Positions 1 to 64,000 of a DNA stretch of 64,000 bases are shown here, in pieces. The position numbers and the translations under genes were made by a program. The notes beneath the pieces were generated by a model. It was not told the origin of the DNA. It did not search any database and saw only the letters and a program-made list of their open reading frames with translations. Source of the DNA: Thermoanaerobaculia bacterium (lineage in GTDB: Bacteria; Acidobacteriota; Thermoanaerobaculia; Multivoradales; Multivoraceae); NCBI GenBank assembly GCA_963666565.1, contig OY762911.1, positions 2,848,001-2,912,000 of the forward strand, in the 5' to 3' direction. Positions within the stretch are counted from its first letter, which is position 1; every line of letters begins with the position of its first letter.

Positions 1-1
1 G

Positions 2-871
2 CTGCTGTACCGCAACTCGCGGGTGCAGGACGTAGAGAACTACGGCAGCCTGCTGCGGCAGACGCTGTGCGAGCTGTCGCCGGGCGGCCGTCCCGACCCG
101 TGCCTGGCGCTGCTCACGCCCGGCACGTACAACTCGGCGTTCTACGAGCACATGTTCCTGGCCCACGAGATCGGCGCGGAGCTGGTCGAGGGGCAGGACC
201 TGCTGGTGAACGACGGCTTCGTCTACATGCGGACGACCTCGGGACTGCGGCGGGTCGACGTGATCTACCGCCGGATCGACGACGACTTCCTCGACCCGCT
301 CGTCTTCCGCGAGGACTCCCTGCTCGGCGTTCCCGGCCTGATGAACGCGTTCAAGCGCGGCAACGTCGCCTTGGCCAACGCTCCCGGCACCGGCGTCGCC
401 GACGACAAGAGCGTCTACGCCTACGTGCCGGACATGGTGCGCTACTACCTGGGCGAGGAGCCCCTGCTCCAGAACGTCGAGACCCGCCTCTGCCGCCGGC
501 CCGAGGACCTGGAGTACACCCTGGACAACCTGGAGAGCCTGGTGGTCAAGCGGGTCGGCGAGTCCGGCGGCTACGGCATGCTGGTCGGCCCCCACTCGAC
601 GCTGGAGGAGCGGGACGAGTACGCGAAGACGCTCCGGGCCGACCCGGCCGACTTCATCTCGCAGCCCACCCTGGCGCTTTCGCGGTCGCCCTGCCTGATC
701 GACGGCCGCGCCGAACCGCGCCACGTCGACCTGCGGCCCTTCGTGCTGACCGGGGCCGAGACCCGGATCGTCCCCGGAGCGTTCTGCCGGGTCGCGCTCC
801 GGCGCGGCAGCCTGGTCGTCAACTCGAGCCAGGGCGGCGGCGGCAAGGACCTCTGGGTGGTCGACCTGTAG
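2..871 (+). CDS. circularly permuted ATP-grasp type 2 protein (DUF404/407-like), 5'-partial
   Basis: Motifs LLTPGTYNSAFYEH, VDVIYRRIDDDFLDP, ANAPGTGVADDK, HVDLRPF, VVNSSQGGGGKD; the frame is open to the window edge. Confidence 0.9.
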   Translation: MLYRNSRVQDVENYGSLLRQTLCELSPGGRPDPCLALLTPGTYNSAFYEHMFLAHEIGAELVEGQDLLVNDGFVYMRTTSGLRRVDVIYRRIDDDFLDPLVFREDSLLGVPGLMNAFKRGNVALANAPGTGVADDKSVYAYVPDMVRYYLGEEPLLQNVETRLCRRPEDLEYTLDNLESLVVKRVGESGGYGMLVGPHSTLEERDEYAKTLRADPADFISQPTLALSRSPCLIDGRAEPRHVDLRPFVLTGAETRIVPGAFCRVALRRGSLVVNSSQGGGGKDLWVVDL

Positions 872-873
872 CA

Positions 874-1836
874 ATGCTCTCTCGCAGCGCCCAGGGCGTC
901 TACTGGATGGCCCGCTACCTGGCCAGGGCCGGCTATCTGAGCCGCCTGCTGGAGTTGCAGGTGCAGTTTCTGGTCGATCGCCCGGTGGACGAGATCCACT
1001 TCGGCTGGAAGCGGATCTACCGGTGCATGAAGCGGTTCCCGCCCTCGGGCGAGGAGTTCCTGGCGGAGGCGGACGAGTTTGCCCTGGCGGACGCCTTCAC
1101 GCTGGCGGACGACCTGACCTTCGAGCGGTCGAACCCGGACTCGGTGCGGAGCGCCCTGGCGCGCGGGCGCGAGAACGCCCGCCAGATGCGCCACTGCATC
1201 AGCGGCGAGATGTGGACCTGCCTGAACGCTGCCTGGCTGCGGATTCGCGATCTCGAGGCCGTCGACATCTGGAGGACGCCGGAGGTCTTCTACGCGAAGA
1301 CCCGCAGCGAGATCCACAACTTCGTCGGGGTCGCCGACGCGACGATGTACCGTGGCGCGGCCTGGCGGTTCATGCGCCTCGGCCGGGCCGTCGAGCGCGC
1401 GCAGCTCGCGGCGTCCCTGCTGCGCGCCCAGATGGAGCTCAGCCGGCGCGCGGAGCGCAGGACCCTGGGCTGGGCCAGCATGCTGCGGACCCACCATGCC
1501 CTGGAGGCCTACGGCCGCGTCTACGGCGCCGACATGCAGCCGGACCGGGTCCTGGACCTGCTGGTCGCCGACCCGTCCCTGCCCGGTTCCGTGCTCGCCA
1601 CCGTGCAGGCCGCGGCGACGGAACTCGCGGGTCTCGACGGCGGACCGGGCGTCGACGCCGACGCGGCCGCGCGTCGTTTGGCCGGAAGGGCGGAGGCGCT
1701 CATCCTCTACGACTGGCCCGAAGCCCCGGCGCCGGAGGAGCTGCTGGAGCAGGTCGATCGCTGCGTCCGCCGCCTTCACGACGCCGTGCTCGGCGCCTTC
1801 GTCGACTATCCGATCGAGGACTCTCCCTTGAGATGA
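874..1836 (+). CDS. alpha-E domain protein (DUF403)
   Basis: Starts MLSRSAQGVYWMARYLARA; ARGRENARQMR..ISGEMW and FMRLGRAVERA motifs; follows the ATP-grasp gene as is typical. Confidence 0.88.
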   Translation: MLSRSAQGVYWMARYLARAGYLSRLLELQVQFLVDRPVDEIHFGWKRIYRCMKRFPPSGEEFLAEADEFALADAFTLADDLTFERSNPDSVRSALARGRENARQMRHCISGEMWTCLNAAWLRIRDLEAVDIWRTPEVFYAKTRSEIHNFVGVADATMYRGAAWRFMRLGRAVERAQLAASLLRAQMELSRRAERRTLGWASMLRTHHALEAYGRVYGADMQPDRVLDLLVADPSLPGSVLATVQAAATELAGLDGGPGVDADAAARRLAGRAEALILYDWPEAPAPEELLEQVDRCVRRLHDAVLGAFVDYPIEDSPLR

Positions 1837-2789
1837 CTTCCGAAGCGACCCCGACTTCCGAAGGCACGCTCCGCTACGACGTCGAGCACCGGACGCGCTA
1901 CGAGTACTCGGAGAGCGTCGGCGGCTGCGTCCTGCTGCTCTGCCTGCGGCCGGCGCCGGCGCAGGGCCAGCGGGTGCGGCGGTTCGAGATCGAGACGACC
2001 CCGGCGGCTTCGCTGAGTCCGGAGCGGGACTGCTTCGGCAACCGGCTGCATGTCCTGAACCTCCATCGGCGCCACGCCGAGCTGGAGATCGTGTCGCGCT
2101 TCCGGGCGGAAGTGGCGGCGCCGCCGCGGCCGGAGGCGGCCGGCGGCTGGGAAGAGGTCCGAGCCCGCCGGCTGCTCCCGGAGTACTGGCACTGGGTCGA
2201 GCCGAGCGCGCGCACCCTGCCGACCCCCGCGTTGCGGGACTTCGTCCGTCGCGAGGGCCTCGAGCCGGGAGAGGACCCGATGGAGAGCCTGCTCGGCCTC
2301 TCCGGCCGGATCCGCGAGCGCTTCGAGTACGAACCGGGCAGCACCGCGGCCGATTCGCCCATCGAGCAACTGCTGGAGTCGGGCCGGGGCGTCTGCCAGG
2401 ACTACGCGCACCTGACGATCGCGATCGCCCGCGGCTGGGGCGTTCCCTCCCGCTACGTGTCCGGCTACTTCCACGGCACGGGGCAGGCGGGCGAGCGCGT
2501 GACCGCCGCGGCCGGTCACGCCTGGGTGGAGTTCTGGCTGCCGGGGTGCGGCTGGGTCGGCTTCGATCCGACGAACGGGACGCTCAGCGACCGCCGGCAC
2601 ATCCGGGTCGCCGCCGGCCGGGACTACCGCGACGTCTCTCCTGTGCGGGGGGTGTTCCAGGGCGCCGGGGATGCAAGGATAGCGGTCGATGTGATATTGA
2701 ATGCAATCGGTTCAGCGGAAAAGGCCGCGGCTCGGTTGGCGCGGAAGGAACTGCAAGAGGAGGCAGAAGAGGATGAACGTCCAGGTTGA
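1833..2789 (+). CDS. transglutaminase family protein
   Basis: YDVEHRTRYEYS N-terminus; catalytic GVCQDYAH, HAWVE and GFDPTN motifs; ATGA overlap with the upstream gene. Confidence 0.9.
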   Translation: MTSEATPTSEGTLRYDVEHRTRYEYSESVGGCVLLLCLRPAPAQGQRVRRFEIETTPAASLSPERDCFGNRLHVLNLHRRHAELEIVSRFRAEVAAPPRPEAAGGWEEVRARRLLPEYWHWVEPSARTLPTPALRDFVRREGLEPGEDPMESLLGLSGRIRERFEYEPGSTAADSPIEQLLESGRGVCQDYAHLTIAIARGWGVPSRYVSGYFHGTGQAGERVTAAAGHAWVEFWLPGCGWVGFDPTNGTLSDRRHIRVAAGRDYRDVSPVRGVFQGAGDARIAVDVILNAIGSAEKAAARLARKELQEEAEEDERPG

Positions 2790-3108
2790 GCATCACGACG
2801 GGGTTCTCGTGGCGAAGGTCGAGGGCCGCGTCGACAGCTCCAACTCCCAGGACTTCGAGCGCCAGCTTCAGGGGGCGATCGGCGAGGAGGTCAAGGCGGT
2901 CATCATGGACCTCGGCCAGCTCGCCTACATCAGCAGCGCCGGCCTGAGAGTCGTGCTGCTCGTCGCCAAGACCCTCGGCCAGCGGAACGTGAGCATCTCC
3001 CTCTGCGCGCTGAGCGATCCCGTGCAGTCGGTGTTCGAGATCAGCGGCTTCAACCGCATCATCCAGATCTACGACACGCAGGCCGACGCCCTGGCGGCCG
3101 CGGGGTAA
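2773..3108 (+). CDS. STAS-domain anti-sigma factor antagonist (RsbV/SpoIIAA-like)
   Basis: VEGRVDSSNS..DLGQLAYISSAGLRVVL including the phosphorylatable Ser; about 111 aa. Confidence 0.9.
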   Translation: MNVQVEHHDGVLVAKVEGRVDSSNSQDFERQLQGAIGEEVKAVIMDLGQLAYISSAGLRVVLLVAKTLGQRNVSISLCALSDPVQSVFEISGFNRIIQIYDTQADALAAAG

Positions 3109-3152
3109 GGGCCGGGGCAAGGGTCTCGAGTACGGAAGGGATGGTCGTCTAG

Positions 3153-4325
3153 ATGGGCGATCGGGACAATCCCGACTACCGGATCCTCGTCGTCGACGAC
3201 GAGCCGGATCTGGAGCGGCTGGTTCGCCAGCGGATGCGGCGCCATATCCGCCGGGGCAAGTACGGCTTCGAGTTCGCCGGCAACGGCGTCGAGGCGCTGG
3301 AGGTCCTTGCGGAGAACCAGGACATCGACATCGTCCTCTCGGACATCAACATGCCGAAGATGGACGGTCTGACCCTGTTGCAGCAGATCCCCGAGGTCAA
3401 CTCGGACCTCCGCTCGGTCATCGTCTCCGCCTACGGCGACATGGAGAACATCCGCACGGCCATGAACCGCGGCGCCTTCGACTTCGTCACCAAGCCGATC
3501 GACTTCACCGATCTGGAGGTCACGATCGAGCGGACGCTCAAGCACCTCGACGAGTGGCGCGCCGCCCTCGCCTCGCGCGACAAGCTGGTGGCGATCCAGA
3601 ACGAGCTCGACGTGGCGACGAAGATCCAGCAGTCCATCCTGCCGGACACGTTCCCCCACGTGGACGGGTGCGAGGTCTACGGCTGCATGCAGGCGGCCCG
3701 CAACGTCGGGGGCGACTTCTTCGACGTGATCCGGCTGGAGGGCGGGCGCATCGGCCTGACGGTGGCCGACGTCTCGGACAAGGGGGTGCCGGCGGCTCTG
3801 TTCATGATGTCGAGCCGCACCCTGCTCAAGGGGGCCGCGGTTGGCGTCGGCGAGCCCTCGGCGGTCCTGGGGGAAGTCAACGACCTGCTGAACGAGACGA
3901 ACGAGACGTCGATGTTCGTCACCGTGTTCTACGGCGTGTACGACCCCGCCAGCAGGCGGCTGACCTTCTCCAACGGCGGCCACAATCCGCCGCTGGTCGT
4001 TCACTCCGACGGGAGTTCGGAGGAACTGCGGTTGACCGGCGGCATCGCCCTCGGAGCGCTTCCCGGATTCGAGTACGGGCAGGCCAGCGTCGAACTGAGC
4101 CCCGGGGACCTGGTCGTCTTCTTCACCGACGGCGTGACCGAGGCGATCAACGTGGCGAACGAGGAGTTCGGCCTGGAGGCGGTCCAGGCGCTGTTCAGCG
4201 AGTCCGGGCCGCCGAGCGCCCGGGAGGCCGCCGAGACGATCCTCGACGCGGTGGAGACGTTCGCTGGCGAAGTGCCGCAGTTCGACGATCTCACCTGCAT
4301 GACGCTGAGGATCGCCGACGAGTGA
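3153..4325 (+). CDS. response regulator receiver + PP2C/SpoIIE phosphatase (RsbU/RsbP-like)
   Basis: REC motifs ILVVDDE, SDINMPKMDG, TKP; PP2C motifs VGGDFFD, ADVSDKG, FTDGVTEA, DDLT. Confidence 0.92.
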   Translation: MGDRDNPDYRILVVDDEPDLERLVRQRMRRHIRRGKYGFEFAGNGVEALEVLAENQDIDIVLSDINMPKMDGLTLLQQIPEVNSDLRSVIVSAYGDMENIRTAMNRGAFDFVTKPIDFTDLEVTIERTLKHLDEWRAALASRDKLVAIQNELDVATKIQQSILPDTFPHVDGCEVYGCMQAARNVGGDFFDVIRLEGGRIGLTVADVSDKGVPAALFMMSSRTLLKGAAVGVGEPSAVLGEVNDLLNETNETSMFVTVFYGVYDPASRRLTFSNGGHNPPLVVHSDGSSEELRLTGGIALGALPGFEYGQASVELSPGDLVVFFTDGVTEAINVANEEFGLEAVQALFSESGPPSAREAAETILDAVETFAGEVPQFDDLTCMTLRIADE

Positions 4326-4741
4326 CCGCCAACCTCCACCTGCGGGTTCGGAACCGGATCGAGGAGCTTCCGGGCGTGTCGGAGGCGGTGGAGGCGCTCG
4401 CCGAGGAGCAGGGCTGGGCGCAGGACGTGACCTACGCCGTCGTCCTCAGCCTGGAGGAGGTGGCGACGAACGTCGTGCGCCACGGCGGCGGCGAGCCCGG
4501 CGGCAGCGAGATCCAGATCGAGGTCCGGTCGAGCGACGACGAGGTCCGGGTCGAGGTCCGCGACGGCGGCAGGGCGTTCGATCCGTTCCACGAGGCGCCG
4601 GAGCCGGACGTCGATGCGAGCATCGAGGACAGGAAGATCGGCGGCCTCGGGGTCCACTTCGTCAAGATCCTGATGGACGAGACGGACTACAGCCGCGAGG
4701 ACGGCCGCAACCACGTGACCATGGTCAAGCGCCGGAATTGA
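4322..4741 (+). CDS. anti-sigma factor Ser/Thr kinase (RsbW-like HATPase_c_2)
   Basis: LEEVATNVVRHG, DGGRAFDP, GGLGVHFV; GTG start overlapping the upstream stop. Confidence 0.88.
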   Translation: MTANLHLRVRNRIEELPGVSEAVEALAEEQGWAQDVTYAVVLSLEEVATNVVRHGGGEPGGSEIQIEVRSSDDEVRVEVRDGGRAFDPFHEAPEPDVDASIEDRKIGGLGVHFVKILMDETDYSREDGRNHVTMVKRRN

Positions 4742-4753
4742 CTCCGGCCGACC

Positions 4754-5947
4754 ATGTCCGTTCGCAAGCAGACTGCCCGTAGCACCGCTGTCCTGGCCGC
4801 GTTGGCGGCGCTCGGGGCGGCCGGCACGGCGGCGGCGCAGCCGCCCGCGGCGCCGGGCGTGACGGCCGAGCGCGTCCTGTTCGGCCAGTCGGCGGCGTTC
4901 AACGGCCCCGCCGCCGAACTCGGACGGGGCATGCGCCTCGGCATCGAGGCGGCGTTCAGCGAGGTCAACGAAGCCGGCGGCGTGCATGGCCGCCGCCTGG
5001 AACTGCTGTCGCTGGACGACGGCTACGAGCCCGAGGGGGCGATCGGAAACACCCGGCGGCTGATCGAGGACGAGGGCGTCTTCGCGCTGATCGGCGGCGT
5101 CGGCACGCCGACCTCGCGCTCCGCCGTGCCGGTGGCCGCGGAGGCCGGCGTTCCCTACGTCGCTCCCTTCACCGGCGCGGGCTTCCTGCGGGAGGAGCCG
5201 AACGTCATCAACCTCCGCGCGTCCTACGCCCAGGAGACGGAGGAGATGGTGGCGCGGCTGACCGGCGATCTGGGCATCGAGCGGATCGCGGTCGTCATCC
5301 AGAACGACTCGTTCGGCCGCGCGGGCCTTGCCGGCGTCCGCGCCGCCTTCGATCGGCGGGGCATGGACCCGGTCGCGATCGGCGTGTACCCCCGGAACAC
5401 GACGGCCGTCAAGACGGCGCTGGTCGACATCGAGCTGGGCAGCCCGGAGGCGGTCATCGTGGTGGGCGCCTACCAGCCGGTCGCCAGCCTGGTCGCGTGG
5501 ACGCGGCGGCTCGGGCTCGACCCGGTCTTCATGACGCTGTCCTTCGTCGGCAGCAACGCCCTGGCCCAGGAGCTCGGGCCGGGCGGCGCCGGCGTCTACG
5601 TGACCCAGGTCGTGCCGTTCCCGACCGCAAGCAGACCGAGGATCGCCGCGACGTACCGGCGCGCGCTGCGCGCTCACGACGCGGGCGCGGCGCCCGGCTT
5701 CGTCTCCTTCGAGGGCTATCTCGCGGGCCGCCTGGCGATCGAGGCGCTCGAACGCTGCGGAGCGGAGGTCGACCGCGAGGGCTTCGTCCAGGCCCTGCGG
5801 GACGCCGGCGACATCGAGCTGGAAGGCTTCCGGCTCGCGTTCGGCGACGGCGACAACCAGGGATCGGACGCCGTGTTCCTGACCGTGATCGACGAGTCCG
5901 GCAGGTACCGTGCGGCGACCCGTCTCGTCCGCCCGGCGGCGCCGTGA
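4754..5947 (+). CDS. periplasmic binding protein, branched-chain amino acid (PBP1) type
   Basis: Signal peptide; [42 protein letters not shown]. Confidence 0.88.
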
Positions 5948-8135
5948 TCGACTGGTTCAGGAAGCTGGCCGAGGGCCGGTTCAGGATCGCCGCCCAGCTC
6001 TACGTGGGAATCGGCGGCGCGGCCGCGCTGACCCTGGCTGCCAGTCTCGTCGCCCTGCTCTCCTTCCAGCGGGTCGGCGATTCGCAGAGCCGCGTGAACG
6101 ACGGCACCGTGCCGGAACTCGCGGCCGCGTTCGGCGTCGCGCGAGGCAGCGGAATCCTCGTGGCGGCGGGCCCGCGGCTGACCGCCTCCGCGACGGAGGG
6201 CGACCTGGACCGGGCCTGGGTGGAGATCGCCCCCGCGCGCCGCGACTTCGAGGAGAGACTCGAGGAGCTGATCCGCCTGGTCGGCGAAGCGGGCGGATCG
6301 GTCCGGAGCGGGGACGAGTTCGAGACCGTGCAGGCGCGCGGCCGGGAACTGGCCGGCAACATCGAGGCGATTCAGCAGTCGGTCGCGGAGGGCTTTCAAC
6401 TCGGCCGGGCCAGCCGGGAGTTGCGCGGCGAACTCGGCGCCCTGCGGGGCGCGATCGCGGCCCTGCTGGTGCCGGCGCTCGACGACCAGTTGTTCTACGC
6501 GATGACCGGCCTCCGCTCCTTCGAGGAACCGCCCGCGCCGCGGGAGGTTCACTTCTCGGAAGCCGAGATCAACCGCTACCGGGTTCTCGTCGGGCTGCAG
6601 CAGGACATCACGATCGTCGATCAGCTCTTGGCCAGCGTCGCCCAGTTGACCGACAGGGCGTTGATCGAACCGCTCGAGGAGCAGTACGAGTCCGCCGCCA
6701 CGAGCATAGAGCGGGCCATCGGCGCGATCGACGAGACGGCGACCTCCGGGCGGTTGAAGGCGCTGTTCGAGCGGATGCTCGAGAAGAGCCGGGAGGCATT
6801 CGAGCTCAGGCGGCGCGAGGTCGCCGTGCTCGACCGGCAGCAGGCTCTCCTGGCGCAGAACCGCGAGCTGGCGCTGAGTCTGGGGCCGGACGTGGACGGC
6901 CTGGTCGCCGCGTCGCAGGCCCGCGCGCGGGCCGCAACGCTCGCCTCGTCCCAGGCGATCCGGACCGGCCGCGCCCTGCTGCTGGCGCTCAACGTTCTGA
7001 GCATCGCGGGCGCGATCTTCATCGGCTGGCTGTTCGTCGGCCGGCTGCTGGTGCGCCGTTTCGAGGCCCTCTCGAACAGCATGCGGGAGATGGCCGGCGG
7101 CAACCTGGAGGCCGAGATCGGCGTCGGCGGCAAGGACGAGGTCGCCGACATGGCGGCCGCCCTCGAGGTCTTCCGCCGCCACGCGCTCGAGGTGCAGCGC
7201 CTCAACCTGGTCGAGAAGCTGGCCGACGAGCTGAAGGACAAGAACGCGCAACTGGAGGTCGTGCTGGCGGACCTGCAGAAGGCGCAGGACCAGATCGTGA
7301 TGCGCGAGAAGCTCGCGGCGCTCGGCGAGTTGACCGCCGGCGTCGCCCACGAGATCAAGAACCCGCTGAACTTCGTCAAGAACTTCTCGGAGGTCTCCTC
7401 CGAACTCCTCGAGGAGGTCGACGAGATCATGAAGGAGAACGAGGACGGCAGCCTGAGCGAGGATCAGCGGGAGGAGATCGCCGAGATCTTCGAGGATCTG
7501 ACCGGCAACCTGAAGCTGATCCAGAACCACGGCGAGCGGGCCAACCGCATCGTCAACGACATGCTGAAGATGGGCCGGGGCGCCGCCGGCCGCGAGGAGG
7601 CCGACATCAACCGCCTGGTGGACGAGCACATCGGACTGGCCTACCACAGCGCGCGCGCCACCGACCCGAACTTCAACCTGACGATCGAGAAGGACTTCGA
7701 CCCGGATCTGGGGACTCTGGAGGTCGTGTCGCAGGACGTGGGCCGGGTGTTCCTCAACCTGGTGGGCAACGCCTGCTACGCCACGAACGAGAGGCGGCAG
7801 GGCACGGACGACGAGTCCTACGAGCCGACGCTGACGGTGACGACGCGGAAGATGGACGACGGCGTCGAAGTCCGCGTGCGGGACAACGGCAACGGCATCC
7901 CGCCCGACATCGTCGAGAAGATCTTCAACCCCTTCTTCACGACCAAGCCGACGGACGAGGGCACCGGCCTGGGCCTGGCGCTCTCCGCCGACATCGTGCG
8001 CCAGCACGGCGGCATGATCCGGGTCGACACGGTCCCGGGCGAGTTCACGGAGATGATCGTCGAACTGTCCGCCGCGCCTCCCGATCTGGACGACGTCGCC
8101 GCCGGAACCGGCGGGGCGGAAGAGGCCGGCGGCCG

Positions 8136-8139
<4 letters not shown>
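5944..8139 (+). CDS. membrane sensor histidine kinase (large periplasmic domain, HAMP, HisKA, HATPase)
   Basis: Two TM segments, HAMP ([16 protein letters not shown]), H-box [15 protein letters not shown] boxes NLVGNA, DNGNG, FFTTK, GTGLGL. Confidence 0.9.
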
Positions 8140-8882
<743 letters not shown>

Positions 8883-8911
8883 AGGCCCAGGGTGAAATCG
8901 GAAGCCGGACG

Positions 8912-11281
8912 ATGAGAGCCCTCGACCGCAAGCTGCTGCGCGACCTGTGGAACGTGAAGTCCCAGGTGCTGGCGATCGCCCTGGTCGTCGCGTCGGGCAT
9001 CGCGCTCCTGGTCATGGCGCAGGGAGTGTTCGGTTCGCTCCTGACGACCCGCGACGCCTACTACACCCGCTACGCCTTCGCCGACGTCTTCGCCGGCGCC
9101 AAGCGCGTCCCCAACTGGGTCGAGGAGCGCATCGCGGCGATCCCGGGAGTGGAGAAGGTCCAGACCCGGGTCGTGATGGGCGTCTCGCTCGACGTGCCCG
9201 GAGTCACGGATCCGGTCAACGGACGCCTGATCTCCCTGCCGGAGCGCGGCCGGCCGGCGCTCAACGACGTCGCTCTGCGGCGCGGACGGTTCCTGGACCC
9301 GGACCGGGCGGAGGAGGCTCTGGTCGGCGAGCGCTTCGCCGAAGCTCACGGCCTCGATCTGGGCGATCGCCTGTTCGCGGTGATCAACGGCCGCCGGCAG
9401 CCGCTTCTGATCGTCGGTGTCGCGCTCAGCCCCGAGTTCGTCTACGGCATCGGCCCGGGTGAGCTGTTCCCGGATCCGAAGCACTTCGGCTTCCTGTGGA
9501 TGACCCGGCGGCACCTGGCCACCGCGTTCGAGATGGAGGGCGGGTTCAACGACGTCGCGCTGGCGCTCGCGGACGGCCCGCCCAGCCTGGAGCGGGCGGC
9601 GATCGTCGAACTCGACGCGATTCTCGACCCGTACGGCGGTCTGGGGGCGATTCCGCGGGCGGAGCAGACCTCGAACTGGTACCTCCAGAACGAGCTGACC
9701 CAGCTCGAGAACATGGGGTTCCTCATACCCGTGATCTTCCTCGGCGTGGCCACGTTCCTGCTCAACGTGGTGCTGCGGCGAACGGTCGCGGTGCAGCGCG
9801 AACAGATCGCGGCGCTCAAGGCTCTGGGCTACTCGAACGTCCGGCTCGGCGTCCACTACGTGCAGTGGGCCGTCGTCGTGGTCGCCCTCGGCGCCCTGAT
9901 CGGGATCGGCGCCGGCCTACTGCTGGCCGAAGCGATGCTCGGCCTGTACATGGAGTACTTCCGCTTCCCTCTTCTGATCTACAACGTGTCGGCGGCGAGC
10001 ATCCTGATCGCCGTCGGGGTGAGTCTTGCCGCCGCGACGGTGGGCGCCCTGGGCGCGGTGCGCAGCGTCGTCGCGCTGCCGCCCGCCGAGGCGATGCGCC
10101 CGGCGGCGCCCGAGACGTTCCGGGTGTCCCTGTTCGAACGGCTGGGCGCCCGGCGATGGTTGTCGCAGCCGGCGCGGATGGTGCTCCGCAACCTGTCGCG
10201 GCGCCCGGTGCGCGCGGTCCTGTCGATCGTCGGCATCGCCTTCGCCGGCGCGATCATGGTCGTGGGCTGGGCGATGATGGACTCGATGGACGAACTGCTC
10301 GAGGTGCAGTTCAACATCGTCCAGCGCCAGGACCTGTCGGTGAGCTTCTTCGAACCGGTCGAACGGAGCGCGGCGCACGAGCTTGCGGCGCTCTCGGGCG
10401 TGCTCCAGGTGGAGCCGACGAACAGCGTCGCGGCGCGGTTGCGCAACGGCCACCTGCAGAAGCAGACCGCGATCCAGGCGCTGGCGCCCGACGCCAGATT
10501 GCGGCGCGTGGTCGATCTCGACTATCGCGCCATCCGGCTCGACCGGCCGGGTCTCGTGCTGTCCACGCTGCTGGCGGAGGAGTTGCAGGTCGAGCCGGGC
10601 GACAGGCTGACGGTCGAGATCATGGAAGACGGCAGGCCGGTGCGCGAGGTCGTGCTGGCCGACACCGTCGACGACCTGCTCGGCGTGACGGCGTACATGG
10701 AGCAGGAGTCGCTCCGGCGGCTGGTGCGGCGCGACGACACGATCAACGGCGCGATGCTGAAGATCGACGCGCTGGCCGAGGAGCGGCTCTACGGCCTGCT
10801 CAAGGCGATGCCGGCGGTGGCCGGCGTGACGCTGCGCAGCGCCGCACTGGAGAACCTGCAGACCTACATGCTCGACAACATGTCCATGATGATGAGCGTC
10901 AACCTGACCTTCGCGCTGATCATCGCCTTCGGCGTCATCTACAACACTGCGCGCATCTCCCTGTCCGAGACCAGCCGCGAACTTGCCAGCCTGCGGGTCA
11001 TCGGCTTCACCCGGGGCGAGATCTCCTCCATCCTGCTCGGCGAACTGGCGCTTCTGACCCTCGCCGCGATTCCGCTCGGTCTGATCCTGGGTTACGGGAT
11101 GATCACCGCCGCCATGGGCGCCTTCGAGAGCGAACTGTTCCGGCTGCCCGTGGTCGTCGAGGGAAGCACCTTCGTGGTCTCGGCGGCGGCGGTGACCGGG
11201 TCGATGGCGGTTTCCGCCTGGACCGTCCGGCGTAAGCTCCACGACCTGGACCTGGTCGCGGTGCTGAAGACCCGCGAGTAG
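8912..11281 (+). CDS. FtsX-like ABC permease (duplicated)
   Basis: MRALDRKLLRDLW start; two FtsX-type TM blocks (QREQIAALKALG, RELASLRVIGF). Confidence 0.88.
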   Translation: MRALDRKLLRDLWNVKSQVLAIALVVASGIALLVMAQGVFGSLLTTRDAYYTRYAFADVFAGAKRVPNWVEERIAAIPGVEKVQTRVVMGVSLDVPGVTDPVNGRLISLPERGRPALNDVALRRGRFLDPDRAEEALVGERFAEAHGLDLGDRLFAVINGRRQPLLIVGVALSPEFVYGIGPGELFPDPKHFGFLWMTRRHLATAFEMEGGFNDVALALADGPPSLERAAIVELDAILDPYGGLGAIPRAEQTSNWYLQNELTQLENMGFLIPVIFLGVATFLLNVVLRRTVAVQREQIAALKALGYSNVRLGVHYVQWAVVVVALGALIGIGAGLLLAEAMLGLYMEYFRFPLLIYNVSAASILIAVGVSLAAATVGALGAVRSVVALPPAEAMRPAAPETFRVSLFERLGARRWLSQPARMVLRNLSRRPVRAVLSIVGIAFAGAIMVVGWAMMDSMDELLEVQFNIVQRQDLSVSFFEPVERSAAHELAALSGVLQVEPTNSVAARLRNGHLQKQTAIQALAPDARLRRVVDLDYRAIRLDRPGLVLSTLLAEELQVEPGDRLTVEIMEDGRPVREVVLADTVDDLLGVTAYMEQESLRRLVRRDDTINGAMLKIDALAEERLYGLLKAMPAVAGVTLRSAALENLQTYMLDNMSMMMSVNLTFALIIAFGVIYNTARISLSETSRELASLRVIGFTRGEISSILLGELALLTLAAIPLGLILGYGMITAAMGAFESELFRLPVVVEGSTFVVSAAAVTGSMAVSAWTVRRKLHDLDLVAVLKTRE

Positions 11282-11297
11282 ACGGAACGAGGAAGCG

Positions 11298-12500
11298 ATG
11301 ACGAAGCGAAGGTGGGCACTCTGGATCGTGGTCGCCGCGGCGGTCGCCGCGGCGGCGTTCCTCGGCACGCGCCCGCCGCGGATCCCGGCGGAACTGGTCC
11401 CGGTCGTCCGCGGCGCGCTGGAGGTCACGATCGACGAGGAGGGCGAGACCCGCGTCCGGGACCGGTTCGTCATCTCGGCGCCCCTCGCCGGCCGCGTGCT
11501 TCGCATCGAACTCGAACCCGGCGACACCGTGGCGGCGGGCGAGACGGTGCTCGCCGTCTTCCTGCCTTCGGCGCCGGTGCTGCTCGACGCCCGCAGCCGG
11601 GCCGAGGCGCAGGCGGTGGTGGAGACCGCGACCGCCGCCCTGGGTCAGGCCGAGGCGCATTTCGATCAGGAGTCGGCCCAACTCGCGTTCGCGCGTTCCG
11701 AGGCGGCACGCTACCTGCAACTCAGCCGGGAGGGCATCGTCTCCGTCGAGGCGATGGAGAGCGCCCAGCTCGACCTCGACACCCGCCAGGAGGCCGTCGA
11801 GGCGGCCGAGTACGCGGTGCGCACGGCCCGTAGCGAACTGCAGACGGCGCGGGTGAGGCTCCTCCAGTTCAGCGCCGAGAGCGCCGACGAGGCCGGCGGC
11901 GCGGCGATCCGGATCGTGTCGCCGGTATCGGGCGTCGTGCTGCGCCGCGTGCGCGAGAGCGAGTCCGTCGTGCCGGCGGGCGAGGCCCTGCTCGAGGTCG
12001 GCGACCCGGACCGGATCGAGATCGTCACGGACTACCTGTCGAAGGACGCCGTCCGCATGAGGTCGGGCCAGCGGGTGCTGATCGACCGCTGGGGCGGCGA
12101 CCGGCCGCTCGAGGGGCGGGTGCGGCGGGTGGAGCCCTCGGGCTTCACGAAGTTCTCGGCGCTCGGGGTCGAGGAGCAGCGCGTGAACGTGGTGATCGAC
12201 ATCGTCGATCCTCCCGCCGTGTGGGCCGGCCTCGGCGACGGTTTCCGGGTCGAGACCCGGGTCGTCGTCTGGGAGAGCGGGGACGAACTGAAGACGCCGA
12301 CCGGCGCGCTCTTCCGTCGCGACGAGGGCTGGGCGGTGTTCGCCGTCGAGGGCGGCCGCGCGAGCTTGAGGCCGATCGAGATCGGCGAGCGGAACGCGCG
12401 GGAAGCCCAGGTGCTCGGCGGTCTCGATGCCGGCGAGCAGGTCGTCGTCTACCCGAGCGACAGCCTGAGCGACGGATCGCCGGTCGCGGCCGAACTCTGA
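11298..12500 (+). CDS. HlyD/RND periplasmic adaptor subunit
   Basis: N-terminal TM, ISAPLAGRV, coiled coil, VSPVSGVVL, FTKFSALGVEEQRV. Confidence 0.88.
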   Translation: MTKRRWALWIVVAAAVAAAAFLGTRPPRIPAELVPVVRGALEVTIDEEGETRVRDRFVISAPLAGRVLRIELEPGDTVAAGETVLAVFLPSAPVLLDARSRAEAQAVVETATAALGQAEAHFDQESAQLAFARSEAARYLQLSREGIVSVEAMESAQLDLDTRQEAVEAAEYAVRTARSELQTARVRLLQFSAESADEAGGAAIRIVSPVSGVVLRRVRESESVVPAGEALLEVGDPDRIEIVTDYLSKDAVRMRSGQRVLIDRWGGDRPLEGRVRRVEPSGFTKFSALGVEEQRVNVVIDIVDPPAVWAGLGDGFRVETRVVVWESGDELKTPTGALFRRDEGWAVFAVEGGRASLRPIEIGERNAREAQVLGGLDAGEQVVVYPSDSLSDGSPVAAEL

Positions 12501-12532
12501 CCGCGGCCGCGGTTCAGTGCGTGATCAGCGCT

Positions 12533-13057
12533 TCAGAACTCCATGCAAAACGTTCCCGCGCCGATATCGACACAGCATGTCAGGACACCTGTGTCGAAGT
12601 CGAAACGACATTGCATGCTTGGTCCTCCCGGTGGATCTGGTGGTTCGTTCCCGCAACGGTCCTTACAGCGCTGGAACTCCGACATACAGGCCTTCGCGCA
12701 ACTGCCGTTGCCTTGACTGCACCCTGACATGCAGTAGTCCTTGTCAGCTGAACAACTGGCGATACAGTCAGCATGATCGTTCGTTTCAGCGTCTGGGGAG
12801 TCTGACGACTGGACCGAGTAGGCTAGCGTCAGGGGTGGGCGGACGAGGTCAGTCAGTCGCAGACGGACTCCGTCTACCCTCCATAGGGACCCCGCCTCGG
12901 GCCGTTGGGCGTAGGTCGGAACCGCCCCGGTGTCTTCAGAAACCGCAGATGCAGCCGAGGGTGTCGAGCCCAGCGCGAGCCCGATGAGAACGACGAGCGA
13001 TCCGATACGGGCCGACTCGCATCGCAAGGAGGATTGAACTTGTTTCCGTCGGATCAT
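12533..13057 (-). CDS. hypothetical secreted cysteine-rich protein
   Basis: Hydrophobic N-terminal segment; four CxxxC motifs with 11-residue period; upstream GGGAG RBS; same strand as and 31 bp downstream of the VWA gene. Confidence 0.6.
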   Translation of the reverse strand: MIRRKQVQSSLRCESARIGSLVVLIGLALGSTPSAASAVSEDTGAVPTYAQRPEAGSLWRVDGVRLRLTDLVRPPLTLAYSVQSSDSPDAETNDHADCIASCSADKDYCMSGCSQGNGSCAKACMSEFQRCKDRCGNEPPDPPGGPSMQCRFDFDTGVLTCCVDIGAGTFCMEF

Positions 13058-13088
13058 AGCGGACTCCCGTAAGTCGTAGCCTTCAACT

Positions 13089-14876
13089 CTACTTGGGCGA
13101 TATCTCGAACCGGGCCTCAGACGACTCCTCGGACCACAAGTCGTCCACGCGCACCACGACGGAATGTGGCAGGCGACGGAGGGTCAGGCTGGCGTGGAAG
13201 GGGAACTTCGCGTCGGAAGAAGGAGGCGTTCGCGGCCGCAGGGTCAACGGAACCGCAGCGTGGCTCGCAAGCCGCCCCATCCGGTCGATGGCACCGATGC
13301 GCACTTCAAGTTGTTGCACGAAGCCATCTGGGCCCGGCATGGCGGGGAAGGCACCGACCGGCAGTTCGAGGTGAAGGGGGACCTTCATCAGTCTACCGCC
13401 GATCCTCTCCGGTGGCCCGGCTCGACCTTCGAACGCGCTCGCCGAATCGCTCACCGAGCGGAAGAGGAGCGAGCGGTGAAGCTCCATCTGCCGGCGAGTG
13501 TCCAGGGCGAGATCGAGGAAGCTCCGTCGCGCGCGCAGATCGAGGCCCGGTTTCCGGACCTCGACGCGAACGTCGTGGACTACGTCATCGCGCCGATAGT
13601 CCGGCGCGAAGCCCAGCCAGTAGTAGTTCGACGCGTCCTTGTGGGCCCGCGACAGGGCGGTCAGGTTGGCCCCGGCCAGAAACGCCCTTCCGCCCGTATC
13701 GCGGGCGATCATCCGCAGGTTCTGCCAGAGCGGTGTGTTTGGGTTCGTCGTCGCCTGATCGACCGGGTACACCGTATAGCCGAGCAGGTTCGCCGTGTTC
13801 ACGATCTCCGTCAGGAGCTCTCGATCGGTCCGCAGCGCGAGACTCTCTCCCGCCGGCCGAAAATCCCCCGTGGGCCAGTTTCCCGCAACAAGGAGGAGCA
13901 TCTTCCGCCCTCCTGACGGGTCGAGTGCCCGCATCGCCGAACTCACGGACGACGCGGAAAGGCCCAGGAGACGCTCCAGCCAAACGGCTCGGGCCTCCTG
14001 CTCGAAGGTCCTCGGGATCATCCGCTCCAGAGTGTTACCGGAAGCAGCCACATACTCGGCCAGAGGTAAGTCGGACGGAAGTGGCGAAGTCTCTCCCCTC
14101 AGCGCCGCCGGGCCCGACGTGAAGGTCCCGTTGACGGGATTTTCGGCGGAGATGGGCTGCTGCAGCCCCGCTGGCAGGAGCGTGCCAGTGCGCAGGGGAC
14201 TCGTTCCGCCGCCTCCCGGCTGGAACAGCGCGTTGAGCCATCCCTTCGTCAATGCGCCGCGGAAGCGATTGCCGCGGGCCAACTCGTTCAGCGCAGCGCG
14301 GCTCTTGGTCCGGTCCGTGGTGAAGCCGGATAGCAGTTCGAGGCGCCCCCAGGACTTCGCGACCACGGCCACCCGGACCTCGGGCATCAAGCCGTCGAGC
14401 CCATCGGCGAGGCCATCCAGTACCGGCCGCCGGAACGCCTGAATCGTGTGGTCGTCGTCTACGAAGATCAGGTAGTTCGTTGTGACCGCGCCGCCGTCGC
14501 CGGCTGAAGGCGGTGCGACGCCGTCCGGAGTCGCCGCGGTTCGGCCGTCGGCGACTTCGGTGAAGTGGTCGATGGGGACCGCGACGCCGTCCACGAGCAG
14601 TCGGAAGTCCTCCGCGGTCAGTCCTTTGATCCGGCGTCCGTCCTTGTCCTCGACCACGACCTCCACGTTGATGACGCGGACGTCGACCGTTTCGCCGAAA
14701 GCCGCTTCGGGCGTCTGGGCCGGGGCCTGCGCTTGAGCCGAGACGGCCGCAACGAAGGCCAGCGGCAGGAGGGGAAGGCCCCGCCAGCGTCGGCGGGACG
14801 GCCGCACTGAACTTGCCGTCTCGTAGTCCGCAAACGCGGGGCAGGTCCGACGTGGCGGGTGAGCGACTGGGTTCAT
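13089..14876 (-). CDS. VWA domain protein, Acidobacterial VWFA-related type
   Basis: FGETVDVRVINVEVVVEDKDG..GLTAEDF, LIFVDD, ARDTGGRAF, YYWLGF; the true start may lie slightly downstream. Confidence 0.8.
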   Translation of the reverse strand: MNPVAHPPRRTCPAFADYETASSVRPSRRRWRGLPLLPLAFVAAVSAQAQAPAQTPEAAFGETVDVRVINVEVVVEDKDGRRIKGLTAEDFRLLVDGVAVPIDHFTEVADGRTAATPDGVAPPSAGDGGAVTTNYLIFVDDDHTIQAFRRPVLDGLADGLDGLMPEVRVAVVAKSWGRLELLSGFTTDRTKSRAALNELARGNRFRGALTKGWLNALFQPGGGGTSPLRTGTLLPAGLQQPISAENPVNGTFTSGPAALRGETSPLPSDLPLAEYVAASGNTLERMIPRTFEQEARAVWLERLLGLSASSVSSAMRALDPSGGRKMLLLVAGNWPTGDFRPAGESLALRTDRELLTEIVNTANLLGYTVYPVDQATTNPNTPLWQNLRMIARDTGGRAFLAGANLTALSRAHKDASNYYWLGFAPDYRRDDVVHDVRVEVRKPGLDLRARRSFLDLALDTRRQMELHRSLLFRSVSDSASAFEGRAGPPERIGGRLMKVPLHLELPVGAFPAMPGPDGFVQQLEVRIGAIDRMGRLASHAAVPLTLRPRTPPSSDAKFPFHASLTLRRLPHSVVVRVDDLWSEESSEARFEISPK

Positions 14877-15314
14877 GGCACTACGCTACCAAGAGTGTGG
14901 ACGACCTCGCCGCTTGGGTGCTTATCGAGGTTAGCCACTTGGCGCGCTCCGGGTCACGAACGAAGCGAGGAGACTGTACTTGGCTCATGGTCAGACAGGC
15001 AACAGTTACTCCGACGTATCCTGCGGCACCGTTCTCCGTCCTCCAAGAAAGCGGTCGAGAGTGCGCCGAAGAAGACCAAGTTCGCGTTCATGAGCACCTG
15101 TTCCTGGTGGCCCGACGGACGCACACGCTACACAGCATCGGCGTTGTCTTGTCTGGCTCGAACCAGCTGCGTCGGCGGTTCAGGCGCAGGGGTCGCCGGA
15201 GACGCTGTTGGTGACCAGGCCGGCGCCCGTTTCGGATGCGCTGAACCCTAGGCGGTTCAACGGCCGCTCCTCAGCCGTCGGCCGGGTACGACGCCGTCGG
15301 GCGCGGCGATCACT

Positions 15315-16268
15315 TTAGTCGGCTATCTGAAACGGCGCCGACCATTCCATCGTGCCCCAGCGGATCGTCAGCATCCCGGCTGCGCCGTCCATCTCCAGCA
15401 CGCCCTCCGTCTGCTCCGCCGGTTCGTCGAGGGTGCGGAAGGCCAGCGGCGTCTCGCCGGCGTCGTGTTCCGCCATGTGCATCGTGCCCCAGACGTCGGC
15501 CAGGTGGTTGAAGACGAGCTTCCAGCCGTCTCCCTCGCGCTTGAGCCAGAGGCTGTAGACGCCGGGGTAGGTAGGCCCGTGGTTGTGGGCGGCCACTTCC
15601 GCGTCCTCGAACGCCAGGTCGGCGTCTGTCCAGAACTTGAACGGCTTGCCGTGGATCGGCCCCAGGACCTCGCCGTCGGCGAGAGTCTCCAGCTTGTCGT
15701 AGTCGGGGCCGGGCGCCGGCAGGAGGTCGAAGCGGAGCCGGATCGCCTGCCCGTCGACTTCGACCCGGGACTGGGCGAGGTCGTCGCGGTCGCCGACCGG
15801 CTGGCGCTCGACGATGATGCCGGCCGCTTCGGCGGCCTCCTTCGTCACGCCCTTGACGTCGGCGTTGAAGAAGCCGGTCTCCAGCTTCCCGGCCAGTTCG
15901 TCGCCCTCCCGCGCGAGTTCCAGCTCGACCGGCACGAGCTGGCCGCCGAGTTCGAGGTTCCACTTGAGCAGGACGCCCGTCCCGGTGCGGGCGATGTTCT
16001 CGACCGTCACGTCGGCCAGGCGGGCCAGGTAGAAATCGGCTATCGCCTTGCCGTCGTCGTCGGCGAACGTGATCAGGCTGTTGAGCGAGCCCTGCTGGGT
16101 GAGCACCTCGAGCACCCACTCGCCGAGAAACGGCTCGATCTCGGCCGTGTCGGCGCGCTCGGCGGACGCTGGCGCCGGCGGCGGTTCCTGGGCCAGTGCC
16201 GGTCCGGCCAGCAGAAGCGCGGCCAGGAACGGGAGGACGTTGGGTCTGCGGTGCGGGTCTTTTGCCAT
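15315..16268 (-). CDS. secreted protein with a C-terminal DUF2911-like domain
   Basis: Signal peptide; PGVYSLW..WKLVFN..WGT..LTIRWG pattern resembles DUF2911. Confidence 0.6.
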   Translation of the reverse strand: MAKDPHRRPNVLPFLAALLLAGPALAQEPPPAPASAERADTAEIEPFLGEWVLEVLTQQGSLNSLITFADDDGKAIADFYLARLADVTVENIARTGTGVLLKWNLELGGQLVPVELELAREGDELAGKLETGFFNADVKGVTKEAAEAAGIIVERQPVGDRDDLAQSRVEVDGQAIRLRFDLLPAPGPDYDKLETLADGEVLGPIHGKPFKFWTDADLAFEDAEVAAHNHGPTYPGVYSLWLKREGDGWKLVFNHLADVWGTMHMAEHDAGETPLAFRTLDEPAEQTEGVLEMDGAAGMLTIRWGTMEWSAPFQIAD

Positions 16269-16360
16269 GCCGGATAGGCCCTCCTGGTGAACGGGATTCC
16301 CGCGGACGGGTCCGGTCGTCCGCGACGGGCGAGTCTACTAACAGCGGACGCGCCGTTGAC

Positions 16361-17557
16361 TCAGAAGTAGTCGGGCATGGAAGGCGGCGGACCGGCGAAG
16401 ATCCGGTCGGCCTCGTTCAGGGACGCGGCCGGTCCTTCCGCCAGGCCCAGGTCGGCCAGGCGGCGGGCGCTGAGGTGGCCGGTGTAGAGCGATGCGAGAG
16501 CGCGGATGTCCAGGCGCAGCGTGCCGGGCCCGGCCTCGCGCTCCGCGCGGGCGAGTTCGCCGGCGCCGCCGTCGACGCGGAGCGTCCAGCGGCCCCGGTT
16601 CCCGGCCAGGACGTCGTCCTCGACCTCGAGATCGAGGCGGGCGGCGAGACCGGGCGGATAGCCGCGTTCGCCGAACGCGGCGCCGATATCGACGATCCGC
16701 AGCATCCAGGTCTCGGCCACGGAGATCTCGGTGCCGAGCTCCGGCACGTGGAGCAGCAGGTGGTCGTCCAGCGCGCCGTGCCAGGTCGCGTCTCGCGCCA
16801 GGGTCCGGCAGTCCGCGAACAGCGCGAGGATCCGGCGGGCGGCGCGGGCGTTCGCGGCCTGCACGTCGCGGACCTCGATGCTGTAGGGGTAGCGTTCCGG
16901 CTCGCCCTGGGTGTAGACGACGTAGCCGTCCAGTCCGCCGTTCTCGCCCGGAACCGCATAGCCGTGAATCTCCTCGCCGCCGAGGTCGCGGTAGACCCGG
17001 TCCCAGATGAAGCGGTCGCGGTCGAGCCAGCCGTTGCGGTATGTGGCGAGGCGCCGGTAGAGCCGCTCGATGTCCTTGCGGTCGGCGTCCCGGTCGAGCC
17101 GCCGCAGCTCGCCATCGGCGACGATGCGGCCGACCCCGGCCAGGGGCAGGCGGTAGCGGTAGCGGTGGCCGGCGACGGCGTAGCCGGCGCGGCCGTAGAG
17201 CGTGAAGGTCGTGGGGTAGAGGGTCGAGACCGCGACGCCCTCCTCGCGGAGTTCGGCGAGCATCGACGTCATCAGCGTCTTCGCGGCGCCGCGGCCGCGG
17301 GCCGTCGGGTCGACCGCGACGCTGGCGATGCCCACGTTGCGGACGGAGCGGCCGCCCAGGAAGAGGCCCATCCGGAACTGGACGAGCCCTCCCACGACGT
17401 CGCCGCCGCGTCGCACCAGGCGCACGCCGTCCCGCATCGCCCGCAGCCCGGCGAGGCAGGAGTCGCGCGGGGCGTTGAAGGCCAGTGCGTCGTTGGCGGC
17501 CTGGGCCTCCAGTTCCGCGTCGTCGCGGATGGCGCCGAAGTCGAGCCGGTCGGTCAC
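16361..17557 (-). CDS. Eis-like GNAT acetyltransferase with C-terminal SCP2-like domain
   Basis: GIASVAVDPTARGRGAA, STLYP..LYGRAGY, WMLRIVD, LASLYTG, C-terminal MPDYF; GTG start inferred. Confidence 0.85.
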   Translation of the reverse strand: MTDRLDFGAIRDDAELEAQAANDALAFNAPRDSCLAGLRAMRDGVRLVRRGGDVVGGLVQFRMGLFLGGRSVRNVGIASVAVDPTARGRGAAKTLMTSMLAELREEGVAVSTLYPTTFTLYGRAGYAVAGHRYRYRLPLAGVGRIVADGELRRLDRDADRKDIERLYRRLATYRNGWLDRDRFIWDRVYRDLGGEEIHGYAVPGENGGLDGYVVYTQGEPERYPYSIEVRDVQAANARAARRILALFADCRTLARDATWHGALDDHLLLHVPELGTEISVAETWMLRIVDIGAAFGERGYPPGLAARLDLEVEDDVLAGNRGRWTLRVDGGAGELARAEREAGPGTLRLDIRALASLYTGHLSARRLADLGLAEGPAASLNEADRIFAGPPPSMPDYF

Positions 17558-17585
17558 GGTGCCGGAGTCTACTTGCCTCTCAGCA

Positions 17586-17628
17586 CTGGGTACGCGGGTC
17601 TTCCGACCCGCTGCCGCCGAAGGCGGCC
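17586..17628 (+). repeat. REP-like palindromic element, copy 1
   Basis: ctgggtacGCGGGTCttccGACCCGCtGCCGCCgaaGGCGGC; related copies at 27243, 30498, 60725 and 60822. Confidence 0.8.
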
Positions 17629-17750
17629 GGGAGTACGAGCCGGCCGCAAGGCCGGCCACGCTGGCGGCGCCGGGTTGCCGTCTCTCGATCGTGTGGGGCA
17701 AGATCCCCGGAGGCCCCGCTGGCGGGCGCCTTCTCGACGGGTTTCAGAAG

Positions 17751-18830
17751 TTGACGGCAATCGTCCGAACGGAGCGGCTGAGCAAGAGCTACGGCGCGGT
17801 GACCGCGCTCGACGGCGTCGGCTTCGAGTGCAAGGCGGGCGACGTGGTCGGCGTTCTGGGGCTCAACGGCGCCGGCAAGTCGACGCTGCTCAGGATCCTG
17901 GCCGGCGAGCTTCTGCCCAGCGGCGGCAGCGTCTCGATCGGAGGGGTGGAACTGGGGGCCGACTCGCGGGCGATGCGTTCGCTGGTGGGCTACCTGCCCG
18001 AGGAACCGCCGCTCTACCGGGAGATGCGCGTGCGCGACTACCTCGCCTTCGCCGGCGCGCTGAACGGCGTGCCCCGGCCGGAGCTTCCGGGCCGCATCGC
18101 GGCGGTGGCCGAACGGGTCCACGTCGACGATCACCTGGACCGCGAGATCGGCGAGCTGTCGATGGGCTACCGCAAGCGCGTCGGCATCGCCCAGGCGATC
18201 CTGCACGAGCCGGACGTCGTCCTGCTCGACGAGCCCGTGTCCTCACTCGACCCGGCCGAGATCGTCGGCATGAGGGAACTCGTGCGCTCCCTGGGCGGCC
18301 GGCGGACCGTGTTCACCTCGTCCCACCACCTGCGCGAGGTCCACGAGACCTGCGACTCGATCCTCGTGCTCCACGAGGGCGCGCTGGTCGCCCACGGCAC
18401 GCAGGAAGAACTCGGCGCCCTCGCGGGCCGGATGCGGATCGAGGTGGAGGTCCGGGGTCCGGTCGAGGCCGCTCTGTCGAGCCTTCCCGCGGGCGCCGCG
18501 GCGGTCGCCTCGGCGGAACTCGGCGGCGGCCTGGCCGCCGTCACGATCGAGCTGGCGGAGGCGTCGCGGGAGGAGGTCGTGGCCCGCCTCGTAGCGGCGG
18601 GCCTGGGCGTGCGCCGGGTCGAGCCGGTGCGCTCCGACCTGGAACGGATCTTCCTCGACATCGTCTCGAACGACGGCGTTGCCGAGGCGTCTGGCGCCGC
18701 CGCCGGGGATGCCGGAGCCGCCGCCGGGGATGCCGGAGCCGCCGCCGGGGATGCCGGAGCCGCCGCCGGGAATGCCAGAGCCGGTGACGGGGGTTCCGGC
18801 GCCCGCGCCGCGGGGATCGGCGACCGATGA
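17751..18830 (+). CDS. ABC transporter ATP-binding protein (GldA-like)
   Basis: GLNGAGKST, LSMGYRKRVGIAQA, LLDEP; TTG start inferred. Confidence 0.85.
   Translation: MTAIVRTERLSKSYGAVTALDGVGFECKAGDVVGVLGLNGAGKSTLLRILAGELLPSGGSVSIGGVELGADSRAMRSLVGYLPEEPPLYREMRVRDYLAFAGALNGVPRPELPGRIAAVAERVHVDDHLDREIGELSMGYRKRVGIAQAILHEPDVVLLDEPVSSLDPAEIVGMRELVRSLGGRRTVFTSSHHLREVHETCDSILVLHEGALVAHGTQEELGALAGRMRIEVEVRGPVEAALSSLPAGAAAVASAELGGGLAAVTIELAEASREEVVARLVAAGLGVRRVEPVRSDLERIFLDIVSNDGVAEASGAAAGDAGAAAGDAGAAAGDAGAAAGNARAGDGGSGARAAGIGDR
18696..18779 (+). repeat. 21-bp in-frame tandem repeat (3 perfect + 1 degenerate copies)
   Basis: Unit gccgccgccggggatgccgga encoding AAAGDAG. Confidence 0.9.
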
Positions 18831-19549
18831 ACGCGGTCCTGCTGATCGCCCGCCGCGAGTTGCGCGCCGCCTTCGCCGGGCTCTACGGCTGGGCGATCCT
18901 GGCCCTGGTCCTCATGCTCGACGGCCTGTTCTTCAACGCGTACACGCTGGGCAGCCAGCGGCCCTCGTCCGAGGTGCTGAGCCTGTTCTTCTACGCGAAC
19001 TTCGGCGTCACGATGGCGGCGGCCGTGTTCGTGACGATGCGCTCCTTCGCCGCCGAGCGGGAGCAGCGCACCCTGGTGCTGCTGCTGACCTCGCCCGCCG
19101 GCGACTGGCAGGTGGTGCTCGGCAAGTACCTGGGCGCGCTGGGCTTCGTGCTCTGCACGGTGGCGGCCGCGGCCTACATCCCGGCGATGGTCTGGCTCAA
19201 GGGCAACCTGGAGTGGGGGCAGGCGGCGGCCGGCTACCTCGGCATCGCGCTCGCGGCCGCGGTCTGCACCGCGATCGGCATCTTCTGTTCGGCAACGGCC
19301 CCGAACCAGTTGGCCGCGGGCGTCTCGGCTGGCTTCCTGGTCACGCTCCAGGTCCTGTTCTGGCTCCTCTCCGGAATCAGCGAGCCGCCGCTCGACGGCG
19401 TGTTCGCCGCGATGGACCTCTACCGCGAGCACTTCGAGCCGTTCCAGGACGGCGCGGTCCACCTGAAGACCCTGGTCTACGCGCCGACGGTCTCCTTCCT
19501 GTTCCTGCTCGGCAGCGTGCGCGTGCTGCAGGCGCGGAGGTGGACGTGA
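18827..19549 (+). CDS. ABC-2 permease (GldF-like)
   Basis: IARRELRAAF, TMRSFAAERE..LLLTSP..VVLGKYLG; multiple TM helices. Confidence 0.85.
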   Translation: MNAVLLIARRELRAAFAGLYGWAILALVLMLDGLFFNAYTLGSQRPSSEVLSLFFYANFGVTMAAAVFVTMRSFAAEREQRTLVLLLTSPAGDWQVVLGKYLGALGFVLCTVAAAAYIPAMVWLKGNLEWGQAAAGYLGIALAAAVCTAIGIFCSATAPNQLAAGVSAGFLVTLQVLFWLLSGISEPPLDGVFAAMDLYREHFEPFQDGAVHLKTLVYAPTVSFLFLLGSVRVLQARRWT

Positions 19550-21441
19550 ATCGGCTGCGACGCGCGGCGCCGGCGCTGTGGCTCGGCGGTTCCGCCCTGA
19601 TCCTGGCCGGCGAGCGCTACGCCGGGCCGGGAACGGTCCGCTGGCTGCTCGACGGGGCGGGGGCGGCGCTCGCGGCGGCTGCTCTCGCGGTCTGCGCGAG
19701 GGAGTTCGCGGGCGCGAGCGGCTCGGCGCGGGCCGCGGCGAAGCGGGCGCTCGGATTCTACGGTCTGGCGGCGCTGGGGTTGCTGCTCCATCCGCTGAGC
19801 TGGAGCGGAATGGCCGACCGGCTCGACTTCGACGACGACGGCGCCGCAACCTGGCGGGCGGTGTGGACGGTGGCCTGGCTGCTGGCCTGGTGGGTGGGAA
19901 CGGCGGCGGCGGTCGGCGGCGACTGGGTCCGCTACCGGGGCGGCGGCCTGGAACCGCGCCGGGTGCGGGCCGCGACCGCGGCGGCGGCCAGCCTGGCCCT
20001 CGCCGTGGCCTGGGTGTTCGCCCTCAACTACACGGCCGGCGAACGCGACCGGCTGTGGGAGTGGAGCGCCCGCAGCAGGGCGCGGGTGTCGGAAGCGACG
20101 CTGGAACTCGTCGGTGCGCTGCGCGAGCCGGTCCAGGTCGTCGCGTTCTTCCCGCCCGCGAACCGGGTGCTGCGCCGGATCGAGCCGTTCCTCGGCGAGG
20201 TCGCGGCGGCCGGTCCGGTGGAGGTGACGGTGCTCGACCAGGCGCTGGAACCGACCAGGGCGGCCGAACTCGGCGCCCGCGAGAACGGCGTGCTCTTCCT
20301 CCTGCGCGGAGGCGACCAGCGGCGGATCGAGCTCGACGTGGACTACGACCGGGCGAAGCGCAGCCTGGGATCGCTCGACCGGGACTTCCAGGAGGCCCTG
20401 CTCGAGATCGGACGGGAACGGCGGACCCTCTACGTGACGGCGGGGCACGGCGAGCGGGGCGAGTACGCGAACGACGTCGGCGAGCCGGGGCTCGGCAACG
20501 CCTTCGCGATCCTGAGAGCGCTCAACGTGAGCACCCGGAATCTGCCGGTGGCCGACTTGATCCAGGACCTGCCGCCGGATGCCGGCGTGGTCGCGGCCTT
20601 CGGGCCGACCCGGCGCTTCCTGCCCGAGGAAGCCGACAGCCTGCGCCGCTTCTGGAACCGGGGCGGGTCCATCCTGCTGCTGCTGGAGCCGGGGGTGGAC
20701 CACGGGTTGGACGAACTGCTGGCCGAGATGGCCGTGCGGCGGCTCGACGGCACGGTCGCGAACGAGCGCTACCACCTGCGCCGGGACGGCGGCGCGAGCG
20801 ACCGGAGGCTGCTCGTGACGAACCGCTTCGGCAGCCACGCGACCGTCAGCGATCTTTCGCGAGCGTCGAGCCGGATCGGGCTGGTGCTCGAAGGGGCCGC
20901 AGGGCTGGAGGGCGTGGCCGGCGGCCCGGCGCGGTCGAGCGTGCTGGTGCGGCCGATGACCGGGAGCTGGCTCGAGATCGACGGCGACTTCGAGCGCGAC
21001 GGCGATGCGGAACCGGACCGGATCGAGGCGCTGGCGATGGCCTCGACGTTGCCGGCGGAGGACGCGGGGAACGCCGCCGACTCGGGGAACGCGGGCGTGT
21101 CGCCCCCCGCGCAAGGCGGCGTCGAGAGCCGTGCCATCGTCATCGGCGACGTCGACGCGCTGAACGACGACTACGTCTACGTCAGCGGTCCGGGCGCTAT
21201 GTCGGCCAACGCCAAGCTGCTGCTCGACGCCTACGTGTGGCTGGCGCGGGAAGGCGAGACGGCGGTCGCCAGCGTGCCGGGGGACGACGATCCCGTTCTC
21301 CAGCGCACCCGCGGCGAGTCGATCCGCTGGTTCCTCGGCACCGTCTTCGGCGTGCCGGCTTTGGTGCTGGCCGCGGGCTTCGGGTTCGTGCGCCGCCGCC
21401 GGCCGGGCGGCCGGCCGCGGCGGGGGAGGCGAGAACCGTGA
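19546..21441 (+). CDS. GldG family ABC auxiliary protein
   Basis: N-terminal TMs, YVTAGHGE, GPTRRFLPEE, GGSILLLLEP, C-terminal TM. Confidence 0.8.
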   Translation: MNRLRRAAPALWLGGSALILAGERYAGPGTVRWLLDGAGAALAAAALAVCAREFAGASGSARAAAKRALGFYGLAALGLLLHPLSWSGMADRLDFDDDGAATWRAVWTVAWLLAWWVGTAAAVGGDWVRYRGGGLEPRRVRAATAAAASLALAVAWVFALNYTAGERDRLWEWSARSRARVSEATLELVGALREPVQVVAFFPPANRVLRRIEPFLGEVAAAGPVEVTVLDQALEPTRAAELGARENGVLFLLRGGDQRRIELDVDYDRAKRSLGSLDRDFQEALLEIGRERRTLYVTAGHGERGEYANDVGEPGLGNAFAILRALNVSTRNLPVADLIQDLPPDAGVVAAFGPTRRFLPEEADSLRRFWNRGGSILLLLEPGVDHGLDELLAEMAVRRLDGTVANERYHLRRDGGASDRRLLVTNRFGSHATVSDLSRASSRIGLVLEGAAGLEGVAGGPARSSVLVRPMTGSWLEIDGDFERDGDAEPDRIEALAMASTLPAEDAGNAADSGNAGVSPPAQGGVESRAIVIGDVDALNDDYVYVSGPGAMSANAKLLLDAYVWLAREGETAVASVPGDDDPVLQRTRGESIRWFLGTVFGVPALVLAAGFGFVRRRRPGGRPRRGRREP

Positions 21442-22463
21442 CGCTTCGCGCCGCTCTCCCGTCGCTCGGCCCGGAATCGCCGTGGCGGTCGACCTGGCTC
21501 CATGCCGGCCTGCTGGCGCTGGCGCTTCTCGGCGCCTGGCTCTCGTTCGCGCGGCCGTTCGCGGACGATGCCGCCGGGGCGGCGGAGGGCGTCGTCGTCG
21601 TCCAGGCGGCCGAGGGCGAGGTCGAGCGGCTCGTTCACGAACGGGGAGACCGGACGCTGGTGATCGAGGCCCGGGAAGACGGCCTGGGCCGCTGGTTCGA
21701 GGGCCGCGATGGCGACGGTGCGCCGTTCGCCGGCGGCCGGCAGGTCGAGACGGTCTGGCGCGGCCTGGAGCCGCTGCGGGCGGTCCGGGTGCTGGACGGC
21801 GTGGACCAGGCGAAACTCGAGGAACTCGGCCTTGCGGGCGGCGAACCGCCCGCCGAGCACCTGACGCTCACCGTCCGCGGACGCGACATCCGGTTCTGGC
21901 TCGGCGGCCGGCCCTTCGGCGGCGCCGATCGCTATGCCCGCCGCGAAACGGGGCCGGACGAGTCCACCGAATCCGCCGGCCGGGTGCTGGTGCTGCCGTC
22001 CGGCGTCGTTTCGGGCCTTGGCGGGGCCGACCTGCTGATGGAGCGGCGTTTGCTCGCCGCGACGCGGCCCGAAGTGGAGGCGATGACGCTCCAGCGACTC
22101 GGCGGGACGGGCGAGCCGCTGGCGATCCGCCAGCGCACCGGCGCGACTCCGGCCGACACGTACTGGACGGTCGACGGATCGGACGAGGCCGACGCCGACA
22201 TCGCCGCCTGGGTCGACAAGTTCTTCCGTCTCTCCGTCGCCACCTACCGGGGCGGCGAACCCGCGGCGGACTGGCGGCCCGAGGCGAGCATCGCAGTTGA
22301 CTCCCGCGGGCACGGCGCCTCGACGTTCGAGATCTGGTCCGCACCCGCCGGGGAAGGCCGCGCGTGGCTGGCCCGCTCCCCCTTCACGCGGCTCGTCGTC
22401 GAACTGAGCGCGCCGCTCGCCGAGGAGGTCTGCGCCGATCTCGACGGACTGATCCCCGGCTGA
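21438..22463 (+). CDS. DUF4340-like membrane-anchored protein
   Basis: N-terminal TM; LRAVRVL..KLEELGL pattern; usual fourth gene of gldAFG-like operons. Confidence 0.6.
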   Translation: MTLRAALPSLGPESPWRSTWLHAGLLALALLGAWLSFARPFADDAAGAAEGVVVVQAAEGEVERLVHERGDRTLVIEAREDGLGRWFEGRDGDGAPFAGGRQVETVWRGLEPLRAVRVLDGVDQAKLEELGLAGGEPPAEHLTLTVRGRDIRFWLGGRPFGGADRYARRETGPDESTESAGRVLVLPSGVVSGLGGADLLMERRLLAATRPEVEAMTLQRLGGTGEPLAIRQRTGATPADTYWTVDGSDEADADIAAWVDKFFRLSVATYRGGEPAADWRPEASIAVDSRGHGASTFEIWSAPAGEGRAWLARSPFTRLVVELSAPLAEEVCADLDGLIPG

Positions 22464-22484
22464 GGCGGCTAGACTGCGCCACCT

Positions 22485-23318
22485 ATGGACATCGGCATCT
22501 TCATGTTTCCCACTGGCGACGCGATCCGGCCCGACGAACTCGGCGCCGAGGTCGAGGCGCGCGGCTTCGAGTCCCTCTGGGTCCCGGAGCACACCCACAT
22601 CCCCACCTCGCGGCGGACGCCCTTCCCGGGCGGCGGCGAGCTTCCGCCGGAGTACTCCCGGACGCACGACCCGTTCGTGGCGTTGACGGCGGCCGCGTCG
22701 GCCACGAAGACGATCAGGCTCGGCACCGGCATCTGCCTGATCGTCGAGCGCGACACGATCACCACCGCCAAGGCGGTGGCGAGTCTGGACGTGCTCTCGG
22801 GGGGCCGCTTCGTCTTCGGCATCGGCGGTGGCTGGAACCGGGAGGAGATGGAGCACCACGGCACGGACTACGCGACCCGCTTCGCGAAGCTGGAGGAGCA
22901 GGTGGACGCCTTCAAGACGATCTGGAGCGAGGACGAGGCGGAGTTCCACGGCCGGCACGTGGACTTCGAGCCGATCTGGTCCTGGCCGAAGCCGGAGCAG
23001 AAGCCCCATCCGCCGATTCTGCTTGGCGGCGGCACCGGCTACACCCGCCAGCGCGTCGTCGATCGTTGCGACGGCTGGCTTCCCATCGGCCGCTCGACCG
23101 AGGCGGTGCTCGACGGCATCGGGGACCTGAAGCAGCGCGCCGAGCGCGCCGGCCGCGCCATGGACACGATCTCCATCAGCGTCTTCGGCGCGCCCCCGCA
23201 GCGGGAGGTGCTCGACGCCTACGCCGAGGCCGGCGTCGACCGCGTCATCCTGCCGCTGCCGCCGGAAGGCCGCGACCGGAACCTGCCTCGCCTCGACCGC
23301 TACGCGACGCTGCGGTAG
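22485..23318 (+). CDS. LLM class (F420-dependent type) oxidoreductase
   Basis: GFESLWVPEHTHIP, DPFVAL, LDVLSGGRF..GIGGGWNREE, PKPEQKPHPPI. Confidence 0.9.
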   Translation: MDIGIFMFPTGDAIRPDELGAEVEARGFESLWVPEHTHIPTSRRTPFPGGGELPPEYSRTHDPFVALTAAASATKTIRLGTGICLIVERDTITTAKAVASLDVLSGGRFVFGIGGGWNREEMEHHGTDYATRFAKLEEQVDAFKTIWSEDEAEFHGRHVDFEPIWSWPKPEQKPHPPILLGGGTGYTRQRVVDRCDGWLPIGRSTEAVLDGIGDLKQRAERAGRAMDTISISVFGAPPQREVLDAYAEAGVDRVILPLPPEGRDRNLPRLDRYATLR

Positions 23319-23410
23319 CTGCCTGGACGTCGCTGCGTGGGGTCAAGCGTTGTTCTGGCCGTTCAGTTTCCGAAACACCCGGCAAAACGGAGTTTGGATG
23401 GACAGAATGA

Positions 23411-23626
23411 CGGTCGAGCGCTAGGCGCCCCCGTGATCCGAGTGGCCTCCGCGCCTTCGTGGCGGACTACCCGGAGGCTACGCCGGTGCTCCTCTACGGC
23501 GGCCGTCGCACGCTCACGAACGGCATCCTCTGCCTGCCGTACGACGGTTTCCTTCGCAGCCTCGTTCCCGGCCGTTCCTTCGACGACATCCTGGCCGCGG
23601 TCGGCGACGCGAACAGGCCCGCCTAG
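23411..23626 (+). pseudogene. C-terminal remnant resembling an AAA+/DUF4143 protein
   Basis: Start-less frame RPRDPSGLRAFVADYPEATPVLLYGGRR..GILCLP..FL, preceded by an in-frame TGA. Confidence 0.5.
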
Positions 23627-24786
23627 CGGCCCGTGGCCAGGTCGGCCGCCGTCTCTTCGACCAGCAGGTCGACGACGTCGCGCAGCGCCTCCTCCTGGGT
23701 CGCTCCTTCCAGGACGCGGAGGCGGTACAGGTCGAGCTGCCGGTCGGCGCTCGAGCCGTTGCGGACGATCTCCAGGCACCGCCGCAGCTCGGCTTCGCAG
23801 CCCAGCGCGCGGGCGTCCTCGGCGAGCTCCTCGACCAGCGCCTCCAGCTCGTCCGCGATGTCGATCCGGCCGCCGCGCCGGGTGTCGCCCAGGAACGCCA
23901 CCAGGCCGTAGCGCTGGGCCAGCCACTTGTTCTCCACGATGATCACGGTCGGCGGTTCGGGCGGCAGCGTGCCCTCCCGGTCGCAGCGCGCGAGGTTCCG
24001 GATCAGCGAGGCGTAGAGGGCGGCGATGGAGAGCGCGTCCTCGATCGACGGACACGTGTCGCAGACGCGCAGCTCGATGGTGGGGAACCGGTGCGAGGGA
24101 CGGATGTCCCACCAGATCTCGCTGCCGTCCTTGATGAACTCCATGCGCTGGTACTCGCCGACGAGGGCCTCGTAGTCCTCCCGGCCGGCGAGCGGTCCCG
24201 GAATGCTGGTCCGCGGCATCGCCTCGAAGAGGTTCAGCCGGTGGCACTTGAACCCGGACTCGCGACCGCCGCCGAAGGGCGACGAGCCGGACAGGCCGAT
24301 GAACAGCGGCAGGTAGCGCCGCAGAGCGGTCATCACCCGGATCCGGGAATCGAAGTCGGCGAAGCCGGCGTGGACGTGCATGCCGCAGATGACCAGTCGC
24401 CGGACCGTCTCCTGGAAGGTGGAGGCGAACTCCCGGTAGCGTTCCTTCGCCGTCGGCAACTGCGATTCCCAGGCGGCGAAGGGGTGGCTCGAGGCGGCCA
24501 TGGCTTCGGCCCCGTGGGCGCGGGCGGCGTCGACGACAATCCCGCGGGCCGCTCTCATGCCCTCGCGCAGATCGGCCACCGACTCGTGGACGGCCGTGTT
24601 CGTCTCGATCTGGGACCGGAGGAACTCGCGGACCACCTGTTCCCGGCCCGCGGCCCGATCGCAGGCTTCGAAGATGCCGGGGTCGGGATCCGGCAGCAGG
24701 TCGCGGGTTTCGGGATCGATCAGGAAGAGTTCTTCCTCGACTCCGAGTGTGATCGTAACGTCGTTGCCGCTTGTGGATGCGCTCAT
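23623..24786 (-). CDS. carboxylate-amine ligase, YbdK/GCS2 family
   Basis: TLGVEEELFLID, SQIETNT, ICGMHVHAG, WWDIRPS, TIELRVCD, ENKWLAQRYG. Confidence 0.92.
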   Translation of the reverse strand: MSASTSGNDVTITLGVEEELFLIDPETRDLLPDPDPGIFEACDRAAGREQVVREFLRSQIETNTAVHESVADLREGMRAARGIVVDAARAHGAEAMAASSHPFAAWESQLPTAKERYREFASTFQETVRRLVICGMHVHAGFADFDSRIRVMTALRRYLPLFIGLSGSSPFGGGRESGFKCHRLNLFEAMPRTSIPGPLAGREDYEALVGEYQRMEFIKDGSEIWWDIRPSHRFPTIELRVCDTCPSIEDALSIAALYASLIRNLARCDREGTLPPEPPTVIIVENKWLAQRYGLVAFLGDTRRGGRIDIADELEALVEELAEDARALGCEAELRRCLEIVRNGSSADRQLDLYRLRVLEGATQEEALRDVVDLLVEETAADLATGR

Positions 24787-24830
24787 CGTGCGGCTACTTT
24801 ATGCCTTTGGAGTCGGCGACGGAAGCCACC

Positions 24831-26048
24831 TCAATACTTGAGCGTCTCGCCTTCGGACTTCGCGATGACCGCGGCGCCGACGGAGTCGGAGGTGATGTTC
24901 ACGACCGTCCGGAACATGTCGAGCGGCCGGTCGACGCTGAGCATCAGGCCGGCGAGGGCGTAGGCCTCCGGCGTCGTCAGGTCGATCGCCTCCAGCACGA
25001 TGAAGATCATGACCAGGCCGGCCGAGGGGATCGCCGCCGCGCCGACCGAGGCCAGCAGCGCCGTCAGCACGACGACCAGTTGCGTGTAGATCGAAAGCTC
25101 GGCGCCCAGGGCCTGGGCGATGAAGAGCGCGCCGACGACCTCCAGCAGGGCGGTTCCGTCCATGTTGACCGTGGCGCCCATCGGCGTGACGAAGCTGGTC
25201 ACCCGGTTCGAGACGCCGGCCTTTTCCCGCAGGCACTTCATCGTCATCGGCAGGGTGGCCGCCGAGGAACTCGTCGAGAAGGCCATCGCCATCGCCGATG
25301 CCATCGCGCGGTAGTGGTGCAACGGGTTCTTCCGGGCGAGCAGGGCGAAGAGCAGCGGCAGGACGACGAACAGGTGCAACGTGAGACCGACCGCGATCGT
25401 CAGCACGTACTTGCCGACCTGCTGGAACACTTCGAGTCCCATCTGGCTGACCGCGCGGGCGAGCAGGGCGAAGACGCCGATGGGCAGCAGGCGGATCACC
25501 CAGGTCGTCACCTTCATCATCGCTTCGAAGCCTGCGCTGAAGCCCTCGCGGAGCAGGTCGCCCGTCTTGCCGGTCATCACGCCGATCGCGGCGCCGAGCA
25601 CGATCGAGAAGAAGATGAGCCCGAGGATGTCGCCGCCGGCCGCCGCGCCTACCGGGTTGTCCGGAACGAGGCGCTGGATGATGTCGGCCATGGAACTCGG
25701 CGTCTGCAGATCGTCCGGGGTAAGGGGCTCCACGCCCTCCGGCATGACGAGACCCTTGCCGGGCCGTATGCTGTTGGCGAGCGTGAGTCCGACCAGGATC
25801 GCCATGAAACTGCTCAGCGCGTACCAGAGAAGGGTCTTGCCTCCCAGGCGGCCGATCGACCTGCCGTCGCCGATGCCGGACACGCCATGCACGATCGAGG
25901 TGAAGATCAGGGGCACGATGACCATCCTGAGCAGGCGCATGAAGAGGTCGGCGATCCAGCCGATCCAGCCCACCTCTCCGAAGACCAGGGCGAAGCAAAG
26001 CCCCAGCGCCATGCCGATGAGTACCTGCCAGTGAAGAGCGAGTTTCAT
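24831..26048 (-). CDS. dicarboxylate/amino acid:cation symporter (DAACS)
   Basis: AFSTSSSAATLP, GATVNMDGTAL, VDRPLDMFRTVVN. Confidence 0.93.
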   Translation of the reverse strand: MKLALHWQVLIGMALGLCFALVFGEVGWIGWIADLFMRLLRMVIVPLIFTSIVHGVSGIGDGRSIGRLGGKTLLWYALSSFMAILVGLTLANSIRPGKGLVMPEGVEPLTPDDLQTPSSMADIIQRLVPDNPVGAAAGGDILGLIFFSIVLGAAIGVMTGKTGDLLREGFSAGFEAMMKVTTWVIRLLPIGVFALLARAVSQMGLEVFQQVGKYVLTIAVGLTLHLFVVLPLLFALLARKNPLHHYRAMASAMAMAFSTSSSAATLPMTMKCLREKAGVSNRVTSFVTPMGATVNMDGTALLEVVGALFIAQALGAELSIYTQLVVVLTALLASVGAAAIPSAGLVMIFIVLEAIDLTTPEAYALAGLMLSVDRPLDMFRTVVNITSDSVGAAVIAKSEGETLKY

Positions 26049-27372
26049 GAGTCGGCAGGGTAGCACGCGGGGAAGGGCCGGAAGGCGGCCCCGGCGCCGG
26101 CAGAGCGGGCGCCGGCGGGATGGCTCTCCGGGTGCGCGGACCAGGCGGCGGCCTGGGGCTGCCCGCCGGTTCGCGGCCGCGCTTGCCCGCAACCGCGTTC
26201 TGGCGCTCGCCGCGGCGCTCGCGCTCGCCGTGCTCGCGGCGAGCTGCGGCAGCGTGCGCTACTACTCGCAGGCCGTCGCCGGCGGGGCCGGGGTGCTGGT
26301 CAAGCGCCGTTCCATCGACCGCCTGCTCGAACCGGGGCGCGCGGAGATTCTCGCCGCCGCGACGAGGGAACGGCTGCGGCTGACCCAGGAGATCCGCGAC
26401 TTCGCCAGCCGCGAGCTCGCGCTGCCGGACAACCGGAGCTACCGGAGCTTCGCCGACCTGGGCCGCCCGTACGCGGTGTGGAACGTGGTCGCCGCGCCCC
26501 GGCTCGGCCTGGAGGCGAAGACGTGGTGCTACCCGTTCGCCGGTTGCGCCGCCTACCGCGGTTACTTCGACGAGCGCGCCGCGCGGCGCCACGCCGACCG
26601 GCTGGCGGCCGACGGGTACGACGTGCGCGTCGGCGGCGTGGCGGTGTACTCGACGCTCGGCTGGTTCGCCGACCCAGTGCTGAACACGTTCCTGGACTAC
26701 GCCGACGTGGATCTCGCGGCCGTGATCTTCCATGAACTCGCCCACCAGGTCGTCTACGTCAAGGACGACAGCGTCTTCAACGAGTCGTTCGCGACGGCGG
26801 TCGAGGTCGCGGGCGTGAGGCGTTGGCTCCGTTCCGGGGGCAGGGAAGAGGAACTCGCGGCCTTCGAGCGCGGCCGGGAGCGCCGGCGCGACCTGAACCG
26901 CTTCCTGCTCGACGTGCGCGGCGAACTGGAGGCGATCTACGCGAGCGGCGAGAGCGAGGACCGGAAGCTCGCCCGTAAGGCGGAGGTGTTCCGTTCGCTG
27001 CCCGCGCGCTACCGCCGCGACCTCGTCCCGGCTTGGCGCGCCGCGGGCGACGACGCCGGCGGCGAATCGGACCTGGGCGAATGGCTGGCGCGCTTCAACA
27101 ACGCGGACCTCGTATCGGTGGCGACCTACAACGACCTCGTGCCCGCGTTCCTCGGCCTGCTGGAGGCGTCCGGCGGCGACTTCGGGGCCTTCTACGCTGA
27201 AGTGGAGCGTCTGGCCGAACTGGCGCCGGAAGAACGAGCCCGCTGGGTGCGCGGGTCTTCTGACCCGCTGGCGCCGAAGGCGGCCGGAGAGACGCGCCGG
27301 CCGTCAGGCCGGCTCAGCTCTGGCGGCGCTAACGGTCCAGCACCGCCCGCGCCCGGTCCGGGAAGTCCGTGA
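26047..27372 (+). CDS. putative zinc aminopeptidase lipoprotein (DUF2265-like)
   Basis: LAASC lipobox, YRGYF, YSTLGWFADP, IFHELAHQ..FNESFA; the start may be downstream. Confidence 0.82.
   Translation: MSRQGSTRGRAGRRPRRRQSGRRRDGSPGARTRRRPGAARRFAAALARNRVLALAAALALAVLAASCGSVRYYSQAVAGGAGVLVKRRSIDRLLEPGRAEILAAATRERLRLTQEIRDFASRELALPDNRSYRSFADLGRPYAVWNVVAAPRLGLEAKTWCYPFAGCAAYRGYFDERAARRHADRLAADGYDVRVGGVAVYSTLGWFADPVLNTFLDYADVDLAAVIFHELAHQVVYVKDDSVFNESFATAVEVAGVRRWLRSGGREEELAAFERGRERRRDLNRFLLDVRGELEAIYASGESEDRKLARKAEVFRSLPARYRRDLVPAWRAAGDDAGGESDLGEWLARFNNADLVSVATYNDLVPAFLGLLEASGGDFGAFYAEVERLAELAPEERARWVRGSSDPLAPKAAGETRRPSGRLSSGGANGPAPPAPGPGSP
27243..27285 (+). repeat. REP-like palindromic element, copy 2
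   Basis: ctgggtgcGCGGGTCttctGACCCGCtggCGCCgaaGGCGgcc. Confidence 0.8.
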
Positions 27373-28297
27373 ACACGCCGTCGACGCCGAGATCGACCAG
27401 GTAGCGGCGCAGTTCCTCCTCGTGGCTCCCATAGCCGTCCGGGACCTGGTCGGCGCGGAAGGTGTAGGGGTGAACCGTGAGACCGGCCGTGCGCGCCCAG
27501 TCGAGCAGTTCGGGCTGGCGCTCGATCATCGTCTTCGCCGGTCCGAGGCCGGTCGCGAACTTCGCGACGCCGGCGATGCCCTCGGCGCTCAGGAACGGCC
27601 GGTACCGCTCGACCTCGGCCATCAGGAACACCTGCGGCAGTTCCGAGCCGAGCGCGCGCAGGCGCCTCAGGCTCTCCTCCTCGAAGCTCTGCACGAAGAC
27701 CGGCGCGCCTTCCTCCAGGTAGCCGTAGCGGTCGAGCGCTTCGAGCAGCGCCTCCTCGATCTCCAGCCCCTGCTCGCGGTGCCAGGCCGGCGCCTTGAGT
27801 TCCGGGTAGATGCCGACGCGGCGGCCGGTGCCCTCGTTCAGGCCCTGGACGAGTTCGATCATCTCGGTGAAGGCCGGCACGGCGAAGCGGCTGGCGCCCC
27901 TGGGGAACCGGTCGCCGAGCCTCTCGTCGGCCTGCAGCCGGCGGACCTCCTCGATCGTGAAGTCGGCGGCGTACCAGCGGCCGTCCTCCCGGGCGCGGTC
28001 GGGGAAGACCTGCTCGACGTTCGTCGTCGCCTGCAGGTAGACGTCGTGCAGGCAGATCAGGTGGCCGTCCCGGGTCATCACGAGGTCCGGCTCGATGTAG
28101 TCGGCGCCCATGCCGTGGGCGAGGGCGTAGGCCGGCAGCGTGTGCTCCGGCAGGTAGCCGCTGGCGCCGCGGTGGGCGATGACGATGGGGGCTGGCGTCA
28201 TGGCTGTCGCGTTCGACTCATCTTCGGTTGCCGCGCCCGCGGGAGTCGCCAGAGCCAACGGCACCACGAGACTGGAGAGAGCGATCCGACCTGCCAT
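27329..28297 (-). CDS. glycerophosphodiester phosphodiesterase (GlpQ-like)
   Basis: IAHRGASGYLPEHT, DYIEPDLVMTRDG, IYPELK, HPYTFR, DGVFTDFPD; signal peptide. Confidence 0.92.
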   Translation of the reverse strand: MAGRIALSSLVVPLALATPAGAATEDESNATAMTPAPIVIAHRGASGYLPEHTLPAYALAHGMGADYIEPDLVMTRDGHLICLHDVYLQATTNVEQVFPDRAREDGRWYAADFTIEEVRRLQADERLGDRFPRGASRFAVPAFTEMIELVQGLNEGTGRRVGIYPELKAPAWHREQGLEIEEALLEALDRYGYLEEGAPVFVQSFEEESLRRLRALGSELPQVFLMAEVERYRPFLSAEGIAGVAKFATGLGPAKTMIERQPELLDWARTAGLTVHPYTFRADQVPDGYGSHEEELRRYLVDLGVDGVFTDFPDRARAVLDR

Positions 28298-28305
28298 GCC
28301 GCGGC

Positions 28306-30471
28306 TCACGCCGGAGCGGATTCGGGCGAGACGCTCGCGGTCCCGGGCAGCGCCTCGACCTCGACCCGGGCATCGTTGAAGCAGGCGCCCTGGCCGATGT
28401 CGGTCAGCGTGTCGGGCGCGAGGGCGCAGGCGTTGGTACCCGACTCCGTGCTCCTGGCCCAGACTCCCTTGGGCATCAGGACGACGCCGGGCTTGAGGTC
28501 CGCGCTGAGGCGCAGGCGGCAGACGACCTCGCCGTATTCGTTGAACACCCGCACTCGCGGCTTGTCGGCGACCGCCCTCTTGGGCGCCGCGGCCTCGGCG
28601 CGTTCGCCCGTACCCTTCTGGCCGGGCCTCTCCGCTCTGCCGCGGGCCGCGGCCGAACCTCCCAGCCCGCGCGCCGCGGCATCTTCCGGGTGCATCTCGA
28701 GCGGCACCTGGCCCTTCCGCAACTGGCCGAAGGTCGAACTGACGGTCCCCGGCACGGAGGGCGAGATGAGCGTCAACGGGTAGCGCGTCCCGCCGGGCGG
28801 CGCGTGGTAGGCGTAGAGCCCGACGCTCGCCTCCATGTCCAGCGACCGGGGGCACAGGCGGACCCTGCGGTCCGGCGTGCAGGGGAAGGCGTCGACGAAC
28901 TGGACCGGCCGGCGGCCGGTCTTCGGTAGGGCGTACCGCCCCTCGGCGAGCCGCCGCTCGCGCTCCCGGCCGAGGATCTCCCGCGTCCACTCCGCGTCGG
29001 TGCGCGGACCGTCCTCGCGCAGCAGGCCGAGCCGTTCCGCCAGGTCGCCGAACACGCGGTTGTTCGAGCGCGCCTCGCCGACCGGCGGTGCGACCGGCTT
29101 CGCGGCGTGCAACACCATTGCGCCGTAGCCCATCGCCAGGTCGTCGTGCTCCAGGAACGCGGTGGCCGGCAGCACGAGGTCGGCGTACGCGGCGGTGTCG
29201 GTCATCACCTGGTCGAAGACGACGGTGAACAGATCCTCGCGCTCCAGCCCCCGCCGCACCAGCTCCTGGTTCGGCAGCGTGGCGAGCGGATTCGCGTTGT
29301 AGACGAACAGAACCTGGACCGGCGGGCCGGGAATCGCCTCCGGGTCGGTCAGGACGCGGCCGACGTGGTTCATGTTCACGACCCGCGTGCCCGGATGCGG
29401 CTCGCGCCGGCCGACGTCGCGGAACGCGCCGCTGTTGCTCATCGTGTAGCCGCCGCCGCGGACGCCGAACTTGCCCGCGACGGCCGGCAGGGCGAGGATC
29501 GCGGCCACCGCCGAGCCGCCGTTCCGGTTGCGCTCCACGCCCCAGCCGCAGCGGATGACTGCCGGCGACGATTCGGCGTACCACTCGTAGCAGCGCTCCA
29601 GGTCGGCCCGCGGAACGCCCGCCGCCCTGGAGGCCCGCTCGAAGGTCCACGGCTCGGCGCGTTGCCGCAGCTTGTCTTCGCCCGTCGCGTGTTTCGCCAG
29701 GAAGGCGAGATCCGCGTCTCCGCGGCGGAACAGTTCGCGGTGCAGCGCCAGGGCCAGGCAGAGGTCCGTGCCCGGCCGCGGCTGCAGGTGGAGGTCGGCT
29801 TTCTTCGCCAGCGGCGTCCGCCGCGGGTCGACGACGACCAGCCGGCCGCCGCGCGCCTGCATCGCGCGCAGGATCGGCACCAGGTGGATCCCGGTGGAGG
29901 AGGGGTTCGCGCCCCAGACGACGGCGAGTTCGGCGTGCTCGTAGTCCTCGAGCGCGACGCCCGCCATCTTGCCGTAGAGCCCGAGCGCCGCGGCCGTGCT
30001 CGGCGCCGCGCACACGGTGCGCGCCAGCCCGGAGGCGCGGAAGCGCCGGAACAGGATGGCGTCGGCGGTGTCCTGGGTCAGGAGGCCGTTCGAGCCGCCG
30101 TAGCTGAGCGGCAGCACGGATTCGGCCCCGTGCGCTGCCTTCGCGGCCCCCATCCGTTCGACGATCAGGTCGAGGGCGTCGTCCCAGGAGATCCGCTCGA
30201 AGGCCGCGTCGCCCTTCGCGCCGGCGCGCCGCGCCGGGTGCAGCAGCCGGTCCTCGCCGTAGAGATGGCGCGAGATGCGACCGACCTTCGAGCAGATGAA
30301 GCCGCTCGTCAGCGGGTGGGCGACATCGGCCGGCGCCGCGCGCACCTTGTCGACGCGGCCGTCGCGGACCTCGACTTCGAGCGAGCAGGAGTCGGGGCAG
30401 TCGAGGGTGCAGGCGGTGTGGTGAAGCGCCGGCTCGCTGGTCGCGGCGGGCGCCGGATCTGCGATCGTCAT
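28306..30471 (-). CDS. molybdopterin-dependent oxidoreductase
   Basis: CTLDCPDSC..FICSK Fe-S motif, WGANP, MTDTAAYADLVLPA, C-terminal molybdopterin-binding domain. Confidence 0.9.
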   Translation of the reverse strand: MTIADPAPAATSEPALHHTACTLDCPDSCSLEVEVRDGRVDKVRAAPADVAHPLTSGFICSKVGRISRHLYGEDRLLHPARRAGAKGDAAFERISWDDALDLIVERMGAAKAAHGAESVLPLSYGGSNGLLTQDTADAILFRRFRASGLARTVCAAPSTAAALGLYGKMAGVALEDYEHAELAVVWGANPSSTGIHLVPILRAMQARGGRLVVVDPRRTPLAKKADLHLQPRPGTDLCLALALHRELFRRGDADLAFLAKHATGEDKLRQRAEPWTFERASRAAGVPRADLERCYEWYAESSPAVIRCGWGVERNRNGGSAVAAILALPAVAGKFGVRGGGYTMSNSGAFRDVGRREPHPGTRVVNMNHVGRVLTDPEAIPGPPVQVLFVYNANPLATLPNQELVRRGLEREDLFTVVFDQVMTDTAAYADLVLPATAFLEHDDLAMGYGAMVLHAAKPVAPPVGEARSNNRVFGDLAERLGLLREDGPRTDAEWTREILGRERERRLAEGRYALPKTGRRPVQFVDAFPCTPDRRVRLCPRSLDMEASVGLYAYHAPPGGTRYPLTLISPSVPGTVSSTFGQLRKGQVPLEMHPEDAAARGLGGSAAARGRAERPGQKGTGERAEAAAPKRAVADKPRVRVFNEYGEVVCRLRLSADLKPGVVLMPKGVWARSTESGTNACALAPDTLTDIGQGACFNDARVEVEALPGTASVSPESAPA

Positions 30472-30497
30472 GCGCCGAAGCGTACACCCCGAATTCG

Positions 30498-30540
30498 CTG
30501 GGTGCGCGGGTCCTCCCACCCGCTCCCGCCGGAGGCGGCC
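30498..30540 (+). repeat. REP-like palindromic element, copy 3
   Basis: ctgggtgcGCGGGTcctcccACCCGCtcCCGCCggaGGCGGcc. Confidence 0.75.
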
Positions 30541-30731
30541 GGAATGCGACGCTGGCCGGAGGTCGGCGACCTCCCCCGCGTGAGGGGAACGTCCACGGGC
30601 AATCCGACCCCATCCGGGTTACGATCCCCGCTCCCTGCCGGTCCTTCGCTCATCGGGGTGCCGCGCGGCCTCGGCCGCGACGACGACCCGTCGGCCAGCC
30701 GACCGCCAGAAAGACGACGTCGAGACAGCCA

Positions 30732-31829
30732 ATGCCCGAACAGCGTGTCTTCAACTTCTCGCCCGGTCCGGCGGCGCTGCCGCTGCCGGTTCTTCGGGAG
30801 ATCCAGCGCGACCTGCTCGCGCTGCCGGGCGCCGGCTGTTCGGTTCTGGAGGTCAGCCATCGGTCGCCGGCCTTCGACGCGATCCTGGCCGAAGCCGAGG
30901 CGAACCTGCGCGAGCTGCTCGCCGTCCCGGACGACTACCGGGTGCTCTTCCTCCAGGGCGGCGCGTCGCTCCAGTTCTCGATGATCCCGATCAATCTGCT
31001 GCGCGGCCGGGACCTGCCGGCGAGCTACGTCCTGACCGGGTCGTGGGGCGTCAAGGCCCTGGCGGAGGCGCGGCGCGAGGGCGAGGTCCACGTGGCCTGG
31101 GACGGCAGCGGCGACAACTTCGTGCGCGTGCCGCGCGACGCCGAACTCGATCTGCCGGCGGATTCGGCCTACGTCTACTACGCCTCCAACGAGACGATCC
31201 AGGGCGTCCAGTTCCGCCGCCCGCCGGCGGCCGGCGACGCGCCGCTGGTTTGCGACGCCTCCTCGGACTTCCTGTCCCGTCCCGTCGACGTGAGCAGGTT
31301 CGGCCTGCTCTACGCCTGTACGCAGAAGAACGCCGGTCCCGCCGGGCTGGCCGTGGTCGTCGTCTCGGAGCGGTTGCTCCAGCGCTGCGGCGACGACGTG
31401 CATTCCATGCTCAGCTACCGCCGCCAGGCGGAGAAGGGGTCGCGCCTCAACACGCCGAACGTCTTCGGCGTCTACGTGTTCCTGCTGATGACCCGCTGGC
31501 TGCGCGACGAGGTCGGCGGCCTGGAAGCCGCCGCGGCGCGGGCCGCCGCGAAGAGCGCGATGCTCTACGACGTGCTGGACGAGGACGGCGGCGAGTTCTT
31601 CCTGCCGCACGCGGAACGCGAGAGCCGGTCGCGCATGAACGTGACGTTCCGGCTGCGCCGCCCCGAACTGGAGGAGGCCTTCGTGGCCGGCGCCGCCGAG
31701 CGCGATCTCATGTCGATCAAGGGCCACCGCAGCGTCGGCGGCTTCCGCGTCTCCGCCTACAACGCGATGCCCGCGGAAGGCGTGGAGCGCCTGCGGGACT
31801 ACATGCTGGAGTTCCGCGCCCGACACTGA
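30732..31829 (+). CDS. serC: phosphoserine aminotransferase
   Basis: FNFSPGPAALP, SVLEVSHRS, LFLQGGASLQF, NETIQG, DASS, QKNAGPAG, RSRMNVTF, GHRSVGG. Confidence 0.96.
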   Translation: MPEQRVFNFSPGPAALPLPVLREIQRDLLALPGAGCSVLEVSHRSPAFDAILAEAEANLRELLAVPDDYRVLFLQGGASLQFSMIPINLLRGRDLPASYVLTGSWGVKALAEARREGEVHVAWDGSGDNFVRVPRDAELDLPADSAYVYYASNETIQGVQFRRPPAAGDAPLVCDASSDFLSRPVDVSRFGLLYACTQKNAGPAGLAVVVVSERLLQRCGDDVHSMLSYRRQAEKGSRLNTPNVFGVYVFLLMTRWLRDEVGGLEAAAARAAAKSAMLYDVLDEDGGEFFLPHAERESRSRMNVTFRLRRPELEEAFVAGAAERDLMSIKGHRSVGGFRVSAYNAMPAEGVERLRDYMLEFRARH

Positions 31830-31844
31830 GCGGAGGCCAGCCGG

Positions 31845-34376
31845 ATGGGCAAGGCGAGCAGGAGAAAGAAGGCGCGCCGGCAGCGCAGGGCCGAAGCCTC
31901 GCCCGATGCCCGCTCCCGGGCGGCGACGACCGCGGACTCCGGGGGCGGCGGCGCCGTTGCCGCGGGAGTCGATTCCGCGGCGGCGGACGCGAGTTTCCCG
32001 GACCGGTTCCGGGGCGGCGACGGGCCGTGGGTTCTGGGGCTCTTTCTGCTCGTCGCCGTCTTCTACTTCCCGGCGACGAAGGCGGGCTTCGTCTGGGACG
32101 ACTCGATCGTGACGACTTCCGAGGCGGTGCGGGAGTGGTCCGGCCTCCGGCAGCTCTGGTTCGAGACCGGGACGACCTATCATCCCGACAACACGCGGGA
32201 AGGCCACTTCTGGCCCGTCGTCTACTCGACGTTCTGGCTGGAGCACAAGCTGTGGGGGTTCCAACCGTTCGGCTATCACCTGGTCAACGTGCTGCTGCAC
32301 TTCGCCAACTGCTGGCTGATCTGGCGGTTGCTGCGCCGGCTGGCCGTGCCGGGCGCCTGGCTGGCCGCCGCGGTGTTCGCAGTTCATCCGGTCCACGTGG
32401 AGGCCGTGGTCTGGGTCATCGCCCGCAAGGACCAGCTCTCGACGCTGTTCTGCCTCGTCGCCGCGCTGGCGTGGCTGCGGTTCGCCGAGTCGCCGCGCGC
32501 GGGGCGCTACGCGGGGGCCATGGCGGCGTTCGTCGCCGGTCTGCTGTCGAAGACGATGGCGGCGACGCTGCCGGCCGCGCTCCTCGTCGCGCAATGGTGG
32601 AAGCGGGGCCGGGCGAGCGCGGCGGACATCTTGCGTCTGCTGCCGTTCTTCGCCGTGGGCCTGGGCATCGCGTTGAGCGACATGTTCTTCTACCAGGCGC
32701 GGGAATCGGCCAGCTTCACGTTCTCGGCCGTCGAACGGCTGCTCATCGCGTCGCGGGCGGTCTGGTTCTACCTCGGCAAGCTGCTCTGGCCGGTCGACCT
32801 GGCGGTCGTCTACCCGCGCTGGGAGATCGATCCGTCGTCGCTTCAGGCCTGGCTGTGGCCCGCCGCCGCGGTGGCGGCCGCGGCGCTGCTCTGGCGCCTT
32901 CGCGGACGCGTCGGTCGCGGTCCGCTGGCCGGCCTCGGCTTCTTCGTCCTGACCCTGTCGCCGGTGCTCGGGGTCGTGAACAACACGTACATGCAGTGGT
33001 CGTTCGTCGCCGACCGCTACCAGTACCTGGCGAGCCTGGGCGTCATCGCGGTCGTCGCCGGGGCGGCGGCGCGGGCCGCGGAGGGCCTGTCCGGGTTTCA
33101 GCGGAAGGCCGCGCTTGGCGCCGGCGTCGCCGTGCTGGCCGCGCTGGGAACCCTGACCTGGCGCCAGGCGGGCATCTACCGCGACAACGTCACGTTCCAC
33201 AGCCACATCGTCTCGCTCAATCCCGAGGCGCGGGACGCCCACCTGAACCTCGGCGCGGCGCTGTCCGACGTGGGTCGCCACGAGGAGGCCCTGGAGGCGG
33301 CGCGGGTCGCCATCGAGCAGCGGCCGGAGTACGCCGGGGCCTACGCGAACGCCGGCCACGCCCTGATCGACCTGGGCCGCCTGGAGGAGGCGGAGGCGAT
33401 CCTTCGCCGCGGCCGGGAAGTCGACCCGGGGCACCGGAACACGATCCGGAACCTGGCCTCCGCGCTCGAACGGCTGGAGCGGTTCGGTGAGTCGCTCGCG
33501 CTGTACGACGAGTGGCTGGACTTCGACCCGGCGAACGAGCAGGCGCTCGTCGGCCGGGGCGGCGTGCTGCTCCGTATGGGCCGCAACGAGGAGGCGCTCG
33601 CCTTCCTGAAGCGGGAGATTGCGCGACTGCCCGACGCGGCGCCGGGGCGCGGCGCCGACGCGCGCGACCTGCACCGGGCCCGGCTGCGGGTTCAGATGGC
33701 CGTCGCGGCGAGGAAGCTCGGCCGGGCGGAGGAGGTCGCGGACCAGCGCCGCCGGGCTCTGGCGCGGGCGCCGGACCGGCCGGAACCGCTTCACGACCTG
33801 GGCGAGACGCTGCGCGAGGAGGGCCGCCTGGGGGAGGCGATCGAGTGGTACGGCCTGGCGATCGAGCTCGACCCGGAGTTTCCCCTTGCCTACGCGGCGA
33901 TGGGCGACGCGCTCTTCGCCCTGGGACGCCACGACGAGGCGATGGAACGGCTGCTGCGAGCCGAGTCCCTGCTGCCCGCGGATTCGGAACTGGCACCCGA
34001 CCTCCGCCGCCTGATCGGCAGGACGCAGTCGGCGCGAGGTCGGCCCGAGGAGGCGGAGGAGGGCTTCCGTCGCGCCCTGGAACTCGCGCCGGACGATGCC
34101 GCGACTCTGCGGGAGCTGGTTTCTTTGCGCTTCGGCCAGGGCGAGTACGAGGAGGCGCTGGAGGCGCTGCGGACGCTCCTGGAGGTCACTCCCGGCGACC
34201 CGGAGGTCCACGTCAACATCGGCGTGGTGCTCCACCAACTGGGCCGGTCCGAAGAGGCCGCGGCGAGCCTGGAACGGGCGCTGGCGATGGATCCTGACCT
34301 GGAGTCGGCGCGGGCGAACCTCGAGGTCGTGCGGCAGGGGCTGGAATCGGGCGGCGCGGAAGATGCCTGCGGATAG
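31845..34376 (+). CDS. TMTC-like membrane glycosyltransferase with TPR repeats
   Basis: FVWDD, YHLVNVLLH, FAVHPVHVEAVVW, ADRYQYL, followed by multiple TPR units. Confidence 0.85.
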   Translation: MGKASRRKKARRQRRAEASPDARSRAATTADSGGGGAVAAGVDSAAADASFPDRFRGGDGPWVLGLFLLVAVFYFPATKAGFVWDDSIVTTSEAVREWSGLRQLWFETGTTYHPDNTREGHFWPVVYSTFWLEHKLWGFQPFGYHLVNVLLHFANCWLIWRLLRRLAVPGAWLAAAVFAVHPVHVEAVVWVIARKDQLSTLFCLVAALAWLRFAESPRAGRYAGAMAAFVAGLLSKTMAATLPAALLVAQWWKRGRASAADILRLLPFFAVGLGIALSDMFFYQARESASFTFSAVERLLIASRAVWFYLGKLLWPVDLAVVYPRWEIDPSSLQAWLWPAAAVAAAALLWRLRGRVGRGPLAGLGFFVLTLSPVLGVVNNTYMQWSFVADRYQYLASLGVIAVVAGAAARAAEGLSGFQRKAALGAGVAVLAALGTLTWRQAGIYRDNVTFHSHIVSLNPEARDAHLNLGAALSDVGRHEEALEAARVAIEQRPEYAGAYANAGHALIDLGRLEEAEAILRRGREVDPGHRNTIRNLASALERLERFGESLALYDEWLDFDPANEQALVGRGGVLLRMGRNEEALAFLKREIARLPDAAPGRGADARDLHRARLRVQMAVAARKLGRAEEVADQRRRALARAPDRPEPLHDLGETLREEGRLGEAIEWYGLAIELDPEFPLAYAAMGDALFALGRHDEAMERLLRAESLLPADSELAPDLRRLIGRTQSARGRPEEAEEGFRRALELAPDDAATLRELVSLRFGQGEYEEALEALRTLLEVTPGDPEVHVNIGVVLHQLGRSEEAAASLERALAMDPDLESARANLEVVRQGLESGGAEDACG

Positions 34377-35676
34377 AGGCGTCCGGACGGCCCGGACGGG
34401 GGCGGCGGTTGACGGCGCGCGTCGCGGCGGAGGCTCGCCGCTGGACGCCGCGGAAGGGGCGGGTCCGCGCCGACCCGTGTCGATTGTGGCGCCGACCCTG
34501 CGCGAGGCCGCGAACATCCAGGCACTCGTGGAGCGGGTCGACGCGGCGATGAGGGGTGCCGGGATCGAATGGGAGCTGCTGCTCATCGACGACGACTCGG
34601 ACGACGGGAGCGAGGAGATCGTCGCGGGCCTGGCGCGTCGCCTGCCGGTGAGGATCGAGGTGCGCCGCGGCGTGCCGCCGGGGCTCGCGCTGGCCGTCAT
34701 CGACGGCATCCGGCTTGCCCGGCACGACCTGGTGGTGGTGATGGACGCGGACCTCTCGCATCCGCCGGAACGCATCCGCGACCTGATCGCGGCGCTGGAG
34801 GAGGGCGCCTTCGACGGTGCAGCCGGCGGCGGTGAGGCCGGCGGCGGTGAGGCCGGCGGCGGTGAGTCCGGTAACGGTGGGACCAGCGACGGTGGCCCCG
34901 GCGGCGCCGCCGGCGCGGTCATCGCGGTTGGCAGCCGGTACGCGCCGGGCGCCCGCCTCGACCGTGCCTGGGGCCTCTACCGCGTCCTGAACTCCCGGCT
35001 GGCGACCTGGCTGGCGCGGCCGCTGGTGCGCTGTTCCGACCCGATGTCGGGCTTCTTCGCCGTCGACCGCCGGGCGCTGCCCGACCTGGCGACCCTGGCG
35101 CCCGCCGGCTACAAGATTGGCCTGGAACTCATGGTGCGGGGGCGGCTGCGCGTGCGGGAAGTGGCCATCGACTTCGTCGACCGGGACCGCGGCGCCAGCA
35201 AGATGAACTGGCGCCAGCAGCTCGCCTACCTGCGCCACCTGCGCCGCCTCTACGCGTGGAAGTTCGAGACCCCGGCGCGGGTGCTGAGCTTCGGCCTGGT
35301 CGGCGCGAGCGGCCTCGTCATCGACGTCGCCGTCTACCTGGCCCTGGAGCGGCTCGGAGTGGACCACCGGCTGGCGCGCTTCCTCGCCTTCTGGCCCGCG
35401 GTGACCTCGAACTGGTGGCTGAACCGCAGACTGACCTTCGGCGATCGCCCGCGCCGGCCGCGGGCTCGCCAGTGGGCCTGCTTCGCCGTGGGCAGCGCGC
35501 TCGGGCTGGTCGTCAACGTCGGCAGCTATCTCGCGCTGACCGGCCTGGTCCCGGCGTTCGCGGAGCGTCGGCTGGCCGCGCTGCTCGTCGGCGTCGGCGT
35601 GGGGGCGGCGGTGAACTACGGGATCGCGGCGGGCTACGTCTATCGCCGCGGGAGCGTGGGTTCCGGGGACCGCTGA
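34363..35676 (+). CDS. GT2 polyprenol-phosphate mannose synthase-like protein fused to GtrA
   Basis: IDDDSDDGS, VMDADLSHPPE, GSRY, DPMSGFF, GYKIGLEL; C-terminal GtrA (FGLVGASG..NWWLNRRLTF). Confidence 0.88.
   Translation: MPADRGVRTARTGAAVDGARRGGGSPLDAAEGAGPRRPVSIVAPTLREAANIQALVERVDAAMRGAGIEWELLLIDDDSDDGSEEIVAGLARRLPVRIEVRRGVPPGLALAVIDGIRLARHDLVVVMDADLSHPPERIRDLIAALEEGAFDGAAGGGEAGGGEAGGGESGNGGTSDGGPGGAAGAVIAVGSRYAPGARLDRAWGLYRVLNSRLATWLARPLVRCSDPMSGFFAVDRRALPDLATLAPAGYKIGLELMVRGRLRVREVAIDFVDRDRGASKMNWRQQLAYLRHLRRLYAWKFETPARVLSFGLVGASGLVIDVAVYLALERLGVDHRLARFLAFWPAVTSNWWLNRRLTFGDRPRRPRARQWACFAVGSALGLVVNVGSYLALTGLVPAFAERRLAALLVGVGVGAAVNYGIAAGYVYRRGSVGSGDR
34822..34866 (+). repeat. 15-bp in-frame tandem repeat x3
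   Basis: gccggcggcggtgag x3 (AGGGE) inside the GT2 domain. Confidence 0.9.
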
Positions 35677-35686
35677 GCGGTCATGG

Positions 35687-36679
35687 TCAGCGGCGGCTGG
35701 TGAGCAGCGCGGATCCGACGAGGACCAGCAGCAGCAGAACGGCCCCGATACCGAGCAGGATCGGCGACGCGTCGGGCCGGCGGTCCTCCGTGACGACCTC
35801 GCTCCCCGGCTCGTCGAAGATCGCGGCGGCGTTCCGGGCGGCGGTGGCGGCCGCGGCCAGGGCGGCCTCGTCCTCCGGCTGGCCGAGGCCGCCGTCCTCG
35901 ACGATCCGCTCCACGGTGTGAACGAGGTCCCAGATCTCGTCCTTCGTGTAGGCCTCGCGGTAGCCCGGCATCGCCGTGCCGTCCATGCCGAGATAGAGGC
36001 GGCCGTAGATGTCGGCGTTGCCGTTTCCGCCCTTGAAGACGCCGCCGACGATGTTCGTCGGCAGGGTGTGGTTGCCCTCGAAGTCGGGCATCGGGTCGTT
36101 GCGGAGCCGGCGTCCGTTCGGGCCGTGGCAGGAAGCGCAGGCCTCCAGGTACAGGCGCTCGCCGCGCGCGCGCCGCTCCTCGTCGAACGGCGGCTCGGGC
36201 GGGATCTCGATCGCCGGGCCGGGAGTCGTCCGTTCGGCGAACTCCGCGTCCGCCTCGGCGGCGCTCAGTTCGCCGGCGGCTACCCGGCGGTCGAGTTCGG
36301 CCCGGATGGCGTCCAGGCTGAAGCTGCGCGTGTAGCGGGCCATCGCCGCGATCTCGTCGTCGGGAACCTGGCCCCAGGCCGACATTCCCGTGCCGGGCAT
36401 GCCGCGGCGGATCGTCTCCTCCAGATCCCGGTCCGAGGGGATGGAGTTCTCGGTCGTCGCGAGCTTGAAACGGCCGGACTGGAAGCTGCGCGGCCGCTCG
36501 CCGGTGGTGTAGCTGAACTTGCCCAGACCGTCGCCGGCTTCGCCGTGGCATTCGCGGCAGTAACGGAGGAAGGCCTGCCGGCCGAGGTTGGGGTCGGGAG
36601 CGGCCGAGTCGGCGGGAGTCGAGTCCTGGGCGCCCTGCGCCATCGCGCTGGTTGCGAGCAGGAGAGTACAGAGGAACAA
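35687..36679 (-). CDS. di-heme c-type cytochrome with a C-terminal membrane anchor
   Basis: CRECH and CASCH heme motifs, GMPGTGM and GTAMPG distal Met motifs, C-terminal TM. Confidence 0.88.
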   Translation of the reverse strand: MFLCTLLLATSAMAQGAQDSTPADSAAPDPNLGRQAFLRYCRECHGEAGDGLGKFSYTTGERPRSFQSGRFKLATTENSIPSDRDLEETIRRGMPGTGMSAWGQVPDDEIAAMARYTRSFSLDAIRAELDRRVAAGELSAAEADAEFAERTTPGPAIEIPPEPPFDEERRARGERLYLEACASCHGPNGRRLRNDPMPDFEGNHTLPTNIVGGVFKGGNGNADIYGRLYLGMDGTAMPGYREAYTKDEIWDLVHTVERIVEDGGLGQPEDEAALAAAATAARNAAAIFDEPGSEVVTEDRRPDASPILLGIGAVLLLLVLVGSALLTSRR

Positions 36680-36734
36680 TGCTGCGTGCCTCCCAAGGGG
36701 CGAAGGCCGGAGGGCGTGGGGAAAGGAGGACCCT

Positions 36735-36977
36735 ATGACGACTGTTCGATCCTACGAGGCAAAGACGCGGTTGCCCGAACTTCCGGGCGACGTGGAGCGG
36801 GGCGAGGTCGTGACGATCACGCGTCGCGGCAAGCCTGTCGCTCGCATCGTCGGCGCGAAGGGCGCCGAGGAGCCCGTAGCCGCGGTCGTCGAACGGATCA
36901 AGGCGGCGCGCAGCGAGCGTTCCGCCGTCACGACCGAGGAGATCCTCTCCGCTCGCGACGAGGGACGTCGCTTCTAG
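36735..36977 (+). CDS. Phd/YefM family antitoxin (orphan)
   Basis: MTTVRSYEAKTRL..VERGEVVTITRRGKPVARIV; AGGAGG RBS; no toxin gene follows. Confidence 0.82.
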   Translation: MTTVRSYEAKTRLPELPGDVERGEVVTITRRGKPVARIVGAKGAEEPVAAVVERIKAARSERSAVTTEEILSARDEGRRF

Positions 36978-36988
36978 TGGATCTTGGT

Positions 36989-37044
36989 TCGCCGGCAAAC
37001 TTGCCGGCGACACAGTTGACAGCCTTCCGTGGATTCACTACGAT
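36989..37044 (+). promoter_or_regulatory. sigma70-type promoter of the BREX operon with an upstream perfect inverted repeat
   Basis: TTGACA (37016-37021), 17 bp, TACGAT (37039-37044); TCGCCGGCAA-ac-TTGCCGGCGA at 36989-37010. Confidence 0.7.
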
Positions 37045-37052
37045 GCCCGGTC

Positions 37053-37841
37053 GTGGCCATCGAACAGCTACGCGCCGCCCCCGTGGCGGACCTTGAACGC
37101 GCCGGATTTCGCCTCGGCGCGCGCGGCACGCACACGAGCCGCACGATCATGCTGGAAGACCTGGGCGAACTCCTCGCGGCCGTTCCAACGGATAGCGACA
37201 GGAGCGTCTACGCCCACGCCGTCGTCGAAGACAACGTGCTCGGGAAGCAGACGGCGGCTACGCGGCGGCTCAGCTTTCAGCGGCTGCGCGAGCTTTACGG
37301 CCTCGACCCGCGGATACCCCTCTTCCGGGTGCTGCGGCGTCTTTGGGAGATCGACGAGGCGGGGCGGCCTCGGCTGGCCGTGCTCACGGCCATGGCGCGG
37401 GATCCTCTGCTCACGGCCACCGCGCCGGTCGTCGTGCTGTTGTCGCCGGGCGAGGAAATGATGCGTACCACGCTCCTTGAGAAGATCCGGGCAACCGTCG
37501 ACGACCGGCTCAACGACGCCGTGCTCGACAAGGTGGCGCGCAACGCCGGCAGTTCCTGGGTCCAGGCGGGCTTCCTCAGGGGCCGCGTGCGGAAGATCCG
37601 CCGCCGGGTCGCCCCGACGCCGGGAACCGTCGCTCTCGCGCTGTGGCTCGGACGGCTGGAGGGCTACGCGGTGGCCCGGCTGCTCGACTCGCCGTGGGCG
37701 CGGGTTGCCGGCGACGGCGGTCCGGGGGAGCTGCTGCCGGTCGCGCTCCGGGCGGGCCAGCTCGGCCTCGTCCGGGCACGCGCCGCGGCCGGCGTCCTCT
37801 CCATCGACGCTTCCATTCTCGACCCGGCGGTAGCGCGATGA
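37053..37841 (+). CDS. BREX-associated protein at the brxA position
   Basis: First gene of the operon, ATGA overlap with brxB; VEDNVLGKQTAATRR resembles BrxA-like proteins. GTG 37053 chosen because the ORF-track start (37029) lies inside the promoter. Confidence 0.65.
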   Translation: MAIEQLRAAPVADLERAGFRLGARGTHTSRTIMLEDLGELLAAVPTDSDRSVYAHAVVEDNVLGKQTAATRRLSFQRLRELYGLDPRIPLFRVLRRLWEIDEAGRPRLAVLTAMARDPLLTATAPVVVLLSPGEEMMRTTLLEKIRATVDDRLNDAVLDKVARNAGSSWVQAGFLRGRVRKIRRRVAPTPGTVALALWLGRLEGYAVARLLDSPWARVAGDGGPGELLPVALRAGQLGLVRARAAAGVLSIDASILDPAVAR

Positions 37842-38404
37842 CCCTCAGCCGCATCGACAGGCTGGCCCGGGCGTACGAACGCCACATCGGCGCGCCGTGG
37901 CAACGCACCCTCGCCGGCGCCCAGCGGGTCGTCTTCGTCGTCTACGACAAGGAGATGGAACGGGCGTTGCGCGCCAGGATCGGCCAGTTCAAGCAGGCGA
38001 CGGTGGGCGCCGGTCACGGCTGGAATCTGGTCGATTGCACCTCCTGGTTCGCGGAGTGGATGGCTCGCGACGAGTACCGCGACGCCTACTTCGAGGATCC
38101 GTCCCTGCTCGAACTGAAGCTCGAAAGCGAGTTCCGCGCCCAGTCGGCCCAGAAGCTCGCCATCGCCCTGGAGCAGGCGGGTGAGACCGACGTGGTCGCC
38201 CTGCTCGGCGTCGCGTCGCTGTACGGTTTCCTGCGCGTGTCCGACCTCATCCGCGCCGTGGAGCCGGCCGTCCGGGGCCGGCTCGTCGTCTTCTTCCCCG
38301 GCAGCAGGAACGAGAACAACTTCCGGCTGCTCGACGCGCGGGACGGCTGGAACTACCTGGCCCAGGCCATCACGCTCCACGATGAACAGGTGACCTTGCC
38401 GTGA
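37838..38404 (+). CDS. brxB: BREX protein BrxB (DUF1788)
   Basis: VFVVYD..E, LGVASLYGF, LVVFFPG..FRLLDARDGWNYLA; directly upstream of brxC. Confidence 0.85.
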   Translation: MTLSRIDRLARAYERHIGAPWQRTLAGAQRVVFVVYDKEMERALRARIGQFKQATVGAGHGWNLVDCTSWFAEWMARDEYRDAYFEDPSLLELKLESEFRAQSAQKLAIALEQAGETDVVALLGVASLYGFLRVSDLIRAVEPAVRGRLVVFFPGSRNENNFRLLDARDGWNYLAQAITLHDEQVTLP

Positions 38405-41400
38405 AGATCCACGAACTCCTCGACCGCGACCCGCGCGGCGCCCGCCTCGCGAACAACGGCCAGGCCCGTCTCGACGTGGAGGGCGGCCGATCCGAGGACG
38501 TGCTGCGCGAGGAACTCTCCACGTTCGTCTGCGACGGGCGCTTCGGTGATGCGCTGCAGCGCATCCTCGACCGCTACCTCGCGAACCTGGGCGCGGCGCG
38601 GCAGGACGCGGCCTGGGTCAGCGGGTTCTTCGGCAGCGGCAAGTCGCATTTGCTCAAGATGGCCGCGCACCTGTGGCGGAACACGAGCTTCGAGGACGGC
38701 TCGACGGCCCGCGGCGTGGCCGGGGAGTCTCTCCCCGGCGACGTGCAGGCCGCGCTGCGGGAGCTGGACACCCGGGCGACGCGCGCCGGCCGCCGCCCGG
38801 TCGCCGCAGCCGGCACTCTCCTGGGCGGCAACGACTGGGTCCGCCGCACCGTGCTCGAGATCGTCCTGCGCGCCCGCGGCTGGCCGGACCAGTACGCGCA
38901 GGCGAAGTTCTGCTTCTGGCTGCGGGACGAGGGTGCGCTGGACGCGGTGCGGGCGGCGGTCGAAGCCGGGGAAAGGGACTGGCTGCGGGAACTGAACAAC
39001 CTCTACGTCAGCCCCGTCCTCGCGGGCGCGGTGGTCGACGCGGTGCCGGGCTTCGCCGCCGACGTGAAGAACGCCATGCAGGCGTTGCGGGCGCAGTTCC
39101 CGCCGACCAGGGAGGACATCACCACGGAGCAGTTCGTCGACGCCGCCCGCCGCGCGCTCTCGGACGGCGACGAGCTTCCGCACACGGTGCTCGTGCTCGA
39201 CGAGGTCCAGCAGTACATCGGCGGCGACGAGGACCGGTCGTCGGCCATCACCGAACTCGCGGAGGCGATCCAGACCCGGTTCGACAGCCGGGTGATGCTC
39301 GTTGGCGCGGGCCAGTCGGCGCTGTCGGCCGACACGCCGCATCTGGCCAAGCTCCGCGACCGGTTCGTGATCCGGGTGGAGCTGACCGACGCCGACGTCG
39401 AGGCGGTGACGCGGCGCGTGCTGCTCAGCAAGAAGCAGAGCGCCGTTCCCGAGATCGAGAAGCTCTTCGAGACCCACGCCGGCGAGGTCGCCCGTCACCT
39501 GCGGAACACGCGCATCGGCGCCCGGCCGGAGGACGCCGGCCACCGGGTGGACGACTACCCGCTGCTCCCCGTCCGCCGCCGGTTCTGGGAGGCGTGCTTC
39601 CGGGCCGTCGATGCCGGCGGCGCGCAGAGCCAGCTTCGTTCCCAGTTGCGGATCCTGCACGACTCGCTGGACGGGCTCGCGTCGCGGGACCTCGGCGCCG
39701 CGATACCCGCGTCCGACCTCTTCGGCGCCCTCGCGCCGGACATGGTGAGCACCGGCGTTCTCCTCGGTGAACTCGACACGCGGATCAGGCGGCTCGACGA
39801 CGGGACGGACCGCGGCCGCCTGCGGCGCGACCTCTGCGGGCTGGCGTTCCTGATCGGACGGCTGCCCCGCGAGACCGCGGTCGACATGGGAGTGCGGGCC
39901 ACGCCGTCCGCCCTGGCCGACCTGCTCGTGACCGACATCACGCGGGACGCGTCGGCGTTCCGGCGCGACGTGGAGAGGGAGCTCGAGTCCCTCGCAGAGC
40001 GCGGCGAACTCCTCAAGGTGGGCGAGGAGTACCGCCTCCAGACCACGGAGGGCGCCGAGTGGGACCGCGCCTACCGCGAACAGGTCGCGGCGATGCGGCA
40101 GGACGAGGTCGAGATCGGGCGCGTCCGCAACCAGCTCTTCGGCAGGGAGGTTGAGGAGGCGGTGCGGTCTCTCCGCCTCATCCACGGCGAATCGAAGTTG
40201 CGACGCACGGTCAAGCTCCACGCCGGGGAGGAAGCGCCGGTGCCCGACGCCGAGGCCGTGGTCGTCTGGTGGCGCGACGGCTGGTCGGTTCGGCGGAACG
40301 CCGTGGAGAACGAGGCGCGGCGGGCGGGAGTCGAGGGTCCGACCCTGTTCGCCTGGCTGCCGCGCCGCAACGCGGACGAACTGCGCGAGCGGATCCTCGC
40401 CGTCGAGGCGGCGGGGCGGGTGCTCGACCTGAAGGGCAGCCCCGCCTCGCCCGAGGGGCGGGACGCGAAGGCGGGAATGGAGAGCCGGCGGGACGACGCC
40501 GTCCGCCAGCGCACCGAACTCGTCCTCGACGCGCTGCGGGCAGCGGCCGTCTACCAGGGCGGGGGCACGGAGGTCTACGGCGAGGACCTGCGCCAGCGGA
40601 TCGAGCGGGGCGCCGAGGCCTCGCTGGCGAGGCTCTTCCCGGAGTTCGACAAGGGCGACCACCGGGCCTGGGAGGTGGCGCTCCGCCGCGCCCGCGACGG
40701 CAACGACGCGCCGCTCCAGATCGTCGGTTGGGAGGGGCAGACGGCGGACCATCCGGTGGCCCGCGAAGTGCTCGCGAAAGCTGCGGCCGGCGCGCGCGGC
40801 ACCGAACTGCACCGGGCGCTCCGGGCCGCGCCGTTCGGCTGGCCGCAGGACGCGGTGGACGCCGTGCTGGTGGCGCTGCACCGGAGCGGACACCTGAGGG
40901 CCGTCCGCAACGGGGTCGACGTCGCGGTCGGCGCGCTGGACCAGGCCGGCATCAAGGCGGCGGAGTTCCGGCCCGAGAGGGTCGTGCTCACCGTGAGCGA
41001 CCGGATCGCCGTGCGCGGCCTGTTCCAGCAGGTCGGCGTCCGTGCGCGGAGCGGGGAGGAGGCGCAGTCCGCCCGGAGCTTCCTCGACCGTCTGCAGGAG
41101 CTTGCGGAGTCCGCCGGCGGCGCGGCGCCGCTGCCGCCCGTGCCCGAGACCGGCTTCATCGACGAACTCTCACGGCTTGCGGGCGCGGAACAGTTGGCCG
41201 CCATCCACGAGCGGCGCGAGAGCATCGGCGAGTCGATTGCCGCCTGGACGGCGCTGGCCGAGCGGCGGGAGGGCCGCGAACGGTTGTGGCGGCTCGCGGC
41301 GGGCCTGCGGCGGCATGCCCAGGGTCTCTCGGGCACGGACTCGCCGGAGCAGGAGTTCGAAGCGATCGAGCGGCAGCGATCGCTCCTCGCGGAGACCGAC

Positions 41401-41868
41401 CGCCTCGATCCCCTCGTGGGCCGGCTCGCCGGCGCACTGCGCGAGGAATTGACTGCGCGACGCCACAAGCTCACCGTCGCGGTGACCGGTGCCGCCGAGG
41501 CGCTGGCCGCGGACGCGACCTGGCAGCGCTTGGACCAGGGCGAGCAGGAGGAGATCCTCCGGCAGTGCCAGCTTGACCCGCCTCGCGAGACCCCGATCGC
41601 GACGCGCCAGGAGCTTCTCGCCAACCTCGACAACCGCCCGCTCGCCGCATGGCAGGCCGAGGCCGATGCCGTCCGCGAGCGCGCCTCCCGGGCGTTGGGC
41701 GAAGCGGCGACCCGGCTTGGCGCCGGTTCCGAGGACGAGCCGGCGCCGACCCGCGTCACGATCCGCCCCGTTACGCTTGCCGACGAGGTGGCCGTCCGGG
41801 ACTGGCTGCGGGAGCAGGAGGAGCGGCTGGTGGAGGCGGTGCGGAAGGGGCCGGTGGTGCTGCGGTGA
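38401..41868 (+). CDS. brxC: BREX P-loop ATPase BrxC
   Basis: WVSGFFGSGKSH Walker A, VLDEVQQYIG Walker B, KLRDRF, YPLLP, PFGWPQD; 1155 aa. Confidence 0.92.
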   Translation: MKIHELLDRDPRGARLANNGQARLDVEGGRSEDVLREELSTFVCDGRFGDALQRILDRYLANLGAARQDAAWVSGFFGSGKSHLLKMAAHLWRNTSFEDGSTARGVAGESLPGDVQAALRELDTRATRAGRRPVAAAGTLLGGNDWVRRTVLEIVLRARGWPDQYAQAKFCFWLRDEGALDAVRAAVEAGERDWLRELNNLYVSPVLAGAVVDAVPGFAADVKNAMQALRAQFPPTREDITTEQFVDAARRALSDGDELPHTVLVLDEVQQYIGGDEDRSSAITELAEAIQTRFDSRVMLVGAGQSALSADTPHLAKLRDRFVIRVELTDADVEAVTRRVLLSKKQSAVPEIEKLFETHAGEVARHLRNTRIGARPEDAGHRVDDYPLLPVRRRFWEACFRAVDAGGAQSQLRSQLRILHDSLDGLASRDLGAAIPASDLFGALAPDMVSTGVLLGELDTRIRRLDDGTDRGRLRRDLCGLAFLIGRLPRETAVDMGVRATPSALADLLVTDITRDASAFRRDVERELESLAERGELLKVGEEYRLQTTEGAEWDRAYREQVAAMRQDEVEIGRVRNQLFGREVEEAVRSLRLIHGESKLRRTVKLHAGEEAPVPDAEAVVVWWRDGWSVRRNAVENEARRAGVEGPTLFAWLPRRNADELRERILAVEAAGRVLDLKGSPASPEGRDAKAGMESRRDDAVRQRTELVLDALRAAAVYQGGGTEVYGEDLRQRIERGAEASLARLFPEFDKGDHRAWEVALRRARDGNDAPLQIVGWEGQTADHPVAREVLAKAAAGARGTELHRALRAAPFGWPQDAVDAVLVALHRSGHLRAVRNGVDVAVGALDQAGIKAAEFRPERVVLTVSDRIAVRGLFQQVGVRARSGEEAQSARSFLDRLQELAESAGGAAPLPPVPETGFIDELSRLAGAEQLAAIHERRESIGESIAAWTALAERREGRERLWRLAAGLRRHAQGLSGTDSPEQEFEAIERQRSLLAETDRLDPLVGRLAGALREELTARRHKLTVAVTGAAEALAADATWQRLDQGEQEEILRQCQLDPPRETPIATRQELLANLDNRPLAAWQAEADAVRERASRALGEAATRLGAGSEDEPAPTRVTIRPVTLADEVAVRDWLREQEERLVEAVRKGPVVLR

Positions 41869-41870
41869 GC

Positions 41871-43157
41871 ATGTCGATAACCACAGAACAACTCGCGTCA
41901 CGCATTCGGGCTGCAAGGGAGGCAACCGGCTTGACACAGGAGGCGGTGGCTGGCGCGCTGAAGCTCTCGCGCCCCGCCGTGTCGCAGATGGAGGCCGGGA
42001 ACCGGGCCGTGTCGGGCCTCGAACTCGAGCGCCTCGGGCGCCTTTTCGGGAGGCGCATGACCGACTTCTTCGACGATGCGTTCTCTCCCGAACGAGGCGC
42101 GGCCATCGCGCTCTTCCGCGCGCATCCGATTCTGAGCAGCGACTCCGACCTACGGGACGCGGTGGGGCTGGCACTGGAGTTCGGGCGTTCCGTGGCCCAC
42201 CTTGAGGACCGGCTCCAGATCGACAGGCGCGAGGTGGTGGCGTACGGCTATGGGACCGCCGCCATGAAGAACAAGTGGGATGCCATCCAGCAGGGAGAGC
42301 GCGTGGCCGGCGCGGAGCGGAACAGGCTGGGGCTGGGCATCGAGCCGCTGCCCGATCTCGTGGATCTGTTGGAGAGGCAGGGCGTGCGCGCCGTGGCGGC
42401 GTCGATGCCTGCCAAAGTGTCCGGCCTGACCCTGGTGGACGATGCGGCGGGCATCGTCGTCGCGGTCAATGGACGGCACGGGTTCAACCGGCAGCGCTTC
42501 TCGCTGGCCCGGGAGTACGCCCATGTCCTGTTCGACCGCGACAGGCAGGCCTGCCTGAGCCGCAGGGAGGACCAGGAATCGTCGATGGAGGTGCGGGCCG
42601 ACTCCTTCGCCGCCACTTTCTTGCTTCCGGCCGACGGTGTTCGTCGCTATGTCCACTACCTCGCCAAGGGGCGCGCGAGCCGGACTCGCCGCCAAGTCTC
42701 GGACGGCCGGGACGTTCAAACCGCGGAGCGCCGACGGCCTCCCGGCAGCCAGGGGCTGCGTCTGCACGACGTGGCAATGCTCGCTCATCACTTCGGCGTC
42801 AGCCGCGTGGCGGCGCTCTACCGCCTGAACGGCCTGGGGATCCTCACCGAACGGCAGCGGGCCGCTTTGGCCGAGTGGAACGTCGGCCACGGCGAACGCC
42901 TCGCGAGCCTGCTTGGTCTTCGGAACCCCGACGCCGCCCGCCGTCGCTTGCCTCGCAAGCGTCTCGTGACCCTCGGAATCGAGGCCCTGGAGCGGGAGAT
43001 CATCTCCTACAGCAAGCTCCGCGAGTTGGCCGGACTAGTGGGCGTGAGCGAGGACGATCTGGAGGAACTCGTGGTGGCCGCAGGAATCGACCCGAGACCG
43101 CCGGTTGATGTGTCGCCGGTGGACTGGGACGTTCTGAGAAGAGGATCGGTGAGGTAG
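41871..43157 (+). CDS. XRE HTH + ImmA/IrrE (Peptidase_M78)-like regulator with a degenerate zinc motif
   Basis: IRAAREATGLTQEAVA..SRPAVSQMEAGNR HTH; RQRFSLAREYAH instead of RFTLAHEYAH; EVRADSFAATFLLP. Confidence 0.88.
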   Translation: MSITTEQLASRIRAAREATGLTQEAVAGALKLSRPAVSQMEAGNRAVSGLELERLGRLFGRRMTDFFDDAFSPERGAAIALFRAHPILSSDSDLRDAVGLALEFGRSVAHLEDRLQIDRREVVAYGYGTAAMKNKWDAIQQGERVAGAERNRLGLGIEPLPDLVDLLERQGVRAVAASMPAKVSGLTLVDDAAGIVVAVNGRHGFNRQRFSLAREYAHVLFDRDRQACLSRREDQESSMEVRADSFAATFLLPADGVRRYVHYLAKGRASRTRRQVSDGRDVQTAERRRPPGSQGLRLHDVAMLAHHFGVSRVAALYRLNGLGILTERQRAALAEWNVGHGERLASLLGLRNPDAARRRLPRKRLVTLGIEALEREIISYSKLRELAGLVGVSEDDLEELVVAAGIDPRPPVDVSPVDWDVLRRGSVR

Positions 43158-45790
43158 TGGCGAGTCGAGCCGAGGCTCACGACGGGGCGCTGGATGCACT
43201 AAGTCATCCGGTGGTCCTTCGCGGAGCTTGGCTTCGCGTAGACGGCTGGTATCGCAGCGGCAACTTGGCGCCTCAACCCGAACTCTCCCTCTGGCGCCTT
43301 CACCCGGAACGCGAGATGCGCCGGCTAGCGCGCGATCTGCGAAGGGAGAGATGGACGCCGAGCGATTGGCTCCAGGTTCCGTACCCGAAGCGGGGCGCTT
43401 GCTTGCGCCACTACACGATGCCCTCCGTACGCGACCAAGTTGCGTTCATGGCGTTTCTGGTGCTGCTGGGCCCTCTGTTGGATCGCCAGTTTGAGAACTT
43501 CGTATTCGGGAACAGGTGGTATCGGCCGATTCGATGGGAGCGACGGACCGGCCGGGGTCACTGGGTGCAGGGCCCTTACCCGTTGCTGACGGACAAGGCC
43601 TATCTGCCTTACGCCCGCTCGCATGGCCTCTATCGTCGCGTAGCACACTGGACAGTTGCGCGAATGACGAACGCGCGGATACGCGACCACGACTACGGAG
43701 GGCCACTTCAGCTCCCCGACGACTACGTGCGGACATCGCTTCCTGAGTGGACCAGGGAGGAGTGGTGGGCTACTGAAGACCGCGGCGCCCGTTGTGCCTA
43801 CTGGGCAGCTCTGGACCTCCAGCTCGCGTATCCCTCGATTCGTCTCAGTCGACTGCGCGAGAGCATCCGTCAGATGGCCGGCCAAGCTCCGGTCTTCGAG
43901 TTGAGTGGCTTCCCCGAGGCCGTTCTCGACATCATGGCTCGTCCTGGGACTCCCGAGCTTCTTGGCGACCACCTTGCCGACGCGCTCGACGCAGTGACCG
44001 TGTTGTCTGGAGAGATCCCGGAGACTGCTTGGCGTCCCTGCTGCGCGGCTCCGGACCTGCCTCCCGACAACCGCGGCCTTCCCACAGGGCTCGCGATATC
44101 GGGACTTCTGATGAACGTCCTCCTGCACGCCGGCGACAGCGAACTCTTGACGAGCCTAGAGGCCCGGGAAGGTCGGGACCGTAGCGCCTTCCTCAGATTC
44201 GCGGACGACATGTACGTTCTGTCGCGATCCGCCAACGGCCTAGTCGACCTCATTGACGACGTCTGGAGGGCCTTGGTGGGCGAGGACTCCGTCGCCCTCG
44301 CGAGCGGGGTCTCGCCGTCGAACCTCTACCTCAATCTCGGCAAGGTAGCGCCCGAGGAGTTGTCGAAGTTGGTCAACGCCTATCTCAAGGCACAGGGTTG
44401 GAAGTGCTGCGGTAGCTGCCGTCGCCTGAGGCCCCAAGGATCTGCAACCGAAACGGAAGTCCCCACGTTGGGCGACTGGTTCCGTTCGGAGGGAGGCGAT
44501 GGAAGTTCATGGGGCGTGGATCTCCAACGGACGGCAGTGGGTCCCAACGAAGTGGGTCCGTTCTTGACGACATTGGTTTCCCGGCTGAGCGAGCTCGGTA
44601 CGGATACTCTGGCGGAGCGCTTTGGCGAGGGAGCCAGGCATCGGCTCGGCCGACTTCACGAACTGGCCCGATTCGACATCGACGACAAGCAGGTTCGCCC
44701 CGAAACTCGTCGCGCGTTTGCGGCCAATCGGCTAGTCAGGACCTGGCTTTCGCCCGACGGGGCCAAGGCGCGCGCCACCTTGGCGGACATTCGGGAGTCG
44801 ATTGCCTACGTGCTGCGAGTGACGCCTTGGAAATTCTCGCTCTGGAGGTCCGTGGTGAGGGCGGCTGCAATGCGTCCGCCTGAGCGGTCCGAAGAAGACG
44901 AGCGGCTGGCTCGGGATTGGCTTGTCGGCCGGCTCCGGCATATCGCCCACGTTCAAGGCGGTCAGGATTCGCGCTCCTGGATGAACGCTTGGCCGGAGGA
45001 TCTGGAGGATGAGGATCGGAGTGACCGAGACGCGCTTTGGAAGGCGCTGTACCTGTCCTTCCACAGGGCGGCTTTCTGGCATGCGATGGGCGACGTACTG
45101 AGGGAGCTCTGGCGTCACGATGATCGAGTCAAGCAACCACCGGTGGGCGACGCCGGGCCGTCGCCGAGTTGGTGGACGGTACGGGCTCTCCCTGGCGGAG
45201 GGCACGCTGTCGTCGCTGCTTGGCTAGGAGCGCTAGACGAGTGGACGGGCGTGCTCTACCCGTCCGAGGACGTCACGGATCGTCTGAGACGATGGCCTTG
45301 GGAGCTTGACGAACTCGTTGCCGCTGTTCTCGCTTCCAGTGCCCGACCGGAGGTTGCGGAGGGCCTGCGCCGTGCAGAGCGGCCCGGCGGGTCGCTCGCG
45401 GCACCTGTTGCGCTTATCAGCGGCAGGTGGCGGCGAACTGCCGAGCTTCTTGAGAAGGCTGAGCGCGTCCTGCCGCCACATGCGAAGGAAAGGGCCCTGA
45501 ACGAGAGCGCACTCGCACATCTCTACTTGGCGGGTCGCCGAAAGGGCTTGGCACCCGTCCTGTTTCCGGCGGGCCAGCCGCCGCGAATTCTGGGGGCTCC
45601 CCGAGACACTGACCATGCGATCGCCGTCGGAATGGCTCTTGGGTGTGGCGCGAGCATCGGCCTGGACCTGCTGCGGCAAGCGCTTCTTGATCCCGCGGTG
45701 GCGGCTCGAAAGGCCTCGCGTGATCCGCACGCCCTCCGGGAGTACGGACGCGCACGGCGTCTTTACCTGGGCCACGAGGTGCAGGCGTAA
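43157..45790 (+). CDS. reverse transcriptase, UG/Abi (defence-associated, nitrilase-linked) type
   Basis: PYPK..LRHYTMPSVRDQV, FGNR, LDLQLAYPSI, GLPTGLAISGLLMN, RFADDM, LNLGK; long C-terminal extension with no maturase or HNH domain. Confidence 0.88.
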   Translation: MASRAEAHDGALDALSHPVVLRGAWLRVDGWYRSGNLAPQPELSLWRLHPEREMRRLARDLRRERWTPSDWLQVPYPKRGACLRHYTMPSVRDQVAFMAFLVLLGPLLDRQFENFVFGNRWYRPIRWERRTGRGHWVQGPYPLLTDKAYLPYARSHGLYRRVAHWTVARMTNARIRDHDYGGPLQLPDDYVRTSLPEWTREEWWATEDRGARCAYWAALDLQLAYPSIRLSRLRESIRQMAGQAPVFELSGFPEAVLDIMARPGTPELLGDHLADALDAVTVLSGEIPETAWRPCCAAPDLPPDNRGLPTGLAISGLLMNVLLHAGDSELLTSLEAREGRDRSAFLRFADDMYVLSRSANGLVDLIDDVWRALVGEDSVALASGVSPSNLYLNLGKVAPEELSKLVNAYLKAQGWKCCGSCRRLRPQGSATETEVPTLGDWFRSEGGDGSSWGVDLQRTAVGPNEVGPFLTTLVSRLSELGTDTLAERFGEGARHRLGRLHELARFDIDDKQVRPETRRAFAANRLVRTWLSPDGAKARATLADIRESIAYVLRVTPWKFSLWRSVVRAAAMRPPERSEEDERLARDWLVGRLRHIAHVQGGQDSRSWMNAWPEDLEDEDRSDRDALWKALYLSFHRAAFWHAMGDVLRELWRHDDRVKQPPVGDAGPSPSWWTVRALPGGGHAVVAAWLGALDEWTGVLYPSEDVTDRLRRWPWELDELVAAVLASSARPEVAEGLRRAERPGGSLAAPVALISGRWRRTAELLEKAERVLPPHAKERALNESALAHLYLAGRRKGLAPVLFPAGQPPRILGAPRDTDHAIAVGMALGCGASIGLDLLRQALLDPAVAARKASRDPHALREYGRARRLYLGHEVQA

Positions 45791-45793
45791 CAG

Positions 45794-47596
45794 ATGTTGC
45801 CGACGCTCCATCGACTGCTTTGGGGTCCCACTCGGGAGAAGCGTCTCGCGGAATGGGCGCCCCGGCCATGGGAGGTGCCCGCGGTTGGTCTGCCTGTCCG
45901 CGTAGCGGTCTTTCTCTACTCATCGGTAGCGCGGTCCCCGTGTCCTTCTGAGTGGACGCCGGAAGCGGGACCGCTGACGTGGTCGCTTGGCGGTGAGCTG
46001 GAGGTCCTTGGCGCAGGCAGGCTCGCCCAGTTCGAGATGAACCCGGCAGCTTCGCCAAGCGGTAGCGCATCCCCCGGTCGAGGTCCCGTTCTCAGGCGCA
46101 CCACCGCTTGGGAAGTTCCGCCGCATGAGGCGTACTTTCTTCCTCTTGCGGCTGCGGCCGAAGTGGCGGCGATCAAGGCCGAGGACTATGCACTCTACTG
46201 CGACGTTCTCCTGCTGATTACCGCGCTCGACGGTGGTGAAGCGATTCTCTCGGGATTGGCCGAGCGAGGAGTCGGTGCCGTTCCATTCGTGGACCGATGG
46301 GCTTGGCGGTCCCGAATCCACCTTCCTGAGGCGGCGTGGGCGGCGATGGACGCAATTCTCCGCTGGTCTACGAGGCCTGACCGTGAGTTCGGTCCGGGAC
46401 GAGAGGAGTTTGCTCACGCTCTTGAGGCTTGCTGCCCGAAGACGATCACGAACGACGACTTCAAGCGCGAGCGCATCGACATCGGCTTGGCGGACGCGCG
46501 CTCCACCGAAGTTCCCCGCACGGTGCGGCCACCAGGGCTGGTGGACGGCAAACTGCCGGAGGAACTTGAAGTGAACGAGGCGGAGCTCGCCGACTCGCTC
46601 CTGCTTCGCGTCGGCCAAACGTTTGAGCCGAAGCGGTCGTTCAACTCGATGCTCTCCTCCTTTCCCCGCATGGAGCTAGAGGCAGGCAACGCCGTCCTTG
46701 AACAGATCGCCAGTGCGTTCCAGGCGCCACATCACCCGAGCCCGGAGCAGACCCCCGGTCTCGTCGTGTTTCCCGAACTGGCCGTGCCGCAACCCGAGGC
46801 CCGCACGGTTCGCGACCTGGTCCGCGAGACTGGCATCGCTTCGCTGAGCGGCCTCTACTGGCGGCAACTCAAGCCTGCGTATCCGGCACGGGGCTTGACC
46901 CGCGCATCCAGGAGTTGGTTCGTCAATGAGGCCGAGCTCACGCTCCCCGTGGGCCACAAAGAGCCCGGGCCTACCAGTGTTCGTTGGTACCGGGTTCGCA
47001 AGCCGGTGCCGGCCCATATCGAGGCCGGCTTGGCATCGGCGCTTGGTTCCCGGTGCTGTGGACAAGACGAGCTGAAACCCGGCGAGGAGACTTGCTGGGC
47101 CATGCTCAAGGGGCGGAGGTGGTACAGGTTCCTCCATCCCGATTGGGGCGACTTCTCGGTCGCGATCTGCGCAGACCTGCTCGATGCCGCGCCTTGGCGC
47201 TCCTTGCGAGGCGAGATCATGCATCTCTTCATGGTCGCCTTCAATCAGGATCTCGACCTGTTCGACGCGCTGACGCGGACAAGGTCGTACGAGAACTTCG
47301 CGAACGTCGTGACCGTGAATGACGGCCGCTACGGCGGCAGCGTGCTGTGGACGCCCAAGCGGGGCCACCGTCGGGAGGCGGGGCGCGTTCGAGGCGGCGG
47401 TCTCTCAGTTACGGCCGACGTGCGATTGCCCGTGAAGGAGCTCTTTCGCCGACAGAGGTTCGGAGTCGCCGAGGCGGAGCGCCGTGCGGAAGTGCAGTGG
47501 CAGGGCAAGAAGGAAGATCCTGAGAAGTTCAAGGCGCCGCCTCCCGGATTCAGGCGGCGCGCTTCGAATCAGTGCCCGAAGTTCAAGGAGGTTTGA
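45794..47596 (+). CDS. carbon-nitrogen hydrolase (nitrilase) domain protein associated with the RT
   Basis: E-K-C triad contexts VVFPELAVP, RVRKPVPAHIE, VAICADLLD; AFNQD..F, VNDGRYGGS. Confidence 0.82.
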   Translation: MLPTLHRLLWGPTREKRLAEWAPRPWEVPAVGLPVRVAVFLYSSVARSPCPSEWTPEAGPLTWSLGGELEVLGAGRLAQFEMNPAASPSGSASPGRGPVLRRTTAWEVPPHEAYFLPLAAAAEVAAIKAEDYALYCDVLLLITALDGGEAILSGLAERGVGAVPFVDRWAWRSRIHLPEAAWAAMDAILRWSTRPDREFGPGREEFAHALEACCPKTITNDDFKRERIDIGLADARSTEVPRTVRPPGLVDGKLPEELEVNEAELADSLLLRVGQTFEPKRSFNSMLSSFPRMELEAGNAVLEQIASAFQAPHHPSPEQTPGLVVFPELAVPQPEARTVRDLVRETGIASLSGLYWRQLKPAYPARGLTRASRSWFVNEAELTLPVGHKEPGPTSVRWYRVRKPVPAHIEAGLASALGSRCCGQDELKPGEETCWAMLKGRRWYRFLHPDWGDFSVAICADLLDAAPWRSLRGEIMHLFMVAFNQDLDLFDALTRTRSYENFANVVTVNDGRYGGSVLWTPKRGHRREAGRVRGGGLSVTADVRLPVKELFRRQRFGVAEAERRAEVQWQGKKEDPEKFKAPPPGFRRRASNQCPKFKEV

Positions 47597-47599
47597 CCG

Positions 47600-48781
47600 A
47601 TGGCGACGATCCACACCCTACAGCTCGATGGTTTCTTGTCCTTCCCGCCGGGTTCGTCGGCGTTCGAGCTTCAGCCTCTGAACGTACTGATCGGACCGAA
47701 CGGCGCCGGCAAGTCGAACTTCATCGAGGCGTTCGAGCTTCTCGCGGCTGCGCCGGTGGACTTTGCCGCGGCAGTACGGAGTGGGGGCGGCGCGAAGGAA
47801 TGGCCGTGGAAGGGAGTGGGCGCTAGGTCCACCGCCCGCATCGAGACCGTGCTGGCTGATGGAACCCCGACTGGTCGGCCGCTTCGCCATGGCATCGAGT
47901 TCGGCTCGGTCGCCCGCCGGGCGGAGGTCCTCGACGAGGTGGTGGAGGAGACGAGGCCCTACGCGGGGAACGAGGACGTTTTCTTCTACTATCGGTTCCA
48001 ACAAGGCGAGCCAGCGATCAGCGTTCGCGAGGAAGGCGGCAAAGCGGTCCAGCGGAGCCTGAAGAGAGAGAACCTGCCTCCCGATCAGTCGGTCCTCGCT
48101 CGCTACAAGAGCGTCGACCTCTGCCCGGAAGTTGCGTGGGTCTCGGAGCGCTTCAAGGCGATTCGGACATTCCGTGAGTGGACGTTCGGCCGCTTCGCGT
48201 CGCTTCGGGAGCCGCAACGCTCCGACCTGCCGGACGACAGCCTGCTGCCGAACAACTTGAATCTCGCGCTTGTTCTGAACTACATCGGACACTCCGGCGC
48301 GACGCAACTGGAGCACGAGATGCGGCAGTTTCTCCCGCGGTTCGCACGCCTGTCCACGCGAGTCGCCGGCGGATCCGTGCAGTTCTACGTTCACGAGAAC
48401 GGATTGACCGCACCCATTCCGGCAAGCCGTCTCTCGGACGGCACGATGCGGTTCATGGCCATCCTTGTCACCTTGCTTCATCCCGACCCGCCTCCCCTTG
48501 TTTGCATCGAGGAGCCAGAGCTTGGGCTGCACCCGGACGCGGTTGTCGGGCTGGGGGACCTCCTCGTCGAGGCATCCTCGCGGATGCAGCTGGTCGTGAC
48601 GACGCACTCCGACGCTCTGGTTGCTGCTCTCTCCAACCGAGCAGACTCGGTCGTCACGTGCCAGTGGAAGGGCGGGGGAAGCGCCTTGGAGCGAGTTGAT
48701 CCGGAGCGGCTTCGCAGGTGGCTCCACGAATACACCTTGGGCGACATCTGGCGGATGGGCAAGCTGGGTGCGAACCCGTGA
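47600..48781 (+). CDS. ABC-type AAA ATPase (AAA_21/AAA_15-like)
   Basis: LIGPNGAGKSN, LSDGT signature, CIEEPELGLHPD, VTTHS. Confidence 0.9.
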   Translation: MATIHTLQLDGFLSFPPGSSAFELQPLNVLIGPNGAGKSNFIEAFELLAAAPVDFAAAVRSGGGAKEWPWKGVGARSTARIETVLADGTPTGRPLRHGIEFGSVARRAEVLDEVVEETRPYAGNEDVFFYYRFQQGEPAISVREEGGKAVQRSLKRENLPPDQSVLARYKSVDLCPEVAWVSERFKAIRTFREWTFGRFASLREPQRSDLPDDSLLPNNLNLALVLNYIGHSGATQLEHEMRQFLPRFARLSTRVAGGSVQFYVHENGLTAPIPASRLSDGTMRFMAILVTLLHPDPPPLVCIEEPELGLHPDAVVGLGDLLVEASSRMQLVVTTHSDALVAALSNRADSVVTCQWKGGGSALERVDPERLRRWLHEYTLGDIWRMGKLGANP

Positions 48782-49395
48782 CCGACATCGAGGTCTACAT
48801 GGAAGGCGGAGGCCGCACCGCCAGTTCGAGGGCGCTGCTCCGTGAAGGGGCGGAGGAGTTTCTTGGGGAACTTCGATCCGCTGCGCGAAGCCGGGGCCTC
48901 GAACTGAGGATCGTCTGCTGCGGCGGGCGAGGCGAGGCACGAGCCGACTTCGTCGAGGCAAGGAGCGAGGGGCGGTTCGCGGCGCTCCTGCTAGTGGACT
49001 CGGAGAAGCCGGTCGAGGGCGATCCCAGAACCCACCTCGTCACTCACGACGGCTGGGGGGATCTGGAACCGGCGTCCGAGAGCGAGATTCACCTAATGGT
49101 GCAGGTGATGGAGACCTGGCTCGTCGCCGATCCTCAGGCGCTCGCGAGGCACTATGGACCTGCCTTTCGCACGGACCTTCTGCCGGCGGACCAGGACTTG
49201 GAGACGGTAGAGAAGGAGACGGTGCTCGCGACCCTCGAAGAGGCTACTGCACCGACGTCGGAGGGCCGCTACCACAAGATCCACCATGCCAGACGGCTCC
49301 TCGGCCTGATCGACTCGGAGAGGGTCCAAGCGCGCTGCCCGCATTGCAAGCGGCTCTTCGAGATGCTGACGGCCTTGATCGAGGAGGCGGCCTGA
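48778..49395 (+). CDS. DUF4276 family (TOPRIM-like) protein
   Basis: IEVYMEGGG, CCGGR, LLVDSE, MVQVMETWLVAD, YHKIHH..CPHC; GTGA overlap with the ATPase. Confidence 0.8.
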   Translation: MTDIEVYMEGGGRTASSRALLREGAEEFLGELRSAARSRGLELRIVCCGGRGEARADFVEARSEGRFAALLLVDSEKPVEGDPRTHLVTHDGWGDLEPASESEIHLMVQVMETWLVADPQALARHYGPAFRTDLLPADQDLETVEKETVLATLEEATAPTSEGRYHKIHHARRLLGLIDSERVQARCPHCKRLFEMLTALIEEAA

Positions 49396-49396
49396 G

Positions 49397-52300
49397 ATGA
49401 CCGGAGCCCTAACGCCCGACCTCCGCAAGCAGTTGGAGAAGGCCGTCCGCTCCGCGCGCGCCGAAGGCGAGGCCGGCACTCGCGCTGCGCTGCGGGCGCT
49501 CGCGGTGGACGGCGCCCGGCCGCACGAGTCGATGTCCGCCGACGAGCGCAAGCTGCGGCGGCGGCTTCGCGCCCACGGCCGGCAGTTGGGCGACGTACGG
49601 GACCGGGAGAGCGGAGCGCAGGAGATCGGGCGGCTCGTCCACGAGGTCGCCTACGAGCACTGGCACCGGATGCTGTTCGCTCGGTTCCTGGCGGAGAACG
49701 GGTTGCTGGTCGAGCCCCGGTCCCGGGTTTCGGTATCGCTGGACGAGTGCGCTGAACTGGCGCGCGAAGCGGGCGCCACGGACGGCTGGCAGGTCGCCGA
49801 GAGGTTCGCTGCCGAGATGTTGCCCCGGATCTTCCGGCCAGACGACCCGGCCCTCGCGGTGACGCTGGCGCCGGAGACGCGGCAGAGGTTGGAGCGGCTG
49901 GTGGAAGATCTGCCAGACAGCGTGTTCACGGCGAGCGACGCGCTTGGCTGGACGTACCAGTTCTGGCAGGCGGACCGGAAGGAGGAGGTAAACCAGTCGG
50001 GCGCGAAGATCGGCGCGGACGAACTTCCCGCGGTGACGCAGTTGTTCACCGAGAACTACATGGTCCAGTTTCTGTTCCACAACACCATCGGCGCGTGGCG
50101 GGCCGGCAAGCACCTGGAGCAGCGGCCCGAACTGGCCGAGCGTGCCGCGAGCGAAGGGGAACTCGGGGCCGCCGTGCACATCGAACCGCGAGGCGGCCTC
50201 GACGGCTACGACTTCGACTACCTGCGGTTCGTCCGCGAACCGGCCGGCGACGACGGCGAGGATGTGGCCCGGACCTCGACTGGACCTTGGCGGCCAGCCG
50301 GCGGTGCCTTCCGCCGCTGGCCCGACCGGGCGGCGGACCTTCGGGTGCTGGACCCATGCTGCGGAAGCGGCCACTTCCTCATCGAGGGCTTGGAACTCCT
50401 GGTGCGGCTGCGCATGGAGGAGGAGGGCCTCGGGGTCGAGCACGCCGTCGGGGCCGTGTTGAGGGACAACCTGTTCGGACTGGAGATCGACCAGCGCTGC
50501 ACGCAGATCGCGGCTTTCAATCTTGCACTGGCCGCGTGGAAGATGGTGGGCCGCCCGATCGACTTGCCGCCGCCACGGATTGCCTGCTCCGGTCTCGCCG
50601 TGAGCGCTTCGAAGGACGACTGGGTGAGGCTTGCCGAGGGCGATCAACGTCTGGAAGGCACGCTCGACCGGCTCCACGACCTCTTCAAGCAGGGGCCCAT
50701 TCTCGGTTCGTTGATCGACCCGGCGGGGGTCGGCGAGGAACTGTTCCAGGCCGACTTCGCGACGGCGGAGCGCGCTCTGAGCCGGGCGGTCGCCCAGGAA
50801 GACGCCGGCGAGGAAGAGCGGGAGCGCGCGGTGGCGGCGCAGGGGATGTCGCGCGCCGCCGGACTGCTGGCCGGCGAGTACGACCTCGTGATCACCAACG
50901 TGCCCTATCTGGCGCGTCGCAAGCAAGCCGCGAGCCTGCAGGACTTCGCGCTCAAGAGTCACCCGGACGCTAAGGCCGACTTGGCGACCATTTTCGTGTC
51001 GAGGATTCTCCGGTGGCTCGGGACCGGCGGCGTTCAGGCGGTCGTCGCGCCGCAGAACTGGCTGTTTTTGACCAGCTATAGGAAGCTGCGCGAGCGGCTG
51101 CTCGCCGAACGGACGTGGCGATTCGTGGCGCGGCTGGGACCCGGCGCGTTCGAGACGATAGGCGGGCACGTCGTGAACGTCGCCATGGCCGTGCTGTCGG
51201 CCAAGAGGCCGGACGAAAACTGGCGCATGGCCGGCATCGACGTGTCGGCACCCCGCGGCGAGAAGCCGATTCCGGCGCGGAAGAAGGCGGAGTTGCTGCG
51301 GACTCGTGGGAGAAAGCCGGTCTCACAACTTCCGCAGGCTCGGCAGCGACGCAATCCAGATGCCGTGGTCAGGCTACTCGACTACGGAGAAGCGGTTCAG
51401 GTTCTTCTATCTGAGCATGCTCAGGGTCTTGCCGGCATACTGAACGGCGATTCTCTCCGTTTTCGTCGCATGGTGTGGGAGTTCCATCCCGTTCCGCCGG
51501 AGTGGGTCTTGCAGCAGACAAGCGTCGACGAACCGAGCTTCTTTGGCGGACATTCAGGAGTCATCTACTTCGATGAGGAGAACGGCCATCTCCGCGAGGA
51601 TGCTCTCGTTCGACGGGAGAGGCTTCACGACTCGGACCGCCGTGGCAACGCGGCATGGGGTCGGAACGGAATCGGCATCAGCCAGATGACGACGTTGCCT
51701 GCGACGCTGTACTCGGGGGCCAAGTTCGACTCCAACGTGGCGGTCATTCTCCCTAGAGAGGGGGCACTCGTTGAGTCAATCTGGTGCTACTGCTCCGCTC
51801 CCGAGTACGCGCGGGCCGTGCGGGAGATCGACCAAAAGCTGAATGTAACCAACGCCACGTTGGTGAAGGTTCCATTCGATCGAGGTCACTGGAGGAAGGT
51901 CGCCGCCGCCCGGTACCCCAACGGCCTCCCCGAGCCGTTCTCCGACGACCCGACTCAATGGCTTTTCCACGGCCACCCGTGCGGCTCGGTGGTCTGGGAC
52001 GAGGAGACGAAGTGGACCGCCCACGGTCCGCTCCGTGCAGACGCTTCCGTGCTCCACGTCGCCGTCGCGCGGCTCCTCGGCTACCGCTGGCCAGCGGAGC
52101 TCGACCCGGACATGCGGCTGGCGGCAGAGTCCCGAGAATGGGTCGAGCGGTGCCGGGAACTGCACCACTTCGCCGACGAGGACGGCATCGTCTGCCTTCG
52201 GGCAGCGGCTGGCGAGCTGCCGGCGGCCGACCGGCTGCGCTCCCTGCTCGCGGCCTCCTACGGCGAGGCGTGGTCCGACGGGAAGGAGGGCCAGCTTCTT

Positions 52301-53035
52301 GGTGCGGCCGGAAACGGCAAACGGCCGCCCAGGTCTCTGGACGAGTGGCTCCGCGACCGGTTCTTCGCCGAGCACTGCAGGCTGTTCCACAACCGGCCCT
52401 TCGTCTGGCACGTCTGGGACGGCCTCAAGAACGGCTTCCACGCGTTGGTGAACTGCCATCGCCTGTGCGGGCCGGATGGCGAAGGCCGGCGAACGCTGGA
52501 AGCGCTCGCGTACCGGCATCTGGGCGAGTGGATAGCTCGTCAGCGCGCGGCGCAGGGTCAGGATCGGGAGGGGGCGGACGCCCGGCTCGCCGCCGCCCTG
52601 GACCTTCAGCGGCAGTTGGAACTCATCCTGAAGGGTGAACCGCCTTACGACCTCTTCATCCGCTGGCGCCCGCTCCACGAGCAGCCGGTCGGCTGGGCGC
52701 CGAACCTCGACGACGGCGTGAGGCTCAACATCCGCCCCTTCATGCGGGCGGAACTCCAGTCCGGCGGCCGCAAGGGCGCCGGCATCCTCCGCGTCAGGCC
52801 GAACATCACCTGGAAGAAGGACCGCGGCAAGGAACCAGGGAGCCTTCGCCCTAGGGATGACTTCCCCTGGTTCTACTCCTCCGTTGGCCAAGGTACCGAG
52901 GTAGACCGCACGGACTACGCGGCGTCGCTGGAGGCGGATTTTGATGGCAACCGCTGGAACGACCTTCACTACTCACGGGCCGTCAAGGAGGCTGCCCGGA
53001 CGCGTGGACGGAGCGAGACGAGGGCGTCGGCGTGA
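49397..53035 (+). CDS. pglX: BREX adenine DNA methyltransferase PglX
   Basis: PAVTQLFTENYMV, LDPCCGSGHF (SAM binding), ITNVPY (motif IV), LDDGVRLNIRPF C-terminus. Confidence 0.92.
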   Translation: MTGALTPDLRKQLEKAVRSARAEGEAGTRAALRALAVDGARPHESMSADERKLRRRLRAHGRQLGDVRDRESGAQEIGRLVHEVAYEHWHRMLFARFLAENGLLVEPRSRVSVSLDECAELAREAGATDGWQVAERFAAEMLPRIFRPDDPALAVTLAPETRQRLERLVEDLPDSVFTASDALGWTYQFWQADRKEEVNQSGAKIGADELPAVTQLFTENYMVQFLFHNTIGAWRAGKHLEQRPELAERAASEGELGAAVHIEPRGGLDGYDFDYLRFVREPAGDDGEDVARTSTGPWRPAGGAFRRWPDRAADLRVLDPCCGSGHFLIEGLELLVRLRMEEEGLGVEHAVGAVLRDNLFGLEIDQRCTQIAAFNLALAAWKMVGRPIDLPPPRIACSGLAVSASKDDWVRLAEGDQRLEGTLDRLHDLFKQGPILGSLIDPAGVGEELFQADFATAERALSRAVAQEDAGEEERERAVAAQGMSRAAGLLAGEYDLVITNVPYLARRKQAASLQDFALKSHPDAKADLATIFVSRILRWLGTGGVQAVVAPQNWLFLTSYRKLRERLLAERTWRFVARLGPGAFETIGGHVVNVAMAVLSAKRPDENWRMAGIDVSAPRGEKPIPARKKAELLRTRGRKPVSQLPQARQRRNPDAVVRLLDYGEAVQVLLSEHAQGLAGILNGDSLRFRRMVWEFHPVPPEWVLQQTSVDEPSFFGGHSGVIYFDEENGHLREDALVRRERLHDSDRRGNAAWGRNGIGISQMTTLPATLYSGAKFDSNVAVILPREGALVESIWCYCSAPEYARAVREIDQKLNVTNATLVKVPFDRGHWRKVAAARYPNGLPEPFSDDPTQWLFHGHPCGSVVWDEETKWTAHGPLRADASVLHVAVARLLGYRWPAELDPDMRLAAESREWVERCRELHHFADEDGIVCLRAAAGELPAADRLRSLLAASYGEAWSDGKEGQLLGAAGNGKRPPRSLDEWLRDRFFAEHCRLFHNRPFVWHVWDGLKNGFHALVNCHRLCGPDGEGRRTLEALAYRHLGEWIARQRAAQGQDREGADARLAAALDLQRQLELILKGEPPYDLFIRWRPLHEQPVGWAPNLDDGVRLNIRPFMRAELQSGGRKGAGILRVRPNITWKKDRGKEPGSLRPRDDFPWFYSSVGQGTEVDRTDYAASLEADFDGNRWNDLHYSRAVKEAARTRGRSETRASA

Positions 53036-53257
53036 CGCCTACAGAGAATCGAGGGGCATTCAGGGCGTTGACCTGTTTACGAGCTGCTCGACGAGCGCGA
53101 GTTGCGCCTGACGATCTTCGCCGCTGGACCGTCGGAGGATTGAGGACTTTGCTGCGCGCCACGATTGCGCCGTTCGGACTCAGGGCGGGTCTCGTTGCCG
53201 GCGCCGATATGGACACCGTCGATCCCCAGGACAGGGCTTGAGGATTAGGAGAGAGCG

Positions 53258-55618
53258 TTGGCTTCCACCGCATCGCACACCGCTGAGGTCGCACCCGCCG
53301 CCGACACGATCCTCGGCCGCCTGATCGCCGCCCTCCGCGACAAGGCTGGCCCGCTGGACGGCCACGAACGGCCGGCCGCCGTCCTCTGGCCCGACCCGGA
53401 CGAAGAATGGCGTCCTCTGGTCGCCACCCTCCGCGAAAGGCTGCGTGAGTTCCTGACCCTTGGCGTTTACGACGAGGCGGCCCGGTGCGGCCCGGCCATC
53501 TGGCTGCGCGCGGCCGTCGACGGCGAGCTTGGCGGGGCGGCACCGACGAACGGGCGGCCGCCCATCCTGTACCTTCCCGCCGTCTCCCGCCAGCAGCTTC
53601 GCGCCGGCGACGACTGCCCGGACAATCTGAAGCCCCTGGTCGAACTTCTCTATCGGGGCGCCGTCTGGGCTCACCCGAACGGGCGGGAGTGGACGGTGCG
53701 GGCCTTCCTGAGTTCCCCGAAGTCGCTCGGCCTGGGCGTCCCGGACGATCGCGGTACGAGGCAGGCCATGCTGCAGGCTCTGCCGGAGGTCGCGGTGGCG
53801 CCGCTCGACCGGCTGGGAGGCAGGCGGCTCGACGCGGACTTCTTCCACCGCGTGTTGAGCCCCGACCCGCTGCGCGACGTGTTGCAGTGGCTGGGCGAAG
53901 GCGACGCAATGCGGTCCCGTCTCGGTCCGGAGCGGTGGGGCGCCTTCCGCAGCCGCTGCCGGGACGAACTCGACTTCGACCCGCAGACGGCGCCCGACGT
54001 AGCGGCCGGCGAGCGGCTGGGTACCGGCGAGGGCGAATGGGCGCGGGTATGGGAACGGTTCCTGGAAGCGCCGGAGAGTTACGAGTGGGTGGCCGACGTT
54101 CTGCTGCGGAGTCGACCGGCGGGCGTTCTTCCTTTCGAGTCGGAACGGTGGCCGGACCTGAATGCCGAGGCCGAGGAGGTTCTCCGGCTCCAACTCGAAG
54201 AACTGCGCGACCTGAGCCACGACGACGCCTGCCGGGATTTGCTCCAGGCGGAGGAGGAGCATGGCCGTCGCCGCTACTGGGTCTGGGCGGGTCTCGGGCT
54301 CTCGCCGCTGGCCGTCGTCTTGGCGCCTCTGGCGCGTCTGGCCGCGGAAGCGCGAACGACGCTGGCCGGCGGCACGCCCGGCGAGGTCGCCCGCGGCTAC
54401 GTCGAGCACGGATGGGCGGCCGATGCCGCGGCCCGCGAGGCCCTGGCCGCCGCCGGTGCCGCGGACCGGGAACTCGTCGCGGCGGTCGTCCGGCGCGTGC
54501 TGCTGCCGTGGCTCGAGGGCGGCGCCCAAGCCTTCCAGGCCGCCGCCGAGCGGGAGGCCCTGCCGGCGCGCGGCGGGCAGCCGCCGGTCGAAGCGGAGGA
54601 AGGAACGTGCCTGCTGTTCGTGGACGGTCTGCGCTACGAGCTGGCGCGCACGTTGGCTGATCTGCTCGAGGGGCGAGGCTTCGGCACGGACCTGCGGCAT
54701 CGCTGGGCGGCGCTGCCGACGCTGACGGCCACGGGCAAGCCGGCGGCGACGCCGGTGGCTGCCGATGTGACGGGGACGGAGCTCGGTGCCGACTTGACGC
54801 CGGCGTTCGCCGCGACCGGCCGGCGCGCCGACGCCGAGGCGCTCCGAACCGCCATCGAGGCGCGCGGCTACCAGGTGCTGGGCACCGGAACGCTCGACGC
54901 GCCGCTCGGCAGTCCCGCTCGCGGCTGGGCGGAAGAGGGCGCCATCGACAAGCTCGGGCACGAACTCGCCGCGGCCGACTTCGCCCGCAAGCTGCGCGAC
55001 GAGCTGGAGGCGCTCGCCGACCGCGTCGCGCGCCTCCTCGAAGTCGGCTGGAAGAGGGTCCGGCTCGTGACCGACCACGGCTGGCTGCAGATGCCCGGCG
55101 GGTTGCCCAAGGTCGACTTGCCTCAGCATCTCACCGTCAGCCGGGGCGCGCGCTGCGCCGCGGTGGCTGGCGCCTCGCAGCCAGACGCGCCGATGCCGCC
55201 GTGGCACTGGAACGCGAACGAGTCGTTCGCCTCGGCGCGGGGCGCCGGCGCCTTCCGCCGGTCGGTGGAGTACGCCCACGGGGGGCTCAGCATCCAGGAG
55301 TGCCTGGTTCCCGATCTGACGGTGCGTACGGCGGCTTCGACCGCCCCGAGCGCGCGGATCCGCACCGTCACCTGGCGCGGCTTCCGTTGCCTCGTCGAGG
55401 CCACGGCGGAAGCCGGAACGGTCGCCGCCGACCTGCGCCTGGCGGCGGAGCTGAGCCAGTCGGTCGCGGGGGCCGGCAAGCCCGTGGAGGCGGACGGCTC
55501 GGTCAGCCTGCTGCTCGCCGACGACGACCACGAACAATCGCGGCTGGTTCTCGTCCTTGTCGATGAGGAGGGTCGGATTCTCGACCGCCGCGAGACCGCT
55601 GTGGGAGAGGACTCGTGA
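53258..55618 (+). CDS. pglZ: BREX PglZ phosphatase-family protein (type B-like)
   Basis: AVLWPDPDEEW, GPAIWLR, LFVDGLRY, LPTLTATGK, VTDHGW, YAHGGLSIQE; TTG start with AGGAG RBS. Confidence 0.92.
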   Translation: MASTASHTAEVAPAADTILGRLIAALRDKAGPLDGHERPAAVLWPDPDEEWRPLVATLRERLREFLTLGVYDEAARCGPAIWLRAAVDGELGGAAPTNGRPPILYLPAVSRQQLRAGDDCPDNLKPLVELLYRGAVWAHPNGREWTVRAFLSSPKSLGLGVPDDRGTRQAMLQALPEVAVAPLDRLGGRRLDADFFHRVLSPDPLRDVLQWLGEGDAMRSRLGPERWGAFRSRCRDELDFDPQTAPDVAAGERLGTGEGEWARVWERFLEAPESYEWVADVLLRSRPAGVLPFESERWPDLNAEAEEVLRLQLEELRDLSHDDACRDLLQAEEEHGRRRYWVWAGLGLSPLAVVLAPLARLAAEARTTLAGGTPGEVARGYVEHGWAADAAAREALAAAGAADRELVAAVVRRVLLPWLEGGAQAFQAAAEREALPARGGQPPVEAEEGTCLLFVDGLRYELARTLADLLEGRGFGTDLRHRWAALPTLTATGKPAATPVAADVTGTELGADLTPAFAATGRRADAEALRTAIEARGYQVLGTGTLDAPLGSPARGWAEEGAIDKLGHELAAADFARKLRDELEALADRVARLLEVGWKRVRLVTDHGWLQMPGGLPKVDLPQHLTVSRGARCAAVAGASQPDAPMPPWHWNANESFASARGAGAFRRSVEYAHGGLSIQECLVPDLTVRTAASTAPSARIRTVTWRGFRCLVEATAEAGTVAADLRLAAELSQSVAGAGKPVEADGSVSLLLADDDHEQSRLVLVLVDEEGRILDRRETAVGEDS

Positions 55619-57690
55619 ACTCGCAGACTTCCCGGAACCTGGAGATGGACCGCCTGGACGAACTCGCCGCGGAGGCGTTCCCCGGCTATCTGGTGCGCAA
55701 GGACCTGGTGCGGCGCTACGCCCGGCAGTACCCGGTGCCCACCTACGTGGTGGAGTTCCTCCTGGGCCGCTACTGCGCGAGCGTGGACGAGGACGAGATC
55801 GAGGAGGGGCTGGTCGTCGTCAAGAGGCAGCTCGAAGGGCGGACCGTGCGCCCCAGCGACCAGGAGGTCTTCAAGTCGCGCGCCCGGGAGAACGGCTCGG
55901 TCAAGCTGATCGACATCGTCCGCGCCCGGCTCGACGCGCGCAACGACCGCTACGCCGCCGAACTGCCGAGCTTGGGCCTGCGCGGCGTCGACGTGGGCGA
56001 CGCCATCGTCACCGAGAACCAGCGGATGCTGACGGACGGCTTCTACGCCGAGGTGACGCTGGAGTACGACGCGGTGGCGGCACTGGAGGAGCGGGCCAAC
56101 CCGTTCCGCATCGCGTCGCTCCGGCCGATTCAGATGTCGGACCCGCGGGTGCTCGACGTGTTCGCGCGGGGCCGCCGGCAGTTCACGACGGACGAGTGGC
56201 GGGACTTCCTGATCCGCTCCGTGGGCCTCGAACCGGCGGCGCTGGACGAGCGGGCGAAGCGGGTCGCCCTGCTGCGGATGGTCCCCTTCGTGGAGCGGAA
56301 CTACGACCTGGTGGAACTCGGCCCGCGCGGCACCGGCAAGAGCCACATCTACCAGCAGATCTCGCCGTACTCGCACCTTCTCTCGGGCGGCAAGGCGACG
56401 GTGGCGAAGATGTTCGTCAACATGGCGAACGGCCAGCGCGGCCTGGTCTGCCAGTACGACGTCGTCTGCTTCGACGAGGTCTCCGGCGTCTCCTTCGATC
56501 AGAAGGACGGCGTCAACATCATGAAGGGCTACATGGCGTCCGGCGAGTTCAGCCGGGGCAAGGAGAGCATCCGCGCCGACGGCGGCATCGTCATGGTGGG
56601 CAACTTCGATGTCGACGTGGAGCAGCAACAGCGCATCGGCCACCTGCTCTCGCCCCTGCCCAGGGAGATGCGGGACGACACGGCATTCCACGACCGCATC
56701 CACGCCTACGCGCCGGGCTGGGACTTCCCGAAGCTGAACCCGGAGGACCACCTGACGGATCACTTCGGCCTCGTGACCGACTTCCTGAGCGAGTGCTGGA
56801 ACCAGTCCCGGCAGTCGACGCGGCTGGACGCGCTGCAGAACCGGGTCTTCTGGGGCGGCGCGCTCAGCGGCCGCGACATCGAGGCCGTGAACAAGACCTG
56901 TTCCGGTCTGCTGAAGCTCCTGTACCCCGACCGGGAGATGCCCATCGAGGAGGACGACCTGGAGTGGATCGTCCGGCTCGCCCTGGAGTCGCGCCGGCGC
57001 GTGAAGGAGCAGCAGAAGCGCTGCCTCAGGAGCGAGTTCGGCAACACCCACTTTTCCTTCACGCTGGGCGTGGACGGGGTGGAGCAATTCGTCGCCACGC
57101 CGGAACTCCACAGCGACGAGGCCATCGACAGCGACCCGCTGCCGCCCGGACAGGTCTGGGCCATCGGTCCCGGCGCCGGCGAGACGGGCGCCGGCCTGTA
57201 CCGCGTCGAGGTCGCGCTGGGGCCGGGAAGCGGCGCGAAGATCGTCAACTATCCCGTGCCCCCGGCCTTCCGCGAGAGCGTCAGGGTCGGCGAGCAGAAC
57301 CTGTACCGCGCCGCGAGGGAGCTTGTGGGACATCGCGACCCGCGCGGCTTCGAGTACTCGGTGCAACTCCAGTCCTTCGATGCCGACAAGTCCGGCGTCG
57401 GCCTCGGCATGCCGGTGCTCGCCGCCTGCGTCGGCGCGCTGCTCGACCGCGGAACCCGTGGCGGCGCGATCGTCGTGGGCCCGCTCAACCTCGGCGGCAG
57501 TCTGGACATGCTCCATCACCCCGTCTCGATCGCGGAACTGGCCGTCGACAAGCAGGCGACGACCCTGCTCATGCCGGTCAGCGCGAGGAAGGCGCTGAAC
57601 GAGATGGCGGACGAGCTGTGGACGAAGGTGAACGTCGAGTACTACAGCGACCCGGTGGATGGGGTGTTCAAGGCGTTGCTGCCTCAATGA
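55615..57690 (+). CDS. brxL: Lon-related BREX protein BrxL
   Basis: VPTYVVEFLLGRYC, ELGPRGTGKSH, YDVVCFDEV, MKGYMASGEFSRG, C-terminal Lon-like domain; the start could be ATG 55645. Confidence 0.93.
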   Translation: MNSQTSRNLEMDRLDELAAEAFPGYLVRKDLVRRYARQYPVPTYVVEFLLGRYCASVDEDEIEEGLVVVKRQLEGRTVRPSDQEVFKSRARENGSVKLIDIVRARLDARNDRYAAELPSLGLRGVDVGDAIVTENQRMLTDGFYAEVTLEYDAVAALEERANPFRIASLRPIQMSDPRVLDVFARGRRQFTTDEWRDFLIRSVGLEPAALDERAKRVALLRMVPFVERNYDLVELGPRGTGKSHIYQQISPYSHLLSGGKATVAKMFVNMANGQRGLVCQYDVVCFDEVSGVSFDQKDGVNIMKGYMASGEFSRGKESIRADGGIVMVGNFDVDVEQQQRIGHLLSPLPREMRDDTAFHDRIHAYAPGWDFPKLNPEDHLTDHFGLVTDFLSECWNQSRQSTRLDALQNRVFWGGALSGRDIEAVNKTCSGLLKLLYPDREMPIEEDDLEWIVRLALESRRRVKEQQKRCLRSEFGNTHFSFTLGVDGVEQFVATPELHSDEAIDSDPLPPGQVWAIGPGAGETGAGLYRVEVALGPGSGAKIVNYPVPPAFRESVRVGEQNLYRAARELVGHRDPRGFEYSVQLQSFDADKSGVGLGMPVLAACVGALLDRGTRGGAIVVGPLNLGGSLDMLHHPVSIAELAVDKQATTLLMPVSARKALNEMADELWTKVNVEYYSDPVDGVFKALLPQ

Positions 57691-57709
57691 CCGGCTGGCT
57701 CTGTGCTCC

Positions 57710-57909
57710 GGGCGAGGACAGGGCTCCGTTCCCCGACTGCCATGGCTCTGCACCCCGGTGGACATGAACCCAAGAGTGCCCGTCCCTTGCGGGAACCACG
57801 TGAATTGTGGTGGGATCCGCTCGTCCGACCGTTCTAGAGCCGGACGGCCGAGCGAGACCCGGCTCGCGGCCTGGAACTGAGCCTCTCGCTGGAACGAACA
57901 TCCTCGCCC
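57710..57909 (-). ncRNA. candidate ~200-nt structured RNA (unassigned)
   Basis: Nested complementary segments 57710-18/57901-09, 57727-32/57891-96, 57744-48/57879-83, plus internal hairpins; on the minus strand one hairpin has a GCAA tetraloop. Folded by eye only. Confidence 0.4.
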
Positions 57910-57966
57910 AACCAACGAGACCAGTCGCGCTTCACGAGGCCGCGAGTTTGTAACTCCGGGGGAACG

Positions 57967-58923
57967 ATGGAGTCTCTGACACCAATTGAACAGCAAAGGC
58001 AACCTGAAGTGTCGAGACTCACTCGGCGCGGGATCATTGACTATCTGAAGATCCAACAGGTCGAGTGGAGTGGCGTCCTCAACGACGTCGACTTTCTCGA
58101 GCGGATCTTCGACCTCCGCACCCTACCGTCGCACGACCGGCGGTTCAGCAACGCAAAGAGGGACATATGGCAGCACAGAGTAAACAACGTGTACGACTGG
58201 AACGACGACTGGGTCTACTCTGATCCTCGCTTTGATCTGACGGGGTGTTCGTCCCGGCTTTTCCTGACCTTCTTGTGCGAGATGGTCCATCCAGTTGTCC
58301 GTGCCGATTCCGAAGAGACTGCTGAGATGGTTAGTCAATTCAACGAGCGACTTCGGATGGATGGATGGGAACTCTACGAGGTGGAGCGCATTGCGGAGCG
58401 ACCTCGGTTTGCCGCGCGCGAACGGGGACCCGGACGGGGTAGGGCGATCGCGCGCGCTCGCGAAAGCGCTCGGGCTTTGAGTGCCGAGTGGATGAGCGGT
58501 GAAGTTGAGAGGATGGAGGGTGCGGTTGACGGGGATCCGGCTTTAGCGATTGGAACGGCGAAGGACTTGGTGGAGAGCTGCTGCAAGTGCGTTCTTTCGG
58601 ATCGGGGAATCGAGATCGGGAGGAAGGCGACGCTGCCACAGCTTGCGAAGCGGATGGCCGGCGAACTGAGTCTAGTTCCAGAGAGTGTTCCAGAGTCGGC
58701 CAAGGGCGCGGACAACGTTCGCCGTGTCCTTCAGAATCTCGCGTCGTTGGTACACAACCTCGCTGAACTGCGCGGTCTTTACGGCTCCGGACACGGACGA
58801 GATGGCCAGTACCGTGGGCTCCAACCGAGGCATGCCCGCTTGGCGGTTGGCGCGGCCGTGACGTTCATTGATTTCGTGGTGGAGACGCACGCTCAACGTA
58901 ACGCATCGTCCGTCGATTCGTAG
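57967..58923 (+). CDS. abortive infection family protein (AbiJ-NTD3-like + Abi_C HEPN-like)
   Basis: WSGVLNDVDFLERIFDL..DIWQHRVNN..DW N-terminus; DPALAIGTAKDLVESCCK and ELRGLYGSGHG C-terminus. Confidence 0.82.
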   Translation: MESLTPIEQQRQPEVSRLTRRGIIDYLKIQQVEWSGVLNDVDFLERIFDLRTLPSHDRRFSNAKRDIWQHRVNNVYDWNDDWVYSDPRFDLTGCSSRLFLTFLCEMVHPVVRADSEETAEMVSQFNERLRMDGWELYEVERIAERPRFAARERGPGRGRAIARARESARALSAEWMSGEVERMEGAVDGDPALAIGTAKDLVESCCKCVLSDRGIEIGRKATLPQLAKRMAGELSLVPESVPESAKGADNVRRVLQNLASLVHNLAELRGLYGSGHGRDGQYRGLQPRHARLAVGAAVTFIDFVVETHAQRNASSVDS

Positions 58924-59005
58924 CAGGTTCCGCCACGGGCGTTCGTAACGGCGCTCCTAGCCACTGGGCGGTGGACGATTCGTGTCGGCCGAGAGTCAGC
59001 GTTCG

Positions 59006-60688
59006 CTACCTCGGGTCGTCCGCTTGGCCTGCCTCCATTTGGACCCGCTCAAAGTAGACCGCCTCCAGCAGGTCGAGCTTGTCCTTGATGACGCCCGTCG
59101 CCGGGTGCGGCGCCGGCGCGTCGAGGACCATCCATGTGTCGGTCTCGCCGTCGTACTCCGGCCATTCCGGGGTGCCGTCGCCGTTCGGGTCGCCGGTGGC
59201 GGCGAAGCGGGTCCAGTAGCCGGCCATCGCGTCGGCCAGGGCGGCGCCGTCGTCGCCCCGGTAGTTCTCGGCGCCCTGTTCGCCGGGGTCGCCGAAGACG
59301 TAGGCGACCTCGGAGCCGTGCGGGGCGCCCGGGAAGGTCTCGCGCTGGGCTTCGGGGACGAATCGGAAGTAGTACGCACGGCCCGGCGAGCCGACGTTCT
59401 TCATCTGGGCGGCGAGGTAGCGGGCGGAGATGACGTAGCGCTGGTCGCCGAAGAGGGTGGCGGCGGCGATGCGCTCGGCGTCGGCTGCGGCCCCGGCTGC
59501 GGTCCCGGCCTCGGCGGCGGTCGCCCGATCCGGGCCGGCGGCGGCGTCCGCCGCGGCACTCGCGCCGGCAGCTCCGTTTGCGCCGTAGAGAGACCGGGCC
59601 AACGCCTCGCGTTCGCCGAAGCCGGCGAAGTAGTCGGCGGGCGTCATCGCGAAGGCGCGGAAGATGGTGCCCTCGAAGCTGTTGCCGCCTGTGATGTAGG
59701 GCACGTCGTGCTGCTTGCCGCGGGCGAAGACGATGCCCGGCTCGTCGGGGAGGACGGCGCCGGTGATCGGTACCCAGAAGCCGGTGCCGAGGCCGTTGAG
59801 GTCCTCGAACGGAATCGTCCGCAGGTCGGCGGCGGAGGGTTCGTCGCCGAGGTCGAAGCCGGCGGCGGCGACGAGCGCTGCGCCGTGGTCGCGGGCGGAC
59901 GGCAGGCCCCAGCGGGCTTCGCTGAGGTGGGGCAGCCGCCAGGTGCCGTAGCCGCTCTGGGCGATTGCCCGGTGGAACAGGCCGGCGGCCTCGGGCACGC
60001 TCATCAGGGTGTTCACCGCCATGCCGCCCGCCGAGACGCCGAAGATCGTCACGCGGTCCGGGTCGCCGCCGAAGGCCGCGGCGTTGCGCTGCACCCACTC
60101 GAGGGCGGCGATCATGTCGAGCACGCCGTGGCTGCCTTCGGGCTCGCCGGATGCCGCCGCCTCCGCGGCCAGGGCGGGGTGGGCGAAGAAGCCGAGCGCC
60201 CCCAGCCGGTACTGGATACTGACGACGACGACGCCGCGACGCGCCAGGCCGGTGCCGCGGCCGGTCGCGGGGGCTTCGCCGAGCCGGCCGTTGCCGGCGC
60301 GGAAGCCGCCGCCATGGATCCAGACCATGACCGGCAACGGGTCGTCGCCGTCGCGGTCGACGGGTGTCCACACGTTCAGGTACAGGCAGTCTTCGCTTTG
60401 GGGAAGCTGGGCGCGGCCCTGCGGGCAGATGGGCTCGTAGTCGCTGGCCTGGAGGGGTTCGGTCCAGTGCGTCGCGGCCTGGGCCGTCCGCCAGCGCAGG
60501 TCGCCCTCGGGTGCTTGCGCGAACGGGATGCCGAGGAAGGCGGCTATGTCGTCGCTGCCTTCCGGAGCGAAGCCCTGGACGGGGCCGGCGTCGGTCTGGA
60601 CCAGGAACGGGTCGGACGGCTCGCCGGCGCAGGCGAGGAGGAGGGGGAGGATGAAGATGGCGGTGGCGAGGCGGTACGGGGCTTTCAT
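59006..60688 (-). CDS. carboxylesterase type B lipoprotein
   Basis: LLAC lipobox, FLGIPFA, EDCLYLNVW, WIHGGG, FGVSAGG nucleophile motif, APHGSE. Confidence 0.92.
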   Translation of the reverse strand: MKAPYRLATAIFILPLLLACAGEPSDPFLVQTDAGPVQGFAPEGSDDIAAFLGIPFAQAPEGDLRWRTAQAATHWTEPLQASDYEPICPQGRAQLPQSEDCLYLNVWTPVDRDGDDPLPVMVWIHGGGFRAGNGRLGEAPATGRGTGLARRGVVVVSIQYRLGALGFFAHPALAAEAAASGEPEGSHGVLDMIAALEWVQRNAAAFGGDPDRVTIFGVSAGGMAVNTLMSVPEAAGLFHRAIAQSGYGTWRLPHLSEARWGLPSARDHGAALVAAAGFDLGDEPSAADLRTIPFEDLNGLGTGFWVPITGAVLPDEPGIVFARGKQHDVPYITGGNSFEGTIFRAFAMTPADYFAGFGEREALARSLYGANGAAGASAAADAAAGPDRATAAEAGTAAGAAADAERIAAATLFGDQRYVISARYLAAQMKNVGSPGRAYYFRFVPEAQRETFPGAPHGSEVAYVFGDPGEQGAENYRGDDGAALADAMAGYWTRFAATGDPNGDGTPEWPEYDGETDTWMVLDAPAPHPATGVIKDKLDLLEAVYFERVQMEAGQADDPR

Positions 60689-60724
60689 AACGGGGATCCT
60701 AGCGGCCCGTTCCGGACGGGTGTC

Positions 60725-60863
60725 GGTGCGTGGGTCCGCTGACCCGCTCGCGGGCGAAGCCGCGGAGCGGCGCGGACCGGACAAGAGAGCCGCCGGCCAA
60801 GGGCCGGCGACGATGCTGGAAGCCGCCTTCGGCGGCAGCGGGTCGGAAGACCCGCGCACCCGG
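60725..60863. repeat. inverted pair of REP-like elements (copy 4 forward 60725-60766, copy 5 reverse 60822-60863)
   Basis: The reverse complement of 60822-60863 (ccgggtgcgcgggtcttccgacccgctgccgccgaaggcggc) nearly matches copy 1; copy 4 is more diverged. Confidence 0.75.
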
Positions 60864-60870
60864 CAGTGGG

Positions 60871-62319
60871 TCAGCCTTGGCCGCCGGCGGTCGGGGTCAG
60901 GTCGGACGGCAGCGCCCGGCGGCGGCCGGGCGCGACGGCGATCGTCTCCAGGAGGTCCAGCATGGTGCGCCAGCCGCGCTCCACGTTCTGCACCGAGATC
61001 CGTTCGTTGTTGCCGTGGACGCCGCCCTGGTCGGCGCCGGGGATCACGGCGGGCGAGAAGCCGTAGGCGACGATCCCGAGGTCGCGGAAGAAGTGGCTGT
61101 CGGTGAAGCCGGCGGTCACCGCGGGCATCACGGTGGAACCGGGAAAGCGCCGCGCCGTGACGGCCTCGATGGCGCGGTAGAGGTCGGTGTCCGTCGAGGA
61201 TACGGCCGACGTGAACGACATCAGGACCTCGACCGAGATGGACGGCTGGTTCAGGCGCTTCCTCAGGTCGCGGATGAAGAGCCGCGGGCTCTGATCGGGC
61301 AGCAGTCGGCAGTCCAGTTCGGCGCTGGCGGCGGGCGCCACGACGTTGATCTTGCTCGACGCGTTGAGCCGGGTGACCGCGCAGGTGTTCCTGGTGAGCG
61401 CGTGCAGCGACGGATTCGTCCGGTGCAGCGCCGCGAGCCGTTGCGGCGACGCGATCAGGCGCTTGGCATCGGCCAGGTGGGCCGCCGCCGCTTCGAGATC
61501 GGCCAGACGCCGGAAGTAGTCGGCCACGGCCGGCACGATGCGGGGTTCGAACGGATCGAGCCGCAGGCGTTCGAGTGCCTCGACCAGGTCCGTCACGGCG
61601 CTCCGGGGCGAGGGGCTGGAGCCGTGGCCGGCAGGTCCGACCGCGTTCAGGCGGAGCCACATCGGCACCTTCTGGGTCACCTCGACGCTGAACACGACGC
61701 GGTTGCCGAGCACCCGGCCGCTGCCGCCCTCGTTCAGCAGCAGGCCGACGTTCTCGATCAGGTCCGGCCGGTTGCGGACGAGCCAGCCGGCGCCGAGCCG
61801 CCCGCCGGCTTCTTCGTCCGCCGTGGCCAGGAAGATGACGTCGCGGTCCAGCGGCTGGCCGGAGCGGGCGAGGGCGAGGAACGCCTCCAGGTGCATGATG
61901 CCCAGGCCCTTCGTGTCGAGCGCCCCACGGCCGTTGAGGTAGCCGTTCTCGTAGGTCCCGGAGAGCGGATCGTGCTTCCAGAAGCGCGGGTCGGCGGGCA
62001 CCACGTCGATGTGGTGGATGAGGACGATGCCCGGCGCCGGTCCGCCTTCGAGCCGCGCCCAGATGCTGCCGCGGCCGGGCGCCGGCTCCACGGTTTCGTA
62101 GGCGATGCCTTCGCGTTCGAAGATGTCGGCGAAGAAGGCGACCGCCTCGCTCTCGTTGCCGGGCGGGTTCGTCGTGTCGATGCGGATGTACTGCTGGAGG
62201 CGCTGCGAGGCCAGCGGCAGCCGCTGGTCGGCGGCGGTGTCCTTCGACTGGGCCGCGGCTTGGGGCGCCAGGGTGAGGAGCGCGGCCAGGGCGGGAACGA
62301 GCGTGGCGGCGGTTCGCAT
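60871..62319 (-). CDS. M20/M25/M40 family metallopeptidase, secreted
   Basis: IDTTNPPGNE, HHIDVVP, GRGALDTKG, ADEEAGG, NEGG, FTDS, HGNNE. Confidence 0.92.
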   Translation of the reverse strand: MRTAATLVPALAALLTLAPQAAAQSKDTAADQRLPLASQRLQQYIRIDTTNPPGNESEAVAFFADIFEREGIAYETVEPAPGRGSIWARLEGGPAPGIVLIHHIDVVPADPRFWKHDPLSGTYENGYLNGRGALDTKGLGIMHLEAFLALARSGQPLDRDVIFLATADEEAGGRLGAGWLVRNRPDLIENVGLLLNEGGSGRVLGNRVVFSVEVTQKVPMWLRLNAVGPAGHGSSPSPRSAVTDLVEALERLRLDPFEPRIVPAVADYFRRLADLEAAAAHLADAKRLIASPQRLAALHRTNPSLHALTRNTCAVTRLNASSKINVVAPAASAELDCRLLPDQSPRLFIRDLRKRLNQPSISVEVLMSFTSAVSSTDTDLYRAIEAVTARRFPGSTVMPAVTAGFTDSHFFRDLGIVAYGFSPAVIPGADQGGVHGNNERISVQNVERGWRTMLDLLETIAVAPGRRRALPSDLTPTAGGQG

Positions 62320-62456
62320 CGGGTTGGTCGTTGAAGCGTCCGAACGGTCGGTCGGTGAACGGCGAGCATATGGCAAGTGGGGTCAACCGCTAGCGGCGGC
62401 TATGATCGCTCGGCTGCGTAAGGGATCCCAGGACGGAAGGATCGAAGGAGAGGCTC

Positions 62457-64000
62457 TTGACCAGATCACAACGAAGACTCGCGGCGTCGGTGCTGATGTC
62501 GCCGCTGCTTGCCCTCGTTTCGGCCACGGCCTGGGCGCAGCATGGCGTCGGCGCGGGCGACTGGCCGTCCTACGGCGGCGACTACGGCAGCACGAAGTAC
62601 ACCGCGCTCGACCAGATCGACCGGGACAACGTCGCCGACCTCGAGGTGGCATGGGGTTGGGACTCCCCCGACAACGCCGAGGCGGCGGAACGGGCCCGCT
62701 TTCTCAGGCCGGGCCCCTACAAGGTGACGCCGCTCATGGTCGACGGCGTGCTCTATGCGGCGACGTCCTTCGGTCAGGTCGCCGCCCTCGATGCCGCGAC
62801 CGGCGAGCAGAAGTGGGTCTTCGACACGGAGGACTGGCGGCGCAGCCGGCCCACGAACCTCGGCTACAACCACCGCGGCGTCGGCTACTGGACGGACGGC
62901 GAGCAGGAGCGGCTCCTCATGCCGACGAACCAGGCGTACCTGTGGGCCATCGACGCCCACACCGGCGAGCCGGTCGGCGACTTCGGCGAGGGCGGCAAGG
63001 TCGACCTGACGGAGGGGCTCGGACGACCGGTGCAGCGGCGCGTTTACTCGGTCATCTCCGCGCCCATGATCGTCGGCGACACGGTGATCGTCGGTTCCTC
63101 GATCTTCGACGGGCCGACGCGCAAGGAGATGCCGCCCGGACACGTCCGCGGCTTCGACGCGCGCACCGGCGAGCAGAAGTGGATCTTCCACACGATCCCC
63201 CAGGGCGACGAGCCGGGCGTCGAGACCTGGGAAGACGAGTCCTGGACCTACACCGGCAACACGAACGTCTGGTCGCTGATGAGCGGCGATCCGGAACTGG
63301 GCTACGTCTACCTGCCGATCGGTACGCCGACGAACGACTGGTACGGCGGCCACCGCCTCGGCGACAATCTGTACGCCGAGAGCATCGTCTGCCTGGACGC
63401 GGCGACCGGCGAAAAGGTCTGGCACTTCCAGTTCGTCCACCACGGGCTCTGGGACTACGACGTGCCGGCGGCGCCGAACCTCGTCGACATCACGGTCGAC
63501 GGCAAACGGATCAAGGCGGTCGCCCAGATCACGAAGCAGGGCTTCATCTACGTCTTCGACCGCGCGACCGGCGAGCCGGTGTGGCCGATCGAGGAGCGGC
63601 CGGTGCCGCAGACGGACGTCCCCGGCGAGCGCACGTCGCCGACCCAGCCGTTCCCGACGAAGCCTCTGCCGTACGAACACCAGGGGTTCGAGAGCGACGA
63701 CATGCTCATCTCGTTCACGCCGGAACTCCACGAGGCGGCCAGGGAGATCCGCGACAAGTGGGTCTACGGGCCCCTGTTCACGCCGCCGTCGCTCCAGGGC
63801 ACCCTGCTGCTGCCCGGCTGGGGAGGCGGCGCGAACTGGTACGGCGCCGCGGTCGATCCCGAGACGTCCACGATCTACATCCCGTCGTTCACGGGGCCGA
63901 TGGTGGTCAAGCTGGTCGAGCCGGACGGCGCGCGCTCGAACTTCCGCTACGTGCGCGGCATGGACGGCATCGAGAGCTTCTTCCTGCCGGGGCCGATGGG
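62457..64000 (+). CDS. PQQ-dependent glucose/quinate dehydrogenase-like protein, 3'-partial
   Basis: Translated by hand (absent from the ORF track because it has no stop): [45 protein letters not shown]; TTG start after GAAGGAG. Confidence 0.9.

Follow-up and report, generated by a model that had tools for sequence, protein, structure and literature searches.

Is a reverse transcriptase (RT) and nitrilase gene pair that lies within a BREX operon a built-in part of that system, as an earlier note on this DNA had proposed, or exchangeable cargo with a function of its own? The question is raised by positions 37053-57690 of the window, by which we mean the whole 64,000-nt stretch of the Thermoanaerobaculia bacterium contig OY762911.1. 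This region is a type 1 BREX operon with all six core genes (brxA, brxB, brxC, pglX, pglZ and brxL) on one strand and in the expected order (PADLOC matches from 1.5e-79 to E=0), and its brxC-pglX interval holds five cargo genes, all on the BREX strand (Table 1). PADLOC and Pfam HMMs bore out the gene content and order that had been read from the sequence, from brxA to brxL with a five-gene insert, and PADLOC matched HEC-01A/B, RmrA, RT_UG6 and RTasNitrilase in addition to all six core genes.

Table 1. Features of the BREX operon and its surroundings, in window positions.
Feature	Position	Strand	Evidence and remarks
Sigma-70-like promoter site, TTGACA-17-TACGAT	37016..37044	+	Consensus match only; just 5' of brxA
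brxA	37053..37841	+	PADLOC BrxA PDLC02450 1.5e-79; start 37053, alternative 37083
brxB	37838..38404	+	PADLOC BrxB 2.8e-69; Pfam BrxB 1.4e-08; ATGA overlap with brxA
brxC, P-loop ATPase, 1155 aa	38401..41868	+	PADLOC BrxC PDLC02489 E=0, full length
Cargo 1, XRE-type HTH fused to M78 (ImmA/IrrE) peptidase domain, RmrA-like	41865..43157	+	Pfam HTH_3 1e-09, Peptidase_M78 2.3e-12; PADLOC RmrA 2.6e-26
Cargo 2a, reverse transcriptase, 877 aa	43157..45790	+	PADLOC RT_UG6 6.7e-21, partial; Pfam RVT_1 2.3e-05, below its cut-off
Cargo 2b, kinase-like/nitrilase protein, 600 aa	45794..47596	+	PADLOC RTasNitrilase 5.3e-35
Cargo 3a, HEC-01A, ABC-type ATPase (Pfam AAA_21)	47600..48781	+	PADLOC HEC-01A 1.8e-140; AAA_21 4.1e-35
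Cargo 3b, HEC-01B, DUF4276	48778..49395	+	PADLOC HEC-01B 1.9e-60; Pfam DUF4276 8.2e-16
pglX, BREX methyltransferase	49397..53035	+	PADLOC PglX E=0; Pfam Eco57I, N6_Mtase
pglZ	53258..55618	+	PADLOC PglZ 2.4e-247; preceded by 222-nt gap
brxL, Lon-like	55615..57690	+	PADLOC BrxL 7e-280; Pfam BrxL_ATPase 3.2e-126
AbiJ-like gene, GC 0.59	57967..58923	+	Pfam AbiJ_NTD3 2.6e-54, Abi_C 1.9e-23

The tight packing described in the earlier note held with starts read from the sequence, as every junction of the insert is an overlap or a gap of at most 3 nt: brxC/xre -4 nt (or +2 if xre starts at the ATG at 41871), xre/RT -1, RT/nitrilase +3, nitrilase/ATPase +3, ATPase/DUF4276 -4 and DUF4276/pglX +1. Junctions of -4 nt also join brxA to brxB, brxB to brxC and pglZ to brxL, while pglX and pglZ are separated by 222 nt. 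Given this same-strand packing, the cargo modules probably share a transcript with BREX, and their translation is probably coupled to it in part. A consensus scan of positions 36000-55999 found a single sigma-70-like site, upstream of brxA, which is weak evidence for a promoter because 0.6 such sites are expected by chance; the predicted promoter would yield a near-leaderless brxA mRNA. The same scan found no site inside the cargo insert, so the cargo may rely entirely on BREX for its expression. The lower GC content noted earlier for the RT and nitrilase genes was likewise evident (0.648 and 0.650, with GC3 of 0.712 and 0.742, versus 0.737 and 0.930 for brxC) and extends to the whole insert, with GC3 of 0.71-0.83 across the five cargo genes versus 0.84-0.95 across the six BREX genes. 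Cargo GC3 also falls below that of the BREX core in the related loci L005, L006, L047 and L049.

A survey of 13 assessable brxC-pglX intervals from the window's own genus showed this junction to be a hotspot for cargo. The RT and nitrilase genes are intact in three intervals, two more retain only a 3' remnant of the nitrilase gene (L066, L067) and three are empty, with the other contents comprising a Dsr1-like SIR2 protein (one interval), a DUF6161-like/HNH-like pair (three intervals) and HEC-01 with or without the XRE-M78 gene. Two operons whose BrxC proteins are 95.5% identical carry different cargo. Given these variable contents and the two remnants, the RT-nitrilase pair is exchangeable cargo and no built-in BREX part, contrary to the earlier note. 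The insert itself is three separable modules (XRE-M78, RT with nitrilase, and HEC-01) and not one system: RT and nitrilase occur without the XRE gene in L006 and without HEC-01 in L004, and HEC-01 and the XRE gene occupy the same slot without the RT in L047, L049, L060 and L063-L068, with L060 carrying XRE-M78 followed by HEC-01 only. An RT-nitrilase module is present as first described, but the five genes do not form a single module, since the parts recur separately in the slot.

What, then, is the RT-nitrilase pair? The RT comprises a fingers/palm region at residues ~40-460, with FADD at 348-351, and a helical C-terminal half. Its start at 43157 is backed by conservation of residues 18-50 in 24 homologues, and the database gene call (P0004, 824 aa) begins 53 codons downstream. 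Across 24 sequences D220, F348, A349 and D350 are invariant and D351 is at least 90% conserved, giving the motif A Asp and YxDD-type box of class 3 UG/Abi RTs. Profile searches matched retron and group II RTs, and the AF2 model (pLDDT 79) returned group II, G2L4, DRT9 and DGR RTs as top Foldseek matches. The match to the UG6 model spans only profile positions 171-357 of 925 (72.5 bits) and is not full length, and DRT1 was matched at 2.5e-04 by PADLOC (Drt1a) and at E=0.011 by profile comparison (9yfd); with UG6 matched in part only and DRT1 at this level, any analogy with DRT1 is remote. The partner protein had no Pfam match, and NCBIfam holds no model for either protein. It combines a protein-kinase C-lobe-like domain (residues 1-225; kinase 4a7c_A, VIA-align Z 9.6, rmsd 3.8, 160 residues aligned) with a C-N hydrolase, or nitrilase, domain (265-588; nitrilase-superfamily amidase 6ypa_A, Z 12.9, rmsd 3.4, 204 residues aligned). 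E328, E379, K403 and C459 are invariant in 11 sequences, and C459 aligns with the catalytic C1116 of DRT1 9yfd; the RT thus has an adjacent hydrolase with the Glu-Lys-Cys active site of class 3 RT-nitrilases. With catalytic residues invariant and folds confirmed, both enzymes look active.

Nitrilase-linked RTs are placed in class 3 of the UG/Abi RTs by Mestre 2022. Judged from sequence and domain architecture, the window's pair appears closest to this class and UG6-like. Like DRT1/UG1, UG5-small and UG5-large (DRT5S/L and DRT11) and UG6, it joins a YxDD-type RT to a nitrilase-superfamily domain, fused or in the next gene, and fused and split forms both occur in its family, as in UG5-large and UG5-small. 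The proteins are nevertheless much larger than those of UG1 and UG5, at 877+600 aa (or ~1470 aa fused). Mestre 2022 describes a 'kinase-like' C-terminal domain for UG6, of which the kinase-like domain found here is reminiscent, except that in the window the nitrilase chain carries it instead of the RT chain; the nitrilase has a gene of its own here, whereas in 14 relatives it forms one protein with the RT. UG6 also has a DnaG-type primase partner (cluster 192, Mestre 2022), and no such primase was found among the five cargo genes or 46 scanned neighbour proteins of related loci, nor was a TM partner found. The defence role of UG6 is rated 'inconclusive' by the same authors. Among characterised class 3 systems, DRT1 and DRT5S/L perform template-free, protein-primed synthesis, DRT1 alone defends E. 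coli via its nitrilase Cys (PMC13275509), and a UG5 RT-nitrilase alone is enough for defence (PMC13436386).

With 169 representatives (E<=1e-30) in 1.84 billion, the RT family is a rare one, and it is found inside BREX clusters unusually often, in 11 of 43 loci, four of type 1 and seven of type 3. Recurrence of close RT homologues between brxC and pglX, which the earlier note had put forward as a check, was observed in all four closest relatives found in genome contigs; the seven loci inside type 3 BREX come on top of these. One further locus lies inside DISARM (L035) and another is flanked by DISARM-like genes (L020); in L035 and the BREX loci, the RT shares the strand of the operon and adjoins or lies close to the methyltransferase gene. 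Most members reside outside BREX, many as single fused genes: 30 of the 43 loci show neither BREX nor DISARM, among them the whole 11-member fused clade. A single fused ORF of ~1470 aa occurs in 14 loci, and in 15 the break between the two proteins falls at one common position. Among the neighbouring genes are ShosA, DruE-like, Ppl-like, PDC-S06, NACHT and Mrr-helicase genes, and all annotated neighbourhoods are defence-related. Conversely, none of four complete type 3 BREX loci in an unbiased phylum sample carried the pair. In five intact type 3 loci from three phyla RT identity tracks BrxC identity (Spearman 0.85, 10 non-independent pairs), suggesting long co-inheritance.

Defence systems embedded in BREX have been catalogued as a phenomenon (Payne 2024 preprint; NAR 2026 BREX survey), and embedded genes in BREX, DISARM and RM systems share the orientation of their host system in 96.7% of cases (Payne 2024 preprint). 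In their main texts both studies report nucleases, ABC-ATPase modules, GmrSD and a single case of DRT type III, whereas the words 'nitrilase' and 'reverse transcriptase' occur in neither of these texts, and we found no published description of an RT-nitrilase inside BREX. Same-strand cargo within the core operon and a variable slot are shared with BrxU in the pEFER BREX, PARIS-like OLD-ABC modules and the backup nuclease effectors of NAR 2026. Unlike these earlier cases, about a quarter of the loci of one RT family lie in BREX here, in two BREX types.

The third module fits HEC-01 (Hma-embedded candidate 01) in having HEC-01A followed by HEC-01B, both full length, with a 4-nt overlap. HEC-01 is itself among the embedded candidates of the 'guilt by embedding' approach of Payne 2024, and the window's pair is again embedded in a methylation-based system, here BREX instead of Hma. 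DUF4276 of HEC-01B is called TOPRIM-like in that preprint, and the sole published test, given there, saw no protection, so the function of HEC-01 is putative. We rejected an identity with PARIS, as the AriA match is weak (2.1e-33 versus 1.8e-140 for HEC-01A) and the partner belongs to DUF4276 and not, like AriB, to DUF4435 (TOPRIM). None of our results speaks for the guard role proposed in the earlier note, with Ocr or SAM depletion as trigger; by analogy with PARIS, such a role would suit HEC-01 better than the RT.

Overall, we consider it likely that, of the three separable add-on defence modules in this canonical type 1 BREX locus, the RT-nitrilase is an autonomous abortive-infection module of a DRT1-like kind, transcribed together with BREX. 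A putative XRE-M78 regulator, which comes first in the cargo of most related operons irrespective of the genes after it, would precede an RT that, by analogy with DRT1, makes template-free, protein-primed DNA; this product could assemble RT and nitrilase into a dormant oligomer, from which a phage cue would free the nitrilase and so abort the infection. The pair would work without BREX, and embedding would provide co-expression and co-transfer, thereby placing an abortive-infection layer behind a methylation-based first line. Separable modules, cargo turnover, lower GC3, stand-alone loci, type 3 BREX loci without the pair, enzymes that look active and class 3 relatives that act alone favor such autonomy; the share of embedded loci (11 of 43 in BREX, one in DISARM and one DISARM-flanked) is high for a passenger, and RT/BrxC co-variation, the promoterless insert, the remote DRT1 match and the absence of protection by HEC-01 in its published test also count against it. 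In a rival reading, the guard model of the earlier note, the pair would be functionally coupled to its host system, checked by or sensing BREX or DISARM proteins and firing once a phage escapes or blocks methylation-based immunity, in the way that PrrC guards EcoprrI: its presence in two BREX types and in or beside DISARM, its proximity to methyltransferase genes, the co-variation across three phyla and the translational-coupling-type junctions of the window all point this way, and precedents exist in PrrC and in the case made for PARIS in BREX as a response to Ocr. We nonetheless regard such coupling as unlikely, given the turnover within the genus (three intact pairs and two remnants in 13 intervals), the 30 loci without either system, the four type 3 BREX loci without the pair and the reports of characterised class 3 relatives acting alone; an argument from its constant presence in these BREX loci would be circular because the loci were found by RT search. 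It is similarly improbable that the family is a specialist companion of BREX and DISARM, not a random island resident, and that its trigger or licence depends on the condition of the host system; it might, for instance, fire when the methyltransferase complex is inhibited or take BREX-generated DNA ends as its cue. If true, this would be the first RT-based 'guard' of epigenetic defence.

The XRE-M78 gene invites a possible, though doubtful, proposal that it acts as the switch of a RosmerTA-like cassette, repressing or neutralising the toxic effector that follows and releasing it on a phage or DNA-damage cue. Such a switch is compatible with an autonomous RT-nitrilase, as a regulatory layer, and its effectors would be the RT-nitrilase in the window and the Dsr1-like SIR2 protein or DUF6161/HNH pair elsewhere. 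RosmerTA is described as pairing a Zn-peptidase antitoxin with a toxin of unknown function, and the window's protein shares the HTH and Zn-peptidase architecture of RmrA, matching 15 PADLOC RmrA models (best 2.6e-26) as well as capP and capH; its gene likewise lies upstream of variable, probably toxic genes, coming first in nine of the 13 genus intervals regardless of what is next. Unlike RosmerTA, it sits inside BREX, no cargo protein gave a PADLOC RmrT match, and it has RExxH (R216, codon 42510-42512) as its zinc motif versus HExxH in 14/14 homologues compared, so the peptidase may be inactive. Further against a switch, RT and nitrilase occur in L006 without XRE-M78, homologues (cluster C1) are present in only six of the 43 RT loci (L004, L005, L013, L015, L016, L020), only HEC-01 follows the gene in L060, and no operator or promoter was identified; L028 has one further tblastn match, on the opposite strand. 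That the RT-nitrilase is instead a decaying or non-defence passenger without present function seems very improbable. Its split into two genes, the 'inconclusive' rating of UG6 (Mestre 2022) and decay elsewhere in the family (the nitrilase remnants, and an RT that is truncated in L036 and interrupted in L028 and L029) would suit a passenger, but the two ORFs have their full length, their catalytic residues are invariant, the split falls at the same point in 15 loci and the annotated neighbourhoods are all those of defence.

Embedded cargo has become a route to the discovery of defence systems, and the locus, together with its relatives, provides such 'guilt by embedding' evidence for a large RT-nitrilase family barely recognised by current HMM sets. 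The genus offers a natural series in which one BREX backbone is either empty or loaded with the RT-nitrilase, a nitrilase remnant, a SIR2 protein or a DUF6161/HNH pair, allowing embedded modules to be compared directly as autonomous, as BREX back-up or as BREX-dependent. Both the occurrence of split and fused forms and the presence of a kinase-like domain are relevant to the way in which class 3 RTs link DNA synthesis to the nitrilase effector. Downstream, outside the BREX operon, the AbiJ-like gene marks the end of the defence island.

The cargo of the type 1 BREX operon in the window (37053-57690, + strand) is made up of three separable modules. Searches with PADLOC HMMs recovered a complete operon, with matches to BrxA (1.5e-79), BrxB (2.8e-69), BrxC (E=0), PglX (E=0), PglZ (2.4e-247) and BrxL (7e-280), and bore out the gene content and order that an earlier note had proposed from the sequence, including five + strand genes between brxC and pglX. 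The tight packing described in that note also holds, given that the successive junctions from brxA to pglX, with starts read from the sequence, are -4, -4, -4, -1, +3, +3, -4 and +1 nt, that is, overlaps or gaps of at most 3 nt. We infer that the cargo is co-transcribed from the brxA promoter region; the sigma-70-like site there counts as weak evidence because one was found against 0.6 expected, and no Rfam match reached gathering score in 35000-60000. GC3 is 0.71-0.83 in the cargo genes vs 0.84-0.95 in the BREX genes and is lowest in the genes for the reverse transcriptase (RT; 0.71) and the 600-aa kinase-like/nitrilase protein (nit; 0.74), in agreement with the low GC that had been noticed for these two relative to brxC; a lower cargo GC3 was also found in the related loci L005, L006, L047 and L049. 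The pglX-pglZ junction, a 222-nt gap in the window (53036-53257), is a second cargo slot, empty here and occupied in several relatives by a Ppl-like ATPase of ~916 aa (L006 18344-21094 and L063 10401-13157; also L061, L067, L068 and L070). The island is bordered upstream by a glycosyltransferase/GtrA gene and downstream by a carboxylesterase gene and an AbiJ-like gene, which has the lowest GC of the region (0.59) and is a further defence gene, acquired separately.

Cargo genes and flanking features of the BREX operon in the window
Feature	Position	Strand	Location
XRE-HTH + Peptidase_M78 protein (XRE-M78)	41865-43157	+	between brxC and pglX
Reverse transcriptase, 877 aa	43157-45790	+	between brxC and pglX
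600-aa protein, C-terminal nitrilase domain (nit)	45794-47596	+	between brxC and pglX
AAA_21/ABC ATPase	47600-48781	+	between brxC and pglX
DUF4276 protein	48778-49395	+	between brxC and pglX
Sigma-70-like site	37016-37044		just 5' of brxA; sole one in 36000-55999
AbiJ-like gene (AbiJ_NTD3 + Abi_C)	57967-58923		276 nt past brxL

The RT scores under the cut-off of Pfam RVT_1 (2.3e-05), exceeds the cut-off of no NCBIfam model and matches PADLOC RT_UG6 partially (6.7e-21, profile positions 171-357 of 925); D220 and the FADD motif at 348-351 are invariant or nearly so among 24 homologues. Phmmer returned no PDB match at E<=0.01, and a profile of the family matched retron and group II RTs, with DRT1 at E=0.011. 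An AlphaFold model (pLDDT 79.4) resembles group II, G2L4, DRT9 and DGR RTs; the DRT1 structure 9yfd is absent from its fold-match lists, which draw on a library that ends 2026-04-08 and may not include that entry. In the public database the RT protein (P0004, 824 aa) begins 53 codons downstream (43157-43315 affected) of the start supported by homologue conservation, and its gene is on this ground probably truncated at the 5' end. The nit protein matches PADLOC models RTasNitrilase (5.3e-35), RT_UG5-nitrilase (2.2e-26) and Drt1a, and its sole PDB match by phmmer is DRT1 (9yfd), in which the catalytic C1116 aligns with C459, a residue that is invariant in 11 sequences together with E328, E379 and K403. 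Residues 265-588 of its model (pLDDT 70.5) match nitrilase-superfamily enzymes by VIA-align (6ypa_A, Z 12.9, rmsd 3.4, 204 aligned); Foldseek against 'pdb' gave nothing at E<=0.001, with 6ypa_D best at 1.5e-02. Residues 1-225 (45794-46470) match a protein-kinase C-lobe (4a7c_A, Z 9.6, rmsd 3.8, 160 aligned; VIA-align on the model), recalling the "kinase-like" domain noted for UG6 by Mestre et al. 2022.

RT homologues are either RTs of ~880 aa or fused proteins of ~1455-1492 aa, and the loci retrieved comprise 14 fused forms and 15, the window's among them, in which the split falls at one same point. Because homologues are fused or split in this way, the RT and nit are predicted to be two halves of one machine; the fused forms imply that the two proteins associate, and the kinase-like domain would in those forms sit between RT and nitrilase. 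In the scheme of Mestre 2022, nitrilase-linked RTs fall in class 3 of the UG/Abi RTs, where UG6 is described as accompanied by a DnaG-type primase and by a nitrilase that is separate, with an inconclusive rating for its role in defence; unlike UG6, the window locus has no primase. A candidate for such a partner upstream of some RTs, neighbour cluster C7, was rejected, being AAA-ATPase_like + PDDEXK_9. In two relatives an insert of 1.2-1.5 kb breaks up the RT gene (L028 11938-13108, L029 11797-13269), and that of L029 is probably an insertion sequence, since its 462-aa ORF recurs 1 kb upstream.

The RT family is rare, occurring in 3 of the 401 genomes of a phylum sample and in 169 representatives (E<=1e-30) out of 1.84 billion, with no relatives in viral contigs and none in phages or plasmids (tblastn, 1e-10). 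Scanning species-representative genomes turned up 43 RT loci, whose contexts were read by tblastn with window and type 3 proteins, neighbour clustering, PADLOC and Pfam. The closest RTs (65-70% identity) are those of four type 1 BREX loci in which RT and nit lie between brxC and pglX (L004, L005, L006, L015), and the recurrence of close homologues in this interval, raised as a check in the earlier note, is thus observed. Five further loci hold RT and nit immediately after pglXI in an intact type 3 BREX (L008, L009, L010, L012, L030), one is a degraded type 3 remnant (L036) and another, at a contig end, has pglXI immediately 5' of its RT (L040). Another lies between drmMI and drmA of a class 1 DISARM (L035), one has DISARM-like genes around it on the opposite strand (L020), and no BREX or DISARM was detected at the remaining 30 (L022, L025, L037, L038 and L039 being too short to judge). 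The DISARM locus (L035 173-21686) reads drmMI, a PARIS-like AriAB fusion, a fused RT-nitrilase (1369 aa), SoFic and drmA, the RT-nitrilase adjoining both the PARIS-like gene and SoFic. Among 28 neighbour proteins from L035 and the loci without BREX or DISARM were ShosA, an HmaB-like methylase, a DruE-like helicase, two Ppl-like ATPases, PDC-S06, a NACHT protein, an Mrr-helicase and an E1/E2/JAB/patatin protein, and none was a BREX or DISARM core protein save L035's own DISARM genes. In a quick IQ-TREE of 35 RTs, which omits rows with <560 aligned residues (L002, L003, L034, L036, L038, L040-L045), the type 1 set forms a single clade (SH-aLRT 100), one RT from outside BREX joins four of the type 3 RTs (support 90) while the placement of L030 is unresolved, and 11 fused forms without BREX make up a clade. 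This topology points to at least two BREX-embedding RT lineages, plus the DISARM cases.

On the type 1 side, kinship placement assigns the window's genome to the genus of those holding L004 and L015, so that the type 1 clade is one lineage, and a cross-phylum transfer of the composite was rejected on the same ground. This BrxC occurs in 13 of the 31 genomes of the genus, G000 (the window's own) included, with 59-84% identity among the others, and 13 brxC-pglX intervals were readable (the window and L060-L071). The main cargo is an intact RT and nit in three of them (the window, L062 at the same place as L015, and L071 at the same place as L004), a DUF6161-like and HNH-like pair in another three (L063, L066, L067) and a Dsr1-like SIR2 protein in one (L065); two (L060, L064) hold HEC-01, the ABC ATPase and DUF4276 pair, accompanied at most by XRE-M78 among recognised modules, one (L068) has, besides a DUF6161-like gene, 2.7 kb of unread sequence, and three are empty (L061, L069, L070). 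XRE-M78 opens the cargo in 9/13 intervals, whatever comes next, and HEC-01A is present in 8/13. All that persists of the nitrilase gene in L066 (4910-5233) and L067 (4848-5159; both reverse complements) is its final ~100 codons, just 5' of HEC-01A or pglX and 3' of the different cargo pair, which looks like the footprint of a cassette replacement. That pair, which follows the XRE gene in L047 (13382-14569 and 15791-16951) and also in L059, L063, L066 and L067, consists of a DUF6161-like protein of 395 aa and one of 386 aa whose HNH_5-like signal is weak, both labels being protein-atlas leads only (scores 0.95 and 0.83); it may be an undescribed embedded module, since neither protein has a PADLOC match. 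The Dsr1-like protein (~1176 aa; L049 13539-17069, L065 1853-5407, reverse complement) occupies the position of the window's RT-nitrilase. A metagenome scan for BrxC gave three loci (L047-L049), two of them near-identical, with BrxC 90-91% identical to the window's (95.5% between L047 and L049); L049 carries the Dsr1-like gene and HEC-01, L047 and L048 the DUF6161-like/HNH-like pair and HEC-01A, and none of the three an RT.

The type 3 operons are ordered BrxF, BrxC/DUF6079, sometimes a Schlafen-type gene, PglXI, sometimes BrxH, PglZ and BrxA. Type 3 BrxC was found in 10 genomes of the 401-genome phylum sample, and the RT-nitrilase is absent from all four complete type 3 loci there (L073-L076); a fifth, L077, stops 1.2 kb past pglXI. 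The idea that the RT-nitrilase replaces the BrxH helicase was rejected: by tblastn BrxH was not detected in the RT-bearing L008, L009 and L030, and since it is also missing from three of the four RT-less loci (L074-L076), its absence is not tied to the RT. The pglXI-pglZ junction in these six operons ranges from 35 nt to several kb.

Genes embedded in defence systems (17,432 non-redundant, 96.7% co-oriented with the host system, as given in Payne et al. 2024) and backup nucleases (in at least 4363 taxa, as given in the NAR 2026 BREX survey) have already been reported, and the composite is therefore a known kind of arrangement. The words "nitrilase" and "reverse transcriptase" have no occurrence in the main texts of these two papers, nor has "BREX" in Mestre 2022 or the UG5 paper (PMC13436386). 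Full-text searches of the literature yielded no description of an RT-nitrilase inside BREX, in main texts whose supplementary tables may list one; the earlier note knew of no characterised example. What appears to be new is the RT/kinase-like/nitrilase family itself, poorly covered by current models, and its high embedded fraction, since BREX of two types accounts for 11 of 43 RT loci, DISARM encloses one more and DISARM-like genes flank another.

The window combines an intact BREX with three same-strand modules and intact RT and nitrilase catalytic motifs, and its relatives show fused RT-nitrilase homologues and cargo turnover in the slot. Among class 3 relatives, DRT1 and DRT5S/L are reported to make template-free, protein-primed DNA, and in DRT1 the adducts are described as driving a dormant filament and the nitrilase as causing abortive infection, with both active sites needed (PMC13275509); the UG5 RT-nitrilase is reported to suffice alone for defence (PMC13436386). 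From these features and relatives, we consider it fairly likely that the RT-nitrilase is an autonomous abortive-infection layer housed in the BREX cargo slot, which by analogy would synthesize DNA without a template from a protein primer and rest as a dormant assembly until the nitrilase drives abortive infection, as in DRT1. The earlier note had instead read the insert as a built-in module of BREX, acting as a guard or second line of defence; the recurrence between brxC and pglX stands, whereas the unity of the insert does not, given that it resolves into separable modules in turnover. Across the five RT-bearing type 3 loci, the identity of the RT (46-69%) and that of BrxC (51-75%) rise together, with a Spearman coefficient of 0.85 calculated from only 10 non-independent pairs of loci selected by RT, and this co-variation pulls the other way, against the RT-nitrilase as mere BREX cargo. 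We nonetheless regard a BREX-dependent guard as unlikely, and a decaying passenger, to be set beside the intact catalytic motifs, as very improbable.

Compatible with an autonomous RT-nitrilase layer is a further proposal, possible if rather doubtful, that XRE-M78 is a RosmerTA-like switch controlling the cargo. In its favour, the protein matches 15 PADLOC models of RmrA (best 2.6e-26), described as the antitoxin of RosmerTA, as well as capP and capH; against it, the peptidase motif is degenerate in the window, where the zinc motif reads RExxH (R216, codon 42510-42512) vs HExxH in 14/14 homologues from related loci. The R216 codon is CGG, two changes from a His codon, and for this reason the peptidase may be inactive in the window's genome. 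The remaining cargo module is a full-length HEC-01 (HEC-01A 1.8e-140, HEC-01B 1.9e-60; PADLOC), an "Hma-embedded candidate" that Payne et al. 2024 describe as a TOPRIM-like protein paired to an ABC ATPase and for which their assays showed no protection.
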